DNA of 64,000 nt from contig CAZPQW010000010.1 of assembly GCA_964588985.1 (NCBI GenBank), positions 1 through 64,000 of the forward strand, read 5' to 3'. Of the stretch, positions 1-64,000 are shown in pieces. Made by a program: the position numbers and the translations under genes. How positions within the stretch are numbered: position 1 is the stretch's first letter; every line of letters starts with the position of its first letter. Source of the stretch: an uncultured Solirubrobacteraceae bacterium (GTDB lineage Bacteria; Actinomycetota; Thermoleophilia; Solirubrobacterales; Solirubrobacteraceae). Below the pieces are notes generated by a model. The model searched no databases and was not told the DNA's origin. It saw only the letters and a list, made by a program, of their open reading frames with translations.

Positions 1-1731
1 CGCCCGGACACGCTGTTCGGGGCGACGTTCTTCGTGATGGCGCCGGAGCACCCCGACGTTGTGCGCCTCGTGCAGGGAACGCCAAACGAGCAGGCGGTGC
101 GCGACTACGTGAACCACGCGCTGACGGAGACGAACGAGGAGCGCGGCAACGCGGAGAAGCCGAAGACGGGCGTGGCGCTGGGACGGACGGTGACGAACCC
201 GGTGAACGGCGAGCAGATCCCGATGTACGTGGCGGACTACGTGCTGATGGAGTACGGCACGGGGGCGATCATGGCGGTGCCCGCCCACGACGAGCGCGAC
301 CACGCGTTCGCGAAGGCGTTCGACCTGCCGATCCGCCAGGTGATCGCGCCGAAGGACGGCGATGCCCAGCACGCTGACGGCGAGAGCCTGCCGTACACGG
401 GCGACGGCGTGCTCGTTGGCTCCGATCCGCAGTTCGATGGCATGGGCAACCGCGAGGCGCTCGGTGCGATCGTCGAGTGGCTCGATCGCGAGGGCAAGGG
501 GCACGCGTCGGTGAACTACCGCCTGCGCGACTGGCTGGTCTCCAGGCAGCGCTACTGGGGCTGCCCGATCCCGATCGTGTACTGCGAGAGCTGCGGGATG
601 GTGCCGGTCCCGGAGGACCAGCTGCCGGTTGAGCTCCCCGATGTCGAGGACTACAAGCCGAAGGGCCGCTCGCCGCTGGCGGCGGCGGAGGAGTGGGTGA
701 ACTCGAAGTGTCCGAACTGTGGCGGCGCGGCGCGCCGAGAGACGGACACGATGGACACGTTCGTGGACTCCTCGTGGTACTTCCTGCGCTACTGCGACGC
801 GGGCAACGACCGCGCGGCGTGGGACCCGGCTGCGCTGCGCGAGTGGATGCCGGTGGACCAGTACATCGGCGGGGTGGAGCACGCGATCCTGCACCTGATG
901 TACGCGCGCTTCTTCACCAAGGCGCTGGCGGACCTCGGCCACCTCGACTTCCAGGAGCCCTTCCAGGCGCTGTTCACGCAGGGGATGGTGACGAAGGACG
1001 GCGCGAAGATGAGCAAGTCGAAGGGCAACGTGGTTTCGCCCGCGTCGATCATCGAGCGCGTGGGCGCGGACACAGCGCGCTGCTACATCCTGTTCGTCGG
1101 CCCGCCCGATCAGGACGCGGACTGGTCAGACGACGGGGTGGAGGGTGTGCACCGCTTCCTGTCGCGGCTGTGGCGGATGGCGGCGGAGACGGCCGAGCGC
1201 CGCGACGGTCCCGCCGCCGGCCTGCCCTCGCCCGAGGGGACGGAGGGGGACGATCTGCTGCTGGTGCGCAAGGCGCACTGGGCGATTGACAAGGTGAGCG
1301 GCGATCTGCGGCGCTTCGCTTTCAACACGGCGATCGCGGCGGTGATGGAGCTGCTGAACGACTGCTCGCGGCTGCGCGACTCGGTGGACGACGAGACGAT
1401 GACCTTCGCGCTCGGCACGGCCGCTTCGTTGCTGTTCCCGTTCGCGCCGCACGTGTGCGCGGACGTGTACGACCTGCTGACGGGCGAGCGGGTGTGGGAG
1501 CAGTCGTGGCCGCAGGCCGAGGAGGCCTACCTGGAGAGCGACGTGTACGAGCTGGTGTGCCAGGTGAACGGCAAGCTCCGCGACCGCGTGCAGGTGAGCG
1601 CGGACGCGAGCCCGGAGACGCTGAAGGATCTCTGCCGCGCGGCCCCCAACGTGCGCGCGCACATCGACGGAAAAGAAGTCATCAAGGAGATCGTCGTGCC
1701 GGGCAAGTTGGTCAACATCGTGGTTCGGTAG
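1..1731 (+). CDS. leuS: Leucine--tRNA ligase (5' part outside window)
   Basis: Open frame from base 1 (RPDT...); [29 protein letters not shown] motifs. Confidence 0.97.
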
Positions 1732-1733
1732 CT

Positions 1734-2738
1734 ATGGCGGACCTGAAGCCCGCGTATCTGATCCACGGCGACGACCACGGCGCGGTGGCGGAGCGGCGGG
1801 CGGGGCTGCGGGCGCTGGCGGAAGGGCTCGACGGGGGCGGCAACTCGAGCGTGGAGCTACTGGAGGGTGACGCGGCGACGCCCGCTGGGGTGGCGGACGC
1901 GCTGGCGGCGATGACGCTGGCGATCGGTCGGCGGGTGATCATCGTGGAAGGCGTCGAGCGCTGGCGCCAGGCGGACGTGGAGAAGCACCTCACGTCGGCG
2001 TTCGCGCAGATGCCCCCCGAGACGACGGTGGCGCTGTTCGCGCGCGAGGAGGCCCGCGCGAAGGCGCCGGCGGCGATCCACGACGCGATCAAACGCGCGA
2101 AGGGGCAGGTGGTGGCGCAGATGACGGTGAAGCCGTGGGAGCTTGCGAAGTGGGCGCGCGAGCAGGCTGCCCGCATGGGTCTCGAACTGGACATGGCCGC
2201 GGCGAAGGCGCTGGTGGCCCAGGTGGGCGAGCGCCAGCAGCGGCTGCTGCGCGAGCTGGAGAAGCTGGCGCTGGAAGGCGACCCGCGGCAGGTCTCGGCG
2301 CAGGACATCGAAGCCCGCACGGCGCACTCGGCGGAGTGGCGCGCGTACGGCCTGGCGGACGCCCTCGTGGGGGCGGACGGGCGTGAGGCGACGCTCTCCT
2401 ACCTGCGCCTGCGCGAGCAGGGCGAGCGCCTGTCGGGGCTGATCTACCTGATGGCCCAGCGCCTGCGCGACGCGCTGGCGATCTCGCTGCGCCTGCAGGA
2501 CGGCGACTCCGTGGCGGAGGTAAAGCGCACCCTGCGGATGCCCGCGCGCGCGGCCGAGCGGTTCGTCGCGGACGTGGCGCGCACCGACCCCGAGAAGCTG
2601 CGCGCGGCCCTGGCGACGATGGCGGACCTGGAACTGGACTCGCGCGGGGGTGCGCCGCTGCTGGCGAGTCGCACTGCCTTCGGCGGACTCAGCGAAGACA
2701 CGCTCGCGCAACGCGCGATAGAGAAGATCGCCGGCTGA
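1734..2738 (+). CDS. holA: DNA polymerase III delta subunit
   Basis: MADLKPAYLIHGDD start, ELEKL motif, synteny leuS-holA-rpsT. Confidence 0.88.
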   Translation: MADLKPAYLIHGDDHGAVAERRAGLRALAEGLDGGGNSSVELLEGDAATPAGVADALAAMTLAIGRRVIIVEGVERWRQADVEKHLTSAFAQMPPETTVALFAREEARAKAPAAIHDAIKRAKGQVVAQMTVKPWELAKWAREQAARMGLELDMAAAKALVAQVGERQQRLLRELEKLALEGDPRQVSAQDIEARTAHSAEWRAYGLADALVGADGREATLSYLRLREQGERLSGLIYLMAQRLRDALAISLRLQDGDSVAEVKRTLRMPARAAERFVADVARTDPEKLRAALATMADLELDSRGGAPLLASRTAFGGLSEDTLAQRAIEKIAG

Positions 2739-2746
2739 GCGGTGAG

Positions 2747-3016
2747 CTAGCTGGAGGAGGAGCCGGCGAGAGTCCTCGCCGCTCGGGACTTCTTGCGCGC
2801 ACCGGTGTTCTTGTGCAGCGCGCCGCGCTTGACGGCCTTGTCGATCGTGCTCACGAGCTCGCGGTGCGTGGACGCTGCCGCGTCGGTGTCGCCGCCCTCG
2901 ACGAGCGACTCGAGACGACGGAAGTACGTCTTGATGGTGGAGGTGTAGAGGCGGTTCTCCAGACGCTCGCGCTCGGAGCGCAGGATCCGCTTCTTCTGTG
3001 AGTGGATGTTGGCCAT
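2747..3016 (-). CDS. rpsT: 30S ribosomal protein S20
   Basis: MANIHSQKKR...IDKAVKRGALHKNTGARKKSR. Confidence 0.97.
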   Translation of the reverse strand: MANIHSQKKRILRSERERLENRLYTSTIKTYFRRLESLVEGGDTDAAASTHRELVSTIDKAVKRGALHKNTGARKKSRAARTLAGSSSS

Positions 3017-3077
3017 GATTCGAGAGCCGACGGGCATGCAGGAGATGCCCTGTGCGGCGCGCCGTACTATAGCGGCC

Positions 3078-4712
3078 TTGACCGCCACTGCAGAAGCCCC
3101 CGGCGAGGAGCCGCCCGGCCCACCCCCGCCGACAGGCGGTCGAGTGGCGCGCAACACGGCGATCTTCTCGATCGCGACGGGGTTCTCGCGGATCGCCGGG
3201 CTGCTGCGCGAAATCGTCGCGGCGAACTTCTTCGGCACGCGCGGGCCGGCGTCGGCGTACACGCTCGCCTCCCAGGTTCCGAACCTCGTGGCGGCGCTGT
3301 TCGCCAACGCGGCGCTGTCCGCGGCGTTCGTGCCGGTGTTTACCGAGCTGCTGCAGCAGCGGCGGCGCAGGGAGGCGTTCCGGCTCGCCTCGACGATGTT
3401 CTGGATCATGTTGATCGCGCTCGGCGCGATCACGGCGTTCTTCATCCTCGCGGCGGGGGTGATCATGCCGCTGTTCACGGGCGCGACCCTGAAGTCGGAG
3501 AACGTGGCGCTGACGGTGGGTCTCTCGCGGATCATGTTCCCGGTCGTCTTGATCCTGGGGCTGAACGGCCTGCTCGTTGGGGTGCTGCAGTCCTACGACC
3601 ACTTCACGATCCCGGCGATATCGCCGGCGGTGTGGAACATCGTGATCCTGGTGCTGCTCGTGGTGTTGCGCCCGCACTTCCCGGGCGGCTATGAAAACGG
3701 CAACCAGCTCCACGCCTATGCGATAGCGGTCCTGGCCGCGACGTTCGTGCAGATGCTGATGGCCTTGGCGGCGCTTCGCAGGATCGACTTTCGCCTGGAT
3801 TTCTCGATCGACTGGCACGACCCGCGCGTGAAGCAGGTCTTCACGCTGATGCTGCCCGTGACGATCGGGCTGGGGATCGTGAACCTCGACCAGCTGATCA
3901 ACTCGGTGTTCGGCACGCTGGTGAGCAAGGAAGCGCCGCGCGCGATCGACAACGCGTTCCGCGTGTACATGCTGCCGCAGGGCATGTTCAGCGTGGCGGT
4001 GGCGACCGTGCTGTTCCCCACGCTCAGCCGTCTGGCGGCGAATCGCGACACGGCTTCGATGCGCCAGGCGGTGGGCACGGGCATGCGCCAGATCAACCTG
4101 CTGCTGATCCCTGCGGCGGCGTTCATGATCGCGTTGCCGACCCCGATCGTCCGCCTGCTGTTCCAGCGAGGCGAGTTCAACGGCAAATCGACCGACCTGG
4201 TGTCGCTGGCGCTGTTCTGGTTTGCGTTCAGTCTGCCGTTCGGCGGGTTGAACCTGCTCCTGACGAGGACGTTCTTCGCGGTTCAGCGACCGTGGATCCC
4301 GACACGTCTGGCGGCGATGAACATCGTGGTGGACATCGTGCTGAGTGTCGGCCTGTACAAGCCCCTGGGTGTGGCGGGGCTGATCATCGGCACGGTGGTG
4401 GCCAACGCGGTGATGACGGCGCTTCAGTTCAAACGCCTCAAAGCGGGCTTCGACGGCTACCTGGAGGGCGCGCAGACGACGATGATCACCGCGCGCGTGC
4501 TGGTCGCGTCGGCGCTTCTGGGCGTCGTCTCGTGGGCGGTGTGGTTCGCGATCGACCGCCTGCTGGGTCGGTCTCTGCCGGCGGAGATCGTGTCGGTTGG
4601 CGCGGCGGCGGCCGCGGGTCTGGTCGTGTACGTCCGCGCGGTGCTGATCATGCGCGTGCCCGAGGCGCACGAAGTCAGCGGCCTGATCCGCGCTCGCCTG
4701 GGCCGCCCGTAG
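3078..4712 (+). CDS. murJ: Lipid II flippase MurJ/MviN
   Basis: [11 protein letters not shown]...[16 protein letters not shown] motifs; many TM segments; TTG start chosen 7 nt after TACTAT (start uncertain). Confidence 0.93.
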
Positions 4713-4732
4713 GCCCGCAAGGTCGAGCAGAG

Positions 4733-4927
4733 GCCGGGTGAGCCGAAGCCCACCCGGCATGCGCCCAACTAGATCGCCGCTTACTACTTACGTCCCAGGA
4801 CTATGTGTTTCGCCTGGGCGGCTTAACACTCTCGACCACCTGGACAGGCCACCACGCTTGCGCGTGGTGCGTAGCCGCGGCTGGACCCCGAAGAGTCCGC
4901 GGTCGAGTTGGCGATCCGCCGGAGCAT
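4733..4927 (-). ncRNA. Candidate structured ncRNA of unknown family
   Basis: Nested stems 4772-78/4910-16, 4831-37/4901-07, 4794-99/4813-18, 4850-57/4862-69; minus-strand cUUCGg (x2) and GCAA tetraloops; TAGCCT -10-like box at 4931-36. Confidence 0.6.
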
Positions 4928-4983
4928 CAAAGGCTAGCGCGTCCCGCGGGCTGCGCGTGGTGGGGCTCTACTCTGTGGAGCGC

Positions 4984-6819
<1,836 letters not shown>

Positions 6820-6849
6820 ATGGTCGAGTAGAGGGCTAGCATCCGAGAT

Positions 6850-7341
6850 ATGCGGCTGCTGTTCGTGTGCCTGGGAAACATCTGCCGCTCTCCGACGGCG
6901 GAGGGCGTGATGCGCTCGCTGGTGGAGCAGGCCGGCTTAGAGGAGAGCGTGGAGCTCGACTCGGCGGGCACGGGCGCGTGGCACGTGGGCAGCCCGCCGG
7001 ACGCGCGCGCGAGCGCGGCGGCGGAGACCCGCGGGGTGCGCCTGGAGGGGCGCGCGCGCCAGGTGAGGCGTACGGATTTTGATGATTTTGATCTTCTGCT
7101 CGCGATGGACACCTCCAACATGCGCGAGCTGCGGCAACTGGCGCCCGGCAGCCCGGAGCGCGAAAAGGTGAAGCTGCTGCGCGAGTTCGACCCGCAGAGC
7201 GCGGGCGTGGAGAACCTCGACGTGCCGGATCCCTACTACGGCGGCGAGGACGGGTTCGAGAAGGTGTTCGAGCTGGTGCACGCGGCGTGCGCGGGCCTGC
7301 TGGCGAAGATCGAGACAGAGATCGCGACAGACGCGGCGTGA
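6850..7341 (+). CDS. Low molecular weight protein-tyrosine phosphatase
   Basis: CLGNICRS active site, DPYYG. Confidence 0.95.
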   Translation: MRLLFVCLGNICRSPTAEGVMRSLVEQAGLEESVELDSAGTGAWHVGSPPDARASAAAETRGVRLEGRARQVRRTDFDDFDLLLAMDTSNMRELRQLAPGSPEREKVKLLREFDPQSAGVENLDVPDPYYGGEDGFEKVFELVHAACAGLLAKIETEIATDAA

Positions 7342-8174
7342 CGAAGCTGCCGTCGGGGGCGAGCGTGGTGGCGCGCGTGGGCGGCGGGGACATCAACGAG
7401 GCGTTCCGCGTGACGCTCGTGGACGGCGCGGACGCGTTCGTGAAGACCCGCGCGGACGCGGCGGAGGGGGAGTACGCGGCGGAGGCGGCGGCCCTTGAGT
7501 GGCTGGCAGAGCCCGGTGCGCTGAGCACGCCGCGCGTGCTCGAGGTCGACCGCGGCTACCTGGCGCTTGAGTGGATCGACGCGGGCCGCCTCGATGCGGC
7601 GGGCGCGGAGGAGCTGGGGAGGGGTCTCGCGCTGACGCACGCGGCGGGCGCGCCGGGCTTCGGTGGGCTCGACGCGGACGAGCCGTCGGGCTTCGGCTCG
7701 CTGAGATTGCCAAATGAGCGGACGGAGGACTGGCCGACGTTCTACGCGCAGCGCAGGCTGGCGCCGCTGGCGCGGATCGCGGGCGAGCGTGGCGCGCTGT
7801 CGCGTCCGGGCGTGGAGGCGGTGGAGCGCGTGTGCGAGCGGATCGGCGATCTGACCGGCCCGCCGGAGCCGCCCGCGCGGCTGCACGGCGACCTGTGGTC
7901 GGGGAATGTGATGGCCGACGCGGACGGGCGACCGTGGCTGATCGACCCGTCCTCCTACGGCGGCCACCGCGAGGTGGACCTGGCGATGCTGAGGCTGTTC
8001 GGCGCGCCGTCGGAGCGCGTGTTCGACGCTTACGAGGAGCAGGCGCCGCTGGCGGAGGGGTGGCGCGAGCGGGTGGACCTCTACCAGCTGCTGCCGCTGC
8101 TGGTGCACGCGCTGCTGTTCGGCGGCTCCTACCGCGCGGCGGCCGAACGCACCGCGATGCGCTACGCGGGCTGA
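7338..8174 (+). CDS. Fructosamine kinase family protein
   Basis: GGGDIN, LHGDLWSGN, IDP..YGGHREVDLAM; GTGA overlap with upstream gene. Confidence 0.92.
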   Translation: MTKLPSGASVVARVGGGDINEAFRVTLVDGADAFVKTRADAAEGEYAAEAAALEWLAEPGALSTPRVLEVDRGYLALEWIDAGRLDAAGAEELGRGLALTHAAGAPGFGGLDADEPSGFGSLRLPNERTEDWPTFYAQRRLAPLARIAGERGALSRPGVEAVERVCERIGDLTGPPEPPARLHGDLWSGNVMADADGRPWLIDPSSYGGHREVDLAMLRLFGAPSERVFDAYEEQAPLAEGWRERVDLYQLLPLLVHALLFGGSYRAAAERTAMRYAG

Positions 8175-8224
8175 GGCGCGTCTGGCGCCCGTCCCGTTCG
8201 AGCACGCGGGTCGGAGGAGAGGGT

Positions 8225-8608
8225 GTGCAACCCGCCACGCTCGCCGCGCGCCACCGGCTGTACCTGCTCGCTCGGGTGGTGGTCGCGCGCCACTACCGCC
8301 GCGAGCTGACGCTCGAGCTGGTGGCGGGCGCGGTGTCGAGCTCGCCGCGGCAGATCCAGCGCGCCTACAGGCAGTTCGGTGGCACGACCTTCCAGGAGGA
8401 CCTGTTCGCGCGACGGATGGCCGCGGCGGCGGAGCTGCTGCTTGAGCAGCGCTCGATCCCGGTGGCGTCGGTGGCGCGGCTGGTGGGCTACCGCCAGTCC
8501 TCGCACTTCGCGCGGGCGTTCAGGCGTCGCTACGGCTGCTCGCCAGCGCGCTTTCGAGCGGCTCCGCGTGCGGGAGAGGCTCCGCGTGAGGAAACGAGAG
8601 CCGCATGA
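8225..8608 (+). CDS. Stand-alone AraC-family HTH protein
   Basis: [25 protein letters not shown]. Confidence 0.85.
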   Translation: MQPATLAARHRLYLLARVVVARHYRRELTLELVAGAVSSSPRQIQRAYRQFGGTTFQEDLFARRMAAAAELLLEQRSIPVASVARLVGYRQSSHFARAFRRRYGCSPARFRAAPRAGEAPREETRAA

Positions 8609-9965
8609 GCGTGCCGCCGCCCGGAGCTGACTCCGCGGTGACGCCGCCGCCGAGCTGGAGGGCGACCTGCTGCACGATCGCGAGACCCAGCCCGGAGCCG
8701 GGTCGCCCGCGCGCCTCCGCGCCGCGGTAGAAGCGGTCGAAGATGTGGGGGAGGTCCTCCGCGGAGATCCCCGGGCCGTGGTCGCGCACGGTCAGCTGGC
8801 CGGCGTGGAGGTGCACCTCGACGGGCTCGCCCGCGGGGCTGTACTTGACGGCGTTGTCGAGGAGGTTGCCGACGGCGCGCTCCAGGCGCGAGGGCACGGC
8901 GGTGACGATCGACGGCTCCAGGTCGGCGTGCAGAGGAGTGGCGGGCGCGCGCCTGCGGGCGCGGTCGAGGACCTCGTGGACGAGCGCGTCGAGGCGCACC
9001 TCCTCGGCGTCGGCGCGCGGCTCCTCGCCGCGGGCGAGGTCGATGAGGTCGTTGATCAGCAGCGTGAGCTCCTCGGTCTGCTCGACCACGTCGGCGAGCA
9101 GACGCTCGTGGTCCTCGGGGTCGATGTCGCGCCCCTGCTGCTGGAGGATCTCGATGTTGGTGCGCAGACTGGTGACGGGCGTGCGCAGCTCGTGCGAGGC
9201 GTCGGCGACGAGGTGGCGCTGCGCGTGGACGGACGCGTCGAGCGCGCTGACGGAGCGCTCGAGCGCGTCGAGCATCGCGTTGAAGCTGCTCGCGAGCCGC
9301 CCGACCTCGTCGTCCCCGGAGGGCTCGATGCGCCCGCTGAGGTCCTGGGTGAGGGCGACGTGCTCGGTGGCCTGGTTGAGGCGCCTGAGCGGCTGCACGG
9401 CGGCGCCGGAGACGAGCCGCCCGAGCAGCGCGGCGAGCGCGACGCCGCCGACGTCGAGCAGCACGAGGATCAGGCGCAGGCGCGCGAGCAGGCTGTCGGT
9501 TTCGGTGAGCGGCTGGGCGAACTGAACCGCGCGTCCGCCGCCGAGCGCGACGGCGAGCATGCGCACGTGTACGCCCTTGACGGTGGCGCTGCGAAGGATC
9601 GGCGTGCCGCCTTGCGCGGCGAGCGCGCGCGTGGCGGCGTCGACGGGCAGCGTGAAGCCGTTCGCGGAGCGTGCGACGATCGTGCCGCCGCTTGAGACGA
9701 TCTGCTGGTAGCCGCGCACCTGGTTCGGCCCTGGCGGCAGTTTGCCGAACAGGCGGTCACGGGTGTCGAACGGGTTCGCCTGCGTGCCGCCGCGCGCGAG
9801 GAAGCGCTGCAGCGCGGCGGCCTCGCGGCCGCGGTTGCGAAGCTGCGAGTCGACCTGGCTGTGCAGCTGGTGGGAGGTGAGCACGTATGTGAGCAGCGAC
9901 GCGAGCACGACGGCGACCGCGACGGCGGCGGCGGAGACGAGCGTGATGCGCCGGCGGAAGGTCAT
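8520..9965 (-). CDS. HAMP sensor histidine kinase (MprB-like)
   Basis: [30 protein letters not shown]; two TM segments. Confidence 0.93.
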
Positions 9966-10657
9966 GGTCGTGTGCGCAGCACGTAGCCGACGCCGCGCAC
10001 GGTGTGCAGCAGGCGCGTCTCCTCGCCGACCTCGGTCTTGCGCCGCAGGTAGCCCATGTAGACGCCGAGCGAGTTGGAGCTGGATCCGAAGTCATAGCCC
10101 CACACGTGCTCGAAGATCGCCGAGCGGGTGAGCACCTGGCGCGGGTGGCGCATGAACATCTCCAGCAGCAGGAACTCGGTGCGCGTGAGTTCGAGCATGC
10201 GCTCGCCGCGCCACGCCTCGTGCGCGCGCAGGTCGAGGCGCAGGTCCTCGAACGTGAGGGTCTCCTGTGGCGCGTCGTCCTCCTCGCTCGTGCGCCGCAA
10301 GAGCGCTCGCACCCGCGCGAGCAGCTCGCGCAGCGCGAACGGCTTGACGAGGTAGTCGTCGGCGCCGGCGTCGAGGCCCGCGACGCGGTCGTCGACCTCG
10401 CCGCGCGCGGTGAGCATCAGCACGGGCGTGTTGTCGCCGCCTTCGCGCAGGCGCCGGCACACCTGCAGGCCGTCCACGTGCGGCATCGCGATGTCGAGGA
10501 TCACGACGTCATAGGGCGAGGAGCCGAGCCGTTCGAGCGCCTCGCGCCCGTCGATCGCCTGGGCGACGTCGTAGTGCTCGAGCGCGAGCGCACGCGAGAG
10601 CGCGCTCTGCACGGCGGGCTCGTCGTCTACAACCAGTATGTGCGCTTGCTCGGCCAC
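9962..10657 (-). CDS. OmpR-family response regulator (MprA-like)
   Basis: [30 protein letters not shown]. Confidence 0.94.
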
Positions 10658-10674
10658 CTGCTTGTGAGGCTAGC

Positions 10675-11769
10675 GTGACGGGTAACGCGGATACGGGCAT
10701 AAGGAACAGTGAAGAGGATGCTAAGAACGAGGCGGGCGCGATGATCGAACAGCAGACCCTGTCCGCGGACAGCACGAACGATTTCGCGGCGCAGTCGCGC
10801 ACGCTGCGCAACAGCCTGATCAGCCTGGCGGTGTTCTTCGGACTGGTGATCGCGCTGCTGTTCGGTGTCCCCGGCCTGCGCGAAGCGGGCGACCGGATCT
10901 CCGACGCGAACCCCGCGTGGATCGTCGCGGGGGTCGTGCTCGAGCTGCTCTCGTGCGTGGGCTACGTGGTGCTGTTCGGGCTGGTGTTCAACAAGCTCGG
11001 GCGAAGCCTCACCTCGCGGCTGTCGCTGGCGGAGCTCGCGGTCAACTCGGCGGTGTCGGTGAGCGGCATCGCGGGCATCGCGCTCGGCGCGTGGGTGCTG
11101 CGCAGCAAAGGCTTCTCGGTGGAGCGGATCGCAAAGCGCTCGGTGCTGATCTTCGTGCTCACGAGCGCGGTGAACGTCGGCGCGGTGGTGCTCATCGGCG
11201 TGCCGATGTGGCTCGGGCTGCTGCCCGGATCGCGCGATGAGCTGCTGACGCTCGTTCCCGCGGTGATCGCGCTCGCCGCGATCCTCGGCACGCTCGCGCT
11301 CGCCAAGTGGGCGCAAGGCGCGGCGGAGTCCCACTCGCGTCTGCGCGGCGGTCGCACCGAGGTGGCGCTGACGGCGATCAGCGGCGGCGTGCATGACGCG
11401 CTCGCGCTGATCGGCGAGCGCGACTGGCGGCTGCTGGGCTCGGTGGCGTACTGGCTGTTCGACAACCTCGTGCTGTACGCGGCGCTCGCCGCGTTCGGCC
11501 ACGCCCCGTCGATCTGGGTGGTCGCGATGGCCTACCTGGTGGGGATGCTCGCCAACTCGGTTCCCGTGCCGGGCGGTTTCCTCGCGGTGGAAGGCGGCCT
11601 CGTGGGGATGCTCGTGCTGTTCGGCGCGCACCCCGGCTCGGTGGTGATCGCCGCGGTGGTGGTCTACCGTGCGTTCTCGCTGTGGATCCCCGCGGTGATC
11701 GGCTCGCTCGCGTTCCTCAGCCTGCGCCGAGAGATCGGCAAGCCGGTCGCGCCAGCGGTGTCTGGCTAG
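10675..11769 (+). CDS. Lysylphosphatidylglycerol synthase TM-domain (YbhN-like) protein
   Basis: Multiple TMs, PGG...VEG and VVYR..SLWIP motifs. Confidence 0.8.
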   Translation: MTGNADTGIRNSEEDAKNEAGAMIEQQTLSADSTNDFAAQSRTLRNSLISLAVFFGLVIALLFGVPGLREAGDRISDANPAWIVAGVVLELLSCVGYVVLFGLVFNKLGRSLTSRLSLAELAVNSAVSVSGIAGIALGAWVLRSKGFSVERIAKRSVLIFVLTSAVNVGAVVLIGVPMWLGLLPGSRDELLTLVPAVIALAAILGTLALAKWAQGAAESHSRLRGGRTEVALTAISGGVHDALALIGERDWRLLGSVAYWLFDNLVLYAALAAFGHAPSIWVVAMAYLVGMLANSVPVPGGFLAVEGGLVGMLVLFGAHPGSVVIAAVVVYRAFSLWIPAVIGSLAFLSLRREIGKPVAPAVSG

Positions 11770-12176
11770 GCGCCTGCGCGCGTCACCTCCTGCACCAGCC
11801 ATCCGTTCCCGTCGGGGTCCTCGAAGCTGAAGAACGAGTTGTGGTCGCGGCGGTCCGGATCCGGTCCGGGCTGCTGCCCGCGCGCGCCGAAGTGGAACAG
11901 CTCGCTCACCTCTACACCCCGCCCCTGCAGCTCGCTTCGCGCCGCGTCGATGTCGGTGACGATGAGGTGAAGCCCGAGCACGCTGCCCGCGCGGGCGGGC
12001 TGCTTCATCACCGCGATCGCGCACGCCGACCCCGGCGGGACGAGTTGCACGACGCGGAAGTCCTCGCCGGCGCTGTGGTCGACGTGCAGGCCGAAGCCGA
12101 CCTGGTCCATGTAGAAGGTCTTCGCCCGGTCCACCTCGGCGACCGGTACGACGATCAGTTCGAGCTTCCAGTCCAT
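11766..12176 (-). CDS. VOC/glyoxalase family protein
   Basis: VPVAEVDRAKTFY, FEDPDGNGWLVQE. Confidence 0.92.
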   Translation of the reverse strand: MDWKLELIVVPVAEVDRAKTFYMDQVGFGLHVDHSAGEDFRVVQLVPPGSACAIAVMKQPARAGSVLGLHLIVTDIDAARSELQGRGVEVSELFHFGARGQQPGPDPDRRDHNSFFSFEDPDGNGWLVQEVTRAGA

Positions 12177-12259
12177 CCGTTGCCTCCCATCGGTGTTGTT
12201 GTGAGGGTAGGACCGCTCAGGGGCGTGGAACTAATCGATGCGAGCTCGCGACCTTCGGG

Positions 12260-13861
12260 TTATGAGTTCGCCCAAGGGGGGTCGAGGTGGATGGGGTTAT
12301 CTGTGGTTGCTGCGGTTGCTGCGGTTGCTGCGGTTGCTGCGGTTGCTGCGGTTGCGTCGGGTTCGCCGGGGTCGGTTTCGCTCAAAACGGAACCTTGAAC
12401 GGAACCCTGGATCGGCGAGGGCTGATCCTCGTTTTCCGCGACTGGATGAGTCGCGCCGAAGTCGGCTATGTCGCCGTTGCTCGTGCCTGGCGGAACGATG
12501 TCTTTGGGCTGAAGGGGCAGGATGTCGGGTGGCGAGAGCGGAGGGCTTTCGGGAGGGTCGGGCTCGACGCGGATCTGCGGGGGGCGCGCCTGCCAGGCCT
12601 TGAGGTTCTGGACGAGATCTCGGTAGAAGGTCACCGCCTGCGCACGTGTCTCGCGAACGAATGAGCCCTCAGCGCGGCCTCGCTTTTGCCCCATCGGCCG
12701 GCTGAGCGTCAGCGTGAAGGATCGCGGATCGCGCTTGACGTCGGCGGGGAAGAGCAGGATGTCTGGCTGCGCGCGTACCTGTTCGAGCGTCGCGGCCACG
12801 CTGTCTCGGGCGTGGGGGTACCAGACCTCGATGCGCATGTCCGGCCATGCCTCGGCCAGCTGGCGCAGCAGCCAGTTGATCCTTGACTTGGGTCGTCCTT
12901 CGGTGGGCGCGTTGATGCTCACGCTGACGGAGGTCTGGCGCGCTTTGAGGTCGGCACGAACCTGCAAGTCGCCAATCGCATCTGGAACGCGAAGCGTCGC
13001 CTCGAGCGCGGCGATGGTGGCCAGCGCCTTCTCCACCTCGTCCAGTCGGCCACCGGTTGTCTGCTTCCGCGAACGGGGCGCGACGACGTTACGCCCCAGT
13101 TCCTGGGAGAAGCTCAGGCACAGGTACTCGACGAACTGCTCCCACCGTTCGGCCACTTGGCGGATGGTCGGGTCGCCTTGTCGGAGCGTTCCGTCGCGCG
13201 CTGCGCTGCGGACAGACACCCAATGCTCGTCCATGTCCTCAAAGCCGGACACCCCAGACGCTTCGCTGCTGAGGTAGTGGATCAGCTCGCGGAGCACCCA
13301 CGCTTGGTCTGGGTCTGACACGCCCCGATATCTGCTCTGCACGACCGCCTCGGTCAAGATCTGCCACCAAGAGAAGTGCCAGAGCTTGGTTCTGCGGAGC
13401 TTGCGGCCATCGACGCATACCGGCGACTCTGAAGCTCTGTGCGTGATCTGGTTCGAGATCGTCAGAACCCCGTCGAAGCCTTGATCGCGTGCGATGTCGA
13501 GATACCTGCCAACCTGCTCGTCCTTCAGGGTCGCAGAACCGGTCTTGACCTCGACCAAGCAGGTCCAGCGCTTGCCGCCCCGCTCGCAGACGATCGCCCC
13601 GTCGGGGATGTCTGTCTTACCGTCGGCGTTCTTGAAGCGAACCTCGGCGAAGGTGTCGATGCTTGGAGACTTCGGCGCACCCAGCTCTCCAAGAAGCGCG
13701 TGGCCGAACTCGGGCACGCCGTGCATCACCGCCAGCAAACAAGAGGTCGCGCGCTTCTCCTGCTCCTCTTGACTGCGTATGCCGTAGGTCGGGATCAGAC
13801 GAGCGTGTAGCCAACTATCGAGGCCTGAGACGGCTTGGCCTCCTCCAGCGGCGGTTGCCAT
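12260..13861 (-). CDS. Putative PD-(D/E)xK nuclease-domain protein with low-complexity tail
   Basis: IPDGAI...LVEVKT...EQVGRY pattern; tail contains (ATA)n repeat. Confidence 0.65.
   Translation of the reverse strand: MATAAGGGQAVSGLDSWLHARLIPTYGIRSQEEQEKRATSCLLAVMHGVPEFGHALLGELGAPKSPSIDTFAEVRFKNADGKTDIPDGAIVCERGGKRWTCLVEVKTGSATLKDEQVGRYLDIARDQGFDGVLTISNQITHRASESPVCVDGRKLRRTKLWHFSWWQILTEAVVQSRYRGVSDPDQAWVLRELIHYLSSEASGVSGFEDMDEHWVSVRSAARDGTLRQGDPTIRQVAERWEQFVEYLCLSFSQELGRNVVAPRSRKQTTGGRLDEVEKALATIAALEATLRVPDAIGDLQVRADLKARQTSVSVSINAPTEGRPKSRINWLLRQLAEAWPDMRIEVWYPHARDSVAATLEQVRAQPDILLFPADVKRDPRSFTLTLSRPMGQKRGRAEGSFVRETRAQAVTFYRDLVQNLKAWQARPPQIRVEPDPPESPPLSPPDILPLQPKDIVPPGTSNGDIADFGATHPVAENEDQPSPIQGSVQGSVLSETDPGEPDATAATAATAATAATAATTDNPIHLDPPWANS
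12305..12355. repeat. 9-bp tandem repeat (GGTTGCTGC)x5.7
   Basis: Read directly; in frame, encodes ATA repeats. Confidence 0.95.
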
Positions 13862-13945
13862 AGAGGGAACTTACCGTGAATCCCGGCTAGACGAATTGCG
13901 CCCATGTGTCCGCCGACGCTGCGTCGGCGAACCATTCGGCGGCGC

Positions 13946-15088
13946 TTATGTTTTGACCTCGCTCTCCTCTGGGCGGCCAGTGAGTTCGTGGGCCCTGCGC
14001 GCCGTGTACTCGGCAACCTGCTGCTCCACTCGGCGCAGCCCCTCCATCTCTTGTTCAAGGCCCTCCGTGATCTGTGCGTCTTCGCCAGCCATCTGAACTC
14101 CATGCTCGCCGACGGTGTAGCGAGTCACGGCGATCGGTGTGGCGATCCCCTGCAGGGTTAGTTGGGCCACCGCCTCGTTGCGGTCGGCACAGAGAATGAA
14201 GCCGACTGTGGCGCGATCCTCGTCGTGAGCGACAAGCTCGTTGACGGCGTTGACGTACAGGTTCATCTTGCCGGCGAACTCGGCTTGGAAGCTGCCGACC
14301 TTGAGGTCAATGACGACGAAGCGGCGGGTGGGGTGGTGGTAGAAGAGGAGATCGAGGATGAACTCCTCCCCGCCGACCTCCAGCGACTTCTGGCGCCCAG
14401 CGAAGTAGAAACCCTCACCGAGAGCCAGCATGAAGCGTTCGATGTCGGTCAGCAGCGCCGCTTCCAGGTCGCGCTCCTTGGCGCCGTCAGCCAGCCTCAC
14501 GAAGTCCAGCACCACGGGATCTCGTGCTATGCGCTGCACAGCTGCAGCATCGCCAGCATCCAGCGTCCGCTCAAAGTTGGTGATCGCCGCACCCTCGCGC
14601 TCATGCAGGCCAGTGGCGATATGAGCTTGTAGCTGCGCTCGGGTCCAAGCACCAGCACGCTGGGCGTACCAATCCCTGATGTCGCGGTCATCGAGCCTCT
14701 GCACCAGCTCGACAATGTGCCCCCACGGAAGGTCTTGCACACCGTGTGCGAGATCTGACTCGTCTGGCCAGGCGAGGGCAAAAGACCTCATGCGTGCGAG
14801 GTTTGCCGGCGAGAACCCGGTGACTCCAGGGAAAGCTGTACGGAGATCTGCCGATAGCTGCTGTACCACCCCGAGCGTTCGCCGTCCCCGCTCAGAGCCA
14901 GCCTCTGCCTGACGCCGCTCAATCTCCTTGCCGATCTGCCAGTACACCCCGATCAGCTCAGCGCTGATTGCTCTTGCAGCTCGCGCCTGAGCGCCGCGGA
15001 TGCGACCCTTGATGTCCTCAAGGAATTCCTCGTAGCTGCGGCCGAGCTCGGGGCTCTCGAAGGCTGGATGAGTCGGTAGATCAGACAT
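13946..15088 (-). CDS. YhcG/DUF1016 PDDEXK nuclease domain protein
   Basis: YWQIG, GFSPANL..MR.F, LPWGH, DLLFYH, IDLK, GKMNLYVN. Confidence 0.92.
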   Translation of the reverse strand: MSDLPTHPAFESPELGRSYEEFLEDIKGRIRGAQARAARAISAELIGVYWQIGKEIERRQAEAGSERGRRTLGVVQQLSADLRTAFPGVTGFSPANLARMRSFALAWPDESDLAHGVQDLPWGHIVELVQRLDDRDIRDWYAQRAGAWTRAQLQAHIATGLHEREGAAITNFERTLDAGDAAAVQRIARDPVVLDFVRLADGAKERDLEAALLTDIERFMLALGEGFYFAGRQKSLEVGGEEFILDLLFYHHPTRRFVVIDLKVGSFQAEFAGKMNLYVNAVNELVAHDEDRATVGFILCADRNEAVAQLTLQGIATPIAVTRYTVGEHGVQMAGEDAQITEGLEQEMEGLRRVEQQVAEYTARRAHELTGRPEESEVKT

Positions 15089-15200
15089 CTGCGGACCGAG
15101 CCTATCGATCACATGAGTCGTTTCTCGGAAGGTCTCTACACCGTGTGAGAGACCTACCGCCGAGCCTCGCAGGCCGACCTCGGAAGCATCGCGACGACGA

Positions 15201-15368
15201 TCATTCGGGAAGCGGCCGCCGCAGATCGAAGAGCCCCGACAGCGCCTCCTCGTTCATCCCCGTCTCTTGGAGCACCTGCTCAACCGCCTCGCCCAACTTG
15301 ACGACGGCCCGCTGCACCTCGTCCTCGTTGCGCTCGAGCGGGATGTAGAAGCCGATGACCTGGCCGGG
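15201..15368 (-). pseudogene. 5'-truncated Phd/YefM-like antitoxin remnant, followed by an aborted PIN-like start
   Basis: Start-less frame GQVIGFYIPLERNEDEVQRAVVKLGEAVEQVLQETGMNEEALSGLFDLRRPLPE*; ATGA overlap into MIVV..., with DAS out of frame. Confidence 0.5.
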
Positions 15369-15369
15369 A

Positions 15370-16044
15370 CTACGCACCCGCCACGCTCTTGGCGTACGCC
15401 GTCCGTTCGGCTGTGAGCTGGCAGACGCGGCCGGGTAGCGATGCCATGACGTGCTGCAGAGCCGGTTCCCGCGCGCCGGACAGGCCCGGGCAGTAGATCG
15501 GCGCGGGCAGCGGGCCGGAGGCGGCGCCGGGGGCGTTCATGGGGCGCAGTTCGTGGGCTGCGCGCAGCGCGTGGGCGAACGTGTCTGAGAACACGTCGAC
15601 GGCGACCCGGCCGGTGTAGAGCTCGATCGAGCGGCCTTCGTCGTAGATCGTCGCGGGCACGCCGCGCAGGAGCGTGTTGCGCTGCGGGCCGAGCGACGCG
15701 TTCGAGTGCAGGCGGTAGAGCACCGTGGTGAGCTGCAGCGGCAGCAGGCAACTGCCGCTGCCGAAGATGCCCTTGTTCTGCACGCAGTCGCCGTAGTACA
15801 CGCTGTCGCCGAGCCTCGAGATGTAGCCGTTGAGGCCGTCCGCGGAGGCGAGCGGGCTGCCGTCGAAGCGCGGCCCCACCCAGTAGGTGCGGAAGTACGG
15901 GAACGTCTGCGCTTCGGCGAGTTCGGCAGCGGAGATCGGCGCGGGATGGCTCGTGCCGCAGCCGCCCACCGCGACCGCCGCGCACGCACAGAGGACCGCG
16001 AGCGCGACGCGGGCGAGCGTGCTGGTGTGCGTTGGCGCGGCCAT
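15370..16044 (-). CDS. Putative lipoprotein
   Basis: Signal peptide ending in VGGC lipobox-like site. Confidence 0.7.
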   Translation of the reverse strand: MAAPTHTSTLARVALAVLCACAAVAVGGCGTSHPAPISAAELAEAQTFPYFRTYWVGPRFDGSPLASADGLNGYISRLGDSVYYGDCVQNKGIFGSGSCLLPLQLTTVLYRLHSNASLGPQRNTLLRGVPATIYDEGRSIELYTGRVAVDVFSDTFAHALRAAHELRPMNAPGAASGPLPAPIYCPGLSGAREPALQHVMASLPGRVCQLTAERTAYAKSVAGA

Positions 16045-16068
16045 GGCCGTCAGTATCTTGGCGTGCGG

Positions 16069-17697
16069 ATGACCCCGGCGCATGCTCCCACCGGCTCGCC
16101 GCGTTCCGCGCCGGTGGCTATCGCGGCGCTCGCCGCGGTGCTTGTGGGCGCGTGGCTGCTCGTCGACCCCCATACCCCCGATCTGGCGGCGCAGGTGTAT
16201 CGCATGGACCTGTACCGCCAGCTGGGGTTCGTGGTGTGGGACGAGCACTGGTACGCCGGCCACCACATGCCCGGCTACAGCCTGCTGTTCCCGCCGCTCG
16301 GCGCGCTGCTCGGGGTGCGGCTGCTGGGAGCGCTGTGCGTGCTCGCGTCGAGCATGCTGTTCGAGCGACTCGCGCGCTCGCTCTACGGCGACGTGGCGCG
16401 GTGGGGCGCGGCGTGGTTCGCGGTCGCGGCGCTCGGCGACGTGTGGTCCGGTCGCGTCACGTTCGCGCTTGGAGTGACGCTCGCGGTGGGCGCGGCGCTC
16501 GCGTGGCGGCGCGGGCACCCGGTGTGGGCGGGCGCGCTCGGCGCGCTGTGCGCCTGCGGAAGCCCGATGGCGGGCGCGTTCCTCGGGCTCGCGGGGCTCA
16601 CGGTTGCGCTCGCCGACCGCTCGCCGCGCGCGCTGCTCGCCCTGATGCTCCCCGCGGCGGTCGTGGTGCTGGGCCTGGAGACGCTGTTCCCCGAAGGCGG
16701 CTACGAGCCCTTCCCCGCGACGTCGTTCGCGGTGACCGCGCTCGTGACGATGGGGTTCGTAGCGGGGCTGCCGCGCGAGGCGAGAACGCTGCGCATCGGC
16801 GGGCTGCTGTACCTACTCGTGTGCGTCGCGTGCGTGCTCGTGCACACGCCCGTCGGCAGCAACGTCGAGCGCTACGGCGTGCTGCTTGCGGGGCCGCTGC
16901 TGCTGTGCGCGCGGATGGCCCAGCGTGCCGAGCGCGACGGCGCGGCGGGGACTCGGGTCGGCCTGGCGGGACCCGCGGTGGCGGCGCTCGCGTTGTGCGT
17001 GACGGCCGTGTGGGTCGTGTGGGGCCCCGTGCGCGAGACGCTCGCGGTGGCCGGGAGCGAAGCGACGAGCGCTTCCTACTACGCCCCCGTGAAGCGCTTC
17101 CTCGCCGGCGTGCAGGCGCAGGGGGGACCTGTACGAGTGGAGGTGCCGATGACGCGCTCGCACTGGGAGGCTGCGCTGCTCGCCGACGACGTGTCGCTCG
17201 CCCGCGGCTGGGAGAAGCAGCTCGACACGCGTTACGACGACGTGCTGCTCACACCCGGGCTCACCGCTGCTTCATACGACCGCTGGTTGCACGAGGAGGC
17301 GGTTGCGTACGTCGCGCTTCCGGACGCGAGGGTCGACCCGCCCAACGCCCGGGAGGGACGCCTGATCCTCGGCGGGCTTCCGTACCTGCGCCTGGTGTTC
17401 ACGAGCACGCACTGGCGCATCTACGAGGTGCTCGCGCCCACACCGCTGCTCAGTGGGCCCGGAACGCTGGTCTCGCTCGGCCATGACTCGTTCTCACTGC
17501 GCGCGAACGGAGCCGGCAGCTTCCTCGTGCGCGTGCGCTTCAGCCGCTACCTGACGCTCACGCACGGCAGCGGCTGCGTGCGAGAGGCGCCGGGCGGATG
17601 GACGGATGTGAGCCTCGACGCGGCGGGCGCCGCCACGGTCGCAGCGCGCTTCTCGCTCGCAAGGGCGCTCGGCACGGGCGCTTCGTGCACGCGCTGA
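16069..17697 (+). CDS. Multi-pass membrane protein (possible GT-C type glycosyltransferase)
   Basis: DLAAQ...W...WYAGHH.PGYS N-terminal motif and many TMs. Confidence 0.65.
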   Translation: MTPAHAPTGSPRSAPVAIAALAAVLVGAWLLVDPHTPDLAAQVYRMDLYRQLGFVVWDEHWYAGHHMPGYSLLFPPLGALLGVRLLGALCVLASSMLFERLARSLYGDVARWGAAWFAVAALGDVWSGRVTFALGVTLAVGAALAWRRGHPVWAGALGALCACGSPMAGAFLGLAGLTVALADRSPRALLALMLPAAVVVLGLETLFPEGGYEPFPATSFAVTALVTMGFVAGLPREARTLRIGGLLYLLVCVACVLVHTPVGSNVERYGVLLAGPLLLCARMAQRAERDGAAGTRVGLAGPAVAALALCVTAVWVVWGPVRETLAVAGSEATSASYYAPVKRFLAGVQAQGGPVRVEVPMTRSHWEAALLADDVSLARGWEKQLDTRYDDVLLTPGLTAASYDRWLHEEAVAYVALPDARVDPPNAREGRLILGGLPYLRLVFTSTHWRIYEVLAPTPLLSGPGTLVSLGHDSFSLRANGAGSFLVRVRFSRYLTLTHGSGCVREAPGGWTDVSLDAAGAATVAARFSLARALGTGASCTR

Positions 17698-17712
17698 GCA
17701 GGCCGGCGACCG

Positions 17713-19080
17713 TCAGCCTTTCTTTCGCCGCGACGCGGATCTCTTGTGAGAAGAGCTTTTGCGTGCGGGTTTGATGGAGGCTTCGAGCGGCGCGAGAGCG
17801 TAGAGCCCGGTCGTCCCGGTGAGGTAGATGTCGGTGCCGTCGCTGATCACGGGGTCGAACGAGCCGGTGTCCTTTTCGAACAGCACGCGGCCGGTGGAGA
17901 TGCCGAGGCCGTAGGTGTGGTGGCGGCCGAGCACAGCGAAGTAGACGGTCTTGCCGACGATCGTGGGCGAGCCGGAGATGCGCCCGCGGCCGTTGAAGTG
18001 CCAGCTGACGTGCCCCGAGCGCGCGTCGATCGCGTAGAAGTCGCCGCTGTAGGAGCCCACGTACACGGTCGGGCCGAGGCCGGGGGCGTTGGTGACGGCG
18101 GGGGAGGAGTAAACGTAGGCGCCGGTCTGCACCGCCCAGTCGAGCTTCCCACTGAACGCGTCGTACGCATACACCCGCCCGTCGGTGTTGCCGAGGAACA
18201 CGCGCCCGTAGATCACCGCGGGGGTCGAGTAGAACGTGCCGCTGCCGAGCAGCGCGCCTTCGGAGCTGCTGCGCCACAGCCGCCTGCCGGTCTTCTCGGA
18301 GATCGCCTGCACGTGGCCGGAGTAGTCGCCGAAGTACAGGACGCCGCCGGAGAGCGTCGGGCTCGCCTTGACCGCGCCCGCCGCCTTGTACGTCCAGATG
18401 ACGCGGCCGTCGTGCGCGTTCAGCGCATACACCAGCCCGCTCTGGGAGCCGAAGAACACGCGCCCTTCGTCGACCATCGGCGAGGACTCGCTCGGGCTCG
18501 GCAGCGGACGCAGCCAGCGGACCGCGCCGGTCGTCGAGTTGAGCGCCACGATCCGGCCGGGGCTCCGAGGATGGCCGCTCGAGAGCACCGTCGCATACAG
18601 CGTGTTCGCGGTCACCGCGGGGGTCGACGCGGACAGTTTGCCGAGTGGTTTGGTCCAGTACACGTGGCCGTTGCGCTTGTCGATCGCGCTCAGCACCGCG
18701 TCGTCGGCGAGCTGGTAGATGCGGTCGCCGTGGATCACCGGCGGGAACTCCAGCAGCGAGTGCTGGTTGACCACCCACAGCCCCCTGAACGGCGCGTGCA
18801 CGCGCGCGGGGGCGGGGAAGAAGCGCGTGTGGTTCTTCGTGTAGCCGTACAGCGGCCACGCGAACCGTTCCGGGCCTTTCGTCGGCAGCGCCGTCGGGGT
18901 CGGCTGCGGGATGAAGCGCGCGTGCGGGTGGTAGATGTTGCCGGTGCGGTGGCGTTTGTACTCATAACCCGCGAACGCGACCGCCGCGACGAGCACCGTC
19001 AGGGCGATCAGCGCGGCGCGGATGCGCCTGAAGCGCAGCGAGTGGCGCGGCGTGGGGCGCCGTGGGGGAGTGTCGCTCAT
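17713..19080 (-). CDS. PQQ-like beta-propeller repeat protein (BamB-like)
   Basis: Repeated SSP/..YA.DA..G...W blades after an N-terminal TM. Confidence 0.88.
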   Translation of the reverse strand: MSDTPPRRPTPRHSLRFRRIRAALIALTVLVAAVAFAGYEYKRHRTGNIYHPHARFIPQPTPTALPTKGPERFAWPLYGYTKNHTRFFPAPARVHAPFRGLWVVNQHSLLEFPPVIHGDRIYQLADDAVLSAIDKRNGHVYWTKPLGKLSASTPAVTANTLYATVLSSGHPRSPGRIVALNSTTGAVRWLRPLPSPSESSPMVDEGRVFFGSQSGLVYALNAHDGRVIWTYKAAGAVKASPTLSGGVLYFGDYSGHVQAISEKTGRRLWRSSSEGALLGSGTFYSTPAVIYGRVFLGNTDGRVYAYDAFSGKLDWAVQTGAYVYSSPAVTNAPGLGPTVYVGSYSGDFYAIDARSGHVSWHFNGRGRISGSPTIVGKTVYFAVLGRHHTYGLGISTGRVLFEKDTGSFDPVISDGTDIYLTGTTGLYALAPLEASIKPARKSSSHKRSASRRKKG

Positions 19081-19099
19081 GCGCCTCCGCCGAGGCGGG

Positions 19100-19435
19100 T
19101 CAAGCGGCGAGCTTGCGGGAGTCCGCGCCGCGCGCCTGCGCGGTCGCCACCTGTGCGCTCTCGACCGAGGCCGTCGCCGCCTGCCTGCCGCGCCGGCGGC
19201 GGTTGCGCGCATGTGCGCCACCCGCACGCGCTCGCGCGGAGGGGCGACGGATCCTCGCGGCGATCAGGTCCGCGACGCTCAACACGAGCAGCCAGGCGCA
19301 CGCGACGACGAGCGGCGGCAGCGTGAGGCCGGAGACGAGCGCGAGCACGTCGTGGCTGCCGTTCAACGACCAGTTCCAAAGCAGGTAGTCGCCGATGGCG
19401 AGCCCGAGGACAGGTACCAATGGCCTGCGCGACAC
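19100..19435 (-). CDS. Small membrane protein
   Basis: Two hydrophobic segments, fits the gap between neighbours. Confidence 0.55.
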   Translation of the reverse strand: MSRRPLVPVLGLAIGDYLLWNWSLNGSHDVLALVSGLTLPPLVVACAWLLVLSVADLIAARIRRPSARARAGGAHARNRRRRGRQAATASVESAQVATAQARGADSRKLAA

Positions 19436-19515
19436 GGGCGAACCCTAACCGGGAACGGAGACGGACCGCCCGCTGGGCGCTCCCACGGGCCGGCGGACGC
19501 CTATGATCGCTGCCG

Positions 19516-20367
19516 ATGAGCGCCGTCGTCGAGCAATCCGAGATCTTCGCGCCGGGGGTGCTGGAGGGCCAGGTGGCGCTCGTGACGGGCGGCGGAACGG
19601 GGCTCGGCAGGGAGACGGCGCGCGAGTTGGCGCGCTGCGGCGCGCGCGTGACGATCTCCGGACGGCGCGAGGAGGTGCTCGAGCAGGCCGCGGCGGAGCT
19701 GTGCGAGGCGGGCGGGGACGTGGACTGGGTCGTGGGGGATGTGCGCGAGCCCGAGGACGCTCGGCGGCTCGTGGGCGAGGTGCTGGAGCGGCGCGGGCGG
19801 CTCGACCTGCTCGTGAACAACGCGGGCGGGCAGTTCTTCAGCCCCGCCGAGCTGATCGCGGCGAAGGGCTGGAAGGCGGTTTGGCGGCTGAACGTCGAAG
19901 GGATGCTCAACATGTCCGAGGCCACGTTCGAGCTCGCGTTCGAGCCCGCGGGGGCGGGGGGCAGGATCGTGAACGTGACGCTGTCCCCGCACCACGGCAT
20001 GCCCGGCATGGCGCACTCGGGGTCGGCGCGCGCGACCGTCGAGGCGCTCACGCGCGAGCTGGCGCGACGGTGGGAGACGTCCGGGGTGGCGGTGACGGCC
20101 GTTGCGGCGGGACACTTCGAAACGGAGGTGCTCGCGAAGTACCCCGCGAGCGTGCGCGCGGGCATGTCCCGCACCGTACCGCTGCAGCGTCTCGGCTCCG
20201 TCGCCGAGCACGCCTGGCTCGTCGCCATGCTCGCCTCGCCGCTCGGCCGTGCGTTCAACGGCTCGACGGTCACGCTCGACGGCGCGCGCGACAACTGGTG
20301 CGGCCCGTGGCCCCCCGAAGGGCTAGCCGACGAGTCCGGCGAGGTGCCGGTGGAGGAGCGGCGGTAA
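19516..20367 (+). CDS. SDR oxidoreductase (2,4-dienoyl-CoA reductase-like)
   Basis: TGGGTGLG, NNAGGQF, AHSGSARA. Confidence 0.9.
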   Translation: MSAVVEQSEIFAPGVLEGQVALVTGGGTGLGRETARELARCGARVTISGRREEVLEQAAAELCEAGGDVDWVVGDVREPEDARRLVGEVLERRGRLDLLVNNAGGQFFSPAELIAAKGWKAVWRLNVEGMLNMSEATFELAFEPAGAGGRIVNVTLSPHHGMPGMAHSGSARATVEALTRELARRWETSGVAVTAVAAGHFETEVLAKYPASVRAGMSRTVPLQRLGSVAEHAWLVAMLASPLGRAFNGSTVTLDGARDNWCGPWPPEGLADESGEVPVEERR

Positions 20368-20399
20368 CATGGCCAAGTCCGAAGGCCAAATCAGGGCGT

Positions 20400-20470
20400 G
20401 CGGGCGAGGTGTTGTGGTTGCACAGGAGCCTTCCAAGCTTCTAGGGCGGGTTCGATTCCCGTCGCCCGCT
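20400..20470 (+). tRNA. tRNA-Gly(TCC), CCA not encoded
   Basis: GCGGGCG/CGCCCGC acceptor stem, GGAGC-CTTCCAA-GCTTC anticodon arm, GGTTCGATTCC T-arm; atypical A8,U14,U21. Confidence 0.9.
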
Positions 20471-20482
20471 TTTGTCTTGCCA

Positions 20483-20556
20483 CGGGGAGTGGCGCAGTCT
20501 GGTAGCGCACCCGGCTGGGGGCCGGGCGGTCGCAGGTTCAAATCCTGTCTCCCCGA
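20483..20556 (+). tRNA. tRNA-Pro(GGG), CCA not encoded
   Basis: CGGGGAG/CTCCCCG acceptor stem, CCCGG-CTGGGGG-CCGGG anticodon arm, GGTTCAAATCC T-arm. Confidence 0.96.
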
Positions 20557-20709
20557 TGAAAAGTCGCAGGATCAGAACCTTGCACCTCGTCGCGAATGGT
20601 GGCGAAAGCCGCAAAAACGCTGGGATTCTTGGTCGAGCTTTCTCGTCTGTTCCCGGCTGTTCCCGGCACGCGGGACCGCAAAAGGACCGCAGGGAGCACG
20701 TTGCGGTCC
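20544..20709 (+). repeat. att core 1 (CCTGTCTCCCCGAT) plus left arm with GGACCGCA boxes
   Basis: Core 20544-57; boxes 20673, 20684, inverted at 20702; ~150 bp similar to 24126-24275. Confidence 0.85.
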
Positions 20710-20922
20710 CTCTGGCCAGGGGCGCACGGGTCCGAAGCCCGCCAGTCGCGCTGATTGGAGGCGGGATGATGGCCCCAACTGGACGAGGTCACGCGGACGC
20801 CCGGCAGCCCAATTCATCGTCCTCAGGTGCGAGCCCGCTCGCGCTGATGCGTTCGCAAGAGCAACCCCCGCCCGCGCCGCGTTGGCTGGCTCATCTCGGT
20901 CCTCGTCCCGAACACGGATATG

Positions 20923-20928
20923 TAGAAT
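20923..20928 (+). promoter_or_regulatory. Putative -10 box for the retron transcript
   Basis: TAGAAT ending 7 nt before the first retron inverted repeat. Confidence 0.6.
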
Positions 20929-20935
20929 TGTCGCA

Positions 20936-21073
20936 GGCTGCAACGCTGGCGTCTGTGTTTCCCTGGCGATTCGCTTGGGCTATCGAACCTCTCGCTTTTA
21001 CCCGCCGCCCGCGCCCGGAGTATCTCAATCGCTGGCAGTAGGAGAAGAAGGTAGATTCGCCAGCGTTGCAGCC
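20936..21073 (+). ncRNA. Retron msr-msd ncRNA
   Basis: Perfect 16-bp inverted repeats GGCTGCAACGCTGGCG (20936-51) / CGCCAGCGTTGCAGCC (21058-73) enclosing a short hairpin and a long imperfect hairpin, directly upstream of the RT. Confidence 0.85.
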
Positions 21074-22751
21074 AACGACCGACATCCCGGTCCTCCTGAC
21101 CCGTGCCGACGTGGCCAGGCATGTCGGCACGTCACTGCGTCTCCTGACCTGGTGGATCTGGGCCTACGACGAGGACAACCGCTACTACGAGTTTGAGGTC
21201 GACCGGCGCACGGGAGGCACTCCGCGCATCATCAGCGCCCCGATCAAGCCGATCAAGGACTTCCAGCGTGCTTTGTTGCCGATGCTCGATGGCGCCTACT
21301 CGCCACGCCCACACGTCCACGGCTTCGCACGCGGCCGCAGCCCACAGACGAACGCCGCAATCCACCGTGGGCAGCGCTGGATCCTTCGCATCGATCTCAA
21401 GGACTTTTTCCCGACCGTGCACTTCGGTCGTGTTCGCGGCGTCTTCTCGGCGCACCCGTTTGACTTTCCAGAGGAGGTTGCGACGGTCCTGGCGCAGATC
21501 TGCTGCCATCGCAAGGTGTTGCCGCAGGGCGCACCGACATCACCGGTGATCTCCAACCTGGTCTGTCGCTCCCTCGATTCCGAGCTCAGCCGCTACGCGA
21601 AATCAAGGCACTGCCACTACACGAGATACGCCGATGACATCTGCTTTTCCTCCGGACAACGCGTGTTTCCCGGTGCGCTGGCAAGCATCGTGAACCAGCA
21701 ACCGGTGTTGCACCCGGATCTCCGGCGATTGATCGAGAACAACAACTTCACGATCAACGACGACAAGACCCGGTTGATGAGGTGGAGCCAGCGCCAACGG
21801 GTCACGGGCATCATCGTCAATCAGCACCTGAATGTTCCGCGTGAGTACAGACGACATATTCGGGCGGTCCTGCACATCTGGGATCAGTACGGCGAAGCCG
21901 ATGCGGTGGCGGCGTTCGCGCGGGCGACGGTACGCAATTGGCCACCTGAGAAGCCCGCGGCTGACTTTCCGCTAGTGGTTCGCGGTCAGTTGCAGTATCT
22001 CGGTGCGGTGCGCGGCTACGACGGCGTCTACCAGCGGCTCGCCGTCAAGCTTGCGGCCCTGGACCCGTCCTTCAAAGCCACCGCGCCGACGGTCCCAGCC
22101 CAGGGCCTCGTGACGTTCGCGACTGAGGGGCCGAGCGACCCCCAACATCTCGAGGCAGCCACACGGTTCTTTCGGGCGAACGGCGAGTTCGACGAGCTTG
22201 ACCTCCGGCACGTCAATCACATGCCGCCCAAGAACGACAATGAGCTGTGGAAGTGGCTGCAAAAGGAAAAGGACGTTCCGAACCCTGTCCCACGCGTGGG
22301 CGTGTTCGATGCCGATACAGGCTACGCGCTGAAGCTGGGGGAAAAAGGATGGGAGCACCTCGGCAACGGTGTCGTCGCGGTCGCGCTGGCAGCTGCTCCG
22401 TGGCTCTCCGCGGGCCAACGCGTTTGTATCGAGATGCTGTACCCGCCATCGGTTCTCGCGAGCTCCGACAAGGAGGGTCGGCGTGTGTGGTTGCGGAGCG
22501 ATTTCGACGAGGCGGGCGTCAGCCACGACGGCCGCTACCAGATGCAGTATCCGCAGAAGACGACCCTCGTGGTGGAGCACGTTCATCCGGTGGGGGATTC
22601 GGGCGAGTCGGTCGGCCTAGCGAAGGTCGCGTTTGCGGACGCCGTAAGGCGCGGGCAGCCCCCTTTTGATCACGTGGACTTTGAGGGCTTCCGCCCCACC
22701 CTCGAGCGATTTTGGCGCGCGGTCGCCACAGCGCAGACGTGGTGCACTTAG
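21066..22751 (+). CDS. Retron reverse transcriptase fused to a C-terminal TOPRIM domain (Ec67-like, type I-C)
   Basis: NAAIH (region X), DLKDFF, LPQGAPTSP, YADD, VTG (region Y); C-terminal TEGPSD...FDAD TOPRIM pattern. Confidence 0.9.
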   Translation: MQPTTDIPVLLTRADVARHVGTSLRLLTWWIWAYDEDNRYYEFEVDRRTGGTPRIISAPIKPIKDFQRALLPMLDGAYSPRPHVHGFARGRSPQTNAAIHRGQRWILRIDLKDFFPTVHFGRVRGVFSAHPFDFPEEVATVLAQICCHRKVLPQGAPTSPVISNLVCRSLDSELSRYAKSRHCHYTRYADDICFSSGQRVFPGALASIVNQQPVLHPDLRRLIENNNFTINDDKTRLMRWSQRQRVTGIIVNQHLNVPREYRRHIRAVLHIWDQYGEADAVAAFARATVRNWPPEKPAADFPLVVRGQLQYLGAVRGYDGVYQRLAVKLAALDPSFKATAPTVPAQGLVTFATEGPSDPQHLEAATRFFRANGEFDELDLRHVNHMPPKNDNELWKWLQKEKDVPNPVPRVGVFDADTGYALKLGEKGWEHLGNGVVAVALAAAPWLSAGQRVCIEMLYPPSVLASSDKEGRRVWLRSDFDEAGVSHDGRYQMQYPQKTTLVVEHVHPVGDSGESVGLAKVAFADAVRRGQPPFDHVDFEGFRPTLERFWRAVATAQTWCT

Positions 22752-22864
22752 AGTGCAGAGGCGGCAAGCTGCGGAGCCCGGCTTTCTAGAGCCAAGTTAG
22801 GCCACGGCAGATCGGCTTGTCGAGGATCGTTTTCTGTCTCATGTGGGACCAGGCTTGCCGCGAT

Positions 22865-23821
22865 CTATGGAGTCGAGGCGTCGTCGAGTACCCACTTTTT
22901 GCGCTTGTCCCAGTTTTTTCGCCAAGCCGGGGATCCCTTTGGCGGGAGGACGAATGTGGATGCGAGGACCAGCGGTCTTGGCGTGTCGAGCATCGCAATC
23001 TCGACATGGGTGCGAATGGATGCCGCGATCAGAGCATCCATGTTTTCGGTCTTCGCGACGCCAGCGACGATCAATCGCGCTCCCCCATCGACCGCGAGAT
23101 GGTGCTGATCTTGTCTAACGAACACGCTGTCGGGGTCGTGAGGATGAATTTTGATCTTGTCGAGCGGTACCGAAGTGCCAAATGAGGTCCAGAGGACCCC
23201 CTTATTCAGATGGCGCGGGATGACAAGACGTTCCCCCTTGACTGGGCTCAAGACAATCTCCAGCTGCAACGAGCAAGAACACAGTTCGTTGCCCTCCGGG
23301 GGACGGATAGATTTGGCCCAGAGGTGGCCACGAATCATCTCGACGCTTGGTAGGAACCGGAGAGGCCGAAATACGCTTAGGAGCTCGGAGCGGGTAGCAG
23401 TGCGGATCGCGGTGGCCTCCCGCCATGGAATCTCCTTGGTGACGGGCGATTGAGACGTCTTGACAACGTACGGCGCGTGATCCGTCCCGAACTCCAGAGC
23501 GACTGCACTCTTACCTCCTACACTGACCGCCCTATCGCGAAGCGCTGGAACGACTGCGTCGAAGTAGCTTGCTACCTGTGCCCACCAGTTGTGGGTCGCG
23601 GTGTGCTCACAACCAACAAGTCCGCGCTTCTCGTCGATGCCGATGATCCACAGGACGGGTGCTCCTCGACCCGCGTTGGCGTGGCCGGCGATGCGTCGTG
23701 CTGCCTTCTGCGGGTTTGGCCAAGCGGACTTCAACTCGATTCGCGAGTCCTCGACGTGCTGTTTCGCCTCGATCCTGGCGAGGACATCACGGACAATCGC
23801 ATCAAGGTCGGTCGCATGCAT
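22865..23821 (-). CDS. Schlafen/AlbA_2-domain protein
   Basis: EDSRIELKS...IAGHANA.G...IIGIDE; C-terminal domain not recognised. Confidence 0.75.
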   Translation of the reverse strand: MHATDLDAIVRDVLARIEAKQHVEDSRIELKSAWPNPQKAARRIAGHANAGRGAPVLWIIGIDEKRGLVGCEHTATHNWWAQVASYFDAVVPALRDRAVSVGGKSAVALEFGTDHAPYVVKTSQSPVTKEIPWREATAIRTATRSELLSVFRPLRFLPSVEMIRGHLWAKSIRPPEGNELCSCSLQLEIVLSPVKGERLVIPRHLNKGVLWTSFGTSVPLDKIKIHPHDPDSVFVRQDQHHLAVDGGARLIVAGVAKTENMDALIAASIRTHVEIAMLDTPRPLVLASTFVLPPKGSPAWRKNWDKRKKWVLDDASTP

Positions 23822-24071
23822 GGTCGCTCGTGACGCCTAGCGGGTGACGACGGGTCTCGAGACGCAAGGATACGGTGAGTGCACATCTCCTTCAACAGCA
23901 GAGGATCGCCGCAGGCCCGACAGCCAAGATCGTTTCTGCCTAATCGGGACGAACTCCGGATCGCGACTAATGCGCACGGCTGGTTTACCGCCAAAGCGTC
24001 CTCCCAGGTCTCCAAACCGCAGCGCCGATCCCACGACCAGGCGGCTACGGCAGGCGAGCCGGGAGGGATCG

Positions 24072-24294
24072 AGACCGCAAACGGACCGCAGAACCACGAA
24101 AAATCGCTCAGGAAAGCCAACCGAACCTGTCTCCCCGATGAAAAGTCACAGGTTCAGAACCTTTGACAGATCCATGAACGGGAGCAAAGCCGCGAAAAGA
24201 CGGGGGTTGGTGGTTGGCTGTTCTCGCGTGTTCCCGCTGTTCTCGGCACGCGGGACCGCAGAAGGACCGCAGCGAAGGGCAAAAGGGGACCGCA
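24072..24294 (+). repeat. Unit 1/2 junction: right arm boxes, att core 2, left arm boxes
   Basis: (A/G)GACCGCA at 24072, 24083; core 24126-39 identical to tRNA end; GGACCGCA at 24253, 24264, 24287. Confidence 0.9.
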
Positions 24295-24453
24295 GGAGAA
24301 CAGCAGAGTTGTCGAATGCTGTCAGCCACTCAGAGGCCTTGGTGTGAATACATGTCGGTGCCCGGAGTTGTCCCGTCGGTACGCCTGCGGGGGATTCCAG
24401 GCAGGTAGCTCGCCGTAGTGTCGGCCCTCGCACGAGCGAAACTCCGCGCGGCG

Positions 24454-25356
24454 CTAGCTGGTCGGCGTCGGCGGAAGCGTCTCGTCTCGCTCGCGGACGC
24501 GCAGTACGGCGTGGATGGTGGCGAGGTAGACGTAGAACGCCCACCGCAGCCACGTCAACCGGTCGTAGTCGCCGCGCTGGTGGCGGTTCTGGTGCCTGAT
24601 CGCGAAGCCGTTCGCGATGTGGAACAGCTCCCTCTCGTCCTTTGTCAGCATCGCCTCGTGGATGTCCTCGCGTAGCGCCTCCAGCACGTCCGCTAGGTCT
24701 CGCACGGCGACGCGGCGGTCATCGAGGCTGGCGCCGCGCGTGCGGAAGCGCTTGGTCGCCGAGTCGAGCTTCGAGGCGATCTCGGCCTCGGTGCTCGGGG
24801 GCACGGCGGCGGTCAGCAGCCCATGAAACTCGGCGGGTCCGGCCTCCACGACCATGCCGTCGTCGTTCATCTCGTACGGTGGATCGTGCAGCCTCAGCAC
24901 ACCATTCATCTCGTCACGGAACTCCGCCTGCCCGGCGGCTGCGTTGAACGTGTCGTAGTGCCAGCCGCACCGGGCGTAGTCGTGATACCGGCCGTCAATC
25001 GGCCGCGAGATAAGGTCGTGCATCGCCTCGACTACGTCGAACAGAGTGTCCTCGTCCCAGGCTTCATACGGTGCCATCCACTCCTCGGGACCAACCTGCG
25101 AGATCTCCCAATACGGCCAGACTCCCCTGCGCCTGATTGTGCGCATGAAGTACGCGCTGGGATTTGACCCAAGGGTGCCATCGACGTCCCCAGCATCAAC
25201 GCAGTCGTAGCCGAACGCCTCCTGCATGTAATGCTGCTCGCGGAAGTGATCGAAGACGTTGATCACAAGCTCGCGAAACTCAGGAAAGGGCAGCGGTTCG
25301 GCCTTCGGACCGCGACCCTGACGCTCGGAGAAATACTGCTTCACGGTGTCGGCCAT
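24454..25356 (-). CDS. AbiJ-like protein with putative C-terminal HEPN domain
   Basis: YFSERQG N-terminus; helical C-terminus LADVLE...IANGFAIRH. Confidence 0.6.
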   Translation of the reverse strand: MADTVKQYFSERQGRGPKAEPLPFPEFRELVINVFDHFREQHYMQEAFGYDCVDAGDVDGTLGSNPSAYFMRTIRRRGVWPYWEISQVGPEEWMAPYEAWDEDTLFDVVEAMHDLISRPIDGRYHDYARCGWHYDTFNAAAGQAEFRDEMNGVLRLHDPPYEMNDDGMVVEAGPAEFHGLLTAAVPPSTEAEIASKLDSATKRFRTRGASLDDRRVAVRDLADVLEALREDIHEAMLTKDERELFHIANGFAIRHQNRHQRGDYDRLTWLRWAFYVYLATIHAVLRVRERDETLPPTPTS

Positions 25357-25438
25357 ATAGCGGCCCAGGATAGCCCCAAGCCTCTGGCGATCACCCACGT
25401 TCGACGACACATCCGCGGTGACGGGCAGACTGCTCCTG

Positions 25439-25584
25439 ATGCCGGAGATCGACCCACTCGCGAAGCTGATCCTAGACGAAGCGGTGCACGGTCTCGACAC
25501 GCAGAGCGAGACGCTGAACAGCTGCGCAACCGCACCGGCGTCCTCATCGCCGCGGCCACGATTGCGACCGCCTTGCTCGGGTCG
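25439..25584 (+). pseudogene. Frameshifted, truncated membrane protein gene
   Basis: MPEIDPLAKLILDEAVHGLDTQSETL continues as QLRNRTGVLIAAATIATALLGS after an apparent 1-bp deletion near 25516. Confidence 0.5.
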
Positions 25585-25962
25585 ATCCCCACATGTTCTC
25601 GGCCATGTCCCGTGAGGGCCCAGCCGGGCGGGAGGCGGAGGCTACCAGTCCTAGTTGGGCATGCCAGCCGCTTGGGTGGATGCTCGAATCGCGTCCGCAC
25701 GAGGCGTTTAGATAGAAACGAACCACCCGAATGAAGACGCCACGATCATGAGACGTTTTCCCTGCAACTCCAACATGTAGAGGGTCATGACTGCTCCGCC
25801 GCTCAACCCACCAAGCGCAGAGCGAGCCAGCACAGGGAATGCTTGGACCTGCGGGGGCCGGGCAATGGCGATGGGTGCGAACCTGCAAGGCTTTCGCCTC
25901 GCCAGCGGCGGTCCGATCCACATTGCGAAGGGTTTCGGAGAGGGACGGTCAGTCGGCAGGCG

Positions 25963-26163
25963 ATGATGAATCTACTCAAGCTTTTCAACCGGGCATTGGG
26001 CGGTGGAACGACCGCTCCCCCCTCAACTGGCCGCGCAAGCCAGGCCTCAATCGCGCTTGAGGAGTTGCGGTCGGCGCGGGAGGATCAACGTCTCCACGAG
26101 CTCCTGGCTTCAGCAGAAGCAGAGGGCGCCGCAGTAGAGAGTGCCGGTCGTAAGCACTGGTAG
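25963..26163 (+). CDS. Small protein, paralogue of 26813-27028
   Basis: C-terminal EELRSAREDQRLHELLASAEAEGAAVESAGRKHW aligns with the paralogue. Confidence 0.7.
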   Translation: MMNLLKLFNRALGGGTTAPPSTGRASQASIALEELRSAREDQRLHELLASAEAEGAAVESAGRKHW

Positions 26164-26170
26164 GTTGCGT

Positions 26171-26782
26171 CTACGCCGCGTGTAGCGGCACCCAAAGCGG
26201 CACCCAAAGCCGGATTTGGGAGTGATCCGCCGTAAAGGATCGCCGGAATCCATAGTGCTTTTCCATGTGTTCGGCGGTCGGAATGTTGTTGAGTGGATCA
26301 AGAACGGCGACTGGGGTTCCTTGCAGATGCGCGACCTTCAGGGCGATGTATATCGCGTAATGCATGATCAGCCGGCCAGGCGTCTCGCTGTTTCGATGTC
26401 GAGCTATCCACGCGATCAAGGACGCGCCTTGCACTGGCTCTGGGATGGAGCTGGGTTGTTCGTGGGGCAGTTCTTTCCGGTGCTCCTTATTGAGCTTGAT
26501 GGAGTCGGATGCCAGCGCGAAGAAGCCGTCTATCTGACGCCCAGATTCAGACTTGAGGACCCACGTGACGGTTGATGGATAGTCTGAAAGAGCCGACTTT
26601 CTCAGCCACTCCGCAGATTTTTTCCCGCTATCGGTTGGGACCGATTCAAACTCGTCGATCAGGGGGCGGAGATCGCCAAAAACCGACTCACGCGCGTTCT
26701 GCGGCGTCCATCGGAACCAGCCGTCATCGATACTCATGTCTGCTGGAAAATCAGCGTGATGCGTCGAGGTAGGTGCCGCCAC
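26171..26782 (-). CDS. Divergent GNAT protein, TacT/AtaT toxin-like
   Basis: FES...EWLRKSAL..TWV..IDGFFALAS...LIAWIAR...G..AVLDP...HYGF follows the GNAT toxin pattern. Confidence 0.65.
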   Translation of the reverse strand: MAAPTSTHHADFPADMSIDDGWFRWTPQNARESVFGDLRPLIDEFESVPTDSGKKSAEWLRKSALSDYPSTVTWVLKSESGRQIDGFFALASDSIKLNKEHRKELPHEQPSSIPEPVQGASLIAWIARHRNSETPGRLIMHYAIYIALKVAHLQGTPVAVLDPLNNIPTAEHMEKHYGFRRSFTADHSQIRLWVPLWVPLHAA

Positions 26783-26812
26783 GCCCCCATGACGTGCACG
26801 AGCAGGTGATGC

Positions 26813-27028
26813 TTACCACTGCTGGCGACCCTCCGCCTCGATCCTGGTTCCCTCGGCGACTGCGGATCGGAGCAAGTCGTGGACCGTGGGGTCGCGCTGT
26901 GCCTTGCGAAGCTCCTCGGGGTCAATGATCACCGACGGCGCGTTTCTTCTGGCTCCATCCACGGGTTGGAGTAGTCCCACGGAGTTGGCGGGATCTCCCC
27001 CCAGCACTGCGATCCCACTAGCCTCCAT
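26813..27028 (-). CDS. Small protein upstream of the GNAT gene (putative antitoxin)
   Basis: GAAGGAG RBS; co-oriented with GNAT; paralogue of 25963-26163. Confidence 0.7.
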   Translation of the reverse strand: MEASGIAVLGGDPANSVGLLQPVDGARRNAPSVIIDPEELRKAQRDPTVHDLLRSAVAEGTRIEAEGRQQW

Positions 27029-27169
27029 TGTGCTCCTTCGGTTGATTGGCGGTGCGATTGACCCTGCGAGCGCGTGACCCTAGCACAAGCACAGGCGGCA
27101 CTGTCTATCCAGACAAGCGGAATAGCGCTATGCGCCGGAACAGCCCATATCTCGTATGGGTCGCAGATT

Positions 27170-28516
27170 TCAATGCCAGTGAACGCCGGTGATGTTCATG
27201 CGGATCACGTCAGCTTCGCGCATCGAAACACCGGAGAGCCACGCTCCACTTAGGTCTGCGTCCGCGAGGATGGCGTGGTCGAGGCATGCGTCTCGCAAGT
27301 CGGCGCCTCGTAGGGTAGCGCCCCTTAGGTCTGCGCCGGTGAGGTCCGCTCCGCAAAGAACAGCCTCGGAGAAGTCGGTGCCCACTGCTACGCTTTCCAC
27401 CAGCTTCGCGGACAGCATGGACGCCTTCCGGAACGACGCATGGGCGATCACCGCGCTTGTAAGTTCAATCGAGTTGAGGTTTGCGCCAACGAACCTCGAC
27501 GCAACCAGATTCGACTTGGCGGCACGAACAGCCGCGAGGCCCGCTCGATCGAAAACAGCCCGATCCGCAAAGGCCGTACGCAGGTCGGCCCGGTCAAGTC
27601 GGGCGTCGCTGAGATCAGCGTCCGTCAGGAGGGCTCCGATCATCTCTGCATCGACGAACTCGCTCCTAGCGAGCTTCGCGCTGGTGGCGACGACACCGAG
27701 GAGTGAACTGCCGACGAAGCGTGCATCCCTGCAATCCGCATTTATGAAGCGGGCGCCGCTGAGGGTCGCGCCGGTGAAGTCGGCCTGGGAGAGCGACGCA
27801 TCACTGAAGTCCGCGTCGGCGAGATTGCTGGCGCTGAAGCGCGTTCGGTGTAGCTGTGTCTTACGGAACTGGCACCTAGGAAGCTGGCTGCGAGAGAAGT
27901 CCGTCCGAGCGAATTGGCCACGCGAGAGCCGTGCGCCCTCCATCGCCACTCCGCTCAAATCAATCGTCGGCATACGCGCATGGTCACTTCGTGGATCCCG
28001 TCGACCAAGGACGGACAGGGCTGTCTGGGTCTCGACGCTCGGCGTCCTCGGTGTGTTGTTCAGCGGTATCAAGCCCCGCACGTGTGCCGCCAACAGCTCG
28101 GTGATGGCGGGGTGATCGCGCCGCGAGTCTTGGGCGATCCGCTCAAGCGCGAGAATCCCGCCGATCGATACCGAGCCCGGCCGGTCGAGCTTTTCCACTG
28201 CCGAACTGAAGCGATCAGTCAGGTGTCCTTCCGCACTGATTCGCAGCGTTCGCGCTGTGAAGAAGGCCCCGATCAGCAGCAGTCCCCCGCCTATGGCCTG
28301 GAGGCCGATTGATCGAACGTCGTCCTGCAGTTTGATCTTCGCCGCATCCGGATGGTTTCCCGAAACTATCCAATGTGGCGCCCAGATGAGTGCGAGGGGC
28401 ACGAGGAGGCATACGGCAAGGAGGACGACGATGGTGAAGATCCCGACGGGTGATCTCCGCCTTCGCCGCCCTCCGAGCCGTCTATGGTCACGCTGCCATC
28501 CAAGACCTCCTTTCAT
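27170..28516 (-). CDS. Pentapeptide repeat protein with N-terminal TM segments
   Basis: TDRFSSAVEKL...GGILALERIA, then long A(D/N)LxX repeats. Confidence 0.9.
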   Translation of the reverse strand: MKGGLGWQRDHRRLGGRRRRRSPVGIFTIVVLLAVCLLVPLALIWAPHWIVSGNHPDAAKIKLQDDVRSIGLQAIGGGLLLIGAFFTARTLRISAEGHLTDRFSSAVEKLDRPGSVSIGGILALERIAQDSRRDHPAITELLAAHVRGLIPLNNTPRTPSVETQTALSVLGRRDPRSDHARMPTIDLSGVAMEGARLSRGQFARTDFSRSQLPRCQFRKTQLHRTRFSASNLADADFSDASLSQADFTGATLSGARFINADCRDARFVGSSLLGVVATSAKLARSEFVDAEMIGALLTDADLSDARLDRADLRTAFADRAVFDRAGLAAVRAAKSNLVASRFVGANLNSIELTSAVIAHASFRKASMLSAKLVESVAVGTDFSEAVLCGADLTGADLRGATLRGADLRDACLDHAILADADLSGAWLSGVSMREADVIRMNITGVHWH

Positions 28517-28645
28517 GAATGAACCCCATCGGTACTGCGAACACCGCGCTGAGCGCGCGGCGGCCTACTTGTGGCTCCGGGCCCGAATCGGAGCTGAGAC
28601 CTCCTGTGGTTGGTGGTTGACCGAGCTGGCGCCATAACCTCACAG

Positions 28646-28689
28646 TAGCACATTAGCTAGGACATTTCGCGGACATTATATAGGGCATT
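28646..28689. promoter_or_regulatory. Four phased direct repeats TAGGRCATT-like (putative operator array)
   Basis: Copies at 28646, 28658, 28669, 28681 (12/11/12-bp spacing). Confidence 0.6.
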
Positions 28690-29414
28690 CATGTCGCCAG
28701 CCTGACCTGCTCGGTCGGCCCCATGAGTTCTATGTGGTCCCTAAAGCGTGTGAATAGGAACAGCAGCACGCCATCCGCTGTGCCAGGGAGCGGCAGCAGG
28801 AACCCGCCACAGCTTTGGCTCTCCTTCGCGGCTTTCCACCACGGCTCGTCGCCCTTGCCGTGCGCGAGCGCTTTGATCGCAGCGCCCGCCTCCAGCGGGC
28901 TGAGTGACGACACGAAGTTGCGAACCGGTAGCGCCTGGATTGAGACGGGGACGAGGTGGCTGCGGAGATTCGACGCGGGGGCGTCGCTGGCGGCCCTGCG
29001 TGTGAGTAGGTTCTGCGAGTAGGTGCGGGCTTCGGGTGCGGTCTCGAACAACTCGGCCATCCCCGCGCTCCAAAAACACGGAGGATCGCACCCGCATGGC
29101 CGTCCGGCGGACGTGAGGTCGTTCCGCCAGTTGGTGTTTAGAACCAGTCGGGAGCGGGAGTAGAGCACTATCGGCGGGAGCCGACAAGGCGGGACTCCGG
29201 GTGTGGCAATGGTGCGATGCGATCCTCGCCTCGGTTCCGACCCCGCTCGCCGGGTCGGGTGTGCGATGCGAAGCTCATCATCCAGCGCTGCGGTCGTCCA
29301 TCGAGCTCCCTTCCCTTGCCCCTGGGTCATGCTTGGTATCGATCTCCTCCGATTCGGGTCAACGCTAGCGTCCTGTCCCCGGTAGTGCTTATGTCTTAGC
29401 CATAGTATCGCCAA
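28689..29414 (-). CDS. Divergent RES-domain-like protein
   Basis: WLR...DP...GARW...VLYS...GFLLP...LFLF resembles the order of RES-fold motifs; adjacent to an Xre/MbcA gene. Confidence 0.45.
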   Translation of the reverse strand: MAILWLRHKHYRGQDASVDPNRRRSIPSMTQGQGKGARWTTAALDDELRIAHPTRRAGSEPRRGSHRTIATPGVPPCRLPPIVLYSRSRLVLNTNWRNDLTSAGRPCGCDPPCFWSAGMAELFETAPEARTYSQNLLTRRAASDAPASNLRSHLVPVSIQALPVRNFVSSLSPLEAGAAIKALAHGKGDEPWWKAAKESQSCGGFLLPLPGTADGVLLFLFTRFRDHIELMGPTEQVRLAT

Positions 29415-29482
29415 ATGCCCTATCTAATGCCCTATTATATTGCATTGCCTGCTACACTTGCGGCGATGAAGGGCAAGACATA
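29390..29482. promoter_or_regulatory. AT-rich divergent promoter region with the same repeat boxes
   Basis: AATGCCCTA at 29414 and 29426; TATGTCTTA at 29390; CAAGACATA at 29474. Confidence 0.55.
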
Positions 29483-29527
29483 ATCACGACCTAGGTGATC
29501 TCTCTGATCGCTCGAGTAGGAGGCACG

Positions 29528-30028
29528 ATGAATGACGAACTGGAGTGGGCAGAGTGCTTGCGACGCACACTCAATCGCCGAGATGTCCTGAAAGTACTGC
29601 GCGATATAGGACTCTCCACAGAAGACATTGCGATCGCCACGGATGCAGACGCTCGAACCGTTCGGCGCTGGCTGGACGCCCAAGAGCCGCGGCGGGGATA
29701 TGACGAAGCTATCGATCGTCTACGGACCGCTGTCCTGTATCTGTTGCAGCGACGCGCGATGCCCACCAACGAGATCTCGCTTTGGCTGCGCAGTCGAAGC
29801 TTCGAACTGGGCACCGACCCCGTGCTCGGGGTACGCCGGCCTCTGGATGCTTTGGCCGAAGGCGGGTTGGCTGACGTGCTTGCGGCGGCAGACGCTTTCA
29901 TTCGGCCGGCGGAGGGCAGCCTTTCGAAGGCGGAGGTCGATGCTGATCTGCGAACCAACGCAGCGCAGCCAGCGACCAAGGTCGATCGGCGGCAAAAGGT
30001 ACTGTCTGGCGCCGCACGACGACCATGA
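29528..30028 (+). CDS. Xre/MbcA/ParS-like antitoxin (HTH plus DUF2384-like domain)
   Basis: GLSTEDIA.AT.ADARTVRRW HTH; WLRSR...LG..RPLDAL.EG...VLAAADAF; AGGAGG RBS. Confidence 0.78.
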   Translation: MNDELEWAECLRRTLNRRDVLKVLRDIGLSTEDIAIATDADARTVRRWLDAQEPRRGYDEAIDRLRTAVLYLLQRRAMPTNEISLWLRSRSFELGTDPVLGVRRPLDALAEGGLADVLAAADAFIRPAEGSLSKAEVDADLRTNAAQPATKVDRRQKVLSGAARRP

Positions 30029-30295
30029 CGCCTCTCTTGTCCAGTCGACGCCATTGATTGTCCGACTCCGGGCATGCCGCCCATGTTGGGCTCTCGTGAA
30101 TGCCAGCGGACTGCGCCCGCCTGCCTTGCGCCGCCATCGGCGCAAGAGAGTGCCATGCCATCTGGGCACTCGGGCTCCCAGTTGCCGTGTCAAACCATTC
30201 CGCGCGGGACGCGGAGTCGCGTGAGGGACTTGCTCAGCGAAGGCTGAATGTCGCAGAGCGCCCACTCATCCCGCGCCGGCTAGAACCGTGATTTG

Positions 30296-30477
30296 GGGCC
30301 GCAAAAAGACCGCAGAAGGGCGGAAAACCGCAAAGGAAAGCCAACATGAACCTTACTCCCCGATTGCAACGCCGTTGGATGCTGTGGGGGGCTGGGGGCG
30401 ACAGCCGAGTGGTCAATCGCTGTTTCTGGGCGTTCCGCCCACGCACCGCCCACGGCGTGAGGTTTTGACCGCCCACG
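30296..30477 (+). repeat. Unit 2/3 junction: right arm, variant att core 3, left arm of a second type
   Basis: GGGCCGCA 30296, AGACCGCA 30307; core CCTTACTCCCCGAT 30351-64 (12/14); CCGCCCACG at 30435, 30446, 30469. Confidence 0.8.
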
Positions 30478-30667
30478 GCGGGTCGCTACGGGTTTCGCCG
30501 GGGTGATGGCGTGGCACCGCTCGACCATCTCCTGGCGATGGCCGGGTACTCAGATCAGCGCGAGACGGTGGCGATGGCTAGAGGCAATGAGCGCTCAAAG
30601 GTAGATCCAGGACGGCGTCAGATTCCATGAAGCTCTCTAGATCCGGAGCGTGGGATACGGTGGACTG

Positions 30668-31540
30668 ATGAGCACAGCAGCATCACTCGTCCCGACATAC
30701 CGCGACCTACTCTGGCCCACGCTGCGGGCGGTACGCGAGATCGGCGACTCCGGAACGATTGAAGAGATCGTTGAAAAGGTTGTCGAGCTCGAGGGGTTTA
30801 CCGAGGAGCAGCAGGCCGTACCACACGGCGACGGGCCTCAGACACAGATCGAGTATCGCCTCGCATGGGCGCGTACCTACCTCAAGGGCATGGGCGCGCT
30901 AAACAACAGCGAGCGCGGTGTCTGGAGCACGACTGAGCTGGGCCGGACGATGACGTCGGAGGATGTCGCGGCTCGGCACTCGGCGTACAAGGCTCAGTTG
31001 CGAGAGGCTAGGAGGGCCAAGCAGCTTGCGAGGGCAGAGCAAGAGGACGGTCTCGAAGAAGACGAGTCGGTGCCACGCGACTGGAAGGAGCGGCTGCTTG
31101 AGGTGTTGTTCGAGGTCCCGCCGGACAGCTTCGAGCGGCTGGCAAGGCGCTTGCTCCGTGAGGCCGGGTTCGTCTCGGCTACCGTCACCGGGAAGAGCGG
31201 CGACGGCGGGATCGACGGGATCGGGGTCTATCGCCTGTCGCTGGTGAGCTTTCCGGTCTTCTTCCAGTGCAAGCGCTATAAAGGCAGCGTAGGTGCCGGT
31301 GCGGTCCGAGATTTTCGCGGTGCGATGAGTGGCCGCGGCGATAAGGGGCTGTTGATCACGACCGGCAGCTTCACGGCCGACGCCAAGCAGGAGGCGACCC
31401 GCGATGGCGCTCCGCCTGTCGATCTCATCGATGGCGAGCGGCTATGCGATCTCTTGAAGGAACACAAGCTGGGAGTGCGCACCATCGTCCGCCAAGTCGA
31501 GGATGTCGAGGTTTCTCCGGAGTTCTTCTCCGACCTGTAG
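30668..31540 (+). CDS. mrr: Mrr-family type IV restriction endonuclease
   Basis: Mrr_N (RLAWARTYL, RGVW) and Mrr_cat (FERL, GDGGIDG, QCKRY, LIDG). Confidence 0.92.
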   Translation: MSTAASLVPTYRDLLWPTLRAVREIGDSGTIEEIVEKVVELEGFTEEQQAVPHGDGPQTQIEYRLAWARTYLKGMGALNNSERGVWSTTELGRTMTSEDVAARHSAYKAQLREARRAKQLARAEQEDGLEEDESVPRDWKERLLEVLFEVPPDSFERLARRLLREAGFVSATVTGKSGDGGIDGIGVYRLSLVSFPVFFQCKRYKGSVGAGAVRDFRGAMSGRGDKGLLITTGSFTADAKQEATRDGAPPVDLIDGERLCDLLKEHKLGVRTIVRQVEDVEVSPEFFSDL

Positions 31541-31577
31541 AGGATCGCCCGCTCACCTCCGCTAGCAAGCGAGGTCT

Positions 31578-32423
31578 TCAGCCTCCGGCTGGAAAGTACG
31601 AGGCGGGCTCCTCATCCGGCGCATTGCGCAGGCACCTCCCGAGACGCTGCATCAGTAGCTCGGCCGCGCTTTGCTGTTCGTATCCACGCAGGTCAGTGGC
31701 GAGGTCGTAGATGTCTTCGAGGAATTCTTGGTTTCCGAGCTTGTCGGCAAGGTTGGCGTGCAGCTGGCGGTAGCTGTAGAGGTCGGGCCCCATGTAGTGA
31801 GCAAGTGCGTCGACGAGGACTTGGTCCTCGAGTGCCAGCTCGGTCAGCGCGAGCCAGAGGTCGTATAGATCGCGGCCCTTGCGGCGAGCGTAGAGGGCAC
31901 GCAGCTTGGTGGCGAGGATCTCCTCGATCTGGAAGGTCCGCACGTCAGCGCTCCCGCTCCACCATTCTGATTTCACGTCGTGGGGCAGGAGGACGTGGGG
32001 TCGGTAGGGGAGCGTCTCACGAACGTTGATCTCGATCTTGATCGAGATCGGCGTGTTCTCGTCTCCCTCGGCGGTTGTGTGGAACCAGATGCAGGCCATG
32101 TCTGAGTCGCGGCTCGGAAACCTGCGTCTCCGCTCCTTCAGTCCGACGTTCGCGGCAATGCGTCGCAGGGCGGTCATGCACGCTCCGATCCTGGGCTCGT
32201 CGGAGGTGCGGGTGTAGTCGAGATCCTCCGAGTACCTCGCGGCGTGCGGCAGGTGCAGCTTGTGCAGACACGTCCCGCCGCGGAACGCGAGCTCCTCGGC
32301 AAGCAGTGTGTCGTTGGCGATCTCGACGATGAGTCGCGAGAGGATCAGGTCCTGCTCGACCTGGCTGTCGGCGGGCCATGGAGCCTGATCCGCCCATTTG
32401 GTGATGTATGGCTTGGGGATCAC
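31578..32423 (-). CDS. abiEii: AbiEii/AbiGii nucleotidyltransferase toxin (type IV TA)
   Basis: QVEQDL, FRGGT.L.K, RYSEDLD, K..A...R.KGRDLYD; GTGA overlap with antitoxin. Confidence 0.92.
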   Translation of the reverse strand: MIPKPYITKWADQAPWPADSQVEQDLILSRLIVEIANDTLLAEELAFRGGTCLHKLHLPHAARYSEDLDYTRTSDEPRIGACMTALRRIAANVGLKERRRRFPSRDSDMACIWFHTTAEGDENTPISIKIEINVRETLPYRPHVLLPHDVKSEWWSGSADVRTFQIEEILATKLRALYARRKGRDLYDLWLALTELALEDQVLVDALAHYMGPDLYSYRQLHANLADKLGNQEFLEDIYDLATDLRGYEQQSAAELLMQRLGRCLRNAPDEEPASYFPAGG

Positions 32424-33196
32424 AGGTCGGGTTCGACCTCGAGATTGATCCGCAGGCCCCAGGTGAGGTCCAGCGGGCCGGGTGCCGGGCCGCTGGCGCT
32501 CAGCGAGGTTGGTTTGCCCTGCTGCGGCTGGGCGACGGCGCGCAGTCGCTCGAGGTTGACGTCGGGCCGGTGGTGTTCGAGCATCCAGCCGAGCCTTCGC
32601 GCGACCGCTTTTCCGCGAGGCGTGGCGATGCGCGCCAGGGCTCTGCCGTCGAGTTTGCCGAGCTCGATCAGGACGGTCGCGACGTTGTTCAGTCCGCCGC
32701 TCTTGAGTGGGTTCTGGATGAGGTCCACGGCGGTCGTCTCGCGGGTGGCGAGCTGCAGGTACCCGGAAGGGCCGTTGCGGCGTTCGGTCTCGGCGTCGGG
32801 GAGATAATGGCTGGTGTAGAACCGCAGACGGTTGCGCCCGAGGGTCCGGTCGGGGATGTCCTTGTCGGTGATCACCTGGAATACCTGGGGCGCTTGGTGT
32901 GCGGCGCCGTGCATGGATGCGGCTGTGAGCAGCGCGATGTAGTAGCGGCGGCCCAGGTGCTTCATCATGTCGTCGATGAACCAGTCCGCGGGCGGGGCAC
33001 CCCACGAGCGGTATTGCGCTGGTACCACGGCGTAGAGCCCGCGGGCGGGGGAGATGATGGATCCGTTCTGGCGCAGCCGGTGTAGTCCGGCGTGCAGCGA
33101 GGCGCGGTCCAGGCCGGTGAGCTCGAGGAGTTCCTCGGTACTCGCCGCGTGGCGACCCTGGGCGATCAGCGCGTCGGGCAGCTCGTGGAGCTTCAT
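32420..33196 (-). CDS. abiEi: AbiEi antitoxin (type IV TA)
   Basis: wHTH with RGLY, YY..LLTAA.MHG..HQ.PQ, ET.VDL; upstream of AbiEii. Confidence 0.88.
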   Translation of the reverse strand: MKLHELPDALIAQGRHAASTEELLELTGLDRASLHAGLHRLRQNGSIISPARGLYAVVPAQYRSWGAPPADWFIDDMMKHLGRRYYIALLTAASMHGAAHQAPQVFQVITDKDIPDRTLGRNRLRFYTSHYLPDAETERRNGPSGYLQLATRETTAVDLIQNPLKSGGLNNVATVLIELGKLDGRALARIATPRGKAVARRLGWMLEHHRPDVNLERLRAVAQPQQGKPTSLSASGPAPGPLDLTWGLRINLEVEPDL

Positions 33197-33365
33197 GACC
33201 TCAGACTAGGGCAAAATGACGTTTTTCATAAGTTTGCCCCAGCGACAGCACTTATCCACGTTGCCCCTTCGGCGGCCTCCAACTCGATGCCCACGCGCGA
33301 ACAGGCCCGCCACGCCCCGACCGAGGTTGACCTTGCGCGCCGGCTCCGGATAGCCGCGACTTGCT

Positions 33366-33530
33366 ATGCCCTCTGACTTCACCCAACTGATCGCAGGCAT
33401 CGAACGGGAGGCCCACGACGAGGGCCCGCCAGCCGTGCGTGAGCTGGAGCAGCTCCGCGCGGAGTTCAAGGGCGTCGGCCAGCCAGCGGAGGGGAGATCG
33501 GCAGGCGACGTTGAGGAGCCTCGAAGCTGA
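33366..33530 (+). pseudogene. Probable truncated XRE-type antitoxin N-terminus
   Basis: MPSDFTQLIAGIEREAHDEGPPAVRELEQLRAEF, then loses plausibility; no HTH follows. Confidence 0.35.
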
Positions 33531-33623
33531 TCGTCGCACGTGCTCGCGAGAGAGGCGTCGTTCGTGATTGCTCGGCTACTTCGACGCGGTGGTCGGAGAG
33601 CGATTCGCTATCGACTAGCGAAT

Positions 33624-33680
33624 CCGCCCACGCCCGCAAAATAACCCGCAAGCGCGGGCCGCTGCACCTGTCTCCCCGAT
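33624..33680 (+). repeat. Unit 3/4 junction: CCGCCCACG box and att core 4
   Basis: Box 33624-32; core CCTGTCTCCCCGAT 33667-80 identical to tRNA end. Confidence 0.85.
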
Positions 33681-33769
33681 ATTTGCGCATCCCTCCAGAA
33701 AGCTAGACCCTCTGGAGGCACTGGTAGCCTGCTGCCGTTCGCAGTAGTTCGACCGAGCAAGGGATCCAA

Positions 33770-34369
33770 TTGCGCGTCTGTGTCGTCAGCATCGTAACGC
33801 TCGCCGTCGCGTCCGGGCTCGGTGTGCCCGGCGTAGCAAGCGCGACGATCCACAGCGGCCGCATCGTATTCCCAGAACCGCACAACCCTCCGAGCATCGG
33901 CGTACCGCCTCCTCCTGAGGTTCAGACGAAAGAGTCTACGCGCGAAGTCATCGTTCGATACAACGCGAGCGTAGGCACTGTCACCCTTCGTGCGGAAGTC
34001 TTCGATCCAGCTCTTTGGGGCGAACAGATTGGCGAAAGCTTCAGACTGGGCCCGAAATGCCTCAGCTACGATGAAAGTCTGTTCCATCCTCCCGAATTCA
34101 GCGCGAACATGAGCGCGAGACCGAAACGCACGGGGCTATTCGGTGAAGAAGTCGGTGGCGTCACGGGCGAAGCGACGCTTCGCGGCTACACGGGCCATGT
34201 CAGCAGCACCGGCATGTTCAACGGCCGCTACTTCGACATCACGTTCACGAGCAGCGCGTTTCGCAACCGGAACTGGCGCTGCGCCATGCTCACATCGTTC
34301 GGATCCTCTTTTCCGCGTGTTCCCCTCGATGGCTGGCGCAAGGCGAACCGGCCGCGCAAGCCTCGGTAG
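33770..34369 (+). CDS. Putative secreted hypothetical protein
   Basis: Signal-peptide-like N-terminus ending ASA. Confidence 0.55.
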   Translation: MRVCVVSIVTLAVASGLGVPGVASATIHSGRIVFPEPHNPPSIGVPPPPEVQTKESTREVIVRYNASVGTVTLRAEVFDPALWGEQIGESFRLGPKCLSYDESLFHPPEFSANMSARPKRTGLFGEEVGGVTGEATLRGYTGHVSSTGMFNGRYFDITFTSSAFRNRNWRCAMLTSFGSSFPRVPLDGWRKANRPRKPR

Positions 34370-34597
34370 AGCAGCCGGCGCGCGGCGACCGGACGGGACC
34401 TGGGACGCCCCGTGGTATGCGGCGGCGGATAGCAGGGCGACGTAACGGTCTTGGTGCAGGTTCATCGCCAGCGACCGCGCCCGCGTGTCTCACCCACAGC
34501 CACCGACTCCGGAGTCCTTATCGAGTCTGCTGTCCCGCTGTAGCGCGCCTCGTCGGAGTGGAAGAGCAAGGCAGGTCCCTCAGAAAGGCGTGGTTTC

Positions 34598-36220
34598 ATG
34601 GACGTCGCGTTTCCCGAACACCAGCAGGGTCCCTGGTCGGCTATCGGTGTGGCTCTTCAGTGGCTCGTCCATACAGTGCTCCACGTCGGGCTCGGCGTGG
34701 CGATTGGATTGTTCGCGGCGCGGTTCATGCGCCGCCATCACCTGCACTGGACGTGGGCGCCGGCGGTGCTCGCCTTGGTGGTGTATGCGCATGTCGGGGT
34801 CGGAGGTTCTACCTTCACGCTGATTCTCGCGTCCATCGTTGCCACGGTTCGCTCTCGACGTTGGCACCGCGAAGACATCGAGTCCGGCGCGGATCTCATG
34901 GAGATCGCGGCTCAACGGCACGGACCGATGGAGTTCCTGCGCACGATCGCAACGGGGGTCGATGAGCGGCGCGGCGCTCGGGCTGGTGCTGACGGGCCGG
35001 ACACTCAGCGGCTGGCGCTCGGTCGTGACGAGAGCGGCCGGACGGTGGCGATCCCGTTCGGCGAGCAGGCGGGCGCGCGTCACACACTCGTGGTGGGAGC
35101 CACCGGCTCGGGCAAGACGGTCACCCAGACGCTGATGGCGGTCGATGCGATCGAGCGCGGTATGGGCGTGGTCGTCGTCGACCCGAAGGGCGACGATGGA
35201 ATGCGCTCGGAGCTTCGGTGCGCAGCGCAGACTGCGGGGCGCAGGTTCCTGGAGTGGACGCCTGCGGGAGCGTGCGTGTTCAACCCGTATGCGTGCGGCG
35301 GTGAGACGGAGATCGCGGACAAGATGCTGGCGGGCGAGCGTTTCACCGAGCCTCACTACCTGCGTCAGGCCCAGCGTTACCTCGGTCATGTCGTGCGTGC
35401 GCTGCGCGCGGCGGAGGTCGAGGTGAGCCTCGCGGTGATCGTCGCGTACCTCGACCCCGATCGCCTGGAGGTTCTCGTCCGTAGCCTGCCCAAAGCTCAG
35501 GCGCAGGCGACTCGGGCGTATCTCGACTCGCTGAGCCCGCATCAGCGCCGCGATCTCGCGGGTGTCCGAGATCGGCTGGCGATCCTGACGGAGTCCGACG
35601 TCGGGCCGTGGCTGGATCCGCGGACCCCCGATGTCGAGCAATTCGACCTGCAGGCCGCGGTGCGCGAACGCGCGATCGTGTACTTCAACCTCGAAGCGGA
35701 CAGTCGGCCGTTGCTGGCGCAGATGCTCGGTGCTGCGATCGTTCAGGATCTGCAGAGCACCGTCGCTGCGCTGCAGGAGAATCCGATCGCGACGCTCGTG
35801 GTGATCGATGAGTTCTCGGCGCTGGCCGCTGAGCGCGTGGTTGGTCTGTTCGCGCGGGCTCGCTCGGCCGGGATGAGCCTGCTGCTTGCGACACAGGAGC
35901 TCTCAGATCTGCGCCTGCCTGGACGCGAGATGCTGCTCGAGCAGGTGATGGGGAATCTGTCGGTGGTGATCGCCCATCGTCAGGTGGTCCCCGAGTCGGC
36001 TGCGCTGATCTCCAGCATCTCTGGAAGACACGGGGTGTGGAAGGTCTCTCGCCGGAGCGACGGCGCCACCACGCGCACACGCATCCGGGAGGCTGTGCTC
36101 AACCCCGACAGGATCGCCGGTCTTGGGCAGGGGTGGGCGGCCGTCGTCCTGCTCGGCGGCGCCGCGAGTGTGCGAATCACGCGTGTCACCATGCCCGCTC
36201 AGCGACCCTTGAGCGCGTAA
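34598..36220 (+). CDS. Type IV coupling protein (TraD/VirD4/TrwB-like)
   Basis: N-terminal TMs; HTLVVGATGSGKT, VDPKGD, FNP, VIDEF, LATQ. Confidence 0.88.
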   Translation: MDVAFPEHQQGPWSAIGVALQWLVHTVLHVGLGVAIGLFAARFMRRHHLHWTWAPAVLALVVYAHVGVGGSTFTLILASIVATVRSRRWHREDIESGADLMEIAAQRHGPMEFLRTIATGVDERRGARAGADGPDTQRLALGRDESGRTVAIPFGEQAGARHTLVVGATGSGKTVTQTLMAVDAIERGMGVVVVDPKGDDGMRSELRCAAQTAGRRFLEWTPAGACVFNPYACGGETEIADKMLAGERFTEPHYLRQAQRYLGHVVRALRAAEVEVSLAVIVAYLDPDRLEVLVRSLPKAQAQATRAYLDSLSPHQRRDLAGVRDRLAILTESDVGPWLDPRTPDVEQFDLQAAVRERAIVYFNLEADSRPLLAQMLGAAIVQDLQSTVAALQENPIATLVVIDEFSALAAERVVGLFARARSAGMSLLLATQELSDLRLPGREMLLEQVMGNLSVVIAHRQVVPESAALISSISGRHGVWKVSRRSDGATTRTRIREAVLNPDRIAGLGQGWAAVVLLGGAASVRITRVTMPAQRPLSA

Positions 36221-36233
36221 GGGCTTTCGCGCA

Positions 36234-36959
36234 ATGGCTTACAGAAAGGAGTTCCTGCTCGCCCGTGCGGAGATGGTTGAGTGGGTGGCGCGTATCGGCG
36301 CTGTCACCGCGGACGCGTTCGCCGAGCGTGAACGTTGCAAATTGCAGGCAGCGCGCGGACGCTTGCAGGCAGCTGCGAAAGCTGGGCTGTTGTCGAGCTC
36401 GCGTCCTCTGCAGGGTCGTCCGGCGATCTATACCGCGACCGCCGCTGGGCTGCGCGCGGCAGATCTGGAGCGTTTGGAGCCTGGTCGTGTGAGCGCCGCG
36501 AACGCCGCGCACGCGATCGCCTGTGCGGAGGTCGCGGTGATGCTCGAACTCGCATACCCCGACTACCGCGTGACGGGCGAGCGCTGGCTGCGAGGCGAAG
36601 AAACCGATGGCACGCCGCTTGCGAGCGCGATCCTCGGCCGGCGAGCAGACGGATCGCCGCTGCTGCACAGGCCCGACCTGGTGCTCTGGCCGATGTCGCA
36701 GGAGAGCGTCGCGGAAGGGTATTTGCCTATCGCGGTCGAGGTCGAGCTGACCGTCAAGGCGCCGGGCAGGCTGCTGGAGATCTGTCGCGCGTGGGCACGC
36801 TGCGACTGCGTCGAGGCCGCGGTCTACTTCGCCGCACCCGAGGTACTCCGGCCGCTTCGACGGGCAATCACGAAGGCACACGCCGACGAGCGGATCGTGG
36901 TGCTCGAGCTGAAGACGGACTCCCGCAGTCCTGGGTCAAGCTCCAGAGGACTCCGATAA
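36234..36959 (+). CDS. Replication-relaxation-like relaxase (wHTH plus PD-(D/E)xK)
   Basis: IYTAT..G, AHAIAC, RPDLV, AVEVELT; next to the coupling protein. Confidence 0.65.
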   Translation: MAYRKEFLLARAEMVEWVARIGAVTADAFAERERCKLQAARGRLQAAAKAGLLSSSRPLQGRPAIYTATAAGLRAADLERLEPGRVSAANAAHAIACAEVAVMLELAYPDYRVTGERWLRGEETDGTPLASAILGRRADGSPLLHRPDLVLWPMSQESVAEGYLPIAVEVELTVKAPGRLLEICRAWARCDCVEAAVYFAAPEVLRPLRRAITKAHADERIVVLELKTDSRSPGSSSRGLR

Positions 36960-36970
36960 CGGACCGTGAA

Positions 36971-38158
36971 ATGGATCAACGTCTCAATCCCTACACGCCG
37001 GGATCGGGCGTAAAACCGCTCAAACTCGCCGGACGGGACCCGGATCTCGAGGCCTTCCGCGTGCTCCTCGAGCGCCTGGCCGACGGTCGGCCGGAGCGAA
37101 GCCTGATCTATTCTGGCCTTCGCGGCGTGGGGAAGACCGTGCTGCTGCTCGAGTTCGAGACCCTCGCACGCGAGAGCGGCTGGGTTTGCAACGACGTCGA
37201 GGAGGTGGGCTCCGGGGACTTCCGCCAGGCCTTCGCAGAGCTTGCGTATCAGCTGCTGCTGTCGATGAGCCGGCGCGAGCGGATGCAGAAGCACGCGAGC
37301 AAGGCGTTTGGCGTGCTGAAGGCGTTCTCGATCGGGATTCCGGGTGGCTTCAGTGCGAGGATCGACGTCGAGGCTGCCATCGGTACGGCTGACAGCGGTG
37401 ATCCCGAGCGCGATCTGGCTGCCCTGCTGGTCGAGGTCGGCCAGGTGGCCCAGAGTGGTGGCACGGGGGCGGTGTTCTTCCTCGACGAGATGCAGGGGCT
37501 CAGCGAGATGGCGCTCGCGGCGGTGTGCATGGCTATGAACCGAGTTGGTCAGCGGGGTTTGCCCGTGGCCCTGGTCGGAGCGGGCTTGCCGCCGCTGCCG
37601 CGGCTCCTTCGGACCGCCAGGCCCTACGCGGAGCGCATGTTCGCTTACCATGAACTCGATCGCCTGACGGACGCCGAGGCGCGAACCGCGCTCGTCGCGC
37701 CGGCGGGACAGCACGACGTTACGTATGAGCCGGAGGCCGTCGAGCTCATCGTCGAGGCGTCCGCGGCGTATCCGCACTTCATCCAGGAGTATGGGCGGGT
37801 GCTGTGGAACGAGGTCGAGCGCTCGCCGATCAGCGCCGGCGATGTCGACGGCGCGCGTGCGCTCATCGACGAGGCGCTCGATCGCCGCTTCTTCAAGGAC
37901 CGCTTCGAGATGGCCTCCGACGCGGAGCAGCGATACCTCGCAGCGATGGCCGATGGAGGGGGTGGGCCGATCAGGACGGCCGAAGTCGCGGCGCGGGCCG
38001 GCTACAACAACAGCGCCAGCGCTTCCGTCGTGCGCGACGCGTTGCTGCGCAAGGACCTCGTGTACAGCCCGCGGCGAGGACTGATCGACTTCACGGTCCC
38101 GCTGTTTGGCGGGTATCTACGGAGGCAGCATTCACTCTCCAGCTTCGACGAGGAGTAG
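36971..38158 (+). CDS. AAA ATPase with C-terminal winged helix
   Basis: NPYTPGSG, GLRGVGKT Walker A, FLDEMQ Walker B, YPHFIQ. Confidence 0.88.
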   Translation: MDQRLNPYTPGSGVKPLKLAGRDPDLEAFRVLLERLADGRPERSLIYSGLRGVGKTVLLLEFETLARESGWVCNDVEEVGSGDFRQAFAELAYQLLLSMSRRERMQKHASKAFGVLKAFSIGIPGGFSARIDVEAAIGTADSGDPERDLAALLVEVGQVAQSGGTGAVFFLDEMQGLSEMALAAVCMAMNRVGQRGLPVALVGAGLPPLPRLLRTARPYAERMFAYHELDRLTDAEARTALVAPAGQHDVTYEPEAVELIVEASAAYPHFIQEYGRVLWNEVERSPISAGDVDGARALIDEALDRRFFKDRFEMASDAEQRYLAAMADGGGGPIRTAEVAARAGYNNSASASVVRDALLRKDLVYSPRRGLIDFTVPLFGGYLRRQHSLSSFDEE

Positions 38159-38399
38159 GCGCTCGGCGCTCTATAAGGGTCTATCTGCGAACGGAGATAG
38201 ATTCGCGAGAGTTGGCCACCGATCCGCTCGATGGCCTCCTTGCGGAGTCGCCGGAACCCGATGGTTCGCTCGCGGTCGCCGTCCCGCCTTTGAGATCGTA
38301 CGGCTCTCCAAGATCCCGACAGGGATATGAGGTGTTCTCCATCTTCTAAGGGTTTGACCTCGACCTCCGATAACTCGTTGAGAGATGAGTCCAGGAGAG

Positions 38400-38894
38400 A
38401 TGAGCAAACGGCCCCCATCGAGCCACCGTTTCGCCGCGCGATTTTCGGCGGCGTTGCTGGCGGCCGTCTCATTGGCCGGTTGCGGTGGCGGTGGATCGGC
38501 GCCCAAGCCACTCAGCATGGCTCAGTTCGTATCGCGCGCTAATGCCATCTGCTCGAAGGGCAACAAGCGCATCAACGCGCTGCATGAGCCGACAGACGTG
38601 CCCGGGATCGCGACCTACATGGCGGCGGCGCTCCCGATCGCGGAGGAAGTGCAGACGAAACTCGGTGCTCTCGTTCCACCAACCGGGGATCAGAAGCAAT
38701 ACACCCGCGTCCTCGGCCTCCTCGCACAAGCCATCTCCAAGGTATCCGAAGTTCGCAGCGCCGCCGAAGCAGGCGAAGAACAGCGCGTGCGGCGCCTCAG
38801 CAACGACCTTGCGGCTCTGCAGCAACGCGAAGACGGCGCCAATGAAGAACTCGGGTTGAAGCAGTGCGTGGGCAACGGGGAAACGGAAGGCTGA
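38400..38894 (+). CDS. Putative lipoprotein
   Basis: LAGC lipobox; ANAIC...C pair. Confidence 0.75.
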   Translation: MSKRPPSSHRFAARFSAALLAAVSLAGCGGGGSAPKPLSMAQFVSRANAICSKGNKRINALHEPTDVPGIATYMAAALPIAEEVQTKLGALVPPTGDQKQYTRVLGLLAQAISKVSEVRSAAEAGEEQRVRRLSNDLAALQQREDGANEELGLKQCVGNGETEG

Positions 38895-38896
38895 CG

Positions 38897-39499
38897 ATGG
38901 AGGGCGGCATTGACGACACGCGCGGCATGGCGGGAGGCTGGTCTTGCAACGCTTGCGGCGGACGCATCGAGACTGGCGCGCAGTTCTGCAGCGCCTGCGG
39001 ACAGAGCGTTCGGTCCACCGGCACCGACGCATCCTCAGCCTCGGCGAGCATCTCCAAGACGGCGGAAGCAGCGCAGCAACGACTCGTCGCAGCTCCCGAG
39101 CGTGTCGTATTTCACTGGATTCTCGGGAGCTCGCTGGCGCTTGGGCTCGGCTCGGTCGGCCCATGGGCAACCGCCACCGTGCTCGGCATCACCGTCTCGG
39201 CGAGCGGACTCCGCGGCGGCGGATGGGTGACGCTGGCAGTATCGGGCGCGACGATCCTCCTTCTGCTCAATCCGGTCTGGCTCGAGCGTGCCGCCTGGCT
39301 GCGTGAGCGCCGGCTGGGCGTGATGGTTGGGCTGGCAATCCTTGCGGTGCTCATCTGCCTGCTCAACCTCGTCGGCGCCGAGCATTCGGGGCTCGAAGGG
39401 ATCGTACATCCGGGCTGGGGCCTTTACCTATCGATGGTTGCGTCGATAGCCCTCACCGTGTGGGTGCGGGTCGCACGCGCGCAACGCCGAGGTGCATGA
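38897..39499 (+). CDS. Zinc-ribbon membrane protein
   Basis: CNACG...FCSACG followed by four TMs. Confidence 0.75.
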   Translation: MEGGIDDTRGMAGGWSCNACGGRIETGAQFCSACGQSVRSTGTDASSASASISKTAEAAQQRLVAAPERVVFHWILGSSLALGLGSVGPWATATVLGITVSASGLRGGGWVTLAVSGATILLLLNPVWLERAAWLRERRLGVMVGLAILAVLICLLNLVGAEHSGLEGIVHPGWGLYLSMVASIALTVWVRVARAQRRGA

Positions 39500-39551
39500 C
39501 CGCGGAACGCCGAATGGCTTGGCAAAGCCACCCTGAACCCTTCTCCCCGAT
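39497..39551 (+). repeat. Right end of array: degenerate arm and variant att core 5
   Basis: GACCGCGGAAC...AAAGCCA..GAACCCTTCTCCCCGAT aligns with 24084-24139 and 30308-30364. Confidence 0.75.
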
Positions 39552-39568
39552 CCGCAGACGGCATCGCG

Positions 39569-41059
<1,491 letters not shown>

Positions 41060-41118
41060 TCACAACTCCCCTTTTCCGTAGGTTCTGGCCTGCGGCGGGG
41101 GAGTATGAGGCACACCCG

Positions 41119-41137
41119 GGGGCTTGAATCAAGCCCC
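41119..41137. promoter_or_regulatory. RAE-like palindrome (rifamycin-associated element)
   Basis: GGGGCTTG-AAT-CAAGCCCC, 59 bp upstream of the monooxygenase start. Confidence 0.65.
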
Positions 41138-41206
41138 CATGTCGGGTATAAAGTGGGAAGTGGAGGAGGCGTGTGAGTGCCTCCTTGAGCACGGGGCGCT
41201 CTCACC

Positions 41207-42013
41207 TCACCGCAGCAACATCCCTCCGTCGGCAACCACCTGCGACCCGAGCAGGTAACTCGACAGGTCCGACGCGAGGAACAGCACCACGCGCCCCATC
41301 TCGTCCGGGTCGGCCATCCGATGCAGCGGGATTCGTTCCTGCATTTGCGTCAACAGGTCCTGATCATTAACCCCGCCGGTCCCAGGCGTGGCGACCGCGC
41401 CGGGAGCGAGCGCGTTGACGGTGATCCCGTGATCGGCCAGCTCGAGCGCGACGTTCTTCGTCAGACCCCACAGGCCGTGCTTGGTGGCGTCGTAGTGAGC
41501 GAGACCCACCGAGGAGGGGTGCAGGGCGTCGATCGAGGTGACGTTGACGATCTTGCCGCCGTGGCCCTGCGCGATCATCTGTCGCGCCGCCGCTTTCATC
41601 ATCAGGAACGCGCCCACTAGGTTCACGCGCAGGACCTTTTCGAACATCGCCTGGTCCATGTCGAGGAACGTGCAGAAGGGGTAGATGCCGGCGTTGTTGA
41701 CGAGGATGTCCAGGCCGCCGAAGTCCTCCACGGCGGCGGAGATCGCCGCGTCGACGTCCGCGGGCGTGCTCACGTCTGCGTGAACCGAGCGCGCGCTGTC
41801 GCTGCGGTCCGCGTTCAGCTCGGTGGCGAGCGCGCTCGCCTCGTCGCTGTCGAGGTCTGCGATCACGACCGAGGCGCCCGCCTCGTGCAGGCGCGTGGCG
41901 ATGCCGCGGCCAATGCCCATGGCGCCGCCGGTGACGATCGCGGTCCTGCCGGTGAGGTCGATCATCTCTGCGAGGGACTGCGTGGTGAATGCGGTTGGAG
42001 TGCTCATGGGCAC
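41207..42013 (-). CDS. SDR oxidoreductase
   Basis: TGGAMGIG, NNAG, YDATK. Confidence 0.93.
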   Translation of the reverse strand: MPMSTPTAFTTQSLAEMIDLTGRTAIVTGGAMGIGRGIATRLHEAGASVVIADLDSDEASALATELNADRSDSARSVHADVSTPADVDAAISAAVEDFGGLDILVNNAGIYPFCTFLDMDQAMFEKVLRVNLVGAFLMMKAAARQMIAQGHGGKIVNVTSIDALHPSSVGLAHYDATKHGLWGLTKNVALELADHGITVNALAPGAVATPGTGGVNDQDLLTQMQERIPLHRMADPDEMGRVVLFLASDLSSYLLGSQVVADGGMLLR

Positions 42014-42136
42014 ACACTCGCGCGAGCGATGCGTCCAGACAACGTTGCAAACCCGAGAGAGGCCGGTAGGAACTACTGAGCGTCGATGTGGCGCGGCGAC
42101 GATAGGCGCGGCGCGCGCGGCTAATACGTTTGATTC

Positions 42137-42895
42137 ATGAGCGCGCCGCTGTCCAGTGATATTGGGCGCCAGGGCGCCGGGATCACATCGGTGCTGCTCG
42201 TCGAGGACGAGCAGTCGATCGCCGAGCCCTTCGCGCAGGCGCTCATTCGCAACGGCTTTCAGCCGACGATCGCGCGCACCGCGGCCGAGGCGGTGCGGCT
42301 AGGGCGCGAGCAGCGTCCCGACATCGTGCTGCTCGATCTCACGCTCCCCGATGGGGACGGGCGCGACGTGTGCCGCGAGCTGCGTCGGGGCTCGAACGTC
42401 CCGATCATCATGCTCACCGCGCGCGGAACCGTCACCGATCGTGTCGTCGGCCTGGAGCTCGGCGCCGACGACTACATCGTCAAGCCGTTCGCCACTGGAG
42501 AGGTGATCTCGCGGATCCGTGCGGTGCTGCGACGCGCGCGCGTCCCGGCAGAGCCAGTCGAGGGCACGACCGAATCGGGCGAGCGCATCGTCGGTGACCT
42601 GCGGCTCGACCTGTCCGCGCGCCGCGCCTGGCTCGGCGAGCGCGAGCTCGACCTCACGCGCAAGGAGCACGACCTGCTCGCGCGCCTGATGCGCGACGCG
42701 GGACGCGTGGTGACGCGCGAGACGCTGATGTCGGAGGTGTGGGACGAGAACTGGTTCGGCTCGACGAAGACACTCGACGTGCACATCGCGGGCCTGCGTC
42801 GCAAGCTCGACGACGACCCCGCGGCGCCCAGCTACATCCACACCGTGCGAGGCGTCGGCTTCCGTTTCGCCGCGCCCGAGGAGGCGGAGCCGTAA
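42137..42895 (+). CDS. OmpR-family response regulator
   Basis: LVEDE, LDLTLP, GADDYIVKPF, IHTVRGVGF. Confidence 0.93.
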   Translation: MSAPLSSDIGRQGAGITSVLLVEDEQSIAEPFAQALIRNGFQPTIARTAAEAVRLGREQRPDIVLLDLTLPDGDGRDVCRELRRGSNVPIIMLTARGTVTDRVVGLELGADDYIVKPFATGEVISRIRAVLRRARVPAEPVEGTTESGERIVGDLRLDLSARRAWLGERELDLTRKEHDLLARLMRDAGRVVTRETLMSEVWDENWFGSTKTLDVHIAGLRRKLDDDPAAPSYIHTVRGVGFRFAAPEEAEP

Positions 42896-44280
42896 GCCTT
42901 CGAACCGGACTGCTCGCCGCGCTCGCCTACATCGTGCTGCTCGCGATCGTGGCGCTCGGCGTGCCGCTCGCGCTGAGCCTCGGCGCGCGTGTCAACAGCG
43001 AGGTGCGCTCGCAGGCGCAGGGCCAGGCCGATCTCGTCGCGGCGACCGCCGCCGACCTGCTCGCCCCCGCACGCCGCGGCGACCTGCAGAAGCTCGCGCG
43101 CTCCGCTGCATCCTCGGTGCGCGGGCGCGTGATCGTCGTCGACAGCGCCGGCAAGGCGCTCGCGGACAGCGCCGGGTCGGAACTGCTCGGCACGAGCTAC
43201 GCGGAACGCCCGGAGATCGCGAGCGCGCTGCACGGGCGCCAGCTGCAGATCCAGCGCTCGAGCCACACGCTCGGCGAGCAGATCCTCGCCACGGCAGTGC
43301 CGATCATCCACGGAGCGGCGACCGTCGGCGCGGTGCGCGTCACACAGAGCGTCGCCGCGGTGCACGCCGCGGTTCGTCGCTCGGTGCTCGGCATCGGCCT
43401 GATCGGACTCGTGGTGCTCGCGCTCGGTCTTGCCGCGGGCGCCTTTATCGCCGCACAGATCGCGCGTCCGCTCGGCCGTCTCGAGCGAGTCGCCCAGCGC
43501 GTCGCGGGCGGCGACCTCGACGCGCGCGCCACCGTCGAGGGCAGCCGCGAGCAGCGCTCGCTGGCGGAGTCCTTCAACGAGATGACCGACCGCGTGGCTC
43601 GACTGCTCGACGGCCAGCGCGCGTTCGTCGCCGACGCATCGCACCAGCTGCGCACGCCGCTCACCGGGCTGCGCCTGCGCCTGGAGGAGGCGCGCGCGAA
43701 CGGCGTGAGCGACGCCGCGGCAGCCGAGATCGACGCGGGAACCGGCGAGGTCGACCGGCTCGCGCGGATCGTCGACGAGCTGCTGGTCCTGAGCCGCGCC
43801 GGCGAGCGCGAGCAGCCCGGCGAAGCGATCGACTTGCGCGACATCGCCGACAGCGCGCTCGAGCGCTGGCACGCGAGTGCCGCCGAGCGCGGGATCGCGC
43901 TGGAGCTCGCCGGCCGGCCGGATACCGACAATCAAGCCTGGTGCGCGCGCGGCGATGTCGACGTCGCACTCGACGCGCTCGTGGAGAACGCGCTGCGCTA
44001 CTCGCCCACCGACACCGTCGTGACGATCTCGAGCGCGCCCGGGAGGATCGAGGTCCGCGATCAGGGCCCGGGGATCGCCGCCGACGAGCAGGACGCGATC
44101 TTCGAGCGCTTCCACCGCGGCACGGTCGGACGCCTCGGGCCATCCGGCACCGGGCTCGGCCTGAACATCGCCCGCGAGATCGCACGCGAGTGGGGTGGAG
44201 AGGTGACGCTCGAGAACCGCGACGGCGACGGCGGCGGAGCGATCGCGGCCCTGACCCTCCCGCTAGCGTGGACGCCATGA
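42892..44280 (+). CDS. HAMP sensor histidine kinase (start uncertain: GTA at 42892 or GTG at 42934)
   Basis: DASHQLRTP, ENALRY, DQGPG, GTGLGL; two TMs. Confidence 0.88.
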   Translation, partial: VSLRTGLLAALAYIVLLAIVALGVPLALSLGARVNSEVRSQAQGQADLVAATAADLLAPARRGDLQKLARSAASSVRGRVIVVDSAGKALADSAGSELLGTSYAERPEIASALHGRQLQIQRSSHTLGEQILATAVPIIHGAATVGAVRVTQSVAAVHAAVRRSVLGIGLIGLVVLALGLAAGAFIAAQIARPLGRLERVAQRVAGGDLDARATVEGSREQRSLAESFNEMTDRVARLLDGQRAFVADASHQLRTPLTGLRLRLEEARANGVSDAAAAEIDAGTGEVDRLARIVDELLVLSRAGEREQPGEAIDLRDIADSALERWHASAAERGIALELAGRPDTDNQAWCARGDVDVALDALVENALRYSPTDTVVTISSAPGRIEVRDQGPGIAADEQDAIFERFHRGTVGRLGPSGTGLGLNIAREIAREWGGEVTLENRDGDGGGAIAALTLPLAWTP

Positions 44281-44648
44281 CTCGCAAGCCGCTCATGTGG
44301 GTGCTCGCGGCGCTGCTCGGCATCGTGCTCACGGCCGGGATCACCTGGGCGAGCAGCCAGTTGACGAGCCAGCGCATCGGCCTCTCCTCCGAACCGATCT
44401 CCGCGGGAGTGCGGCTCGCTCCGTCTGTGAACACCACAACTCAAAGCGTCATCACGACCCAGCGCGTCGAAACACGGCCGAGCCACACGACCACCACCAC
44501 CACGCTCACCGTCACGACGCCTGCACCCGCGCCGGCCCCGCTCGAAACCGTCCCGCAGACATCCACCCCGACCACACGGACAGGTGAGGACGGCTCTCAG
44601 GGCCGCGGCACTGGCTCAAGCGGCAGCGCCCGCGGGCGCGACGACTGA
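44277..44648 (+). CDS. Small membrane-anchored Thr-rich protein
   Basis: ATGA overlap, N-terminal TM. Confidence 0.65.
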   Translation: MTRKPLMWVLAALLGIVLTAGITWASSQLTSQRIGLSSEPISAGVRLAPSVNTTTQSVITTQRVETRPSHTTTTTTLTVTTPAPAPAPLETVPQTSTPTTRTGEDGSQGRGTGSSGSARGRDD

Positions 44649-44736
44649 TCTTTGCCAAACCTTTGCCTGGCGCTGGTCGGCTGCTGGGTGGACGCGCGCC
44701 ACAGTGCTCTTGCAACCGATTGACAGGAGCCCGCAG

Positions 44737-45231
44737 ATGCGCACCACCAATACGAGGATCGCAGCAGCCATCACCGTGCTTGCGGCAGGTGGCCTCAGCG
44801 GGGCCGCGCTGCAGTCCGCGACGACCTCGCACACCAGCGCGAGCGCCGCGGCGACCCAGCCGGCGGTCGAGGTTCGCACGCAGGTCATCCGCCGCACGAT
44901 TCACGTCGTGCGCCACGAACGTCCCCCGCGGCCGCTGCGCCCGGGCCAGAGGGCAGGCGGGGCAGCCGGCGGGACCGGCTCAGCATCCGGCGCCGGCGGC
45001 ATCGCAACGGCGAGCGCCGCGCCGCGAACCGCATCGAGCGGCTCGCACGCCTCCAGCGCACCCGCGACCAGCGGCTACACGCCCGCGGCGGCCACCACAC
45101 CGGTGCGAACCCGCACCAGCGGCGCACCCGCCAGCAGCGGCTCGGGCGGCGGCACGACGCGTCAGGCGAGCGCGGTGCGCACACGCACGAGCGGCGGTGG
45201 CCACGAGGACGGTGGCAAGCATGACGACTGA
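44737..45231 (+). CDS. Exported low-complexity protein with RTRTSG repeats
   Basis: AGGAG RBS, signal peptide, PVRTRTSG and AVRTRTSG. Confidence 0.7.
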   Translation: MRTTNTRIAAAITVLAAGGLSGAALQSATTSHTSASAAATQPAVEVRTQVIRRTIHVVRHERPPRPLRPGQRAGGAAGGTGSASGAGGIATASAAPRTASSGSHASSAPATSGYTPAAATTPVRTRTSGAPASSGSGGGTTRQASAVRTRTSGGGHEDGGKHDD

Positions 45232-45577
45232 GCCCGCCCAGCGGCCCGACCGAAGTCGGCGACGCTCGCGTCTGAGCGAGCGCAGCGCGCTGCTCAACCC
45301 GCTGCCTGTGATCGGCACGGCGCTCGCGACGTTCCTCGCGATCTTCGCGGTGCTCGTCGGGCGCGTGGTGACCGGCACCGACCCCGCGGCGCACTGGGCG
45401 AACGTCGCCGCGGTGAGCTCCACCCGCAACGGCTCCGGCACGACCCTGCGCACGACCGCGAGCGGAGCGGTCATCCCGGTCGCCACCAATGCGGCCGCGG
45501 GCACGAGCTCCACCGGCGCGGCGGTTCCGATCTCGACCCGCACGAGCGGCGGCGGAGGGGTGACGCACGATGACTGA
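45221..45577 (+). CDS. Small membrane protein with TTASG/TRTSG motifs
   Basis: Single TM; overlaps both neighbours. Confidence 0.65.
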   Translation: MTTEPAQRPDRSRRRSRLSERSALLNPLPVIGTALATFLAIFAVLVGRVVTGTDPAAHWANVAAVSSTRNGSGTTLRTTASGAVIPVATNAAAGTSSTGAAVPISTRTSGGGGVTHDD

Positions 45578-45836
45578 TCGCCCCACGATCGCGCTGTTCT
45601 CGCTCACCGGCTTCCTGCTCGTGCTCGCCCTGCTGGGCTCGCAGCTCGGGGTCGGCCACTCCGCCTCCTCGCGCCCACGCGAGGTGCTGGTGCGCCGCGT
45701 CTACCAGACGACCGTCGTCGAACGGGTCCCGCGCTCGGTCGCGGCCGGCTCCTCGACAGGCTCCTCGACGGTGACGCAGTCCGTCTCCGGCTCCACCTCG
45801 ATCCCGGCGGCGGCGCCCGTCACGCGCACGTCATGA
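45570..45836 (+). CDS. Small membrane protein ending VTRTS
   Basis: Single TM; ATGA overlap with apbE. Confidence 0.7.
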   Translation: MTDRPTIALFSLTGFLLVLALLGSQLGVGHSASSRPREVLVRRVYQTTVVERVPRSVAAGSSTGSSTVTQSVSGSTSIPAAAPVTRTS

Positions 45837-46813
45837 GCGTCGAGCACGACACCACGTTTCACTCGATGGGCAGCGACATCCGCCTGCTGATCGGCTCGCC
45901 GCTGCTGCGTGAGGCGCTGTCCCCGGCGCTCGCCGCCGAGCGCGAGCGCGCCTACGTGGAGGACTTCGCGGCGCGCCTGTCGCGCTTTCGCGAGGACAGC
46001 GAGCTGACCGCGCTGAACCGCGACCCGCGGTCACGCGTGCCCGCATCGGCCTTGCTGCGCACCGCGGTGCGCGCGGGGATCTGGGCGGCGGGGAGGTCGG
46101 GCGGCCTCGTCGACCCGACGCTGGCGGGCGAGCTGGAGCGGATCGGCTATGCGCGCTCGCTCGACGGCTGCGAGCCGGTCCCGCTCAGCGAAGCCCTCGC
46201 GTCCGCTCCCACGCGCCGTCCGGCCAGGCCGCGCGCGGCGGCGCAGTGGAAGCAGATCGATATCGAAGAGGACTCGGGTCGCGTTGCGCGCCCGGCGGGC
46301 GTGATGTTCGACACCGGCGGGACCGGCAAGGGGCTGTGCGCGGACGCGGTCGCGCACCGTCTCGCGGGCTACACGCGCTTCGCGGTCGACTGCGGTGGCG
46401 ACCTCGCGGTCGGCGGCGTGGGCGCGCAGGTAGATCCGTATGAGATCGAGGTCGAGCACCCCCTGACGGGCGAGACGATCCGTACGCTGCGGATCGCGGC
46501 GGGCGGCATCGCGACCTCGGGGCTGAACGTGCGCGTGTGGCGGACCCCCGACGGCGGCTTCGCCCACCACCTGCTCGACCCCGCGACGGGCCTACCCGCG
46601 TGGACGGGCCTGGTGGGCGCGACCGCGCTCGGGTCGAGCGCCCTGGAAGCGGAGACGCTCTCGAAGATGGCGCTGCTGCTCGGCCCGATCGGCGCCCGCG
46701 GAGTGCTCGCCGAGTACGGCGGCGTGATCGTGCGCGACGACGGCGAGGTCGAGACGATCGGCGCGCTGAACGAGCCGCGCGGCTGGCTCACCGGACTCGG
46801 AAGGACCGCGTGA
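45833..46813 (+). CDS. apbE: FAD:protein FMN transferase
   Basis: SMGS, LSRF...SEL..LN, DPT, DTGGTGKG, GGD, ATSG, HHLLDPATG. Confidence 0.92.
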   Translation: MSVEHDTTFHSMGSDIRLLIGSPLLREALSPALAAERERAYVEDFAARLSRFREDSELTALNRDPRSRVPASALLRTAVRAGIWAAGRSGGLVDPTLAGELERIGYARSLDGCEPVPLSEALASAPTRRPARPRAAAQWKQIDIEEDSGRVARPAGVMFDTGGTGKGLCADAVAHRLAGYTRFAVDCGGDLAVGGVGAQVDPYEIEVEHPLTGETIRTLRIAAGGIATSGLNVRVWRTPDGGFAHHLLDPATGLPAWTGLVGATALGSSALEAETLSKMALLLGPIGARGVLAEYGGVIVRDDGEVETIGALNEPRGWLTGLGRTA

Positions 46814-47427
46814 TGGCAAGCGCCGGCCCAAGCGTCTACATCTGGTGGCTCGTCAGCCGCGCGTCGGGAATCCTCGCGCTCGGGCTGATGTCGCTGTCGG
46901 TGCTGATCGGCCTGACGATGGCGACGAAGATCCTGCGCCGTCCGGGCATGGGGCGCAAGCTGGTGCGTCTCCACGAGCACGTGGCGCTCGTCGGCCTGGT
47001 CGCGATCGCGGTCCACGGCCTGGCGCTGCTCGGCGACCCGTGGCTGCACCCGGGCGTCAAAGGCCTGACCGTCCCGTTCTCGATGTCCTACAGGCCGATC
47101 TTCACCGGCCTCGGGCTGATCGGGGGCTACCTCGCGGCGCTGCTCGGGCTGAGCTTCTACGCTCGCCGGCGGATCGGCGTGCGGCTGTGGCGCAAGCTCC
47201 ACCGCGCGACGGTGCTCGTGTGGGTGCTCGGCATCGTGCACTCGATCGGCGCGGGCAGCGACGCGAGCACCCTGTGGCTGCGTGCCTACATGTTGCTCAC
47301 GGGCGTGCCGATCATCTACCTGACCGTCCTGCGCATCCTGCAGAGCCGCAAGCCGAGCCCCCAGAGGGTGAGGGCGGCGCAGGGCGCAACAGCCCCCGTC
47401 CGTCAACTCACAGAGGAGCTCGCATGA
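46813..47427 (+). CDS. Ferric reductase-like TM cytochrome (MsrQ-like)
   Basis: SRASG, His pairs in TMs (LHEH, VHG, WRKLH, VHS). Confidence 0.85.
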   Translation: MASAGPSVYIWWLVSRASGILALGLMSLSVLIGLTMATKILRRPGMGRKLVRLHEHVALVGLVAIAVHGLALLGDPWLHPGVKGLTVPFSMSYRPIFTGLGLIGGYLAALLGLSFYARRRIGVRLWRKLHRATVLVWVLGIVHSIGAGSDASTLWLRAYMLLTGVPIIYLTVLRILQSRKPSPQRVRAAQGATAPVRQLTEELA

Positions 47428-48602
47428 CGCGCGCCGAGGTCGATGCAGACGTCCTGATCGCGGGCGGCGGGCTGGCCGCGCAGCGCTGCTGCGAGACGCT
47501 GCGGCGCGGCGGCTTCGACGGGCGGATCGTGGTGTTGTGCGACGAGCCGCGCTCGCCGTATGACCGCCCGGCGCTCTCCAAGGCGGTGCTGATGGGCGAG
47601 CGCGAGGTGAGCACGCTGGCCTACCGGGAGCCCCACTGGTATGAGGAGCACGAGATCGAGCTGCTGCTCGGCACGGCCGCCCGCGAGCTGGACGCCACGG
47701 CGCACGTCGTCGAGCTGAAGGACGGCTCGCGCGTGCGCTACGGCCGGCTGCTGATCGCCACCGGCAGTCGCCCGCGTCCGCTGCCGATGTTCGGCGTGAG
47801 CGAGCGCGTGCACGAGCTGCGCACCGCGGCGGATGCGCAGGCGCTGCGCGGCAAGCTCGCGAGCGGATCGGGCGAGCTCACGGTGGTCGGCGCCGGCCTG
47901 GTCGGACTCGAGGTCGCATCGGCTGCAAAGACGCTCGGGCTGAACGTGACCGTGATCGAGGCGGCTCCCACGCCGCTGGCGCGCGCGTTGCCGCCGGCGC
48001 TCGGCCTGTGGATCGCGGGGCTGCATCGCGAGCGCGGCGTGGACGTGCGGCTCGCGACCGCTGTGGAGGGCGTCGAGCACGGCTCTCAGGAGGTGCGGAT
48101 GAAACTGAGCGATGGCAGTCAGGTGAGTGCTGAGACCGTGCTGCTGGCCGTCGGCACGGTCCCCGCGACGGAGTGGCTCGCGAGCAGCGGGCTGGGGCCG
48201 GGTGCGATCCACGTGGACGCGGGCGGGCGCACGGACCGGCCGGACGTGTACGCCGCCGGGGACGCCGCCTGCTATCCGGGTCCGCACCCGGAGCAGCGGA
48301 TCCCCACCCAGCATTGGGAGGCGGCCGCACGCCAGGGCCAGACCGTGGCGCGGTCGCTGCTCGGGCAGGAGCCGTTGCCCTCGCCGGCGTCGATGTTCTG
48401 GAGCGACCAGCACGGACGGCGCATCCAGCTCGTCGGACACGCGCCCGACGGCTGCGAGGTCGAGTTCGACGGCGACCCCGCCGATACCGACTTCATCGCC
48501 TGGCTGACGCACACCGAGCTTCCGCCCGCGGCGATGCTCGTCAACCGCCCCGATGCGCTCCCGCAGGCGCGGGCGCGGATCGCCGCGTCCAATCCCGACT
48601 GA
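47424..48602 (+). CDS. NAD(P)/FAD-dependent ferredoxin reductase
   Basis: YDRPALSK, ATGS, GAGLVGLE, YAAGD, FWSDQ. Confidence 0.92.
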   Translation: MTRAEVDADVLIAGGGLAAQRCCETLRRGGFDGRIVVLCDEPRSPYDRPALSKAVLMGEREVSTLAYREPHWYEEHEIELLLGTAARELDATAHVVELKDGSRVRYGRLLIATGSRPRPLPMFGVSERVHELRTAADAQALRGKLASGSGELTVVGAGLVGLEVASAAKTLGLNVTVIEAAPTPLARALPPALGLWIAGLHRERGVDVRLATAVEGVEHGSQEVRMKLSDGSQVSAETVLLAVGTVPATEWLASSGLGPGAIHVDAGGRTDRPDVYAAGDAACYPGPHPEQRIPTQHWEAAARQGQTVARSLLGQEPLPSPASMFWSDQHGRRIQLVGHAPDGCEVEFDGDPADTDFIAWLTHTELPPAAMLVNRPDALPQARARIAASNPD

Positions 48603-48628
48603 CCCCAACGAACAACAAGGAGATCGAA

Positions 48629-48835
48629 ATGGCCTACGTACCCGTGATCGACGAGTCGGCGTGCCTCGCGCACGGCGACTGCGAGGAGATGGCGCCCGAG
48701 GTGTTCCACGTGGAGGACTTCGCGACGGTGATCGGCACCGCGCCGGACGAGAAGCTGCTCGAGGTCGCGCGCGCGTGTCCGGCGAGCGCGATCGTGCTCG
48801 TGGACAAGGAGAGCGGGCAGCAGGTCTACCCGTGA
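48629..48835 (+). CDS. Ferredoxin (CxxHxxC...CP type)
   Basis: CLAHGDC...ACPASAI; AAGGAG RBS. Confidence 0.9.
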   Translation: MAYVPVIDESACLAHGDCEEMAPEVFHVEDFATVIGTAPDEKLLEVARACPASAIVLVDKESGQQVYP

Positions 48836-48955
48836 GCGTCCGACTGCACCCACCGGGCTGCGGATAACTACGGGGAGACCCCCGATTTTGCCGCTGCACA
48901 GCCACGGCCTCGCCCCGATGGCCGCGCCCCAGAGCTGCGCGATGGTGCAGCCACG

Positions 48956-49453
48956 ATGTCCATCGCTCCAACCAAGACCACACTGCGCCAGGCGGCCGAG
49001 GAGTTCCTCGACCAGCCGCGGATCGCGGTGGCGGGGGTCTCGCGCGACCCGAAGCAGCCCGCGAACCTGATCTACCGCCGGCTGCGCGACGCCCATCACG
49101 AGGTGTTCGCGGTCAACCCAAACGCCGAGGAGGTCGAGGGCGACCGCTCCTACGCGACGGTCGCCGAGATCGCGGGAGGCGTCGACGGCGTGGTTGTCGT
49201 CACGACCCCCGAGGCGGCCGACGGCGTGATGGTCGACTGCGTGAACGCCGGTGTGCCGCGCGTGTGGCTGCACCGCGGCATCGGCCCGGGATCGATCTCG
49301 CAGAGCGCGATCGAGTACGGCCGCGAGCATGGGGTGAGCGTGATCGCGGGCGGCTGCCCGAACATGTTCGGCGCGACCTCCGACCCCGGCCACAGGTGCA
49401 TGCTCGCGATGCTCAGGCTGACCGGGAAGGTTCCGAGCAACGTCCCAGGCTGA
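48956..49453 (+). CDS. CoA-binding protein
   Basis: IAVAGVSR, VNPN, VW.H...G, GGCP. Confidence 0.88.
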   Translation: MSIAPTKTTLRQAAEEFLDQPRIAVAGVSRDPKQPANLIYRRLRDAHHEVFAVNPNAEEVEGDRSYATVAEIAGGVDGVVVVTTPEAADGVMVDCVNAGVPRVWLHRGIGPGSISQSAIEYGREHGVSVIAGGCPNMFGATSDPGHRCMLAMLRLTGKVPSNVPG

Positions 49454-49487
49454 GCCCCTCACCGCGCGGTTCGCCATCATCGACCGC

Positions 49488-51839
49488 ATGAGCGACGAGC
49501 TTGGGGGGCTGAGCGAGGACGAGGCGGCCCGGCGGCTGCAGACGCGCGGACGCACCGAGCCACAGAGCTCGAGCCGCTCCTACGCGAGCATCGTACGGGC
49601 GAACGTGCTGACGGTGTTCAACGCGATCCTCGCGGGCTTCGGGGTGCTGACGCTGGTGTTCGGTGACTGGCGCGACGCGCTGTTCCTCGGCGTGATCGTC
49701 GCGAACTCCTCGATCGGCATCACCCAGGAGGTCCGCGCGAAGCGTGCCCTGGATCGGCTCTCGCTGCTCGTCGCCCCGCACGCGCGGATCAGGCGCGACG
49801 GGACGGTGAGGTCTGTGGCCGTCGAGGACGTGCTCGTGGACGACGTCGCGCTGCTCGAGCCGGGAGATCAGGTCACTGCCGACGGGCGGCTGCTGGCGGC
49901 GGCCGACCTAAGGCTCGACGAGTCGATCCTCACCGGCGAGTCCGAGCCCGCGCCGCGCGCGGTGGGAGAGGAGGTCCGCTCCGGAGCGTTCGTGGTGGAG
50001 GGCACCGGCACCTACCGTGTGAGCGCCGTGGGAGGCGACAGCTTCGCCGCGCAGGTGACGGGGGAGGCGCGCTCCTTTCGCCATCCGCGCTCGCCTCTGG
50101 AGCGCGCCGTGAACCGGCTGCTGTACGTGCTGGTGGCGCTCGTGGTGGGGCTCGGCGCGCTGCTGGCGTACTCGCTCTACCACCGTCACGTGCACGTCCA
50201 CACGGCGGTGGCGACCGCGACGGCGGGCGTGGTGAGCATGATCCCGGAGGGGCTGATGGTGCTGGTGAGCCTCACCTACGCCGCTGGCGCGCTGCGCATG
50301 TCGCGGCGGGGCGTGCTCGCGCAGCAGCTCAACGCGATCGAGTCGCTGGCGTCGGTGGACACGATCTGCATCGACAAGACGGGCACGCTCACCGACGCGA
50401 CGCTGCGCGTGGTCGAGCTGCTGCCGGCGCCGGGCATGGACGAGGACCGGCTGCGCGCCGAGCTGGGGGAGCTGGCGGCGAGCTCGAGCGCCCGCAACAT
50501 CACCCTCCAGGCGATCGCGGACGCTTACCCGGCCGAGCCACGGCCGGTGCTGGGGGAGGTCCCGTTCTCGAGTCGTCGCCGCTGGAGCGCGGTGGCGTTC
50601 GCTGACGGCTCGCTCTACCTGGGAGCGCCCGGCCGCCTGCCGCTCGGCCCGCTCGCCGAGATGGTCGAGGAGCGTCAGCGGGCGGGCCGGCGCGTGCTCG
50701 TGCTCGCCCGTGGCGCCCAGTCGCTGGAGGGCCGGCCGGACGAGCATCCGCCGGCGGACCTGGAGACCCTCGGCGCGGTCGTCCTCGCGGAGGAGCTGCG
50801 CCCGAACGTGGGGGAGACGATCGCGTTCCTCAAACGCGAAGGCGTGGAGATCAAGGTCCTGTCGGGCGACTCGCCGCAGACGGTGGCGGCGATCGCGCGC
50901 GACGTGGGGATCGACGTGGCGGGTGTGAGCGAGGGCGATGCGATCCCGAGCGATCCGCAGGAGCGCCGCGAGTACGCGCTCGGCACGACGGTGGTGGGTC
51001 GCATCTCCCCGGAGGGCAAGAAGGCGATCGTCGAGGCGCTGCGCGACGAGGGCCGCTACGTGGCGATGGTGGGCGACGGGGTGAACGACGTGCCGGCGCT
51101 GAAGAGCGCGCGCCTGGCGATCGCGCAGGGCAGCGGCACGCAGATGGCGCGGAGCGTCGCGGACCTGGTGCTGATCTCGGGCGACTTCGCCGCGGTTCCG
51201 CCGCTGCTGGCGGAGGGCCGCCGCGCGCTTCGCAACCTGCAGCGCGTGAGCAGGCTGTATGTGACGAAGTCGGCGTTCGCGGCCTTCCTGATCCTGACGA
51301 TCGGGATCGGCTCGGACTCCTACCCGCTGCTGCCGCGCCACCTGACGCTCGCGGCGAGCCTCACGATCGGCATCCCGACGTTCTTCCTCGCTCTCGCTCC
51401 CAGCACGGGTCCGTGGGCGCCGGAGCACTTCGCGCGGCGCGTGGCGCGCTTCGCGGTGCCGGCGGGCGTGATGCTCGGCATGGGCGTGGTGGCGGGGTAT
51501 CTGTTCGCGCTGCACGACCTCGACCTGTCCGTGCAGGCGGCTCGAACGGTGGCGGTGACGATCGTGACCGCGGGTGGGCTGTACCTGGTGATGGCGCTGG
51601 AGACGGAAGGCTCGTGGCGGCGCTCGACGCTCGTGGCGGGCATGTGCGCGACGCTCGCGGGCGTGTACGTCGCGGCGCTGCTGATCCCCTCGACGCGGAG
51701 GTTCTTCGAGCTGACCACGCTTGACCCCGGCATGATCGCGACGGCTGTCGTGGCCAGCGCGATGACCGTAGCGGCGCTCTCCCTGTGCGGGTTCTCGGTG
51801 CGCGTCAAGCACGCGGTCGACGGTGGCGACACGTCGTGA
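49488..51839 (+). CDS. Cation-translocating P-type ATPase (CtpE-like)
   Basis: TGES, IPEGL, DKTGTLT, SGD, GDGVND. Confidence 0.92.
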   Translation: MSDELGGLSEDEAARRLQTRGRTEPQSSSRSYASIVRANVLTVFNAILAGFGVLTLVFGDWRDALFLGVIVANSSIGITQEVRAKRALDRLSLLVAPHARIRRDGTVRSVAVEDVLVDDVALLEPGDQVTADGRLLAAADLRLDESILTGESEPAPRAVGEEVRSGAFVVEGTGTYRVSAVGGDSFAAQVTGEARSFRHPRSPLERAVNRLLYVLVALVVGLGALLAYSLYHRHVHVHTAVATATAGVVSMIPEGLMVLVSLTYAAGALRMSRRGVLAQQLNAIESLASVDTICIDKTGTLTDATLRVVELLPAPGMDEDRLRAELGELAASSSARNITLQAIADAYPAEPRPVLGEVPFSSRRRWSAVAFADGSLYLGAPGRLPLGPLAEMVEERQRAGRRVLVLARGAQSLEGRPDEHPPADLETLGAVVLAEELRPNVGETIAFLKREGVEIKVLSGDSPQTVAAIARDVGIDVAGVSEGDAIPSDPQERREYALGTTVVGRISPEGKKAIVEALRDEGRYVAMVGDGVNDVPALKSARLAIAQGSGTQMARSVADLVLISGDFAAVPPLLAEGRRALRNLQRVSRLYVTKSAFAAFLILTIGIGSDSYPLLPRHLTLAASLTIGIPTFFLALAPSTGPWAPEHFARRVARFAVPAGVMLGMGVVAGYLFALHDLDLSVQAARTVAVTIVTAGGLYLVMALETEGSWRRSTLVAGMCATLAGVYVAALLIPSTRRFFELTTLDPGMIATAVVASAMTVAALSLCGFSVRVKHAVDGGDTS

Positions 51840-53716
51840 GCGGCGCGCCGCGCGAGCGTCCAGACGATCAGATTCTCGAACACCGCGCGTTGATCCTCGC
51901 GGCGATCGCCCTGCTCGCGATCGCTTCAGGCGGGCTTCTGCACCTGGTGGGCGAGGGCGCTGCCGGGAACGACGTGTGGCGGGCGGCGGTGGCGCTGCTG
52001 GCGTTGGAGCTCGCGTTGGAGATCGGGCACACGGTGATCGTGGAACGCCACCTCGGCGTGGACACGATCGCGCTCGTCGCGATGGTCGGCTCGCTCGCGC
52101 TCGGGCAGGAGCTCGCGGGGGTGATCGTGGGGCTGATGTTCTCCGGCGGCGCGGCGCTCGAGGACGTCGCCTCGACACGGGCGCGGCGGGAGCTGACGGC
52201 GCTGGTGCAGCGCGCGCCGAAGGTCGCGAGGCGCCGTGTGGGCGAGAGCGTCGAGGAGGTGCCGGTCGAGGAGGTGCGTACCGGCGAGGTGGTGGTGGTG
52301 AGGACGGGCGAGGTGGTGCCTGTCGACGGGACGCTCGTCGCGGGCGAGGCGGTGCTCGACACGAGCACGCTCAGCGGCGAGCCACTGCCGGTCGCGATCT
52401 CCGCGGGGACCCAGGTCCTGAGCGGCACGGCGAACGCGGGTTCGCCGTTCGAGGTGCGCGCCGACCGGCCGGCGGCCGAGAGCGCGTACGCGGCGCTCGT
52501 GCGGCTCGTGCAGCAGGCGCAGGCTCATCGTGCGCCGTTCGTGCGGATGGCGGATCGCTACGCGGGGTTCTTCCTCCCGGCGACGCTGCTCGCGGCCGCC
52601 TCGGCGTGGGCGCTGAGCGGAGACTCTGTGCGGGCGCTCGCGGTCGTCGTGGTGGCGACGCCGTGCCCGTTGATCCTCGCGGCGCCGATCGCGCTCGTGT
52701 CGGGGCTCTCGCGGGCCGCGCGCGCCGGTGTGATCGTCAAGGGGGCGGGCGCGGTGGAGACGCTCGGCCGCGCGCGCACGGTGCTGTTCGACAAGACCGG
52801 CACGCTCACGGTGGGCACACCCGAGATGCGAGAAGTCCTCCCCGGAGATGGGATGGAGCGCTCGGAGCTGCTGCGGCTCGCCGCGTCGGTCGACCAGATG
52901 TCCGCGCACGTCCTCGGCGCGGCGCTCGTCAGCGCGGCGCACGACGCGGGCATCGTCTTGAGCCCGGCCGCAGAAGTGCGCGAGGAGCCCGGCCAGGGCA
53001 TCGCGGGCTCGGTGGAGGGCCGTCGCGTCGCCGTGGGGAGTCGCTCGTTCGTGCAAGCCGCGGGCGTCCTGGAGGACGAGATCGCCTCGGCGGCCGTGAT
53101 GAGCGGCAGGGGCTCGGGGGAGGCGCGTGTATTCGTGGGCGTCGACGGTCGCCTCGGCGGTGTGATCGTGATGGCTGACGAGCTGCGCCAGGACGCCGAT
53201 CGGATCGTCGAGCGGCTGCGCGCGGAGGGGGTCCGCCACGTGGCGATGGTCTCCGGCGACCGCCGTTCGGTGGCGGAGCGAATCGGCGCGGCCCTGGGCG
53301 TGGACCGCGTGTACTCCGAGCAGTCCCCCGAGCAGAAGCTCGAGGTCGTCAGGCGCCTGCGCGCCGACCCCGATCTGTGCCCGGTGGTGATGGTGGGCGA
53401 CGGCGTCAACGACGCGCCCGCCCTCGCGCTGGCCGACGTCGGTATTGCGCTCGGCGCGGCCGGCGCGACGATCTCCTCGGAGACCGCGGACGCGGTGATC
53501 ACGGTGGACCGCATCGACCGTGTGGCGGATGCGATCCACGCCGGACGCCGCGCGCTGCACATCGCGCACCAGAGCGTGCTCGCGGGCATGGGCTTGAGTC
53601 TCGTGGCGATGGCGGTGGCCGGGTTTGGATATCTGCCGCCGGTGGCTGGCGCGCTCCTTCAGGAGGGCATCGACCTGGCCGTGATCCTCAACGCGCTGCG
53701 CGCGCTTCGGGGTTAG
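51836..53716 (+). CDS. Heavy-metal P-type ATPase, P1B-5-like
   Basis: TPCP, DKTGTLT, Qx4Gx3Sx3M, Px6QEx2Dx5N. Confidence 0.9.
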   Translation: MSGAPRERPDDQILEHRALILAAIALLAIASGGLLHLVGEGAAGNDVWRAAVALLALELALEIGHTVIVERHLGVDTIALVAMVGSLALGQELAGVIVGLMFSGGAALEDVASTRARRELTALVQRAPKVARRRVGESVEEVPVEEVRTGEVVVVRTGEVVPVDGTLVAGEAVLDTSTLSGEPLPVAISAGTQVLSGTANAGSPFEVRADRPAAESAYAALVRLVQQAQAHRAPFVRMADRYAGFFLPATLLAAASAWALSGDSVRALAVVVVATPCPLILAAPIALVSGLSRAARAGVIVKGAGAVETLGRARTVLFDKTGTLTVGTPEMREVLPGDGMERSELLRLAASVDQMSAHVLGAALVSAAHDAGIVLSPAAEVREEPGQGIAGSVEGRRVAVGSRSFVQAAGVLEDEIASAAVMSGRGSGEARVFVGVDGRLGGVIVMADELRQDADRIVERLRAEGVRHVAMVSGDRRSVAERIGAALGVDRVYSEQSPEQKLEVVRRLRADPDLCPVVMVGDGVNDAPALALADVGIALGAAGATISSETADAVITVDRIDRVADAIHAGRRALHIAHQSVLAGMGLSLVAMAVAGFGYLPPVAGALLQEGIDLAVILNALRALRG

Positions 53717-53738
53717 CCGACGCGTCCACGCGCTCGAC

Positions 53739-55940
53739 TTGCCGCTCAGGAATCGGGCTCGAGCGGCCGACCTATGGGCAGCAAAAGCTTCCAGGGGGTC
53801 AGCGGACGTGAGCGCAACAGCGTCGAAGTCATCGATAGTGAGTCGTGCGAGCAGGCGGATCGGCCTGATCGTGCTCAGTGCGTGCATCCTGACGGTGGGC
53901 GCCAGCTCGACCGCGTCCGGCTTTCCGTCGCGCGCGTCGTTCCGGGCTCAGCGCCTGTGCGGCACGCCGCGCCCGCGCACCGCTTCGTGCCTCGGCATGA
54001 GGCTGATCTCGAAGTCGATCACGACCGCGGCGCTGCGGGCAAGCGCGCGCAGGCAGGCGGCGGAGCTCGCCGCCGGTGTGACCCCGCAGGCCGTCAACAA
54101 GACGGTCCCGGGCGGCTTCACGCCGGCGGGCCTGCACACCGCGTACTCGCTGCCGACCGAAGCTCCGGGCTCCGCTACGCAGACGGTCGCGGTGGTCGAC
54201 GCGTACAACGACCCGACCGCGGAAGCGGACCTCGCGGTGTATGACACAACTTTCGGCCTGCCCGCGTGCACGACGAAGAACGGCTGCTTTCGCAAGATCA
54301 ACGAGTCTGGGAAAGCGAGCCCGCTTCCCTCGACGCAGGGCGAATGGGCGAACGAGATATCGCTCGACGTGCAGATGGCGCACGCGATCTGCCAGAACTG
54401 CCACATCCTGCTGGTGGAGGCGAGCAGCTCGGGCTACGCCGACCTCGGCACCGCGGTGGACGCCGCGGTGAGCGCGGGAGCGACTGAGATCAGCAACTCA
54501 TACGGCGGAGCGGAGGCGTCCGGCATCGCGGCCTACAACACGCTCTACAACCACCCGGGCGTGGTCGTCACGGTCTCCTCGGGAGACTGCGGGTACTTCA
54601 ACGAAGCGTGCCACGGCACAGCGGCGGCGAACTTCCCGGCATCCTCCCCCGACGTGGTCGCGGTGGGCGGCACCTCGCTGCGCAAGACCGGGGAAACATG
54701 GGGCAGCACGGTGTGGAACGACGGCGGCAGCGGGTGCAGTCACGTGTTCACCGCCGATCTGTGGCAGAGCTCGGTGGAATCCTTCTCGGCGACGGGCTGC
54801 GGCAGCGGCCGCGCGGTGGCTGACATCTCGGCGGTGGCCGACCCGTACACCGGTGTGGATGTGTACGACACCACCCCGGCGGGCAGCGGAGCCTCGACGG
54901 GCTGGGAGGTCCTGGGCGGTACCTCGGCGGCCTCGCCGATCCTCGCCGCGGAGTTCGGGCTCGCGGCAGGCGCGCGCGGCATCAACTACCCGGCGGCGAC
55001 GCTGTTCTCGCACGCAGGCGAAGGCGGCGCTCTCTACGACGTGACGTCCGGCAGCAACGGCTCGTGCTCGGGCACGACCGCGTGCAAAGCGGCCGCGGGC
55101 TTCGACGCCCCCACCGGGGTCGGCAGCCCCGTCGGGCTGACGGCCTTCGAAGTCTCGGGCAGCCCCGCGAACACATCCGCTCCGACGGTCTCGGGAACGG
55201 CCGAACAGGCCCAGACGCTGACGGCGACCAACGGCGAATGGAGTTCCAGCCCGACCTCCTACGCCTACCAGTGGGAGCTGTGCAACAAGTCGGGCGCGAG
55301 CTGCTCGGCGATCTCGGGCGCGACATCGAAAACCCTCACGCTCCCGGCGGGCGCAATCGGGTCGACGGTCCGTGCGGTGGTGAGCGCGACCAACGCGACC
55401 GGCGGCGGGACGCCGGCGCAGTCCGCTCAGACCTCGACGGTCGAATCGAACGTGCCGCACGTCGCGAGCGTGTCGCCGACGAGCGCGATCACGGGCAGCA
55501 CGGTGACGATCACGGGCGGCGGCCTGACGGGGACGACCCTGGTGCGGTTCGGCTCGCTGTCGGCGACCTTCAAAGTGCTCTCCTCGACGCAGATCGAAGC
55601 CACCGTGCCCAGCGGCGCGGTCGCGGGCACCGTCTCGATCACCACCTCTCCCGTGAAAGCCGCCTCGAGCTCAGTCAAGTTCACGCCCTCGTTTTCGGTG
55701 ACCGGCATGTCGCCCGGCCGCGCGGCCGTGGGGGCGACGGTGACGATCAAAGGGGTCGGGTTCACGCCCAGCTCCGCTGTGAGCTTCAAAGGCACAGCGG
55801 CGACGAGCGTGACCTACGTCTCGGCGACCTCGCTCAAGGCGGTCGTGCCCTCGGGCGCGAGCACGGGGCTGATCACCGTGACGAACAGCGCGGCGCCCGT
55901 CGGGGCAGTGACGAGCGCCGGCAGTTTCGTCGTTGCTTAG
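53739..55940 (+). CDS. Secreted S53-family peptidase with Ig-like/IPT domains (start uncertain)
   Basis: EISLD, SSGD, GGTSA catalytic motifs; YQWELC and IPT/TIG-like repeats. Confidence 0.85.
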   Translation: MPLRNRARAADLWAAKASRGSADVSATASKSSIVSRASRRIGLIVLSACILTVGASSTASGFPSRASFRAQRLCGTPRPRTASCLGMRLISKSITTAALRASARRQAAELAAGVTPQAVNKTVPGGFTPAGLHTAYSLPTEAPGSATQTVAVVDAYNDPTAEADLAVYDTTFGLPACTTKNGCFRKINESGKASPLPSTQGEWANEISLDVQMAHAICQNCHILLVEASSSGYADLGTAVDAAVSAGATEISNSYGGAEASGIAAYNTLYNHPGVVVTVSSGDCGYFNEACHGTAAANFPASSPDVVAVGGTSLRKTGETWGSTVWNDGGSGCSHVFTADLWQSSVESFSATGCGSGRAVADISAVADPYTGVDVYDTTPAGSGASTGWEVLGGTSAASPILAAEFGLAAGARGINYPAATLFSHAGEGGALYDVTSGSNGSCSGTTACKAAAGFDAPTGVGSPVGLTAFEVSGSPANTSAPTVSGTAEQAQTLTATNGEWSSSPTSYAYQWELCNKSGASCSAISGATSKTLTLPAGAIGSTVRAVVSATNATGGGTPAQSAQTSTVESNVPHVASVSPTSAITGSTVTITGGGLTGTTLVRFGSLSATFKVLSSTQIEATVPSGAVAGTVSITTSPVKAASSSVKFTPSFSVTGMSPGRAAVGATVTIKGVGFTPSSAVSFKGTAATSVTYVSATSLKAVVPSGASTGLITVTNSAAPVGAVTSAGSFVVA

Positions 55941-55955
55941 AACCTGTTTCTTAGC

Positions 55956-56510
55956 CTATTTCCATTCGAGCGTGCCGCCTCCGATGAGCCCGACCAGGGC
56001 ATCGCCCGAGAGAGTGCCGTTGCTTTCTTCGGCGTAGGTGCACGCGGCTCCGGTGCCCGAGGAGTCGACGTGCTTGAGTTCCGCGACTTTTTCTATCTGT
56101 TTGTTGGTGTTCTTGTATTTGATCGTGAACAGGTTCTGATTTTTGGCTGAGGGGAAGGTGACCTGACACGCGGTCACTTTGACCGTCACTGTCTTGAGCA
56201 GGCTGACCCCGCCTTCGGCGGTGGACCTTACGTTGACCGGGCTGACGGTGGCAAGCAGGCCAAAGGCTTTGCAGTTTTCAAACTTGATCGTGGAGGTGAT
56301 GGTGGCGGATTTGGTGGTGGTGACTTCACCGGCTAAGAGCGATGCGCCGGCGCATTCGGAGGTGCCGGCCGCACTGGTGAACACTGTGCTGCGAAGCACT
56401 TTGATGGTGGTTTTGCCGGTCGTGCTGGCCACGAATTCGTGAGCGCTGGCCGAGGCGCCGCCGGCGATCAGGAAGAGAAACAGCAGGGGGGTGGCTATGG
56501 TTCGCTTCAT
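55956..56510 (-). CDS. Secreted hypothetical protein
   Basis: Signal peptide ASASA, Cys-containing beta-rich body. Confidence 0.75.
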   Translation of the reverse strand: MKRTIATPLLFLFLIAGGASASAHEFVASTTGKTTIKVLRSTVFTSAAGTSECAGASLLAGEVTTTKSATITSTIKFENCKAFGLLATVSPVNVRSTAEGGVSLLKTVTVKVTACQVTFPSAKNQNLFTIKYKNTNKQIEKVAELKHVDSSGTGAACTYAEESNGTLSGDALVGLIGGGTLEWK

Positions 56511-56707
56511 TGCGTGCAGCTCCAGATGGTCGGGGGTCGTTTGAGCGTCGAGCGGGCTCCGGGGGTGGGGGTTTGTTGGAGTTGGCTGGGCTGTCCAACG
56601 GGGCTGCGGCGAGCGTACAAGATCGATGTTGACGTGATGTCAACTAGCAGCAGAAGACGGCTTGGTGCCTGTAAATCAGGCTCAGGAGTCTGGGTGAATG
56701 TCTTTGA

Positions 56708-58783
56708 CTATCGGGGCGAGTAACCGGGGATGAGCCACTTCGGCCGCCACCAGTTCCAATGACCCAAGAGCGCCATCAAGCTGGGTACCAGCAGCGCACG
56801 GACGATCGTGGCGTCGAGTGCGACGGCGAACACCATGCCGAGGGCGGCTTCTTTTACGAACAGCGTGGTGGCGGTGCCCAGCGCGCCTACCGTGACGCAG
56901 AACAGCAACGCCGCGGAGGTGATGATCCGCCCTGTTCTCTCGAGCCCCTGTGCGACGGCGTCTCGGTTGGACAGCCCCGCGTCGCGCGCCTCCTTGATGC
57001 GCATGAGCAGGAAGACGCCATAGTCGGTGGACAGCCCGAATGTCCCGGCGCCGAGGAGGATCGGCTGCGTGAGGACCAGCGCGCCGATGCCGCGGTACCC
57101 GAGGATGCCCTGGAGGCGACCGTCCTGGAAGATGAACACGAGCAGGCCGAGCGCCGCCGAGAGCGATAGAGCGTTCATGAGCACCGCCTTGACGGGCAGG
57201 ACGACGGAGCCGGTGGCGAGGAAGAGGATGAGCAGGGTGGTGAGGAGCAGGATTGCCATCGCGAGGGGCAGGTGCGACCGCAGCGATGAGGCGGTGTCTA
57301 TGTAGTTCGCCGTCGAGCCGGTGACTGCGAGGTGGTAGGGGCTGGCGCGTATGGCGCGCACGAGGCGTTGCGACGCGGAGGAGAACGGCGCATGTATCTC
57401 CTTGATGTTGAACGTCCAGAGCGTGGCGGTGAGGTGGTTGGTCTGCCCGAGCGCGATGTTCGCCAGCTTCTCCATGTAGGGCATCACGACCTTGGTGATC
57501 TTGTGGGAGTCGCCGTGCGCGACGACGATGACTTCGTCGAGCAGGGGCTGGTCGAACTCGGCTCTTATGCGATCGTCGAACTGGCGCGCGCTGGTGCTCG
57601 ACGGCAGCGAGACCGAGCCCAGTCCGGTGAAGCGCACGTCCAGGAGCGGGGAGCCCATCGTCAGCAGCGCGCACGAGGCGAGGAGCGCTACCGAGAGCGG
57701 ATGTGCCATGACAAAGCGCGCGAGGCGATGCCATGAGCCACGTCGTGTGGGTGGTGCTGACTCGCTCGTGGGTGTCCGCCGGCGTCGAAGCCCGAGTGAG
57801 TTGACGCGGTGGCCCAGAAGCGAGAACGCGGCCGGGAGGACCACGAGCGACACGGCTCCCGAGAGCAGCGCGGCGAGGACGCCGCCGACGGCGAGTGAGC
57901 GGAGGAAGTCGATGGGGAAGACCAGGGGGGAAGCGAAGGCCGCGGCGATCGTGAGAGAGCTGACCACCACGGTTCGGCCGGCCGTTCTGACGCTCGTCGC
58001 GACTGCGTCGGAGGGGCTGAAGCCAAGGGCGAGCTCTTCGCGATAGCGGGAGACGAGCAGCAGGCTGTAGTCGAGCGAGAGCCCGACGGTGAGACCGGCG
58101 ACGAGGTCGAGCGCCAGGATCGAGATCGGATGGATCGCGGCGACGATCCGCAGGCCGAGCATCGCCAGGCTGAGAGCCAATCCTCCGGTGATGACGGGCA
58201 GGGCGGCCGCGAGCACGCCGCGGAAGATCACGAGGGCGAGGAGCAGGATGAGCGGCAGGGCGACGAGCTCGGCTCTGAGCAGGTCGCGCTTCGCCTGCGA
58301 GGTGAACTCCTGATGGATGAGGGCGCTGCCGCCGACGGCGACGCCCGCGAACCGGTGGAGGCGGTGCGCGAGCTGGACGGCTGTCTCGCCGGCGTTCGAT
58401 TCACTGCGCAGATAGCCGATCAGCGCGGTGTAGCGGCCGTTGCGCGACTGGAACGTGCGGGGGACGACGATCGCGACAGATTGCATCGCGGCGATCGCTT
58501 CGGAGGTGTAGGGGCGGTTGAGCGGGATGATCGCCTCGATGTTGGGAAAGGCGGTCGGTCCGATGGTGGATTTGAGGAGTTCGGCTGTGCGGTAGCTCTC
58601 GGTGCCCCGGCTGTAGAATTCGATGCCGCCGCTGGAGAGGTGGTCGGGGGTGCGGGCGCCGACGACGGCCGCGAATACGCCGAGCAGGGCGACGGCGATC
58701 AGCGTGCGAATTGGCGCGCGTATGCCGACGCTGACGAGCCTGTTGGGCGGCTTGCGCGGACGCGTGGCGATGGCGGTGTCCAC
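56708..58783 (-). CDS. MMPL family transporter
   Basis: GLSLDYSL...RYREE, AGRTV..S, GLSTDYGVF...RIKE. Confidence 0.93.
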   Translation of the reverse strand: MDTAIATRPRKPPNRLVSVGIRAPIRTLIAVALLGVFAAVVGARTPDHLSSGGIEFYSRGTESYRTAELLKSTIGPTAFPNIEAIIPLNRPYTSEAIAAMQSVAIVVPRTFQSRNGRYTALIGYLRSESNAGETAVQLAHRLHRFAGVAVGGSALIHQEFTSQAKRDLLRAELVALPLILLLALVIFRGVLAAALPVITGGLALSLAMLGLRIVAAIHPISILALDLVAGLTVGLSLDYSLLLVSRYREELALGFSPSDAVATSVRTAGRTVVVSSLTIAAAFASPLVFPIDFLRSLAVGGVLAALLSGAVSLVVLPAAFSLLGHRVNSLGLRRRRTPTSESAPPTRRGSWHRLARFVMAHPLSVALLASCALLTMGSPLLDVRFTGLGSVSLPSSTSARQFDDRIRAEFDQPLLDEVIVVAHGDSHKITKVVMPYMEKLANIALGQTNHLTATLWTFNIKEIHAPFSSASQRLVRAIRASPYHLAVTGSTANYIDTASSLRSHLPLAMAILLLTTLLILFLATGSVVLPVKAVLMNALSLSAALGLLVFIFQDGRLQGILGYRGIGALVLTQPILLGAGTFGLSTDYGVFLLMRIKEARDAGLSNRDAVAQGLERTGRIITSAALLFCVTVGALGTATTLFVKEAALGMVFAVALDATIVRALLVPSLMALLGHWNWWRPKWLIPGYSPR

Positions 58784-58895
58784 AGCGGGCGAGGCACTCT
58801 AGGTCGGTCGGTTGGCGGCGTCAAAGGCCACCGAGCTGCTCGTGGAGAAAGGCTGGTCTCCGGGCTGGCGCGTCGATCAGAGTGTTTCTGGCACG

Positions 58896-60230
58896 TCAAC
58901 CGCCCAGCGCGAACAGCGGCCACTTCCCGGGCACGCCCTTCAGCTCGCGGTAGCCGCGGTCCTCGAACGTGAACGGCCCGCCGACGACGGTGCCGAACAC
59001 GGTGCCCGACACGAGCACCTCGCCGGGGCCGGCAAGCCCGTTGACCCGCGAGGCGATGTGTACGGCCATGCCGCCGACGTCGTCGCCGATTAGCTCGCAC
59101 TCGCCGGTGTGCACGCCGACGCGCTCCTCGATGTCGAGCTCGCGCGCGGCGGCTGTGATCGCCAGAGCGCAGCGCAGCGCCCGCGAGGGCGGCCCTTCGA
59201 AGGTGACGAGGAAGCCGTCGCCGACGGTCTTGACCTCCCGGCCGCCGAAGCGGGCGAGCTGGGCGCGCACCTTCGCGTCGTGTTGGGCGAGCAGGTCGCG
59301 CCAGCGGCTGTCGCCGAGCCTGGCGGCGCGCGCGGTGGCGTCGACGATGTCGGTGAACATGACGGTGAGCAGCGCCCGCGCGAGCTCTCCGCCGCTGCGG
59401 TCGCCGGTGAGGAACTCCTCGATCTCCTCGACGATGGCGTCGGAGTCGCCGACGAACGGGAACGAGTCCTGGCCGGCGAGCTCGACGTAGCGGGCGCCGG
59501 GGACGTGCTCGGCGAGGTAGCGGGAGTGGCGCACGTCCCAGGCTTTGTCGTCGCGGCGGTGCATGACGAGCGTGGGGACGCGGATCCGCGGGAGCGACTC
59601 GCGGACGTCCTCGTTCATGACGGACTTGGTGATGAGCCGCGCCTCGGCGGGACTGGCGGAGAGGCGCTGGACGCGCGCGAACCACTCGCCGAGCGCGGGG
59701 TCGCCGGCCATGGACGGCGCGAGGATCTCGAGCATCGGGCTGTCGGCCTCGCCCCAGCCGGCGAAGTTGCGCTCGGAGAGCAGGCCGCGCTCCTCGTGCG
59801 TGAGCGCCCAGTCGTAGTCGGGCGCCCAGGAGGTGCGCGACACGGACGCGTACATGATGAGCGCGCCGACGCGCTCGGGGCACTCGGCGGCGAGCCACGC
59901 GCCGACGAGCCCGCCGAGGGCGTAGGTGAAGAGGGCGGCGCGTTCGCTGCCGGCGGCGTCGAGCACGGCGAGTGCGTCCTGGGCGTCCTGCTCTACGGTC
60001 TGCTCGCCCTGCAGTCGGTCGGAGAGCCCGGTGCCGCGCCTGTCGAACAGGATGAGGCGGTTGAAGACCGCGAGGCGCTCGAGGAAGCGCCGCATCGCGG
60101 GGGCGTCCCACAGCTGCTCGATCTGGGAGATCCAGCCGGGCAGGAACAGCAGATCGAGGGCGCCTTCGCCTGTGACCTGGTAGGCGATGGAGGCGTCGCC
60201 GGAGCGGGCGTAGCGGGTGGTGGGGATCAC
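58896..60230 (-). CDS. Alpha/beta hydrolase-adenylate/guanylate cyclase fusion (LipJ-like)
   Basis: FDRRGTGLSD; FTDIV, KTVGDG, GVHTGE, VHIASRV. Confidence 0.92.
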   Translation of the reverse strand: MIPTTRYARSGDASIAYQVTGEGALDLLFLPGWISQIEQLWDAPAMRRFLERLAVFNRLILFDRRGTGLSDRLQGEQTVEQDAQDALAVLDAAGSERAALFTYALGGLVGAWLAAECPERVGALIMYASVSRTSWAPDYDWALTHEERGLLSERNFAGWGEADSPMLEILAPSMAGDPALGEWFARVQRLSASPAEARLITKSVMNEDVRESLPRIRVPTLVMHRRDDKAWDVRHSRYLAEHVPGARYVELAGQDSFPFVGDSDAIVEEIEEFLTGDRSGGELARALLTVMFTDIVDATARAARLGDSRWRDLLAQHDAKVRAQLARFGGREVKTVGDGFLVTFEGPPSRALRCALAITAAARELDIEERVGVHTGECELIGDDVGGMAVHIASRVNGLAGPGEVLVSGTVFGTVVGGPFTFEDRGYRELKGVPGKWPLFALGG

Positions 60231-60231
60231 G

Positions 60232-60615
60232 TCACTCGTCTTCGATCAGCGACCGGAACGGCGCGGCGGGCTCGACGGTCCCGCCGGCGGCGTGGACGCG
60301 ATCGGAGAGCCATAAGTCGGAGGTGACGACGCGGATCGCGCCGGGCTCTGAGTCCTCGGCGAGCAGGCGCACGATCTCGTCGTCGGCGGAGTCGCGGCGC
60401 GGGCGCGGGGCGTGGGCGACGATGATGACGCTGGAGCGGATCGGTGGCCTGGGGGGCTGCTCGAAGACGACGGTGACGTCCTCGCCGTTGACGGCGGCCC
60501 AGCGCTCGAGCATGTCGACGAGCTTCACCATGGCGGCGTGCCTGTCCTTCCACCACGCGTCGGGACGCGTTCCGATCACGTTCATCCCGTCGATGAGCCA
60601 GCGCACTGCGGCCAA
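60232..60615 (-). CDS. NYN/YacP-like PIN domain protein
   Basis: IDGMNVIG, SADDEI, VVTSD. Confidence 0.85.
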   Translation of the reverse strand: MAAVRWLIDGMNVIGTRPDAWWKDRHAAMVKLVDMLERWAAVNGEDVTVVFEQPPRPPIRSSVIIVAHAPRPRRDSADDEIVRLLAEDSEPGAIRVVTSDLWLSDRVHAAGGTVEPAAPFRSLIEDE

Positions 60616-60673
60616 GCCTACGTTCTCGCCGCCGCGATCGCGTTGACAGCTGGATCTGCTGGACTGATGTCAG

Positions 60674-60916
60674 ATGAGGCTCGAGGGCATCCAGACCGGA
60701 GACATCGTGGAGGTCGACCACAAAGGCCGTCGCTTCCACGCGATCGTGACGGGGCCGGCGCCGGGTGGTCTGGCGCTGCAGCCGACCGATCGGCGCGTCA
60801 ACTACTACTCGTGCCGCAGCCGCGAGGTGGTGGGCCACTGGGCCAAGCGCGGTCGTCCGCGTGAGACGAGCGAGCCGCTGCGGCCGTCGCCGCGTCAGCT
60901 GGAGATGGACCTGTAG
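60674..60916 (+). CDS. Small hypothetical protein
   Basis: Compact ORF with host-like codon usage; SH3-like GDIVEV start. Confidence 0.6.
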   Translation: MRLEGIQTGDIVEVDHKGRRFHAIVTGPAPGGLALQPTDRRVNYYSCRSREVVGHWAKRGRPRETSEPLRPSPRQLEMDL

Positions 60917-61482
60917 GCGTCGGCGGCGTCTTGGAGGCGGTCATCGCCCCAGAACAGCTCCCCGTCGACGATCACGGTCGGCACCCCGAACACGCCGTGT
61001 GCGAGCGCGGCGTCGGTCTCCTCGCGCAGCGCGTGCTTGACGGCGGGGTCCTTGAGCGCCCCCTGTAGCTCAGAGGGTTCGATCCCGACGCGGCTGCCGG
61101 CCTCGAGCACTGAGTCGAGCTCGCCGATGTTCCGGCCCTCGAGGAAGGAGAGGCGCATCGCGCTGAGCGCGAACGGCTTGAGCAGGTCTCGCGTGTTGGC
61201 GTAGGCCATGGCGCGCGCTACGAGCAGGTCGTTGGTGGGCCACGGATCCGGCCAGCGGATCGGCCCGAGCCCATATGTCTCCGCGCGCGCGTCGCAGTCG
61301 GCGATGCCGGCGTCGCGCTCCTCGGTCAGCCCCCAGGAGACGCGCCGGTTGGACTTGAACATGCCGCCGAGGAATATCCCGTGCCAGCTCGCCTCGGGCA
61401 GCAGCCGCTCGATGCGCTCGGCGGAGAACCACGAGTAGGGGGACATCGCGCCGAAGAAGAACCGAGGCCTCTGCACAGCCAT
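60895..61482 (-). CDS. DsbA/2-hydroxychromene-2-carboxylate isomerase family protein
   Basis: SPYSW, GVFGVPT, FWGDDRL. Confidence 0.88.
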   Translation of the reverse strand: MAVQRPRFFFGAMSPYSWFSAERIERLLPEASWHGIFLGGMFKSNRRVSWGLTEERDAGIADCDARAETYGLGPIRWPDPWPTNDLLVARAMAYANTRDLLKPFALSAMRLSFLEGRNIGELDSVLEAGSRVGIEPSELQGALKDPAVKHALREETDAALAHGVFGVPTVIVDGELFWGDDRLQDAADAYRSISS

Positions 61483-61496
61483 CTCTCTAAATGATT

Positions 61497-62633
61497 TTAT
61501 AGATTGGCTCGGGTCGCGCTGTGACACGCCGGTGGCTTGGCGCCGCGCCTGGCGGTGAGCGCGAACAGCGCGATGAACACGGCCGCGCCGAGGGCGTTGA
61601 GGTAGAGCTTGTAGTCGACCTTGACTTCGCCGAAGATGTCGGCGCGCGTGGGGCGCACGGCGGGTATGAGGCCGGCGAGGTCGAACAGGCCGTCGACGAT
61701 CAGCGCGGCGATCACCATGGTGACGAACATCAGCGCGACGATGCGCAGCGCGAACGGGCGGCCGTAGTACTTGCGGTAGGCGATGACGATCGGCAGGACG
61801 ATGAGGTCGGCGAACACGAACGCGATCACCCCGCCGAAGCCGATCCCTCCGGACCAGAGCACCGCGGCGAGCGGCACGTTGCCGACCGAGCAGACGAAGC
61901 TGAGCACGGCGATGAGCGGCCCGAGCACCACGTTCTCGAGCAGGCGCAGCGGTTCGGGGGCGTGCGTGGCGAACAGGCCGTTGAAGAAGTCGTTGGGAAG
62001 CAGGCCGAGGAAGCCGGCGAGCAGGAAGCCGGTGGCGATCTCGCGGTGGAGCATCGACCAGTCGTTGCGGAAGTTGTGCGCGACGTCCGACCACGAGTCG
62101 ACCGAGACGAGCCGTTGGCGCAGGGACATGGGCTCGCCGGCTGAGTGGTGCTGGTGGCCGGGGGCGGCCTCGCGGGCGTGCTCGCGGGCGACCTGTTCGA
62201 GCTTGGGCGAGACGAAGAAGCGCAGCAGGAGGGTCATGACGGCGACGAGGATCAGCCCGCCGACGAGCTCGGCGAGCGCGAACTGCCAGCCGATCAGAAC
62301 CCAGATGACGACACCGAGCTCGACGACGAGGTTGGTGGAGGCGAACTGGAACGCGAGCGAGCTGGCGGCGGAGGCGCCGCCGACGAACAGCGTGCGCGCG
62401 ATGGCGATGGCGGCGTAGGAGCAGGAGGAGGACGCGGCGCCGAGGCCGGTGGCGAGCGACACGGAGCGAAAGCCGCCGGACCCGAGCGTCCGCTGGATGC
62501 GCTCGCGCGGGACCCACGCCTGCACGACGCCGGAGATGGCGAAGCCGAGCACGAGCGCCCACCACACCTCCCACGCCATCAGCAGGGCGTTGGAGAGCCC
62601 TTCGAGGACCGTGCTGGGGACGCTGGCGAGCAC
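61497..62633 (-). CDS. DUF318-type predicted permease
   Basis: SSSCSYAA and FVCSVGNVP motifs, many TMs. Confidence 0.88.
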   Translation of the reverse strand: MLASVPSTVLEGLSNALLMAWEVWWALVLGFAISGVVQAWVPRERIQRTLGSGGFRSVSLATGLGAASSSCSYAAIAIARTLFVGGASAASSLAFQFASTNLVVELGVVIWVLIGWQFALAELVGGLILVAVMTLLLRFFVSPKLEQVAREHAREAAPGHQHHSAGEPMSLRQRLVSVDSWSDVAHNFRNDWSMLHREIATGFLLAGFLGLLPNDFFNGLFATHAPEPLRLLENVVLGPLIAVLSFVCSVGNVPLAAVLWSGGIGFGGVIAFVFADLIVLPIVIAYRKYYGRPFALRIVALMFVTMVIAALIVDGLFDLAGLIPAVRPTRADIFGEVKVDYKLYLNALGAAVFIALFALTARRGAKPPACHSATRANL

Positions 62634-62653
62634 CGAGGTTCACACTAGCTCTC

Positions 62654-62905
62654 ATGCACGAGCAAGCTCCAGGGCCCGGCGCGGCGAAGCTCGAACGCGC
62701 GATCGTGCTGGAGCTGCTCGACGGCGCGGGCGAGCGGGCCCGCTCGTGCGCGGAGCTCGCGGCGGACCTCGACGCGTCGGAGGCGGAGGTCGCGACGGCG
62801 GTGGAGCGGTTACGGGACGCCGGGGTCCTCCAGACGAACGGCCGGCAGGTGCTCGCGGCGCCGGCGGCGCTGCGCCTGGACGAGCTCGGCCTGATCGGCA
62901 TCTGA
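62654..62905 (+). CDS. Small winged-HTH protein
   Basis: AELAADL...VATAVERLRDAGVL. Confidence 0.6.
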   Translation: MHEQAPGPGAAKLERAIVLELLDGAGERARSCAELAADLDASEAEVATAVERLRDAGVLQTNGRQVLAAPAALRLDELGLIGI

Positions 62906-62964
62906 GGACTACGGATGACCTCATGTAAGCGGGATGTTTCGGTGTGGCGAGATAGGGTCCATCT

Positions 62965-64000
62965 ATGAGCGACCGCGTGCTCATCCTCTCCTGGGAGTAC
63001 CCGCCTGTGATCGAGGGAGGGCTGGCGCGCCACGTGCGCAAGCTCGCCGAGGCTCTGGTTCGCCAGGGTGTGACGGTGGACGTGCTGACGCGCGGGGTGG
63101 GCGAGGGCCCGGAGGTCTCAGAGCACGGCGGCGTGACGGTGCACCGCGTGCGCGAGCCGGCGTTCCCGCGCGACCTCGACCGCTTCGTGGCGTGGGTGGA
63201 GCGGATGAACGAGGACATGCTGCTGGCGGGCGAGGCGCTCGCGCAGGAGCACGACTACGACCTGATCCACGGCCACGACTGGCTCGTGGCGCAGGCGTCG
63301 GCGACGCTCGCCGACCGGATTGAGGTGCCGTACGTGACGACGATCCACGCGACCGAGCACGGTCGCCACCAGGGCTGGGTGAAGGACGAGCCGCAGGCGC
63401 ACATCCACGGGGTCGAGCGCTGGATGGCGCAGCGCGCGGACGCGGTGATCGTGTGCTCCTACTACATGCGCGGGCACGTGGCGGACATCTTCGACATCGA
63501 CGAGCGGCGCGTGGCGGTGATCCCGAACGGCGTGGACCCGAGCGAACTGCAGCCGACAGGCGACCTGCAGGCGCTTCGCGCGAGCTTCGCGGCGCCGCAC
63601 GAGAAGCTCGTGCTGCTGGTTGGCCGTCTGGTCTACGAGAAGGGCTTCCAGCTGGCGCTCGACGCGCTCCCGGGCGTGATCGAGCAGGTCGGCGACGTGC
63701 GCTTCATAGTCGCGGGCAGCGGCACGCACGAGGCGGAATTGAAGGCCCAGGCGGAGCGGCTGGGCCTCGGCGAGCACGGCACGTTCGTGGGCTGGATCGG
63801 CGATGACGTGCTGCACTCGCTCTACCGGATCGCGGATCTGTGCGTGATCCCGTCGATCTACGAGCCGTTCGGCCTCGTGGCGCTCGAGGCGATGGCGTCG
63901 GGCTGCCCGTGCATCGTCGCCGACACGGGCGGGCTGTGCGAGGTTGTGCCGGTGGGCGAGCGGGTGGGGCTGCGCTTCAACGGCGGCGACGCGGAGCACC
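62965..64000 (+). CDS. GT4 glycosyltransferase (3' part outside window)
   Basis: SWEYPP...GGLARHV, HGHDW, GRLVYEKG, YEPFGLVALEAMA. Confidence 0.93.
   Translation, partial: MSDRVLILSWEYPPVIEGGLARHVRKLAEALVRQGVTVDVLTRGVGEGPEVSEHGGVTVHRVREPAFPRDLDRFVAWVERMNEDMLLAGEALAQEHDYDLIHGHDWLVAQASATLADRIEVPYVTTIHATEHGRHQGWVKDEPQAHIHGVERWMAQRADAVIVCSYYMRGHVADIFDIDERRVAVIPNGVDPSELQPTGDLQALRASFAAPHEKLVLLVGRLVYEKGFQLALDALPGVIEQVGDVRFIVAGSGTHEAELKAQAERLGLGEHGTFVGWIGDDVLHSLYRIADLCVIPSIYEPFGLVALEAMASGCPCIVADTGGLCEVVPVGERVGLRFNGGDAEH

Follow-up and report, generated by a model that had tools for sequence, protein, structure and literature searches.

Defence genes turn over fast, and it is often unclear how small chromosomal defence islands move. 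In actinobacteria, the tyrosine-integrase element pSAM2 integrates within the 3' part of a tRNA-Pro gene, with which it shares a long segment of identity, and it carries its own int, xis, rep and tra. Defence cargo has been reported in chromosomal integrons. CIMEs are commonly portrayed as decay products that arise sporadically from one specific ICE. As outlined for ICESt1 and ICESt3 of Streptococcus thermophilus and for pathogenicity islands of Streptomyces, CIMEs are flanked by attL and attR, are devoid of integration genes and lie in tandem at the 3' end of a conserved gene (PMC5704250). The tycheposons of Prochlorococcus, as their report presents them, use tyrosine integrases that target tRNAs and carry defence or niche cargo; their islands contain partial tRNAs and degenerate remnants, with successive integrations pushing older elements inwards. 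They are defined by their integrases (937 integrase-carrying elements), and integrase-less pieces appear in that report as degenerate fragments without clear borders (10.1101/2020.12.28.424599). The Xer-dependent elements, or dif modules, of Acinetobacter plasmids are described as small modules that have recombination sites at their ends, lack a recombinase and are shuffled by an enzyme encoded elsewhere (PMC13141974, PMC6449649).

The array described here lies in a window of 64,000 nucleotides from an uncultured Solirubrobacteraceae bacterium. Like CIMEs, its units are att-flanked, integrase-less and in tandem with related elements, and composite excision of the kind outlined for CIMEs would be possible (PMC5704250). 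Unlike CIMEs, they form one large conserved family, present in 92 of 301 genomes with up to five units per array, and keep both complex arms intact around unrelated cargo, with no integrase relic in 35 of 36 units and no cognate integrase in most hosts. The locus shares with tycheposons, as reported, the tRNA-targeting tyrosine-integrase elements, the defence cargo and the remnants in tandem; unlike the tycheposon fragments of that report, the integrase-less units here have sharp borders and conserved arms. The described dif modules have 28-bp dif-like sites and an ever-present host XerC/D, whereas here each site is long and specific to the element, and a mobile element encodes the candidate enzyme. 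Unlike pSAM2, with its much longer segment of identity, the units share 9-14 bp with the tRNA and have no int, xis, rep or tra. As in integrons, recombinase-less cassettes are arrayed at one site and would be moved by an integrase encoded outside the cassette; unlike integrons, there is no intI/attI/Pc platform or folded attC, and the units are multi-gene, with attP-type arms and a tRNA target. The resemblance to an integron is one of analogy only.

Anatomy and cargo of the array at tRNA-Pro(GGG)

The array starts at tRNA-Pro(GGG) (20483..20556, plus strand; ARAGORN and Rfam), next to tRNA-Gly(TCC) (20400..20470, plus strand; ARAGORN and Rfam), the conserved left neighbour of the hotspot. The first-pass annotation had claimed that the 3' end of tRNA-Pro is repeated at four downstream positions, which is confirmed by a pattern search and by shuffles. 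The att core at the tRNA (attB/attL, 20544-20557) consists of the last 13 nt of the gene plus one base, and the 14-bp sequence CCTGTCTCCCCGAT is present exactly at 20544, 24126 and 33667 and with two mismatches at 30351 and 39538, with all five copies (tRNA end and four downstream) on the plus strand. Shuffled sequences contained a mean of 0.60 matches, and none of 100 shuffles contained five. Genome-wide, the pattern CCNNNCTCCCCGAT occurs at the five array positions and at one unrelated site on contig C27, and nowhere else.

The left arm of unit 1 (20558..20745, plus strand), delimited by repeat-family comparison within the window and by arm alignment, runs from the hexamer GAAAAG through a degenerate copy of the tRNA T-arm, GCGAAAGCCGC..AAAA and three CTGTTCYCGG repeats to the GGACCGCA repeats (20673-20710). 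Its right arm and the exact core 2 (24126-24139) together occupy 24071..24139 (plus strand), where two copies of GACCGCA precede CGAAAAATCGCTCAGGAAAGCCAACCGAA; this right-arm consensus is common to units in 20 or more relatives. Unit 2 has a left arm at 24140..24310 (plus strand) with three GGACCGCA copies at 24253-24295, and a right arm with the variant core 3 at 30295..30364 (plus strand). Both repeats noticed on first reading are real: the segment of about 55 bp ahead of the cores at 24126, 30351 and 39538 was recovered as repeat families D1 and D8 and in the sequence around the cores, and the duplication of about 150 bp behind cores 1 and 2 as families D2 (91%) and D11 (95%). Arms differ by 10-25% between units, and single-base indels seen when they are aligned speak against a coding role. 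These sites are the complex attP-type arms of a heterobivalent-style tyrosine integrase, and the direct-repeat arrays in both arms (GGACCGCA, CTGTTCYCGG and GAAA(A/G)CC) are putative arm-type binding sites.

The units of the window hold two to six ORFs each, on both strands. In unit 1, a retron-type module (20805..22751, plus strand) comprises a non-coding part (20805-21065) and an RT gene (21066-22751), the 561-aa product of which has an RT and a fused C-terminal domain. PADLOC places this protein among retron-clade reverse transcriptases (RT-TIR_XII, 6e-128, with matches to other retron RT models), Pfam RVT_1 matches it at 5.9e-22, and NCBIfam retron models match it as well, all below their cut-offs. 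The module (20805-22750) is 88% identical in G216, where the non-coding part is conserved jointly with the RT gene, and 71% identical in G144; Rfam gave no match to an msr/msd ncRNA beside the RT. The second protein of unit 1 (318 aa, 22865..23821, minus strand) has a weak Schlafen/AlbA_2-like N-terminus (Pfam Schlafen, E 0.0061, 17.5 bits against a cut-off of 25.3) and no match in PADLOC or NCBIfam. Unit 2 carries an AbiJ-like or PDC-S32-like protein (24454..25500, minus strand; Pfam AbiJ_NTD4 30.3 bits against a cut-off of 34, PADLOC PDC-S32 4.3e-8), the gene of which is 79% identical at the DNA level in G270, on a contig that also has a left-arm match about 5 kb away. The other ORFs of unit 2 encode two proteins of no assigned family (26171-26782 and 28689-29414, both minus strand), a pentapeptide-repeat membrane protein (27170-28516, minus strand) and a weak HTH protein (29495-30028, plus strand). 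Among the cargo names first proposed for the array, the retron-type RT, Mrr, AbiEii, AbiEi and the coupling protein are borne out by profile matches; Schlafen, AbiJ_NTD4 and Replic_Relax fall below Pfam cut-offs, and neither a GNAT nor a RES domain was found in the ORFs of unit 2 by Pfam and further profile searches.

A family of integrase-less units among relatives

The junction at 24040-24300, which spans a right arm, a core and a left arm, matches the 92 arm-bearing genomes among the 301 of the genus. Sequence comparison assigns units 1 and 2, as well as unit 4 at its right end, to a single widespread family of small integrative elements that are non-autonomous. Its units consist of a left arm of about 180 bp, 2-16 kb of unrelated, mostly anti-phage cargo and a right arm of about 55 bp ending in CC(TGT/TTA)CTCCCCGAT, and the sole 'ORFs' common to 36 units are these arm sequences. 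Arrays contain five units in G118 and three each in G067, G292 and G172. The cargo of relatives' units includes McrBC with an MTase, SAVED, Mrr, DUF6119 with a DprA-like protein, and GmrSD, and the initial description of the cargo as defence modules holds for the window and for relatives' units, in both of which it is mostly of anti-phage type. This family, recombinase-free, sharp-bordered and with conserved docking arms, has members in about 30% of the genomes sampled from a soil genus.

If each unit were a separate integrase-bearing island that had lost its integrase, the array would be a graveyard without mobility at the level of the unit. Decay to CIMEs is the textbook route, as reviewed (PMC5704250), and an integrase fragment of about 60 aa is present in one unit of G118. 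This explanation is unlikely for the array as a whole: a search with 21 integrase queries (E<=1e-3) found no trace in the other 35 of 36 units though both arms are intact, so that the integrase pseudogene in every unit that the first-pass annotation had named as the mark of ordinary decayed islands was not seen. In addition, the smallest units of the family measure 2.3-3 kb, and the non-coding arms are 77-87% identical across genomes, against 71-79% for the flanking genes.

Differences in content also map to the cores, as had been anticipated, and they do so exactly in two cases that argue further against a graveyard. One 5352-bp unit, which carries an MTase and GmrSD_N and no recombinase, is 99.925% identical between G219 and G067, which are two species; the identity extends from the first base of one core to the final base of the following one, with unrelated sequence on either side. 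This near-identity indicates recent sharing of at least one unit by different species. In the other case, contigs of a related strain in metagenome run X19 cover unit 2 only (95-99% identical), and one joins tRNA position 20556 to 24146, with unit 1 absent and unit 2 next to the tRNA. Contigs assembled from the metagenome runs contained no unambiguous circle junction or empty site.

Units could also be swapped by homologous recombination after DNA uptake or conjugation, with the arms and the tRNA as anchors and no site-specific integrase. A low-depth contig in run X20 that joins 24236 to 20659, homologous positions in two left arms, would fit such exchange, as would the presence of the same retron cargo in two chassis, in this genome a family unit and in G144 a C37-type element. 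We regard this as quite improbable, since the 99.9% block stops at the cores and not within the neighbouring arms, and since a right arm of about 55 bp, together with the divergence between arms, makes a poor RecA substrate. In the cores, positions 6-13 are invariant in 34-36 of the 36 units and positions 3-5 are variable; the variant at the right end of unit 2, CCTTACTCCCCGAT (30351-30364), is recurrent, this CCTTA form being the right-end core in 11 of the 36 units. Its confinement to right ends, which would be expected of site-specific exchange, likewise argues against homologous recombination.

Candidate source of the integrase and proposed mechanism

The window was said to contain no tyrosine or serine recombinase, and profile searches extend this absence to the whole 116.7-kb contig C10. 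Of the genome's matches to PF00589 (13 at E<=0.01, 15 at E<=10), none lies on C10, and the single genome match to PF00239 is on C17 and not on C10; tblastn with 21 integrases against 20001-42100 gave a best E of 0.008, and Pfam found no integration or transfer genes among the ORFs of units 1 and 2. These searches, together with the cores and arms, support the description of att-bounded units without an integrase.

A candidate enzyme is encoded by relatives. IntX, a tyrosine integrase (PF00589, 37.4 and 31.8 bits against a cut-off of 27.1), lies 0.5-1.5 kb inside a homologous left arm at 7 of 80 pattern loci and in G179, and the IntX elements of G190 (8 kb) and G102 also carry the family right arm. 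Compared with units 1 and 2, the IntX elements show identities of 79-88% in the left arm and 76-87% in the right arm. A point against IntX is a difference in the proximal 40 bp or so of the left arm, where IntX elements have ACGTT/ACCTTAAAG... and most units have GAAAAG/TTTCGG and GTCGCAGGTTCAGAACC. An integrase inside the element and beside att, as in an autonomous island, is lacking in the window and present in these IntX elements of relatives. Units 1 and 2 have the features of CIME-like elements, namely directly repeated cores, integrase-type arms and no integration or transfer genes; their arms are homologous to those of IntX elements, yet no relic genes are kept.

At a threshold of E<=1e-30, IntX was found in 73 of the 301 genomes, and more often in arm-bearing genomes (35 of 92) than in the others (38 of 209), a comparison in which kin are not independent. 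It is missing from 57 of the 92, including G067, G118, G172 and G292, with a fragment alone in G219, and from this genome, where the best match is 24-32% identical; since most of the genomes are MAGs, some absences may reflect incomplete assembly (95.9% completeness for G000). These 57 genomes are also what homologous recombination would allow for, and since IntX is missing from most arm-bearing genomes, arm homology is the sole argument for dependence on it. The earlier proposal of an integrase acting in trans therefore fares unevenly: an enzyme encoded elsewhere is the most economical explanation, as relatives' IntX elements share the arms, but the candidate is not in this genome. A helper other than IntX, for example a C37-type integrase, is conceivable; integrases of this type share the 14-bp core, and the genome has one copy of the C37 type.

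That C37-type copy, among 13 tyrosine recombinase matches outside the contig, and the arraying of integrase-less cassettes at one site are what could be expected if a resident, dedicated integrase captured and reshuffled cassettes at the tRNA. Such a platform is highly improbable, given the absence of an integrase on C10 and of an IntX orthologue, the multi-gene cassettes in both orientations without an attC-like structure, and the lack of GGACCGCA clusters elsewhere in the genome save one pair in a coding region on C2. The suggestion that the array works like an integron accordingly fails, with no resident integrase and attI platform, attC-type sites or promoterless single-ORF cassettes. As a candidate class, the integron was rejected: C10 has no tyrosine recombinase even at E<=10, unit ends are direct-repeat arms, and units hold several ORFs on both strands.

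We consider it probable that the units of this family are CIME-like hitchers which depend on IntX and accrete at the tRNA hotspot. IntX would recombine them in trans, or it may act in cis where a neighbouring IntX element in the array allows a composite to excise. Strand exchange would presumably fall inside the invariant CTCCCCGA, which would keep the tRNA intact at attL and leave attR with the CCTTA or CCTGT of the element itself. Tandem arrays would then arise as further units insert beside the tRNA or into internal cores, and a route of transfer from cell to cell is presumed. Since this genome lacks IntX, the array would be a stockpile, currently immobile unless a helper arrives. Should IntX be the helper, the family would offer a clean and abundant case of integrase hitch-hiking, extending minimal hitchers beyond the borrowers of relaxases and capsids, and it would explain how defence arrays assemble at tRNA hotspots in uncultured Actinomycetota; arms and IntX would also form a compact, testable site-specific recombination system. 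More tentatively, recombinase-free 'att cassettes' may be an evolved Solirubrobacteraceae lineage that keeps only the complex attP, parasitises the IntX of larger elements and trades anti-phage genes across species, with tRNA-Pro arrays as an exchangeable defence library. If true, such a library would be functionally analogous to an integron; its components would be phage-type att sites and a tRNA gene, and transient visitors, not the platform, would provide the integrase.

Units 3 and 4 and the right flank

The reading of every unit as a clean cassette fails for units 3 and 4, which are mosaics with the ends of other, integrase-bearing element types and fit ordinary decay better. Unit 3 (30365..33680, both strands; Pfam, PADLOC and blastn) has a left end like that of C37-type integrase elements (..GTTGGATGCTG; blastn), and ahead of core 4 (33667-33680, plus strand, exact copy) a region with a small conserved ORF (33289-33468) is similar to C16-type integrase elements at their right end. 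Between them lie Mrr (30650-31540, plus strand; Pfam, and mREase_IV in PADLOC) and the neighbouring genes AbiEii (about 31578-32423, minus strand; Pfam 1.1e-31) and AbiEi (32420-33196, minus strand; Pfam AbiEi_1 1.3e-23), which make up an AbiE toxin-antitoxin pair. The pair is 78% identical to a 1.8-kb unit with its own cores in G023 (L017j 11614-13454).

Unit 4 (33681..39551; Pfam/NCBIfam profile searches and blastn) encodes an ORF of no assigned family (33770-34369), a TraD/VirD4-type coupling protein (34598-36220), a weak Replic_Relax match (36234-36959; 24.7 bits against a Pfam cut-off of 25.3), an AAA_16 ATPase (36974-38158), a further ORF (38385-38894) and a zinc-ribbon membrane protein (38864-39499), and it closes with a right arm of the family type, in degenerate form, and with core 5 (39538-39551, plus strand, two mismatches). 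In G009, an integrase-bearing element at the same tRNA (L007) has a coupling protein 68% identical to that of unit 4 and is the likely kind of source for the coupling protein and relaxase; the ATPase of unit 4 is 67% identical to the product of a gene adjoining tRNA-Pro in G016 (L032). By these resemblances, units 3 and 4 are what decay and recombination have left of other element types with the same core, and the 3' end of tRNA-Pro(GGG) is probably an integration hotspot for several families of tyrosine-integrase elements in this Solirubrobacteraceae lineage.

Directly past the last core lie an FAD monooxygenase and an SDR (39569..42013, minus strand). The FAD monooxygenase also follows the last core in G023 and is 77-90% identical in relatives, where the genes of the left flank are 71-79% identical; the FAD monooxygenase/SDR region is low in GC and is therefore probably older foreign DNA.

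The tRNA-Pro array and its cargo

On the best-supported reading of the locus, a helper-dependent model that is rather likely, units 1 and 2 of the array at tRNA-Pro, together with the distal end of unit 4, belong to a conserved lineage of non-autonomous integrative elements. The array lies on a 116.7-kb contig (C10), whose first 64 kb make up the window, of a 3.41-Mb draft genome (G000) of ~70% G+C. For ~20 kb downstream of tRNA-Gly (20400-20470) and tRNA-Pro(GGG) (20483-20556), G+C is 0.60-0.68, as opposed to 0.70-0.75 in the flanks. The core, CCTGTCTCCCCGAT, comprises the final 13 nt of tRNA-Pro and one further base. Exact copies are found at 24126 and 33667 and copies with two mismatches at 30351 and 39538, all on the + strand, and units 1-4 are the DNA between successive copies (cores 1-5). 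Shuffled sequence gave a mean of 0.60 core matches, and five matches were reached in none of 100 shuffles; the recurrent cores reported in the first-pass annotation are thus real and non-random. Across the whole genome, a relaxed core pattern was matched only in the tRNA-Pro array and at one unrelated site. The homologous ~55 bp before cores 2, 3, and 5 (repeat families D1 and D8) and the duplication of ~150 bp after cores 1 and 2 (D2, 91%; D11, 95%), both described earlier, were likewise recovered. A degenerate core between Mrr and AbiE (~31549-31562) matched at 8 of 14 positions by eye and was considered too weak to claim.

Unit 1 (20558-24139) has two protein-coding genes. One specifies a reverse transcriptase of the retron type with a further domain fused at its C-terminus (PADLOC RT-TIR_XII, 6e-128), whose matches to NCBIfam retron models all fall below the cut-offs, and the other a 318-aa protein with only a weak Schlafen/AlbA_2 signal. 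The cargo of unit 2 (24140-30364) comprises a weakly AbiJ-like/PDC-S32 protein, a membrane protein with pentapeptide repeats, a protein with a weak HTH signal, and unknowns. Unit 3 encodes Mrr together with an AbiEi/AbiEii pair, and unit 4 a coupling protein of the TraD/VirD4 type, a protein with a borderline Replic_Relax match, an AAA_16 ATPase, and two small proteins, membrane-bound or secreted. Among the cargo names originally proposed, retron, Mrr, AbiE, and coupling protein stand, Schlafen, AbiJ, and relaxase have the weak or borderline signals just given, and the GNAT and RES domains were not found in unit 2 by domain searches.

To the right of the island, relatives are without synteny, except for G034, which matches C10 at 62.9-65.8 kb. 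Contigs of several relatives end at or within a few kb of tRNA-Pro (G001:C266, G035:C12, G004:C6, G012:C3, and G013:C6), consistent with a hotspot at which repeats or variation within populations interrupt assembly. Directly past the last core lies a gene for an FAD-dependent aromatic-ring monooxygenase (39569-41059, - strand) that is 77-90% identical in relatives, as compared with 71-79% for their left-flank genes. In G023 the monooxygenase again follows the last core, there of a 35-kb array; the gene probably represents mobile cargo that came with an older unit.

A family of integrase-less units and its att sites

The junction of units 1 and 2 (24040-24300), which spans right arm, core, and left arm, was matched in 92 of 301 sampled genus genomes, a count that takes in the window's own genome and an unpublished one (G174). 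Fourteen additional arrays were retrieved. Five units stand in tandem in G118, and three each in G067, G292, and G172. A 20-nt arm pattern occurred in 112 stretches of a species-representative genome collection, and 77 of the 80 stretches listed come from records labelled Solirubrobacterales or Solirubrobacteraceae. The pattern was absent from a viral contig collection (0 stretches), and the 261-bp junction was unmatched in phage and plasmid collections, where a helper with the same attP was sought.

The compiled set comprises 36 units, 2.3-16 kb in size. When the reading frames were compared all against all, only the arm sequences proved common to most units, with cargo clusters common to at most 3-4 of the 36. 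Pfam sampling of the cargo gave mostly defence-like genes (McrBC with a methylase, SAVED, Mrr, DUF6119 with a DprA-like protein, GmrSD, AAA_16, and subtilase), along with two insertion sequences. IS110-family and IS3-family transposases were seen inside family units of two loci (L008 in G028 and L026 in G019), and these are probably secondary insertions. An integrase pseudogene in each unit, the finding named at the outset as telling against the proposal, was not encountered: 35 of the 36 units gave no match to 21 integrase queries at E<=1e-3, and one holds a ~60-aa fragment.

The arms have a defined anatomy. In an alignment of 25 units, the left arm is conserved over ~180 bp and consists, in order, of a hexamer (GAAAAG/TTTCGG), a degenerate copy of the tRNA T-arm (GTCGCAGGTTCAGAACCTT), GCGAAAGCCGCGAAAA, three copies of CTGTTCYCGG, and three of GGACCGCA, the last of which is inverted in some units. 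The right arm of ~55 bp features two GGACCGCA-like repeats followed by CGAAAACCGCATAGGAAAGCCAAC. A conserved small protein in the left arm was considered and rejected, since one-base indels in the alignment argue against coding, and Rfam found no known RNA there, returning two tRNAs only. At 20558-20590 of the window, and likewise in relatives' left arms, the core is directly followed by a second, degenerate copy of the tRNA T-arm/acceptor 3' region, in which GTCGCAGGATCAGAACCTTGCACCTCG resembles GTCGCAGGTTCAAATCCTGTCTCCCCGA. An ancestral identity segment of greater length may have left this copy behind, or it may be a set of core-type binding sites. Copies of the family arms were further seen close to other tRNA-Pro isoacceptors and at sites outside the GGG locus (L055-L066, in G005, G029, G034, G073, and others).

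At the right ends of the 36 units, core positions 6-13 (CTCCCCGA) show no change in 34-36 units, positions 3-5 are variable, and the variant CCTTACTCCCCGAT, which is core 3 of the window, forms the right end of 11. This pattern is what would be expected if, following established att-site logic, a tyrosine integrase exchanged strands within CTCCCCGA; the tRNA would then retain CCTGT at attL, and the element's own version would remain at attR.

Probable movement of whole units

One indication that units move whole is a 5352-bp unit that is shared at 99.925% identity between G219, where it lies by a tRNA-Pro-like repeat, and the third unit of the G067 array, both genomes being species representatives. 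The alignment runs from the first base of the left core to the last base of the right core, and the flanks are otherwise unmatched. It has genes for a methylase, a GmrSD_N protein, and unknowns but none for a recombinase. IntX, the tyrosine integrase of relatives' elements with homologous arms and a candidate helper, has no match in G067 and only a fragment in G219.

Populations were surveyed by mapping assembled Logan contigs, rather than reads, of four public runs on the window, and uncovered stretches in runs X19, X14, and X20 were not counted as evidence unless bridged by a contig. In X19, the tRNA and unit 2 are covered at 95-99% identity, and units 1, 3, and 4 are uncovered. One X19 contig joins 20556 to 24146 with seven other letters between, and therefore a unit-2 homologue abuts the tRNA in that population; an X19 contig extending past unit 2 runs on into arm-like sequence, not unit 3. 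Joints with sides of 20-21 letters (e.g., 20278>24840 and 24739>35498) were set aside as likely repeats or DNA of other organisms. A low-depth X20 contig (2.4) links 24236 to the earlier position 20659, the two being homologous left-arm positions about one unit-1 length apart; this joint could stem from a tandem duplicate, a circular form, or an exchange between arms. Among the contigs of the four runs, no circle junction was observed. A homologue of the unit 1 retron occurs on another chassis, in G144, inside an element with a C37-type integrase at tRNA-Pro(GGG).

Candidate helper integrases, mosaic units, and known systems

The claim that the window lacks a tyrosine or serine recombinase was borne out. 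No tyrosine recombinase domain was detected anywhere on C10, even at E<=10, and the sole serine recombinase domain of the genome is on another contig. Searching 20001-42100 with 21 integrases by tblastn gave nothing better than E=0.008, a match at 34589-34801 (- strand) that runs antisense to the N-terminal coding part of the coupling-protein gene and was judged to be chance rather than a relic. A helper elsewhere in G000 was also sought and not found; clusters of GGACCGCA are confined to the two left arms and one coding-region pair on contig C2. Contig C37 of G000 (24.4 kb), on which no tRNA and no core were found, carries two copies of a C37-type integrase (857-1303 and 4701-5147), an alternative candidate helper; one copy has an in-frame TAG.

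At 7 of the 80 listed pattern loci and in G179, a homologous left arm is followed 0.5-1.5 kb inward by a tyrosine integrase gene on the opposite strand. These integrases constitute one family, IntX, with 68-98% mutual identity and PF00589 scores of 37.4 and 31.8 bits (cut-off 27.1). IntX elements occupy tRNA-Pro(GGG) and also tRNA-Pro(CGG) in G289 and tRNA-Pro(TGG) in G233. The family right arm with a CCTTA core ends both an 8-kb IntX element (G190) and a ~65-kb span (G102), and when compared with window units 1 and 2, the arms of these two show 79-88% identity on the left and 76-87% on the right.

IntX is present in 73 of the 301 genomes (E<=1e-30). It was not found in G000, where the best tblastn match, 24-32% identical, is a C37-type integrase. 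IntX was found in 35 of the genomes with arms and not found in 57; for genomes in which arms were not found, the counts are 38 and 171. The resulting odds ratio of 2.8 is only a weak indication, because related genomes are non-independent and many assemblies are incomplete. IntX elements stand in tandem with integrase-less units in G179, G036, G069, G190, and G102, which makes composite excision of a unit with a neighbouring IntX element conceivable. In the helper-dependent hitcher model, held to be rather likely, non-autonomous units would rely on the att system that belongs to IntX elements and would accrete at tRNA-Pro.

Many full-length IntX matches contain one in-frame TGA (e.g., G029:C8:2278449-2280050 and G011:C10:114633-116234), and in other genomes the N-terminal ~130 residues align on their own, in a different frame. 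An independent ORF may encode this part, or recoding or a frameshift may join it to the rest. In G029, three tandem tyrosine recombinase genes, a recombinase-trio arrangement, lie ~3 kb from a family right arm.

Other element types share the site. DNA downstream of tRNA-Pro(GGG) was fetched from same-genus genomes, and of 31 informative loci, 24 have at least one further core-like match and 7 have none. Two kinds of repeat are seen, a long one of 31-47 nt of the tRNA and the short 14-nt core after the right-arm motif ..CGAAAACCGCATAGGAAAGCCAAC... At least four integrase families occur in these islands (C37-type, C16-type, C20-type, and IntX). The C37-type uses the 14-nt core with arms different from the family's, as do orthologues of the G000 copies (63-81% identical) in relatives' islands, and the C16-type uses a 47-nt repeat. 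The left end of unit 3 is of the C37 type, and the segment at its right end is of the C16 type; the AbiE pair of unit 3 forms a separate core-bounded unit of 1.8 kb in G023, and the coupling protein of unit 4 resembles one from an integrase-bearing element in G009. With ends and genes of other element types, units 3 and 4 read as mosaics of decayed elements that use the same core, and would have added such pieces to the array.

Thus, the original picture of att-bounded, integrase-less units with largely defence cargo is upheld, and that of units 3 and 4 as clean cassettes is not. The integron comparison survives as an analogy only, as the defining parts of an integron were tested for and not found. 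No description of this family was found in searches of article texts on tandem CIMEs, tycheposons, non-autonomous elements, Solirubrobacter islands, and trans integrases. Accretion of the units follows known CIME/tandem-accretion logic (PMC5704250), and the array is reminiscent of the way tycheposons stack at tRNAs (preprint 10.1101/2020.12.28.424599). Unlike in those descriptions, the integrase-less units here are numerous, small, and sharp-bordered, both complex arms are kept around unrelated defence cargo, and most hosts, including G000, are without the cognate integrase. Minimal hitchers of conjugative elements (preprint 10.64898/2026.01.13.699239) are less close, being islands without relaxases rather than without integrases. 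Xer-dependent dif modules (PMC13141974, PMC6449649) are the closest case of recombinase-less modules shuffled by an enzyme encoded elsewhere.

Follow-up and report, generated by a model that had tools for sequence, protein, structure and literature searches.

Among retron immune systems, those made of a single protein are the simplest, and they are attractive for single-stranded DNA (ssDNA) production and genome editing. To our knowledge, only one of them has been studied: Eco2 from Escherichia coli (Ec67, type I-C1; PDB 9LM3, 9I2F, 9I2G and 9S1F), in which a non-coding RNA (ncRNA) is followed by a single gene encoding a reverse transcriptase (RT) fused to a Toprim domain. What binds the Eco2 trimer together is chiefly its msDNA. 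This msDNA is reported to act as a cage, with DenB as the trigger and tRNA cleavage as the outcome; defence needs both active sites, and it is the freed Toprim domain—with catalytic residues E374/D378 and D460/D462—that cleaves tRNA (PMC12916289).

Other RT-Toprim retrons have been classified alongside Eco2. Subtype I-C3, as given in Table 1 of Mestre et al. [quoted passage not shown] Validated ncRNAs have since been reported for clade-8 subtypes that lacked a predicted one (Khan et al., bioRxiv 2024.01.25.577267), and a group of type I-C retrons mislabelled as type XII has been described (Jasnauskaite et al., 2026).

Here, we analysed a stretch of 64,000 nucleotides (the window) from an uncultured Solirubrobacteraceae bacterium (GenBank assembly GCA_964588985.1, contig CAZPQW010000010.1). 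As judged from the sequence, the retron at 20923–22751 is real and intact, and belongs to the single-gene RT-Toprim kind with its template RNA just upstream; it is a divergent example of an already known kind of retron and no new kind. We consider it likely that the locus as a whole is a complete single-gene RT-Toprim retron (type I-C architecture) with an Eco2-like mechanism, gained horizontally as a cassette in a defence island. A preliminary description had proposed an RT-Toprim retron with an identifiable msr/msd RNA; our results agree with it on all computable points, and the sequence features that it named all lie where it had placed them. Unlike Eco2, this is a retron of a high-GC soil bacterium, and it provides an intact, well-defined example from an uncultured host; below we give its RNA boundaries and catalytic residues, together with a covariance model.

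The retron RNA in the window and in relatives

A 138-nt RNA gene (20936–21073, forward strand), in which a1 and a2 enclose one msr hairpin and a long msd hairpin, precedes and overlaps the RT-Toprim gene. As had been proposed, this compact RNA is bounded by perfect 16-bp repeats, which enclose 106 nt: the a1 arm (GGCTGCAACGCTGGCG, 20936–20951, forward strand) has its exact reverse complement in the a2 arm (CGCCAGCGTTGCAGCC, 21058–21073, forward strand), and the inverted repeat can be extended to 22 nt at 91%. None of 198 background 230-nt stretches from the 12 kb around the site contained a repeat of equal quality with a loop of 85–150 nt. The general layout, with a1 and a2 arms, a loop of about 110–120 nt and one msr hairpin, is shared with Eco2.

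The short hairpin and the long imperfect hairpin previously noticed between the repeats are both present in the minimum-energy fold of the ncRNA (−69.4 kcal/mol, z = −4.33), which none of 200 shuffled sequences matched in stability. The short one is the msr hairpin (20961–20979, forward strand; CCCTGGCGATTCGCTTGGG, folding as CCCUGGCG-AUU-CGCUUGGG), for which there is also covariation in 13 loci. The long one occupies the msd region (about 20987–21052, forward strand), the predicted template of an msDNA that, with Eco2 as the model, would be roughly 65–75 nt long. The branching G is probably one of two candidates: G20951, the last base of a1, which is able to pair with C21058, or G20955, which closes a YUG with a U-rich tract after it, a pattern that recurs, on inspection by eye, ahead of the msr hairpin. 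In the same visual inspection, 10 of 13 loci, the window with G20951 included, had a G at the a1 3′ end or next to it, with a second conserved G (that at 20955) 4 nt further on; a G opposite a G at the a1/a2 junction was seen only in L084 and L137 among these loci, and none is evident in the window.

A −10-like hexamer, TAGAAT (20923–20928, forward strand), lies 7 nt ahead of a1 as a putative ncRNA promoter, and TANNNT begins 11–14 nt ahead of a1 in 11 of 17 loci. Because a sigma-70 consensus scan of 20300–23200 called no promoters, TAGAAT included, the putative −10 box rests on its sequence and on the recurrence of TANNNT. An Rfam search of 20000–23500 at E ≤ 10 returned two tRNAs and chance matches, with no retron RNA family.

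Inverted repeats upstream of homologues, which the preliminary description had predicted, are present at a conserved position with unrelated arm sequences (a1 arms among loci being only 26% alike). An inverted repeat or a model match occurs at the equivalent place in 14 of the 15 loci that encode this type of RT-Toprim protein. Ungapped inverted repeats of 11–22 bp, with loops of 91–142 nt and ending ≤55 nt before the RT gene, were found in 11 of 13 full-length relatives; the repeat in L003 is bulged, and L166, L164 and L165 also carry one. Over 14 loci, no background stretch equalled the repeat in six and ≤6.5% did so in six more. Cognate arms are 99.4% paired over their inner 11 nt, compared with 40.4% in 210 swapped combinations. 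In the msr hairpin of 13 loci, 88.2% of cells are paired, compared with 70.0% in shuffles (0 of 500 reaching the observed value); both sides have changed at six of eight pairs, and slid controls gave a maximum of 58%. Long hairpins occupy the msd-equivalent place in 11 other loci. The ncRNA family would comprise the a1/a2 arms, a U-rich spacer, one msr hairpin with a conserved loop, (U)AUUC or GAUCC, and an AAGGU(A/U)GAA box before a2.

Whole ncRNAs of 12 loci aligned too poorly with MAFFT (37% column identity), and this alignment was dropped in favour of a covariance model, an alignment of three sequences and one of the hairpin only. The covariance model, R1, was trained on three loci including the window, whose RNA scores 119.6 bits as a training sequence. 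Such a model, built from regions upstream of homologues, had been suggested as a check, and R1 does find the RNA in an independent locus: in the untouched congener L175, it matches just upstream of the RT, on the strand of the gene, at 84.1 bits (E = 2.2e-17). R1 scores 28.2 bits in L003 and gives a weak match (12.9 bits, E = 0.13) upstream of a B. cereus Ec67-family RT; it missed the RNA of a Herpetosiphon locus, though an inverted repeat and hairpin exist there. The Ec67-family loci L164, L165 and L137 have the same ncRNA layout. Both the RNA architecture and the RT-Toprim fusion are kept across a family of ~1,000 protein clusters.

The RT-Toprim protein

The RT-Toprim fusion gene (21066–22751, forward strand) encodes 561 amino acids, with an RVT_1 domain (Pfam, 5.9e-22) and full-length PADLOC matches. 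Its start codon, TTG, falls within a2, and a 90%-identical homologue begins with M at the same residue. Retron RTs are marked by region X (NAxxH) and region Y (VTG), along with a YADD active site (PMC7736814). The RT motifs listed in the preliminary description are found in the 561-residue ORF as NAAIH (96–100), the catalytic YADD (188–191; 21627–21638, forward strand) and VTG (246–248); no variation across 35 aligned homologues was seen at H100, Y188–D191, T247, G248, E354, D358, D415 or D417.

The PADLOC models for retron types XII, XI and I-C, all placed in RT clade 8 by Mestre et al., match the protein at E-values of 6e-128 to 1e-110, and the five best models are all of these types. NCBIfam returned retron TIR (2.7e-93), Ec67 (2.1e-91), St85 (7e-57) and group II intron RT (2.9e-11) models. 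Twelve of 24 PDB sequence matches are named as retron or retron-type RTs, the best being Ec67 (Eco2) at E = 6.4e-55. The full-length AF2 model (pLDDT 87.3) likewise has Eco2 as its best fold match (E = 3e-32, ~630 aligned columns). By its PADLOC matches and in the RT tree, the RT groups with retron RTs, and the alternative that it might fall outside the retron clades did not materialise.

Residues from about 345 to 561 (22098–22748, forward strand) form a Toprim-like nuclease domain, as identified by AF2, Foldseek and hhalign. The EGxxD/DxD signature reported earlier corresponds to EGPSD in motif IV (354–358; 22125–22139, forward strand), with E354 and D358, and to DAD in motif V (415–417; 22308–22316, forward strand), with D415 and D417; the catalytic D and E residues are among those invariant in the 35 homologues, and the motifs align with TEGKTD and DND of the Ec67 type. 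A metal-dependent nuclease fold with E and DxD is also typical of OLD-family enzymes and further Toprim nucleases, such as Gabija GajA and the effectors of type I-B retrons, and would link them to this domain. When the AF2 model of the domain (pLDDT 94.2) was searched against the PDB with Foldseek, the only matches at E ≤ 0.001 were to Eco2 (9lm3_A, 5.4e-6; 9i2f_C, 3.3e-5; TMq 0.59 and 0.57), and no OLD-family-type structure was returned at that threshold. Comparison with 17 Ec67-type Toprim domains using hhalign brought the catalytic motifs into register at a probability of 97.4% (E = 1.3e-11) and aligned three further motifs as well: IE(M/D)L, (G)K..FA and F.GF.P. The profiles of the two domain sets match each other's members at 19–35 bits. 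Pfam assigned no family to the C-terminal 220 residues, just as it misses the Ec67-type Toprim domains, and a PDB profile search with the C-terminal domain gave no match.

The protein differs from Eco2 in several respects. Identity is ~24% overall and 14–15% in the Toprim domain, which goes undetected in a sequence search against the PDB. The distance from E to DxD is 61 residues, compared with 86 in Eco2, and the Toprim domain of the window family has an extra insertion of roughly 25 residues relative to the Ec67 type; because of this shorter spacing and the insertion, regulation by msDNA could differ from that in Eco2. The same domain is also found fused to NB-ARC/NACHT NTPases, an FtsK-like ATPase, an Eco57I-type methylase and DEAD helicases.

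Genomic setting, distribution and proposed mode of action

Upstream of the retron lie genes for tRNA-Gly(TCC) (20400–20470, forward strand; Rfam tRNA 51.3 bits) and tRNA-Pro(GGG) (20483–20556, forward strand; Rfam tRNA 63.2 bits), both called by ARAGORN. The last 13 nt of tRNA-Pro are the start of the left copy of an att-like direct repeat of ~150 nt. A repeat search placed this left copy, consisting of the tRNA-Pro 3′ end and ~140 nt more, at 20544–20695 and the right copy at 24126–24275 (both forward strand), with 95% identity between 20544–20581 and 24126–24163 and 91% between 20653–20695 and 24233–24275; when the left copy was used as query, 24126–24275 of its own genome matched at 80%. 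A pattern search for the tRNA-Pro 3′ end with ≤3 mismatches found the gene itself only, the shorter copies coming from the repeat search.

The only other ORF in the cassette (318 amino acids; 22865–23821, reverse strand) has a weak match to the Schlafen AlbA_2 family (E = 0.006); it has no homologue outside its own genome (163 loci) and is not a conserved retron partner, and the cassette has no separate effector gene. Neighbours in the island include Mrr (3.7e-31), AbiEii (2.3e-77) and a mad8-like ATPase, and the defence island is lower in GC than its flanks (0.70–0.75). The cassette was gained horizontally at the tRNA-Pro site and is part of this defence island. Among the cassette and island ORFs examined (not every ORF), there was no integrase. 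Contigs from four other rhizosphere runs span the junctions without differences; metagenome contigs attest only that the locus is present and its junctions exact. Four joints with sides of 21–25 letters were disregarded, and the contigs gave no empty-site form. The sequencing runs listed as containing the locus include no RNA run, which speaks neither for nor against its expression.

The family comprises about 1,150 clusters at 50% identity, and we retrieved named relatives from Actinomycetota, Cyanobacteriota, Chloroflexota, Gemmatimonadaceae and a Humidesulfovibrio MAG. Among 401 sampled genomes of the phylum, a single credible match to the domain was obtained, in the window's own genome (G000); a second tallied match (G002) covers 77 residues at E = 5.4e-4 and contains three stop codons. 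Within the genus, the domain occurs in 2 of 61 genomes. Full-length proteins 86–90% identical to that of the window (P0002–P0004) are present in other assemblies, and identical contigs in several metagenomes. Genome and metagenome scans used general RT patterns, and the matches listed under-sample the close family. Viral contigs scanned with the domain alignment gave eight pattern matches and no relatives.

By homology with Eco2, we infer that the window retron produces msDNA from a branching G and acts in defence. Transcription of the ncRNA would start just before a1; a1 would pair with a2, and the RT, priming on the 2′-OH of a G where a1 ends (G20951 or G20955), would copy the msd into an msDNA of the predicted length that remains bound. 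This msDNA would hold the Toprim active site (E354, D358, D415 and D417) shut. Were a phage activity to damage this msDNA or take it away, the nuclease would be freed to cut cellular RNA (tRNA in Eco2), and translation and infection would be halted. The Eco2 trigger is DenB of T-even phages; we know of no counterpart in phages of the window's host. The locus opens the questions of whether the msDNA-cage and tRNA-cleavage mechanism extends beyond Proteobacteria and whether such an RT is workable in high-GC hosts; its use as a source of ssDNA for those hosts is speculation.

A genuine retron might instead be a selfish or regulatory retroelement, its Toprim domain serving as a housekeeping, RNase H-like trimmer of msd RNA. 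Hydrolysis of the msd RNA template by Toprim during maturation has been speculated upon (PMC12916289), and the argument for defence by the window retron runs through homology. However, the Eco2 findings set out above—the need for both active sites and the cutting of tRNA by freed Toprim—speak against such a role, as do the fusions of this domain family to STAND NTPases, helicases, a methylase and an FtsK-like ATPase, a pattern expected of a portable immune effector. The locus also sits amid Mrr, AbiEii and other defence genes, and its patchy distribution fits defence islands. We regard this reading as unlikely.

Still less probable, in our estimation, is a decayed or silent remnant, with its features present and no longer expressed or active in the host. 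Such a state would accord with the lack of a called consensus promoter, the TTG start within a2 and the failure to find an integrase in the ORFs examined, but the 561-codon frame is open, all catalytic and family-invariant residues are intact and the inverted repeat has no mismatch in its 16 bp; the 86–90% identical full-length proteins and the identical metagenome contigs also argue against decay.

Subtype placement and the wider family

The preliminary description had called the retron ‘Ec67-like’. This holds for architecture and fold and fails for subfamily: 40 Ec67-type RTs form one clade with 99% support in our RT tree, and the window lies outside it. Because the RT falls outside the I-C1 clade and below the NCBIfam Ec67 cut-off, we limit the term to architecture and fold. 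Both leading NCBIfam models matched only the RT part and scored below their curated cut-offs (Ec67, NF038237, residues 12–280, 307.2 against 450 bits; retron TIR, NF042941, 313.3 against 600 bits). The tree holds 124 rows of relatives and places the window amid Toprim- and TIR-fused RTs, with XI- and XII-type RTs interspersed with the family; the nearest RTs, among the matches listed, come from Gaiellaceae, Solirubrobacteraceae and Actinomycetes MAGs.

The window protein has the same motifs as I-C3, sits outside the Ec67 clade and matches the PADLOC I-C models PDLC02965 and PDLC02968 over their full length. It probably belongs to Mestre's I-C3 or to the ‘I-C mislabelled as XII’ group. Should I-C3 be correct, the ‘Nd’ entry is filled by the conserved ncRNA reported above; we found no published ncRNA for I-C3 in the literature searched, which is not proof of absence.

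Types XII (RT-TIR) and XI (RT-protease) have closely related RTs, and over the RT part their PADLOC models score at least as well as the I-C models; Pfam found no protease domain in the window protein. That this is a type XII retron, its TIR NADase acting by NAD+ depletion and not by RNA cleavage, is most improbable and, as far as computation goes, refuted: the RT-TIR_XII models PDLC02962 (425.7 bits) and PDLC02961 (425.2 bits) do give the top PADLOC scores over nearly the whole protein, and the best NCBIfam model is Retron_TIR_antiphage (on the RT part only, residues 14–335), but the C-terminal domain has no Pfam TIR or TIR_2 match at E ≤ 10, whereas the C-termini of true type XII relatives match TIR_2 at 3e-21 and 6.5e-16, no TIR structure is among the Foldseek matches listed, and the invariant residues follow the Toprim pattern E..D/DxD. 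Since hhalign gives a probability of 0.2% against nine true TIR domains and 97.4% against Ec67-type Toprim, the PADLOC label RT-TIR_XII is a mislabel.

A wider reading, which we offer tentatively and hold to be possible at best, would make the window retron part of a distinct and widespread subtype with a portable divergent Toprim effector and an undescribed ncRNA family filling the I-C3 ‘Nd’ entry. In the RT tree, RTs with this Toprim type form a grade, and RTs with TIR or other fusions arise from within it; this Toprim type may therefore be the ancestral effector in the corresponding part of clade 8. A minimal unit of defence cargo mobilised in trans may be what the 3.6-kb cassette represents, with its tRNA-Pro repeats and no integrase found. 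As for the effector, the divergent Toprim may serve also in STAND NTPases, helicases, a type IIG-like methylase and the FtsK-like ATPase. Annotation resources miss this nuclease domain (Pfam, NCBIfam) or misname it (PADLOC), and the same module is found again in other immune architectures.

The retron RNA and its partner gene

We examined a non-coding RNA (ncRNA) gene (20936–21073, forward strand) and the reverse transcriptase (RT) gene that follows it. Sequence, fold, profile comparison and relatives all agree with the proposal in the preliminary description of an RT-Toprim retron with identifiable msr and msd RNA, which proved correct and well delimited. This locus—the anatomy of which is conserved among relatives—represents no new kind of system: it belongs among the known RT-Toprim retrons, as a divergent member.

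The proposed −10-like hexamer TAGAAT is present at 20923–20928 (forward strand). The a1 arm, GGCTGCAACGCTGGCG (20936–20951, forward strand), has its exact reverse complement, a2, at 21058–21073, as expected of the perfect 16-bp inverted repeat first described; a repeat finder extended this to 22 nt at 91% identity, with 106 nt in between. RNA folding of 20930–21080 recovered the a1/a2 stem and, between the arms, both the short hairpin (20961–20979) and the long imperfect hairpin already reported (−69.4 kcal/mol, z = −4.33; none of 200 shuffles equally stable). Of a further 198 stretches of 230 nt, taken from both strands of 15000–27000, none contained an inverted repeat with an 85–150 nt loop scoring as high as this one. 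Candidates for the branching G are G20951 or G20955. By eye, an AAGGU(A/U)GAA-like box lies directly 5′ of a2 (approximately 21045–21057) and recurs in most loci; this should be the place where reverse transcription begins and could double as the RT ribosome-binding site in some loci.

The RT-Toprim open reading frame (21066–22751, forward strand) encodes 561 amino acids from a TTG start codon within a2, and a 90%-identical homologue has methionine at the same start residue. Conservation was assessed in an alignment of 35 full-length homologues (41–90% identity), picked among 120 listed of 5,804 matches. The motifs assigned earlier—NAxxH, YADD and VTG in the RT, EGxxD and DxD in the C-terminal part—are there and their key residues are invariant: H100, YADD and T247-G248 in the RT part and E354, D358, H361, D415, D417, E456, R473 and K520 in the C-terminal part. 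The best-matching models were those of retron RTs, with the NCBIfam group II intron RT model at 2.9e-11, and the best solved structure found by sequence was retron Ec67 (E 6.4e-55, residues 11–277).

Identity of the C-terminal domain

Annotation tools gave divergent names to the protein. Pfam reported RVT_1 alone, while NCBIfam matched retron TIR, Ec67 and St85 models, all under cut-off and over the RT part only. PADLOC scored its RT-TIR_XII models at 425.7 and 425.2 bits, RT-Protease_XI models at 371.4 and 369.7 bits and RT-Toprim_I-C models at 368.3 and 367.6 bits, and near-full-length coverage was seen for the XII models and for two of the I-C models.

A TIR identity for the C-terminal domain was rejected by profile comparison. 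A 25-sequence family of the domain matched 17 Ec67-type Toprim domains from fetched loci, including two RefSeq ‘retron Ec67 family’ proteins, at 97.4% probability (E 1.3e-11, 174 columns), versus 0.2% for a control built on the C-termini of nine true RT-TIR relatives (two of which, when checked, matched Pfam TIR_2 at 3e-21 and 6.5e-16). The motifs TEGxSD, FDxD and IEMLY of the window family aligned with TEGKTD, DND and IEDLF of the Ec67 type, with the K..FA and F.GF.P motifs likewise in register. Ec67-type Toprim domains have no Pfam match either, so the silence of Pfam on the window domain is no evidence against Toprim.

Structure prediction pointed the same way. For the full-length protein the AlphaFold2 model had a pLDDT of 87.3, and residues 338–561 modelled alone reached 94.2. 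In Foldseek searches of the PDB, Eco2/Ec67 chains came top for the whole model (E 3e-32, approximately 630 columns), and the sole matches to the isolated C-terminal domain at E ≤ 0.001 were two Eco2 chains (5.4e-6 and 3.3e-5; TMq 0.59 and 0.57). The label ‘Ec67-like’ applies to fold and architecture but not at the subfamily level. Type I-C is itself defined through motif IV EGxxD and motif V DxD in Table 1 of Mestre et al. (PMC7736814).

The two PADLOC models that score highest on 21066–22751, PDLC02961 and PDLC02962, are named RT-TIR_XII despite the Toprim C-terminus, so that PADLOC-style annotation would misname the family. The XII label is explained by type I-C retrons mislabelled as XII, a published group (Jasnauskaite et al.).

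In Eco2, from E. coli, RT primes on the branching G (G15) and makes a 67-nt msDNA, which scaffolds a trimer and cages its Toprim domains (catalytic residues E374, D378, D460 and D462); phage DenB starts msDNA decay, and freed Toprim cleaves tRNAs, stopping translation (PMC12916289). By analogy, the window locus would follow the same logic, with a predicted msDNA of approximately 65–75 nt templated by 20980–21057. The Eco2 assembly also contains a three-way DNA junction, and its Toprim core is longer than that of the window protein.

Conservation of the RNA and place among retrons

Among a first set of 13 full-length relatives (one of which, L137, was later found to be Ec67-type), 11 carried an ungapped inverted repeat of 11–22 bp with a 91–142 nt loop, ending no more than 55 nt before the RT start. 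The repeat is bulged in relative L003, and relative L086, with just 147 nt of upstream sequence, contained no convincing repeat. The repeat was present as well in three loci added afterwards (Herpetosiphon, B. cereus and S. meliloti). In a background test on 14 loci, the observed repeat was unmatched by any other stretch in six and matched by ≤6.5% of stretches in six more; L003 does not pass this ungapped test. The innermost 11 nt of the two arms paired at 99.4% in 15 cognate combinations versus 40.4% in 210 swapped ones, and a1 arms were mutually just 26% identical. As the arms were picked by an inverted-repeat scan, the informative features are the constant position and unrelated arm sequences.

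A U-rich spacer and then a hairpin lie 3′ of a1 in all these loci. In a MAFFT alignment of 13 loci, which retains visibly misaligned rows (L007, L137, L084), 88.2% of msr-hairpin cells were paired versus 70.0% in shuffles (0/500 as high), with slid controls at ≤58% and both-sided changes in six of eight pairs. A covariance model trained on the window and relatives L001 and L002 (14/45 pairs compensatory in that alignment) gave a match in a locus of another congeneric species, fetched later, at 84.1 bits (E 2.2e-17), directly upstream of RT on the same strand. Further matches of the model were to L003, in the position expected (28.2 bits, E 8.6e-4), and, weakly, to relative L081 (E 0.55). TANNNT, a putative promoter element, starts 11–14 nt 5′ of a1 in 11/17 loci. 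The covariance model, built on actinobacterial RNAs, weakly matched L164, a B. cereus plasmid locus, at 1321–1462 (12.9 bits, E 0.13). This match lies exactly 5′ of an Ec67-family RT gene and hints at a relationship between the two ncRNA families.

A quick FastTree phylogeny was built on 124 RT domains from fetched relatives; the truncated L005 and L140 were excluded, as were 40 rows that were short or cut. The tree has no outgroup, and we claim no order of events. Forty Ec67-type RTs formed one clade (99%), while the window RT clustered with four sequences (100%): three Actinomycetota MAGs and one genome of its own genus. The 14 rows with the window’s Toprim type were not monophyletic, being interspersed with TIR-fused and otherwise-fused RTs; eight changes are needed, of which well-supported branches force just one. 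The omitted L005, a Microcoleus sp. contig, has an RT gene near 2974 with an open frame of just 437 amino acids and a weak Toprim-profile match (27.5 bits), possibly a truncated or frameshifted copy.

The features of the window retron fit subtype I-C3 of Mestre et al., with its ncRNA family given there as ‘Nd’ (PMC7736814). I-C3 appears as a low-count known type in a 2026 survey (PMC13712802), and Khan et al. describe validated ncRNAs for clade-8 subtypes formerly without any predicted (bioRxiv 2024.01.25.577267).

Searching 1.84 billion proteins with the domain profile returned 1,153 cluster representatives at E ≤ 0.001 (961 at E ≤ 1e-10); the 150 listed were mostly proteins of approximately 560–600 amino acids with the domain C-terminal, or fragments. 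Ten unusual architectures were checked: three had no Pfam match and seven (P0235, P0268, P0226, P0243, P0207, P0250, P0238) carried other modules. Partners included NB-ARC or NACHT STAND NTPases (proteins of approximately 1,150 amino acids with the Toprim-like domain N-terminal), an FtsK-like ATPase, an Eco57I-type methylase, an AAA ATPase, a DEAD-box helicase and a further helicase C-terminal domain. These fusions suggest that the divergent Toprim-like domain is a portable immune effector module.

Genomic setting and occurrence

The retron lies downstream of tRNA-Gly and tRNA-Pro genes (20400–20556). The last 13 nt of tRNA-Pro and approximately 140 nt beyond it (20544–20695) recur 3.58 kb downstream at 24126–24275 (95% and 91% identity in two blocks) and, as a shorter copy, approximately 9.8 kb downstream at about 30300–30360. 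With direct repeats on both sides, the retron and one orphan ORF thus make up a 3.58-kb cassette. This cargo ORF (22865–23821, reverse strand; 318 amino acids) has a weak Schlafen AlbA_2 match (E 0.006) and, among 163 loci compared, no homologue outside the window’s own genome. The repeats in the window look as though a series of small islands had inserted one behind another at tRNA-Pro. In congeners, too, the 3′ half of tRNA-Pro is found again a few kb away from the gene.

GC content drops from 0.70–0.75 in the flanks to 0.58–0.68 across approximately 20.4–42 kb. The genes in this region are of defence type: they encode a weak AbiJ_NTD4/PDC-S32 protein (24454–25500, reverse), a pentapeptide-repeat protein (27170–28516, reverse), an Mrr type IV restriction enzyme (30650–31540, forward), AbiEii (31578–33005, reverse), a mad8-like/TraG-like ATPase (34598–36220, forward) and an AAA_16 ATPase (36335–38158, forward); none of the neighbouring ORFs tested was an integrase.

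The domain occurs in 2/61 genomes of the genus. A 401-genome sample of the phylum gave a tally of two, genome G000 itself and genome G002, the latter match (77 residues, E 5.4e-4, three stop codons) not being counted as credible. Four further rhizosphere metagenome runs yielded contigs that span the tRNA–ncRNA and ncRNA–RT junctions and the right repeat with zero differences.
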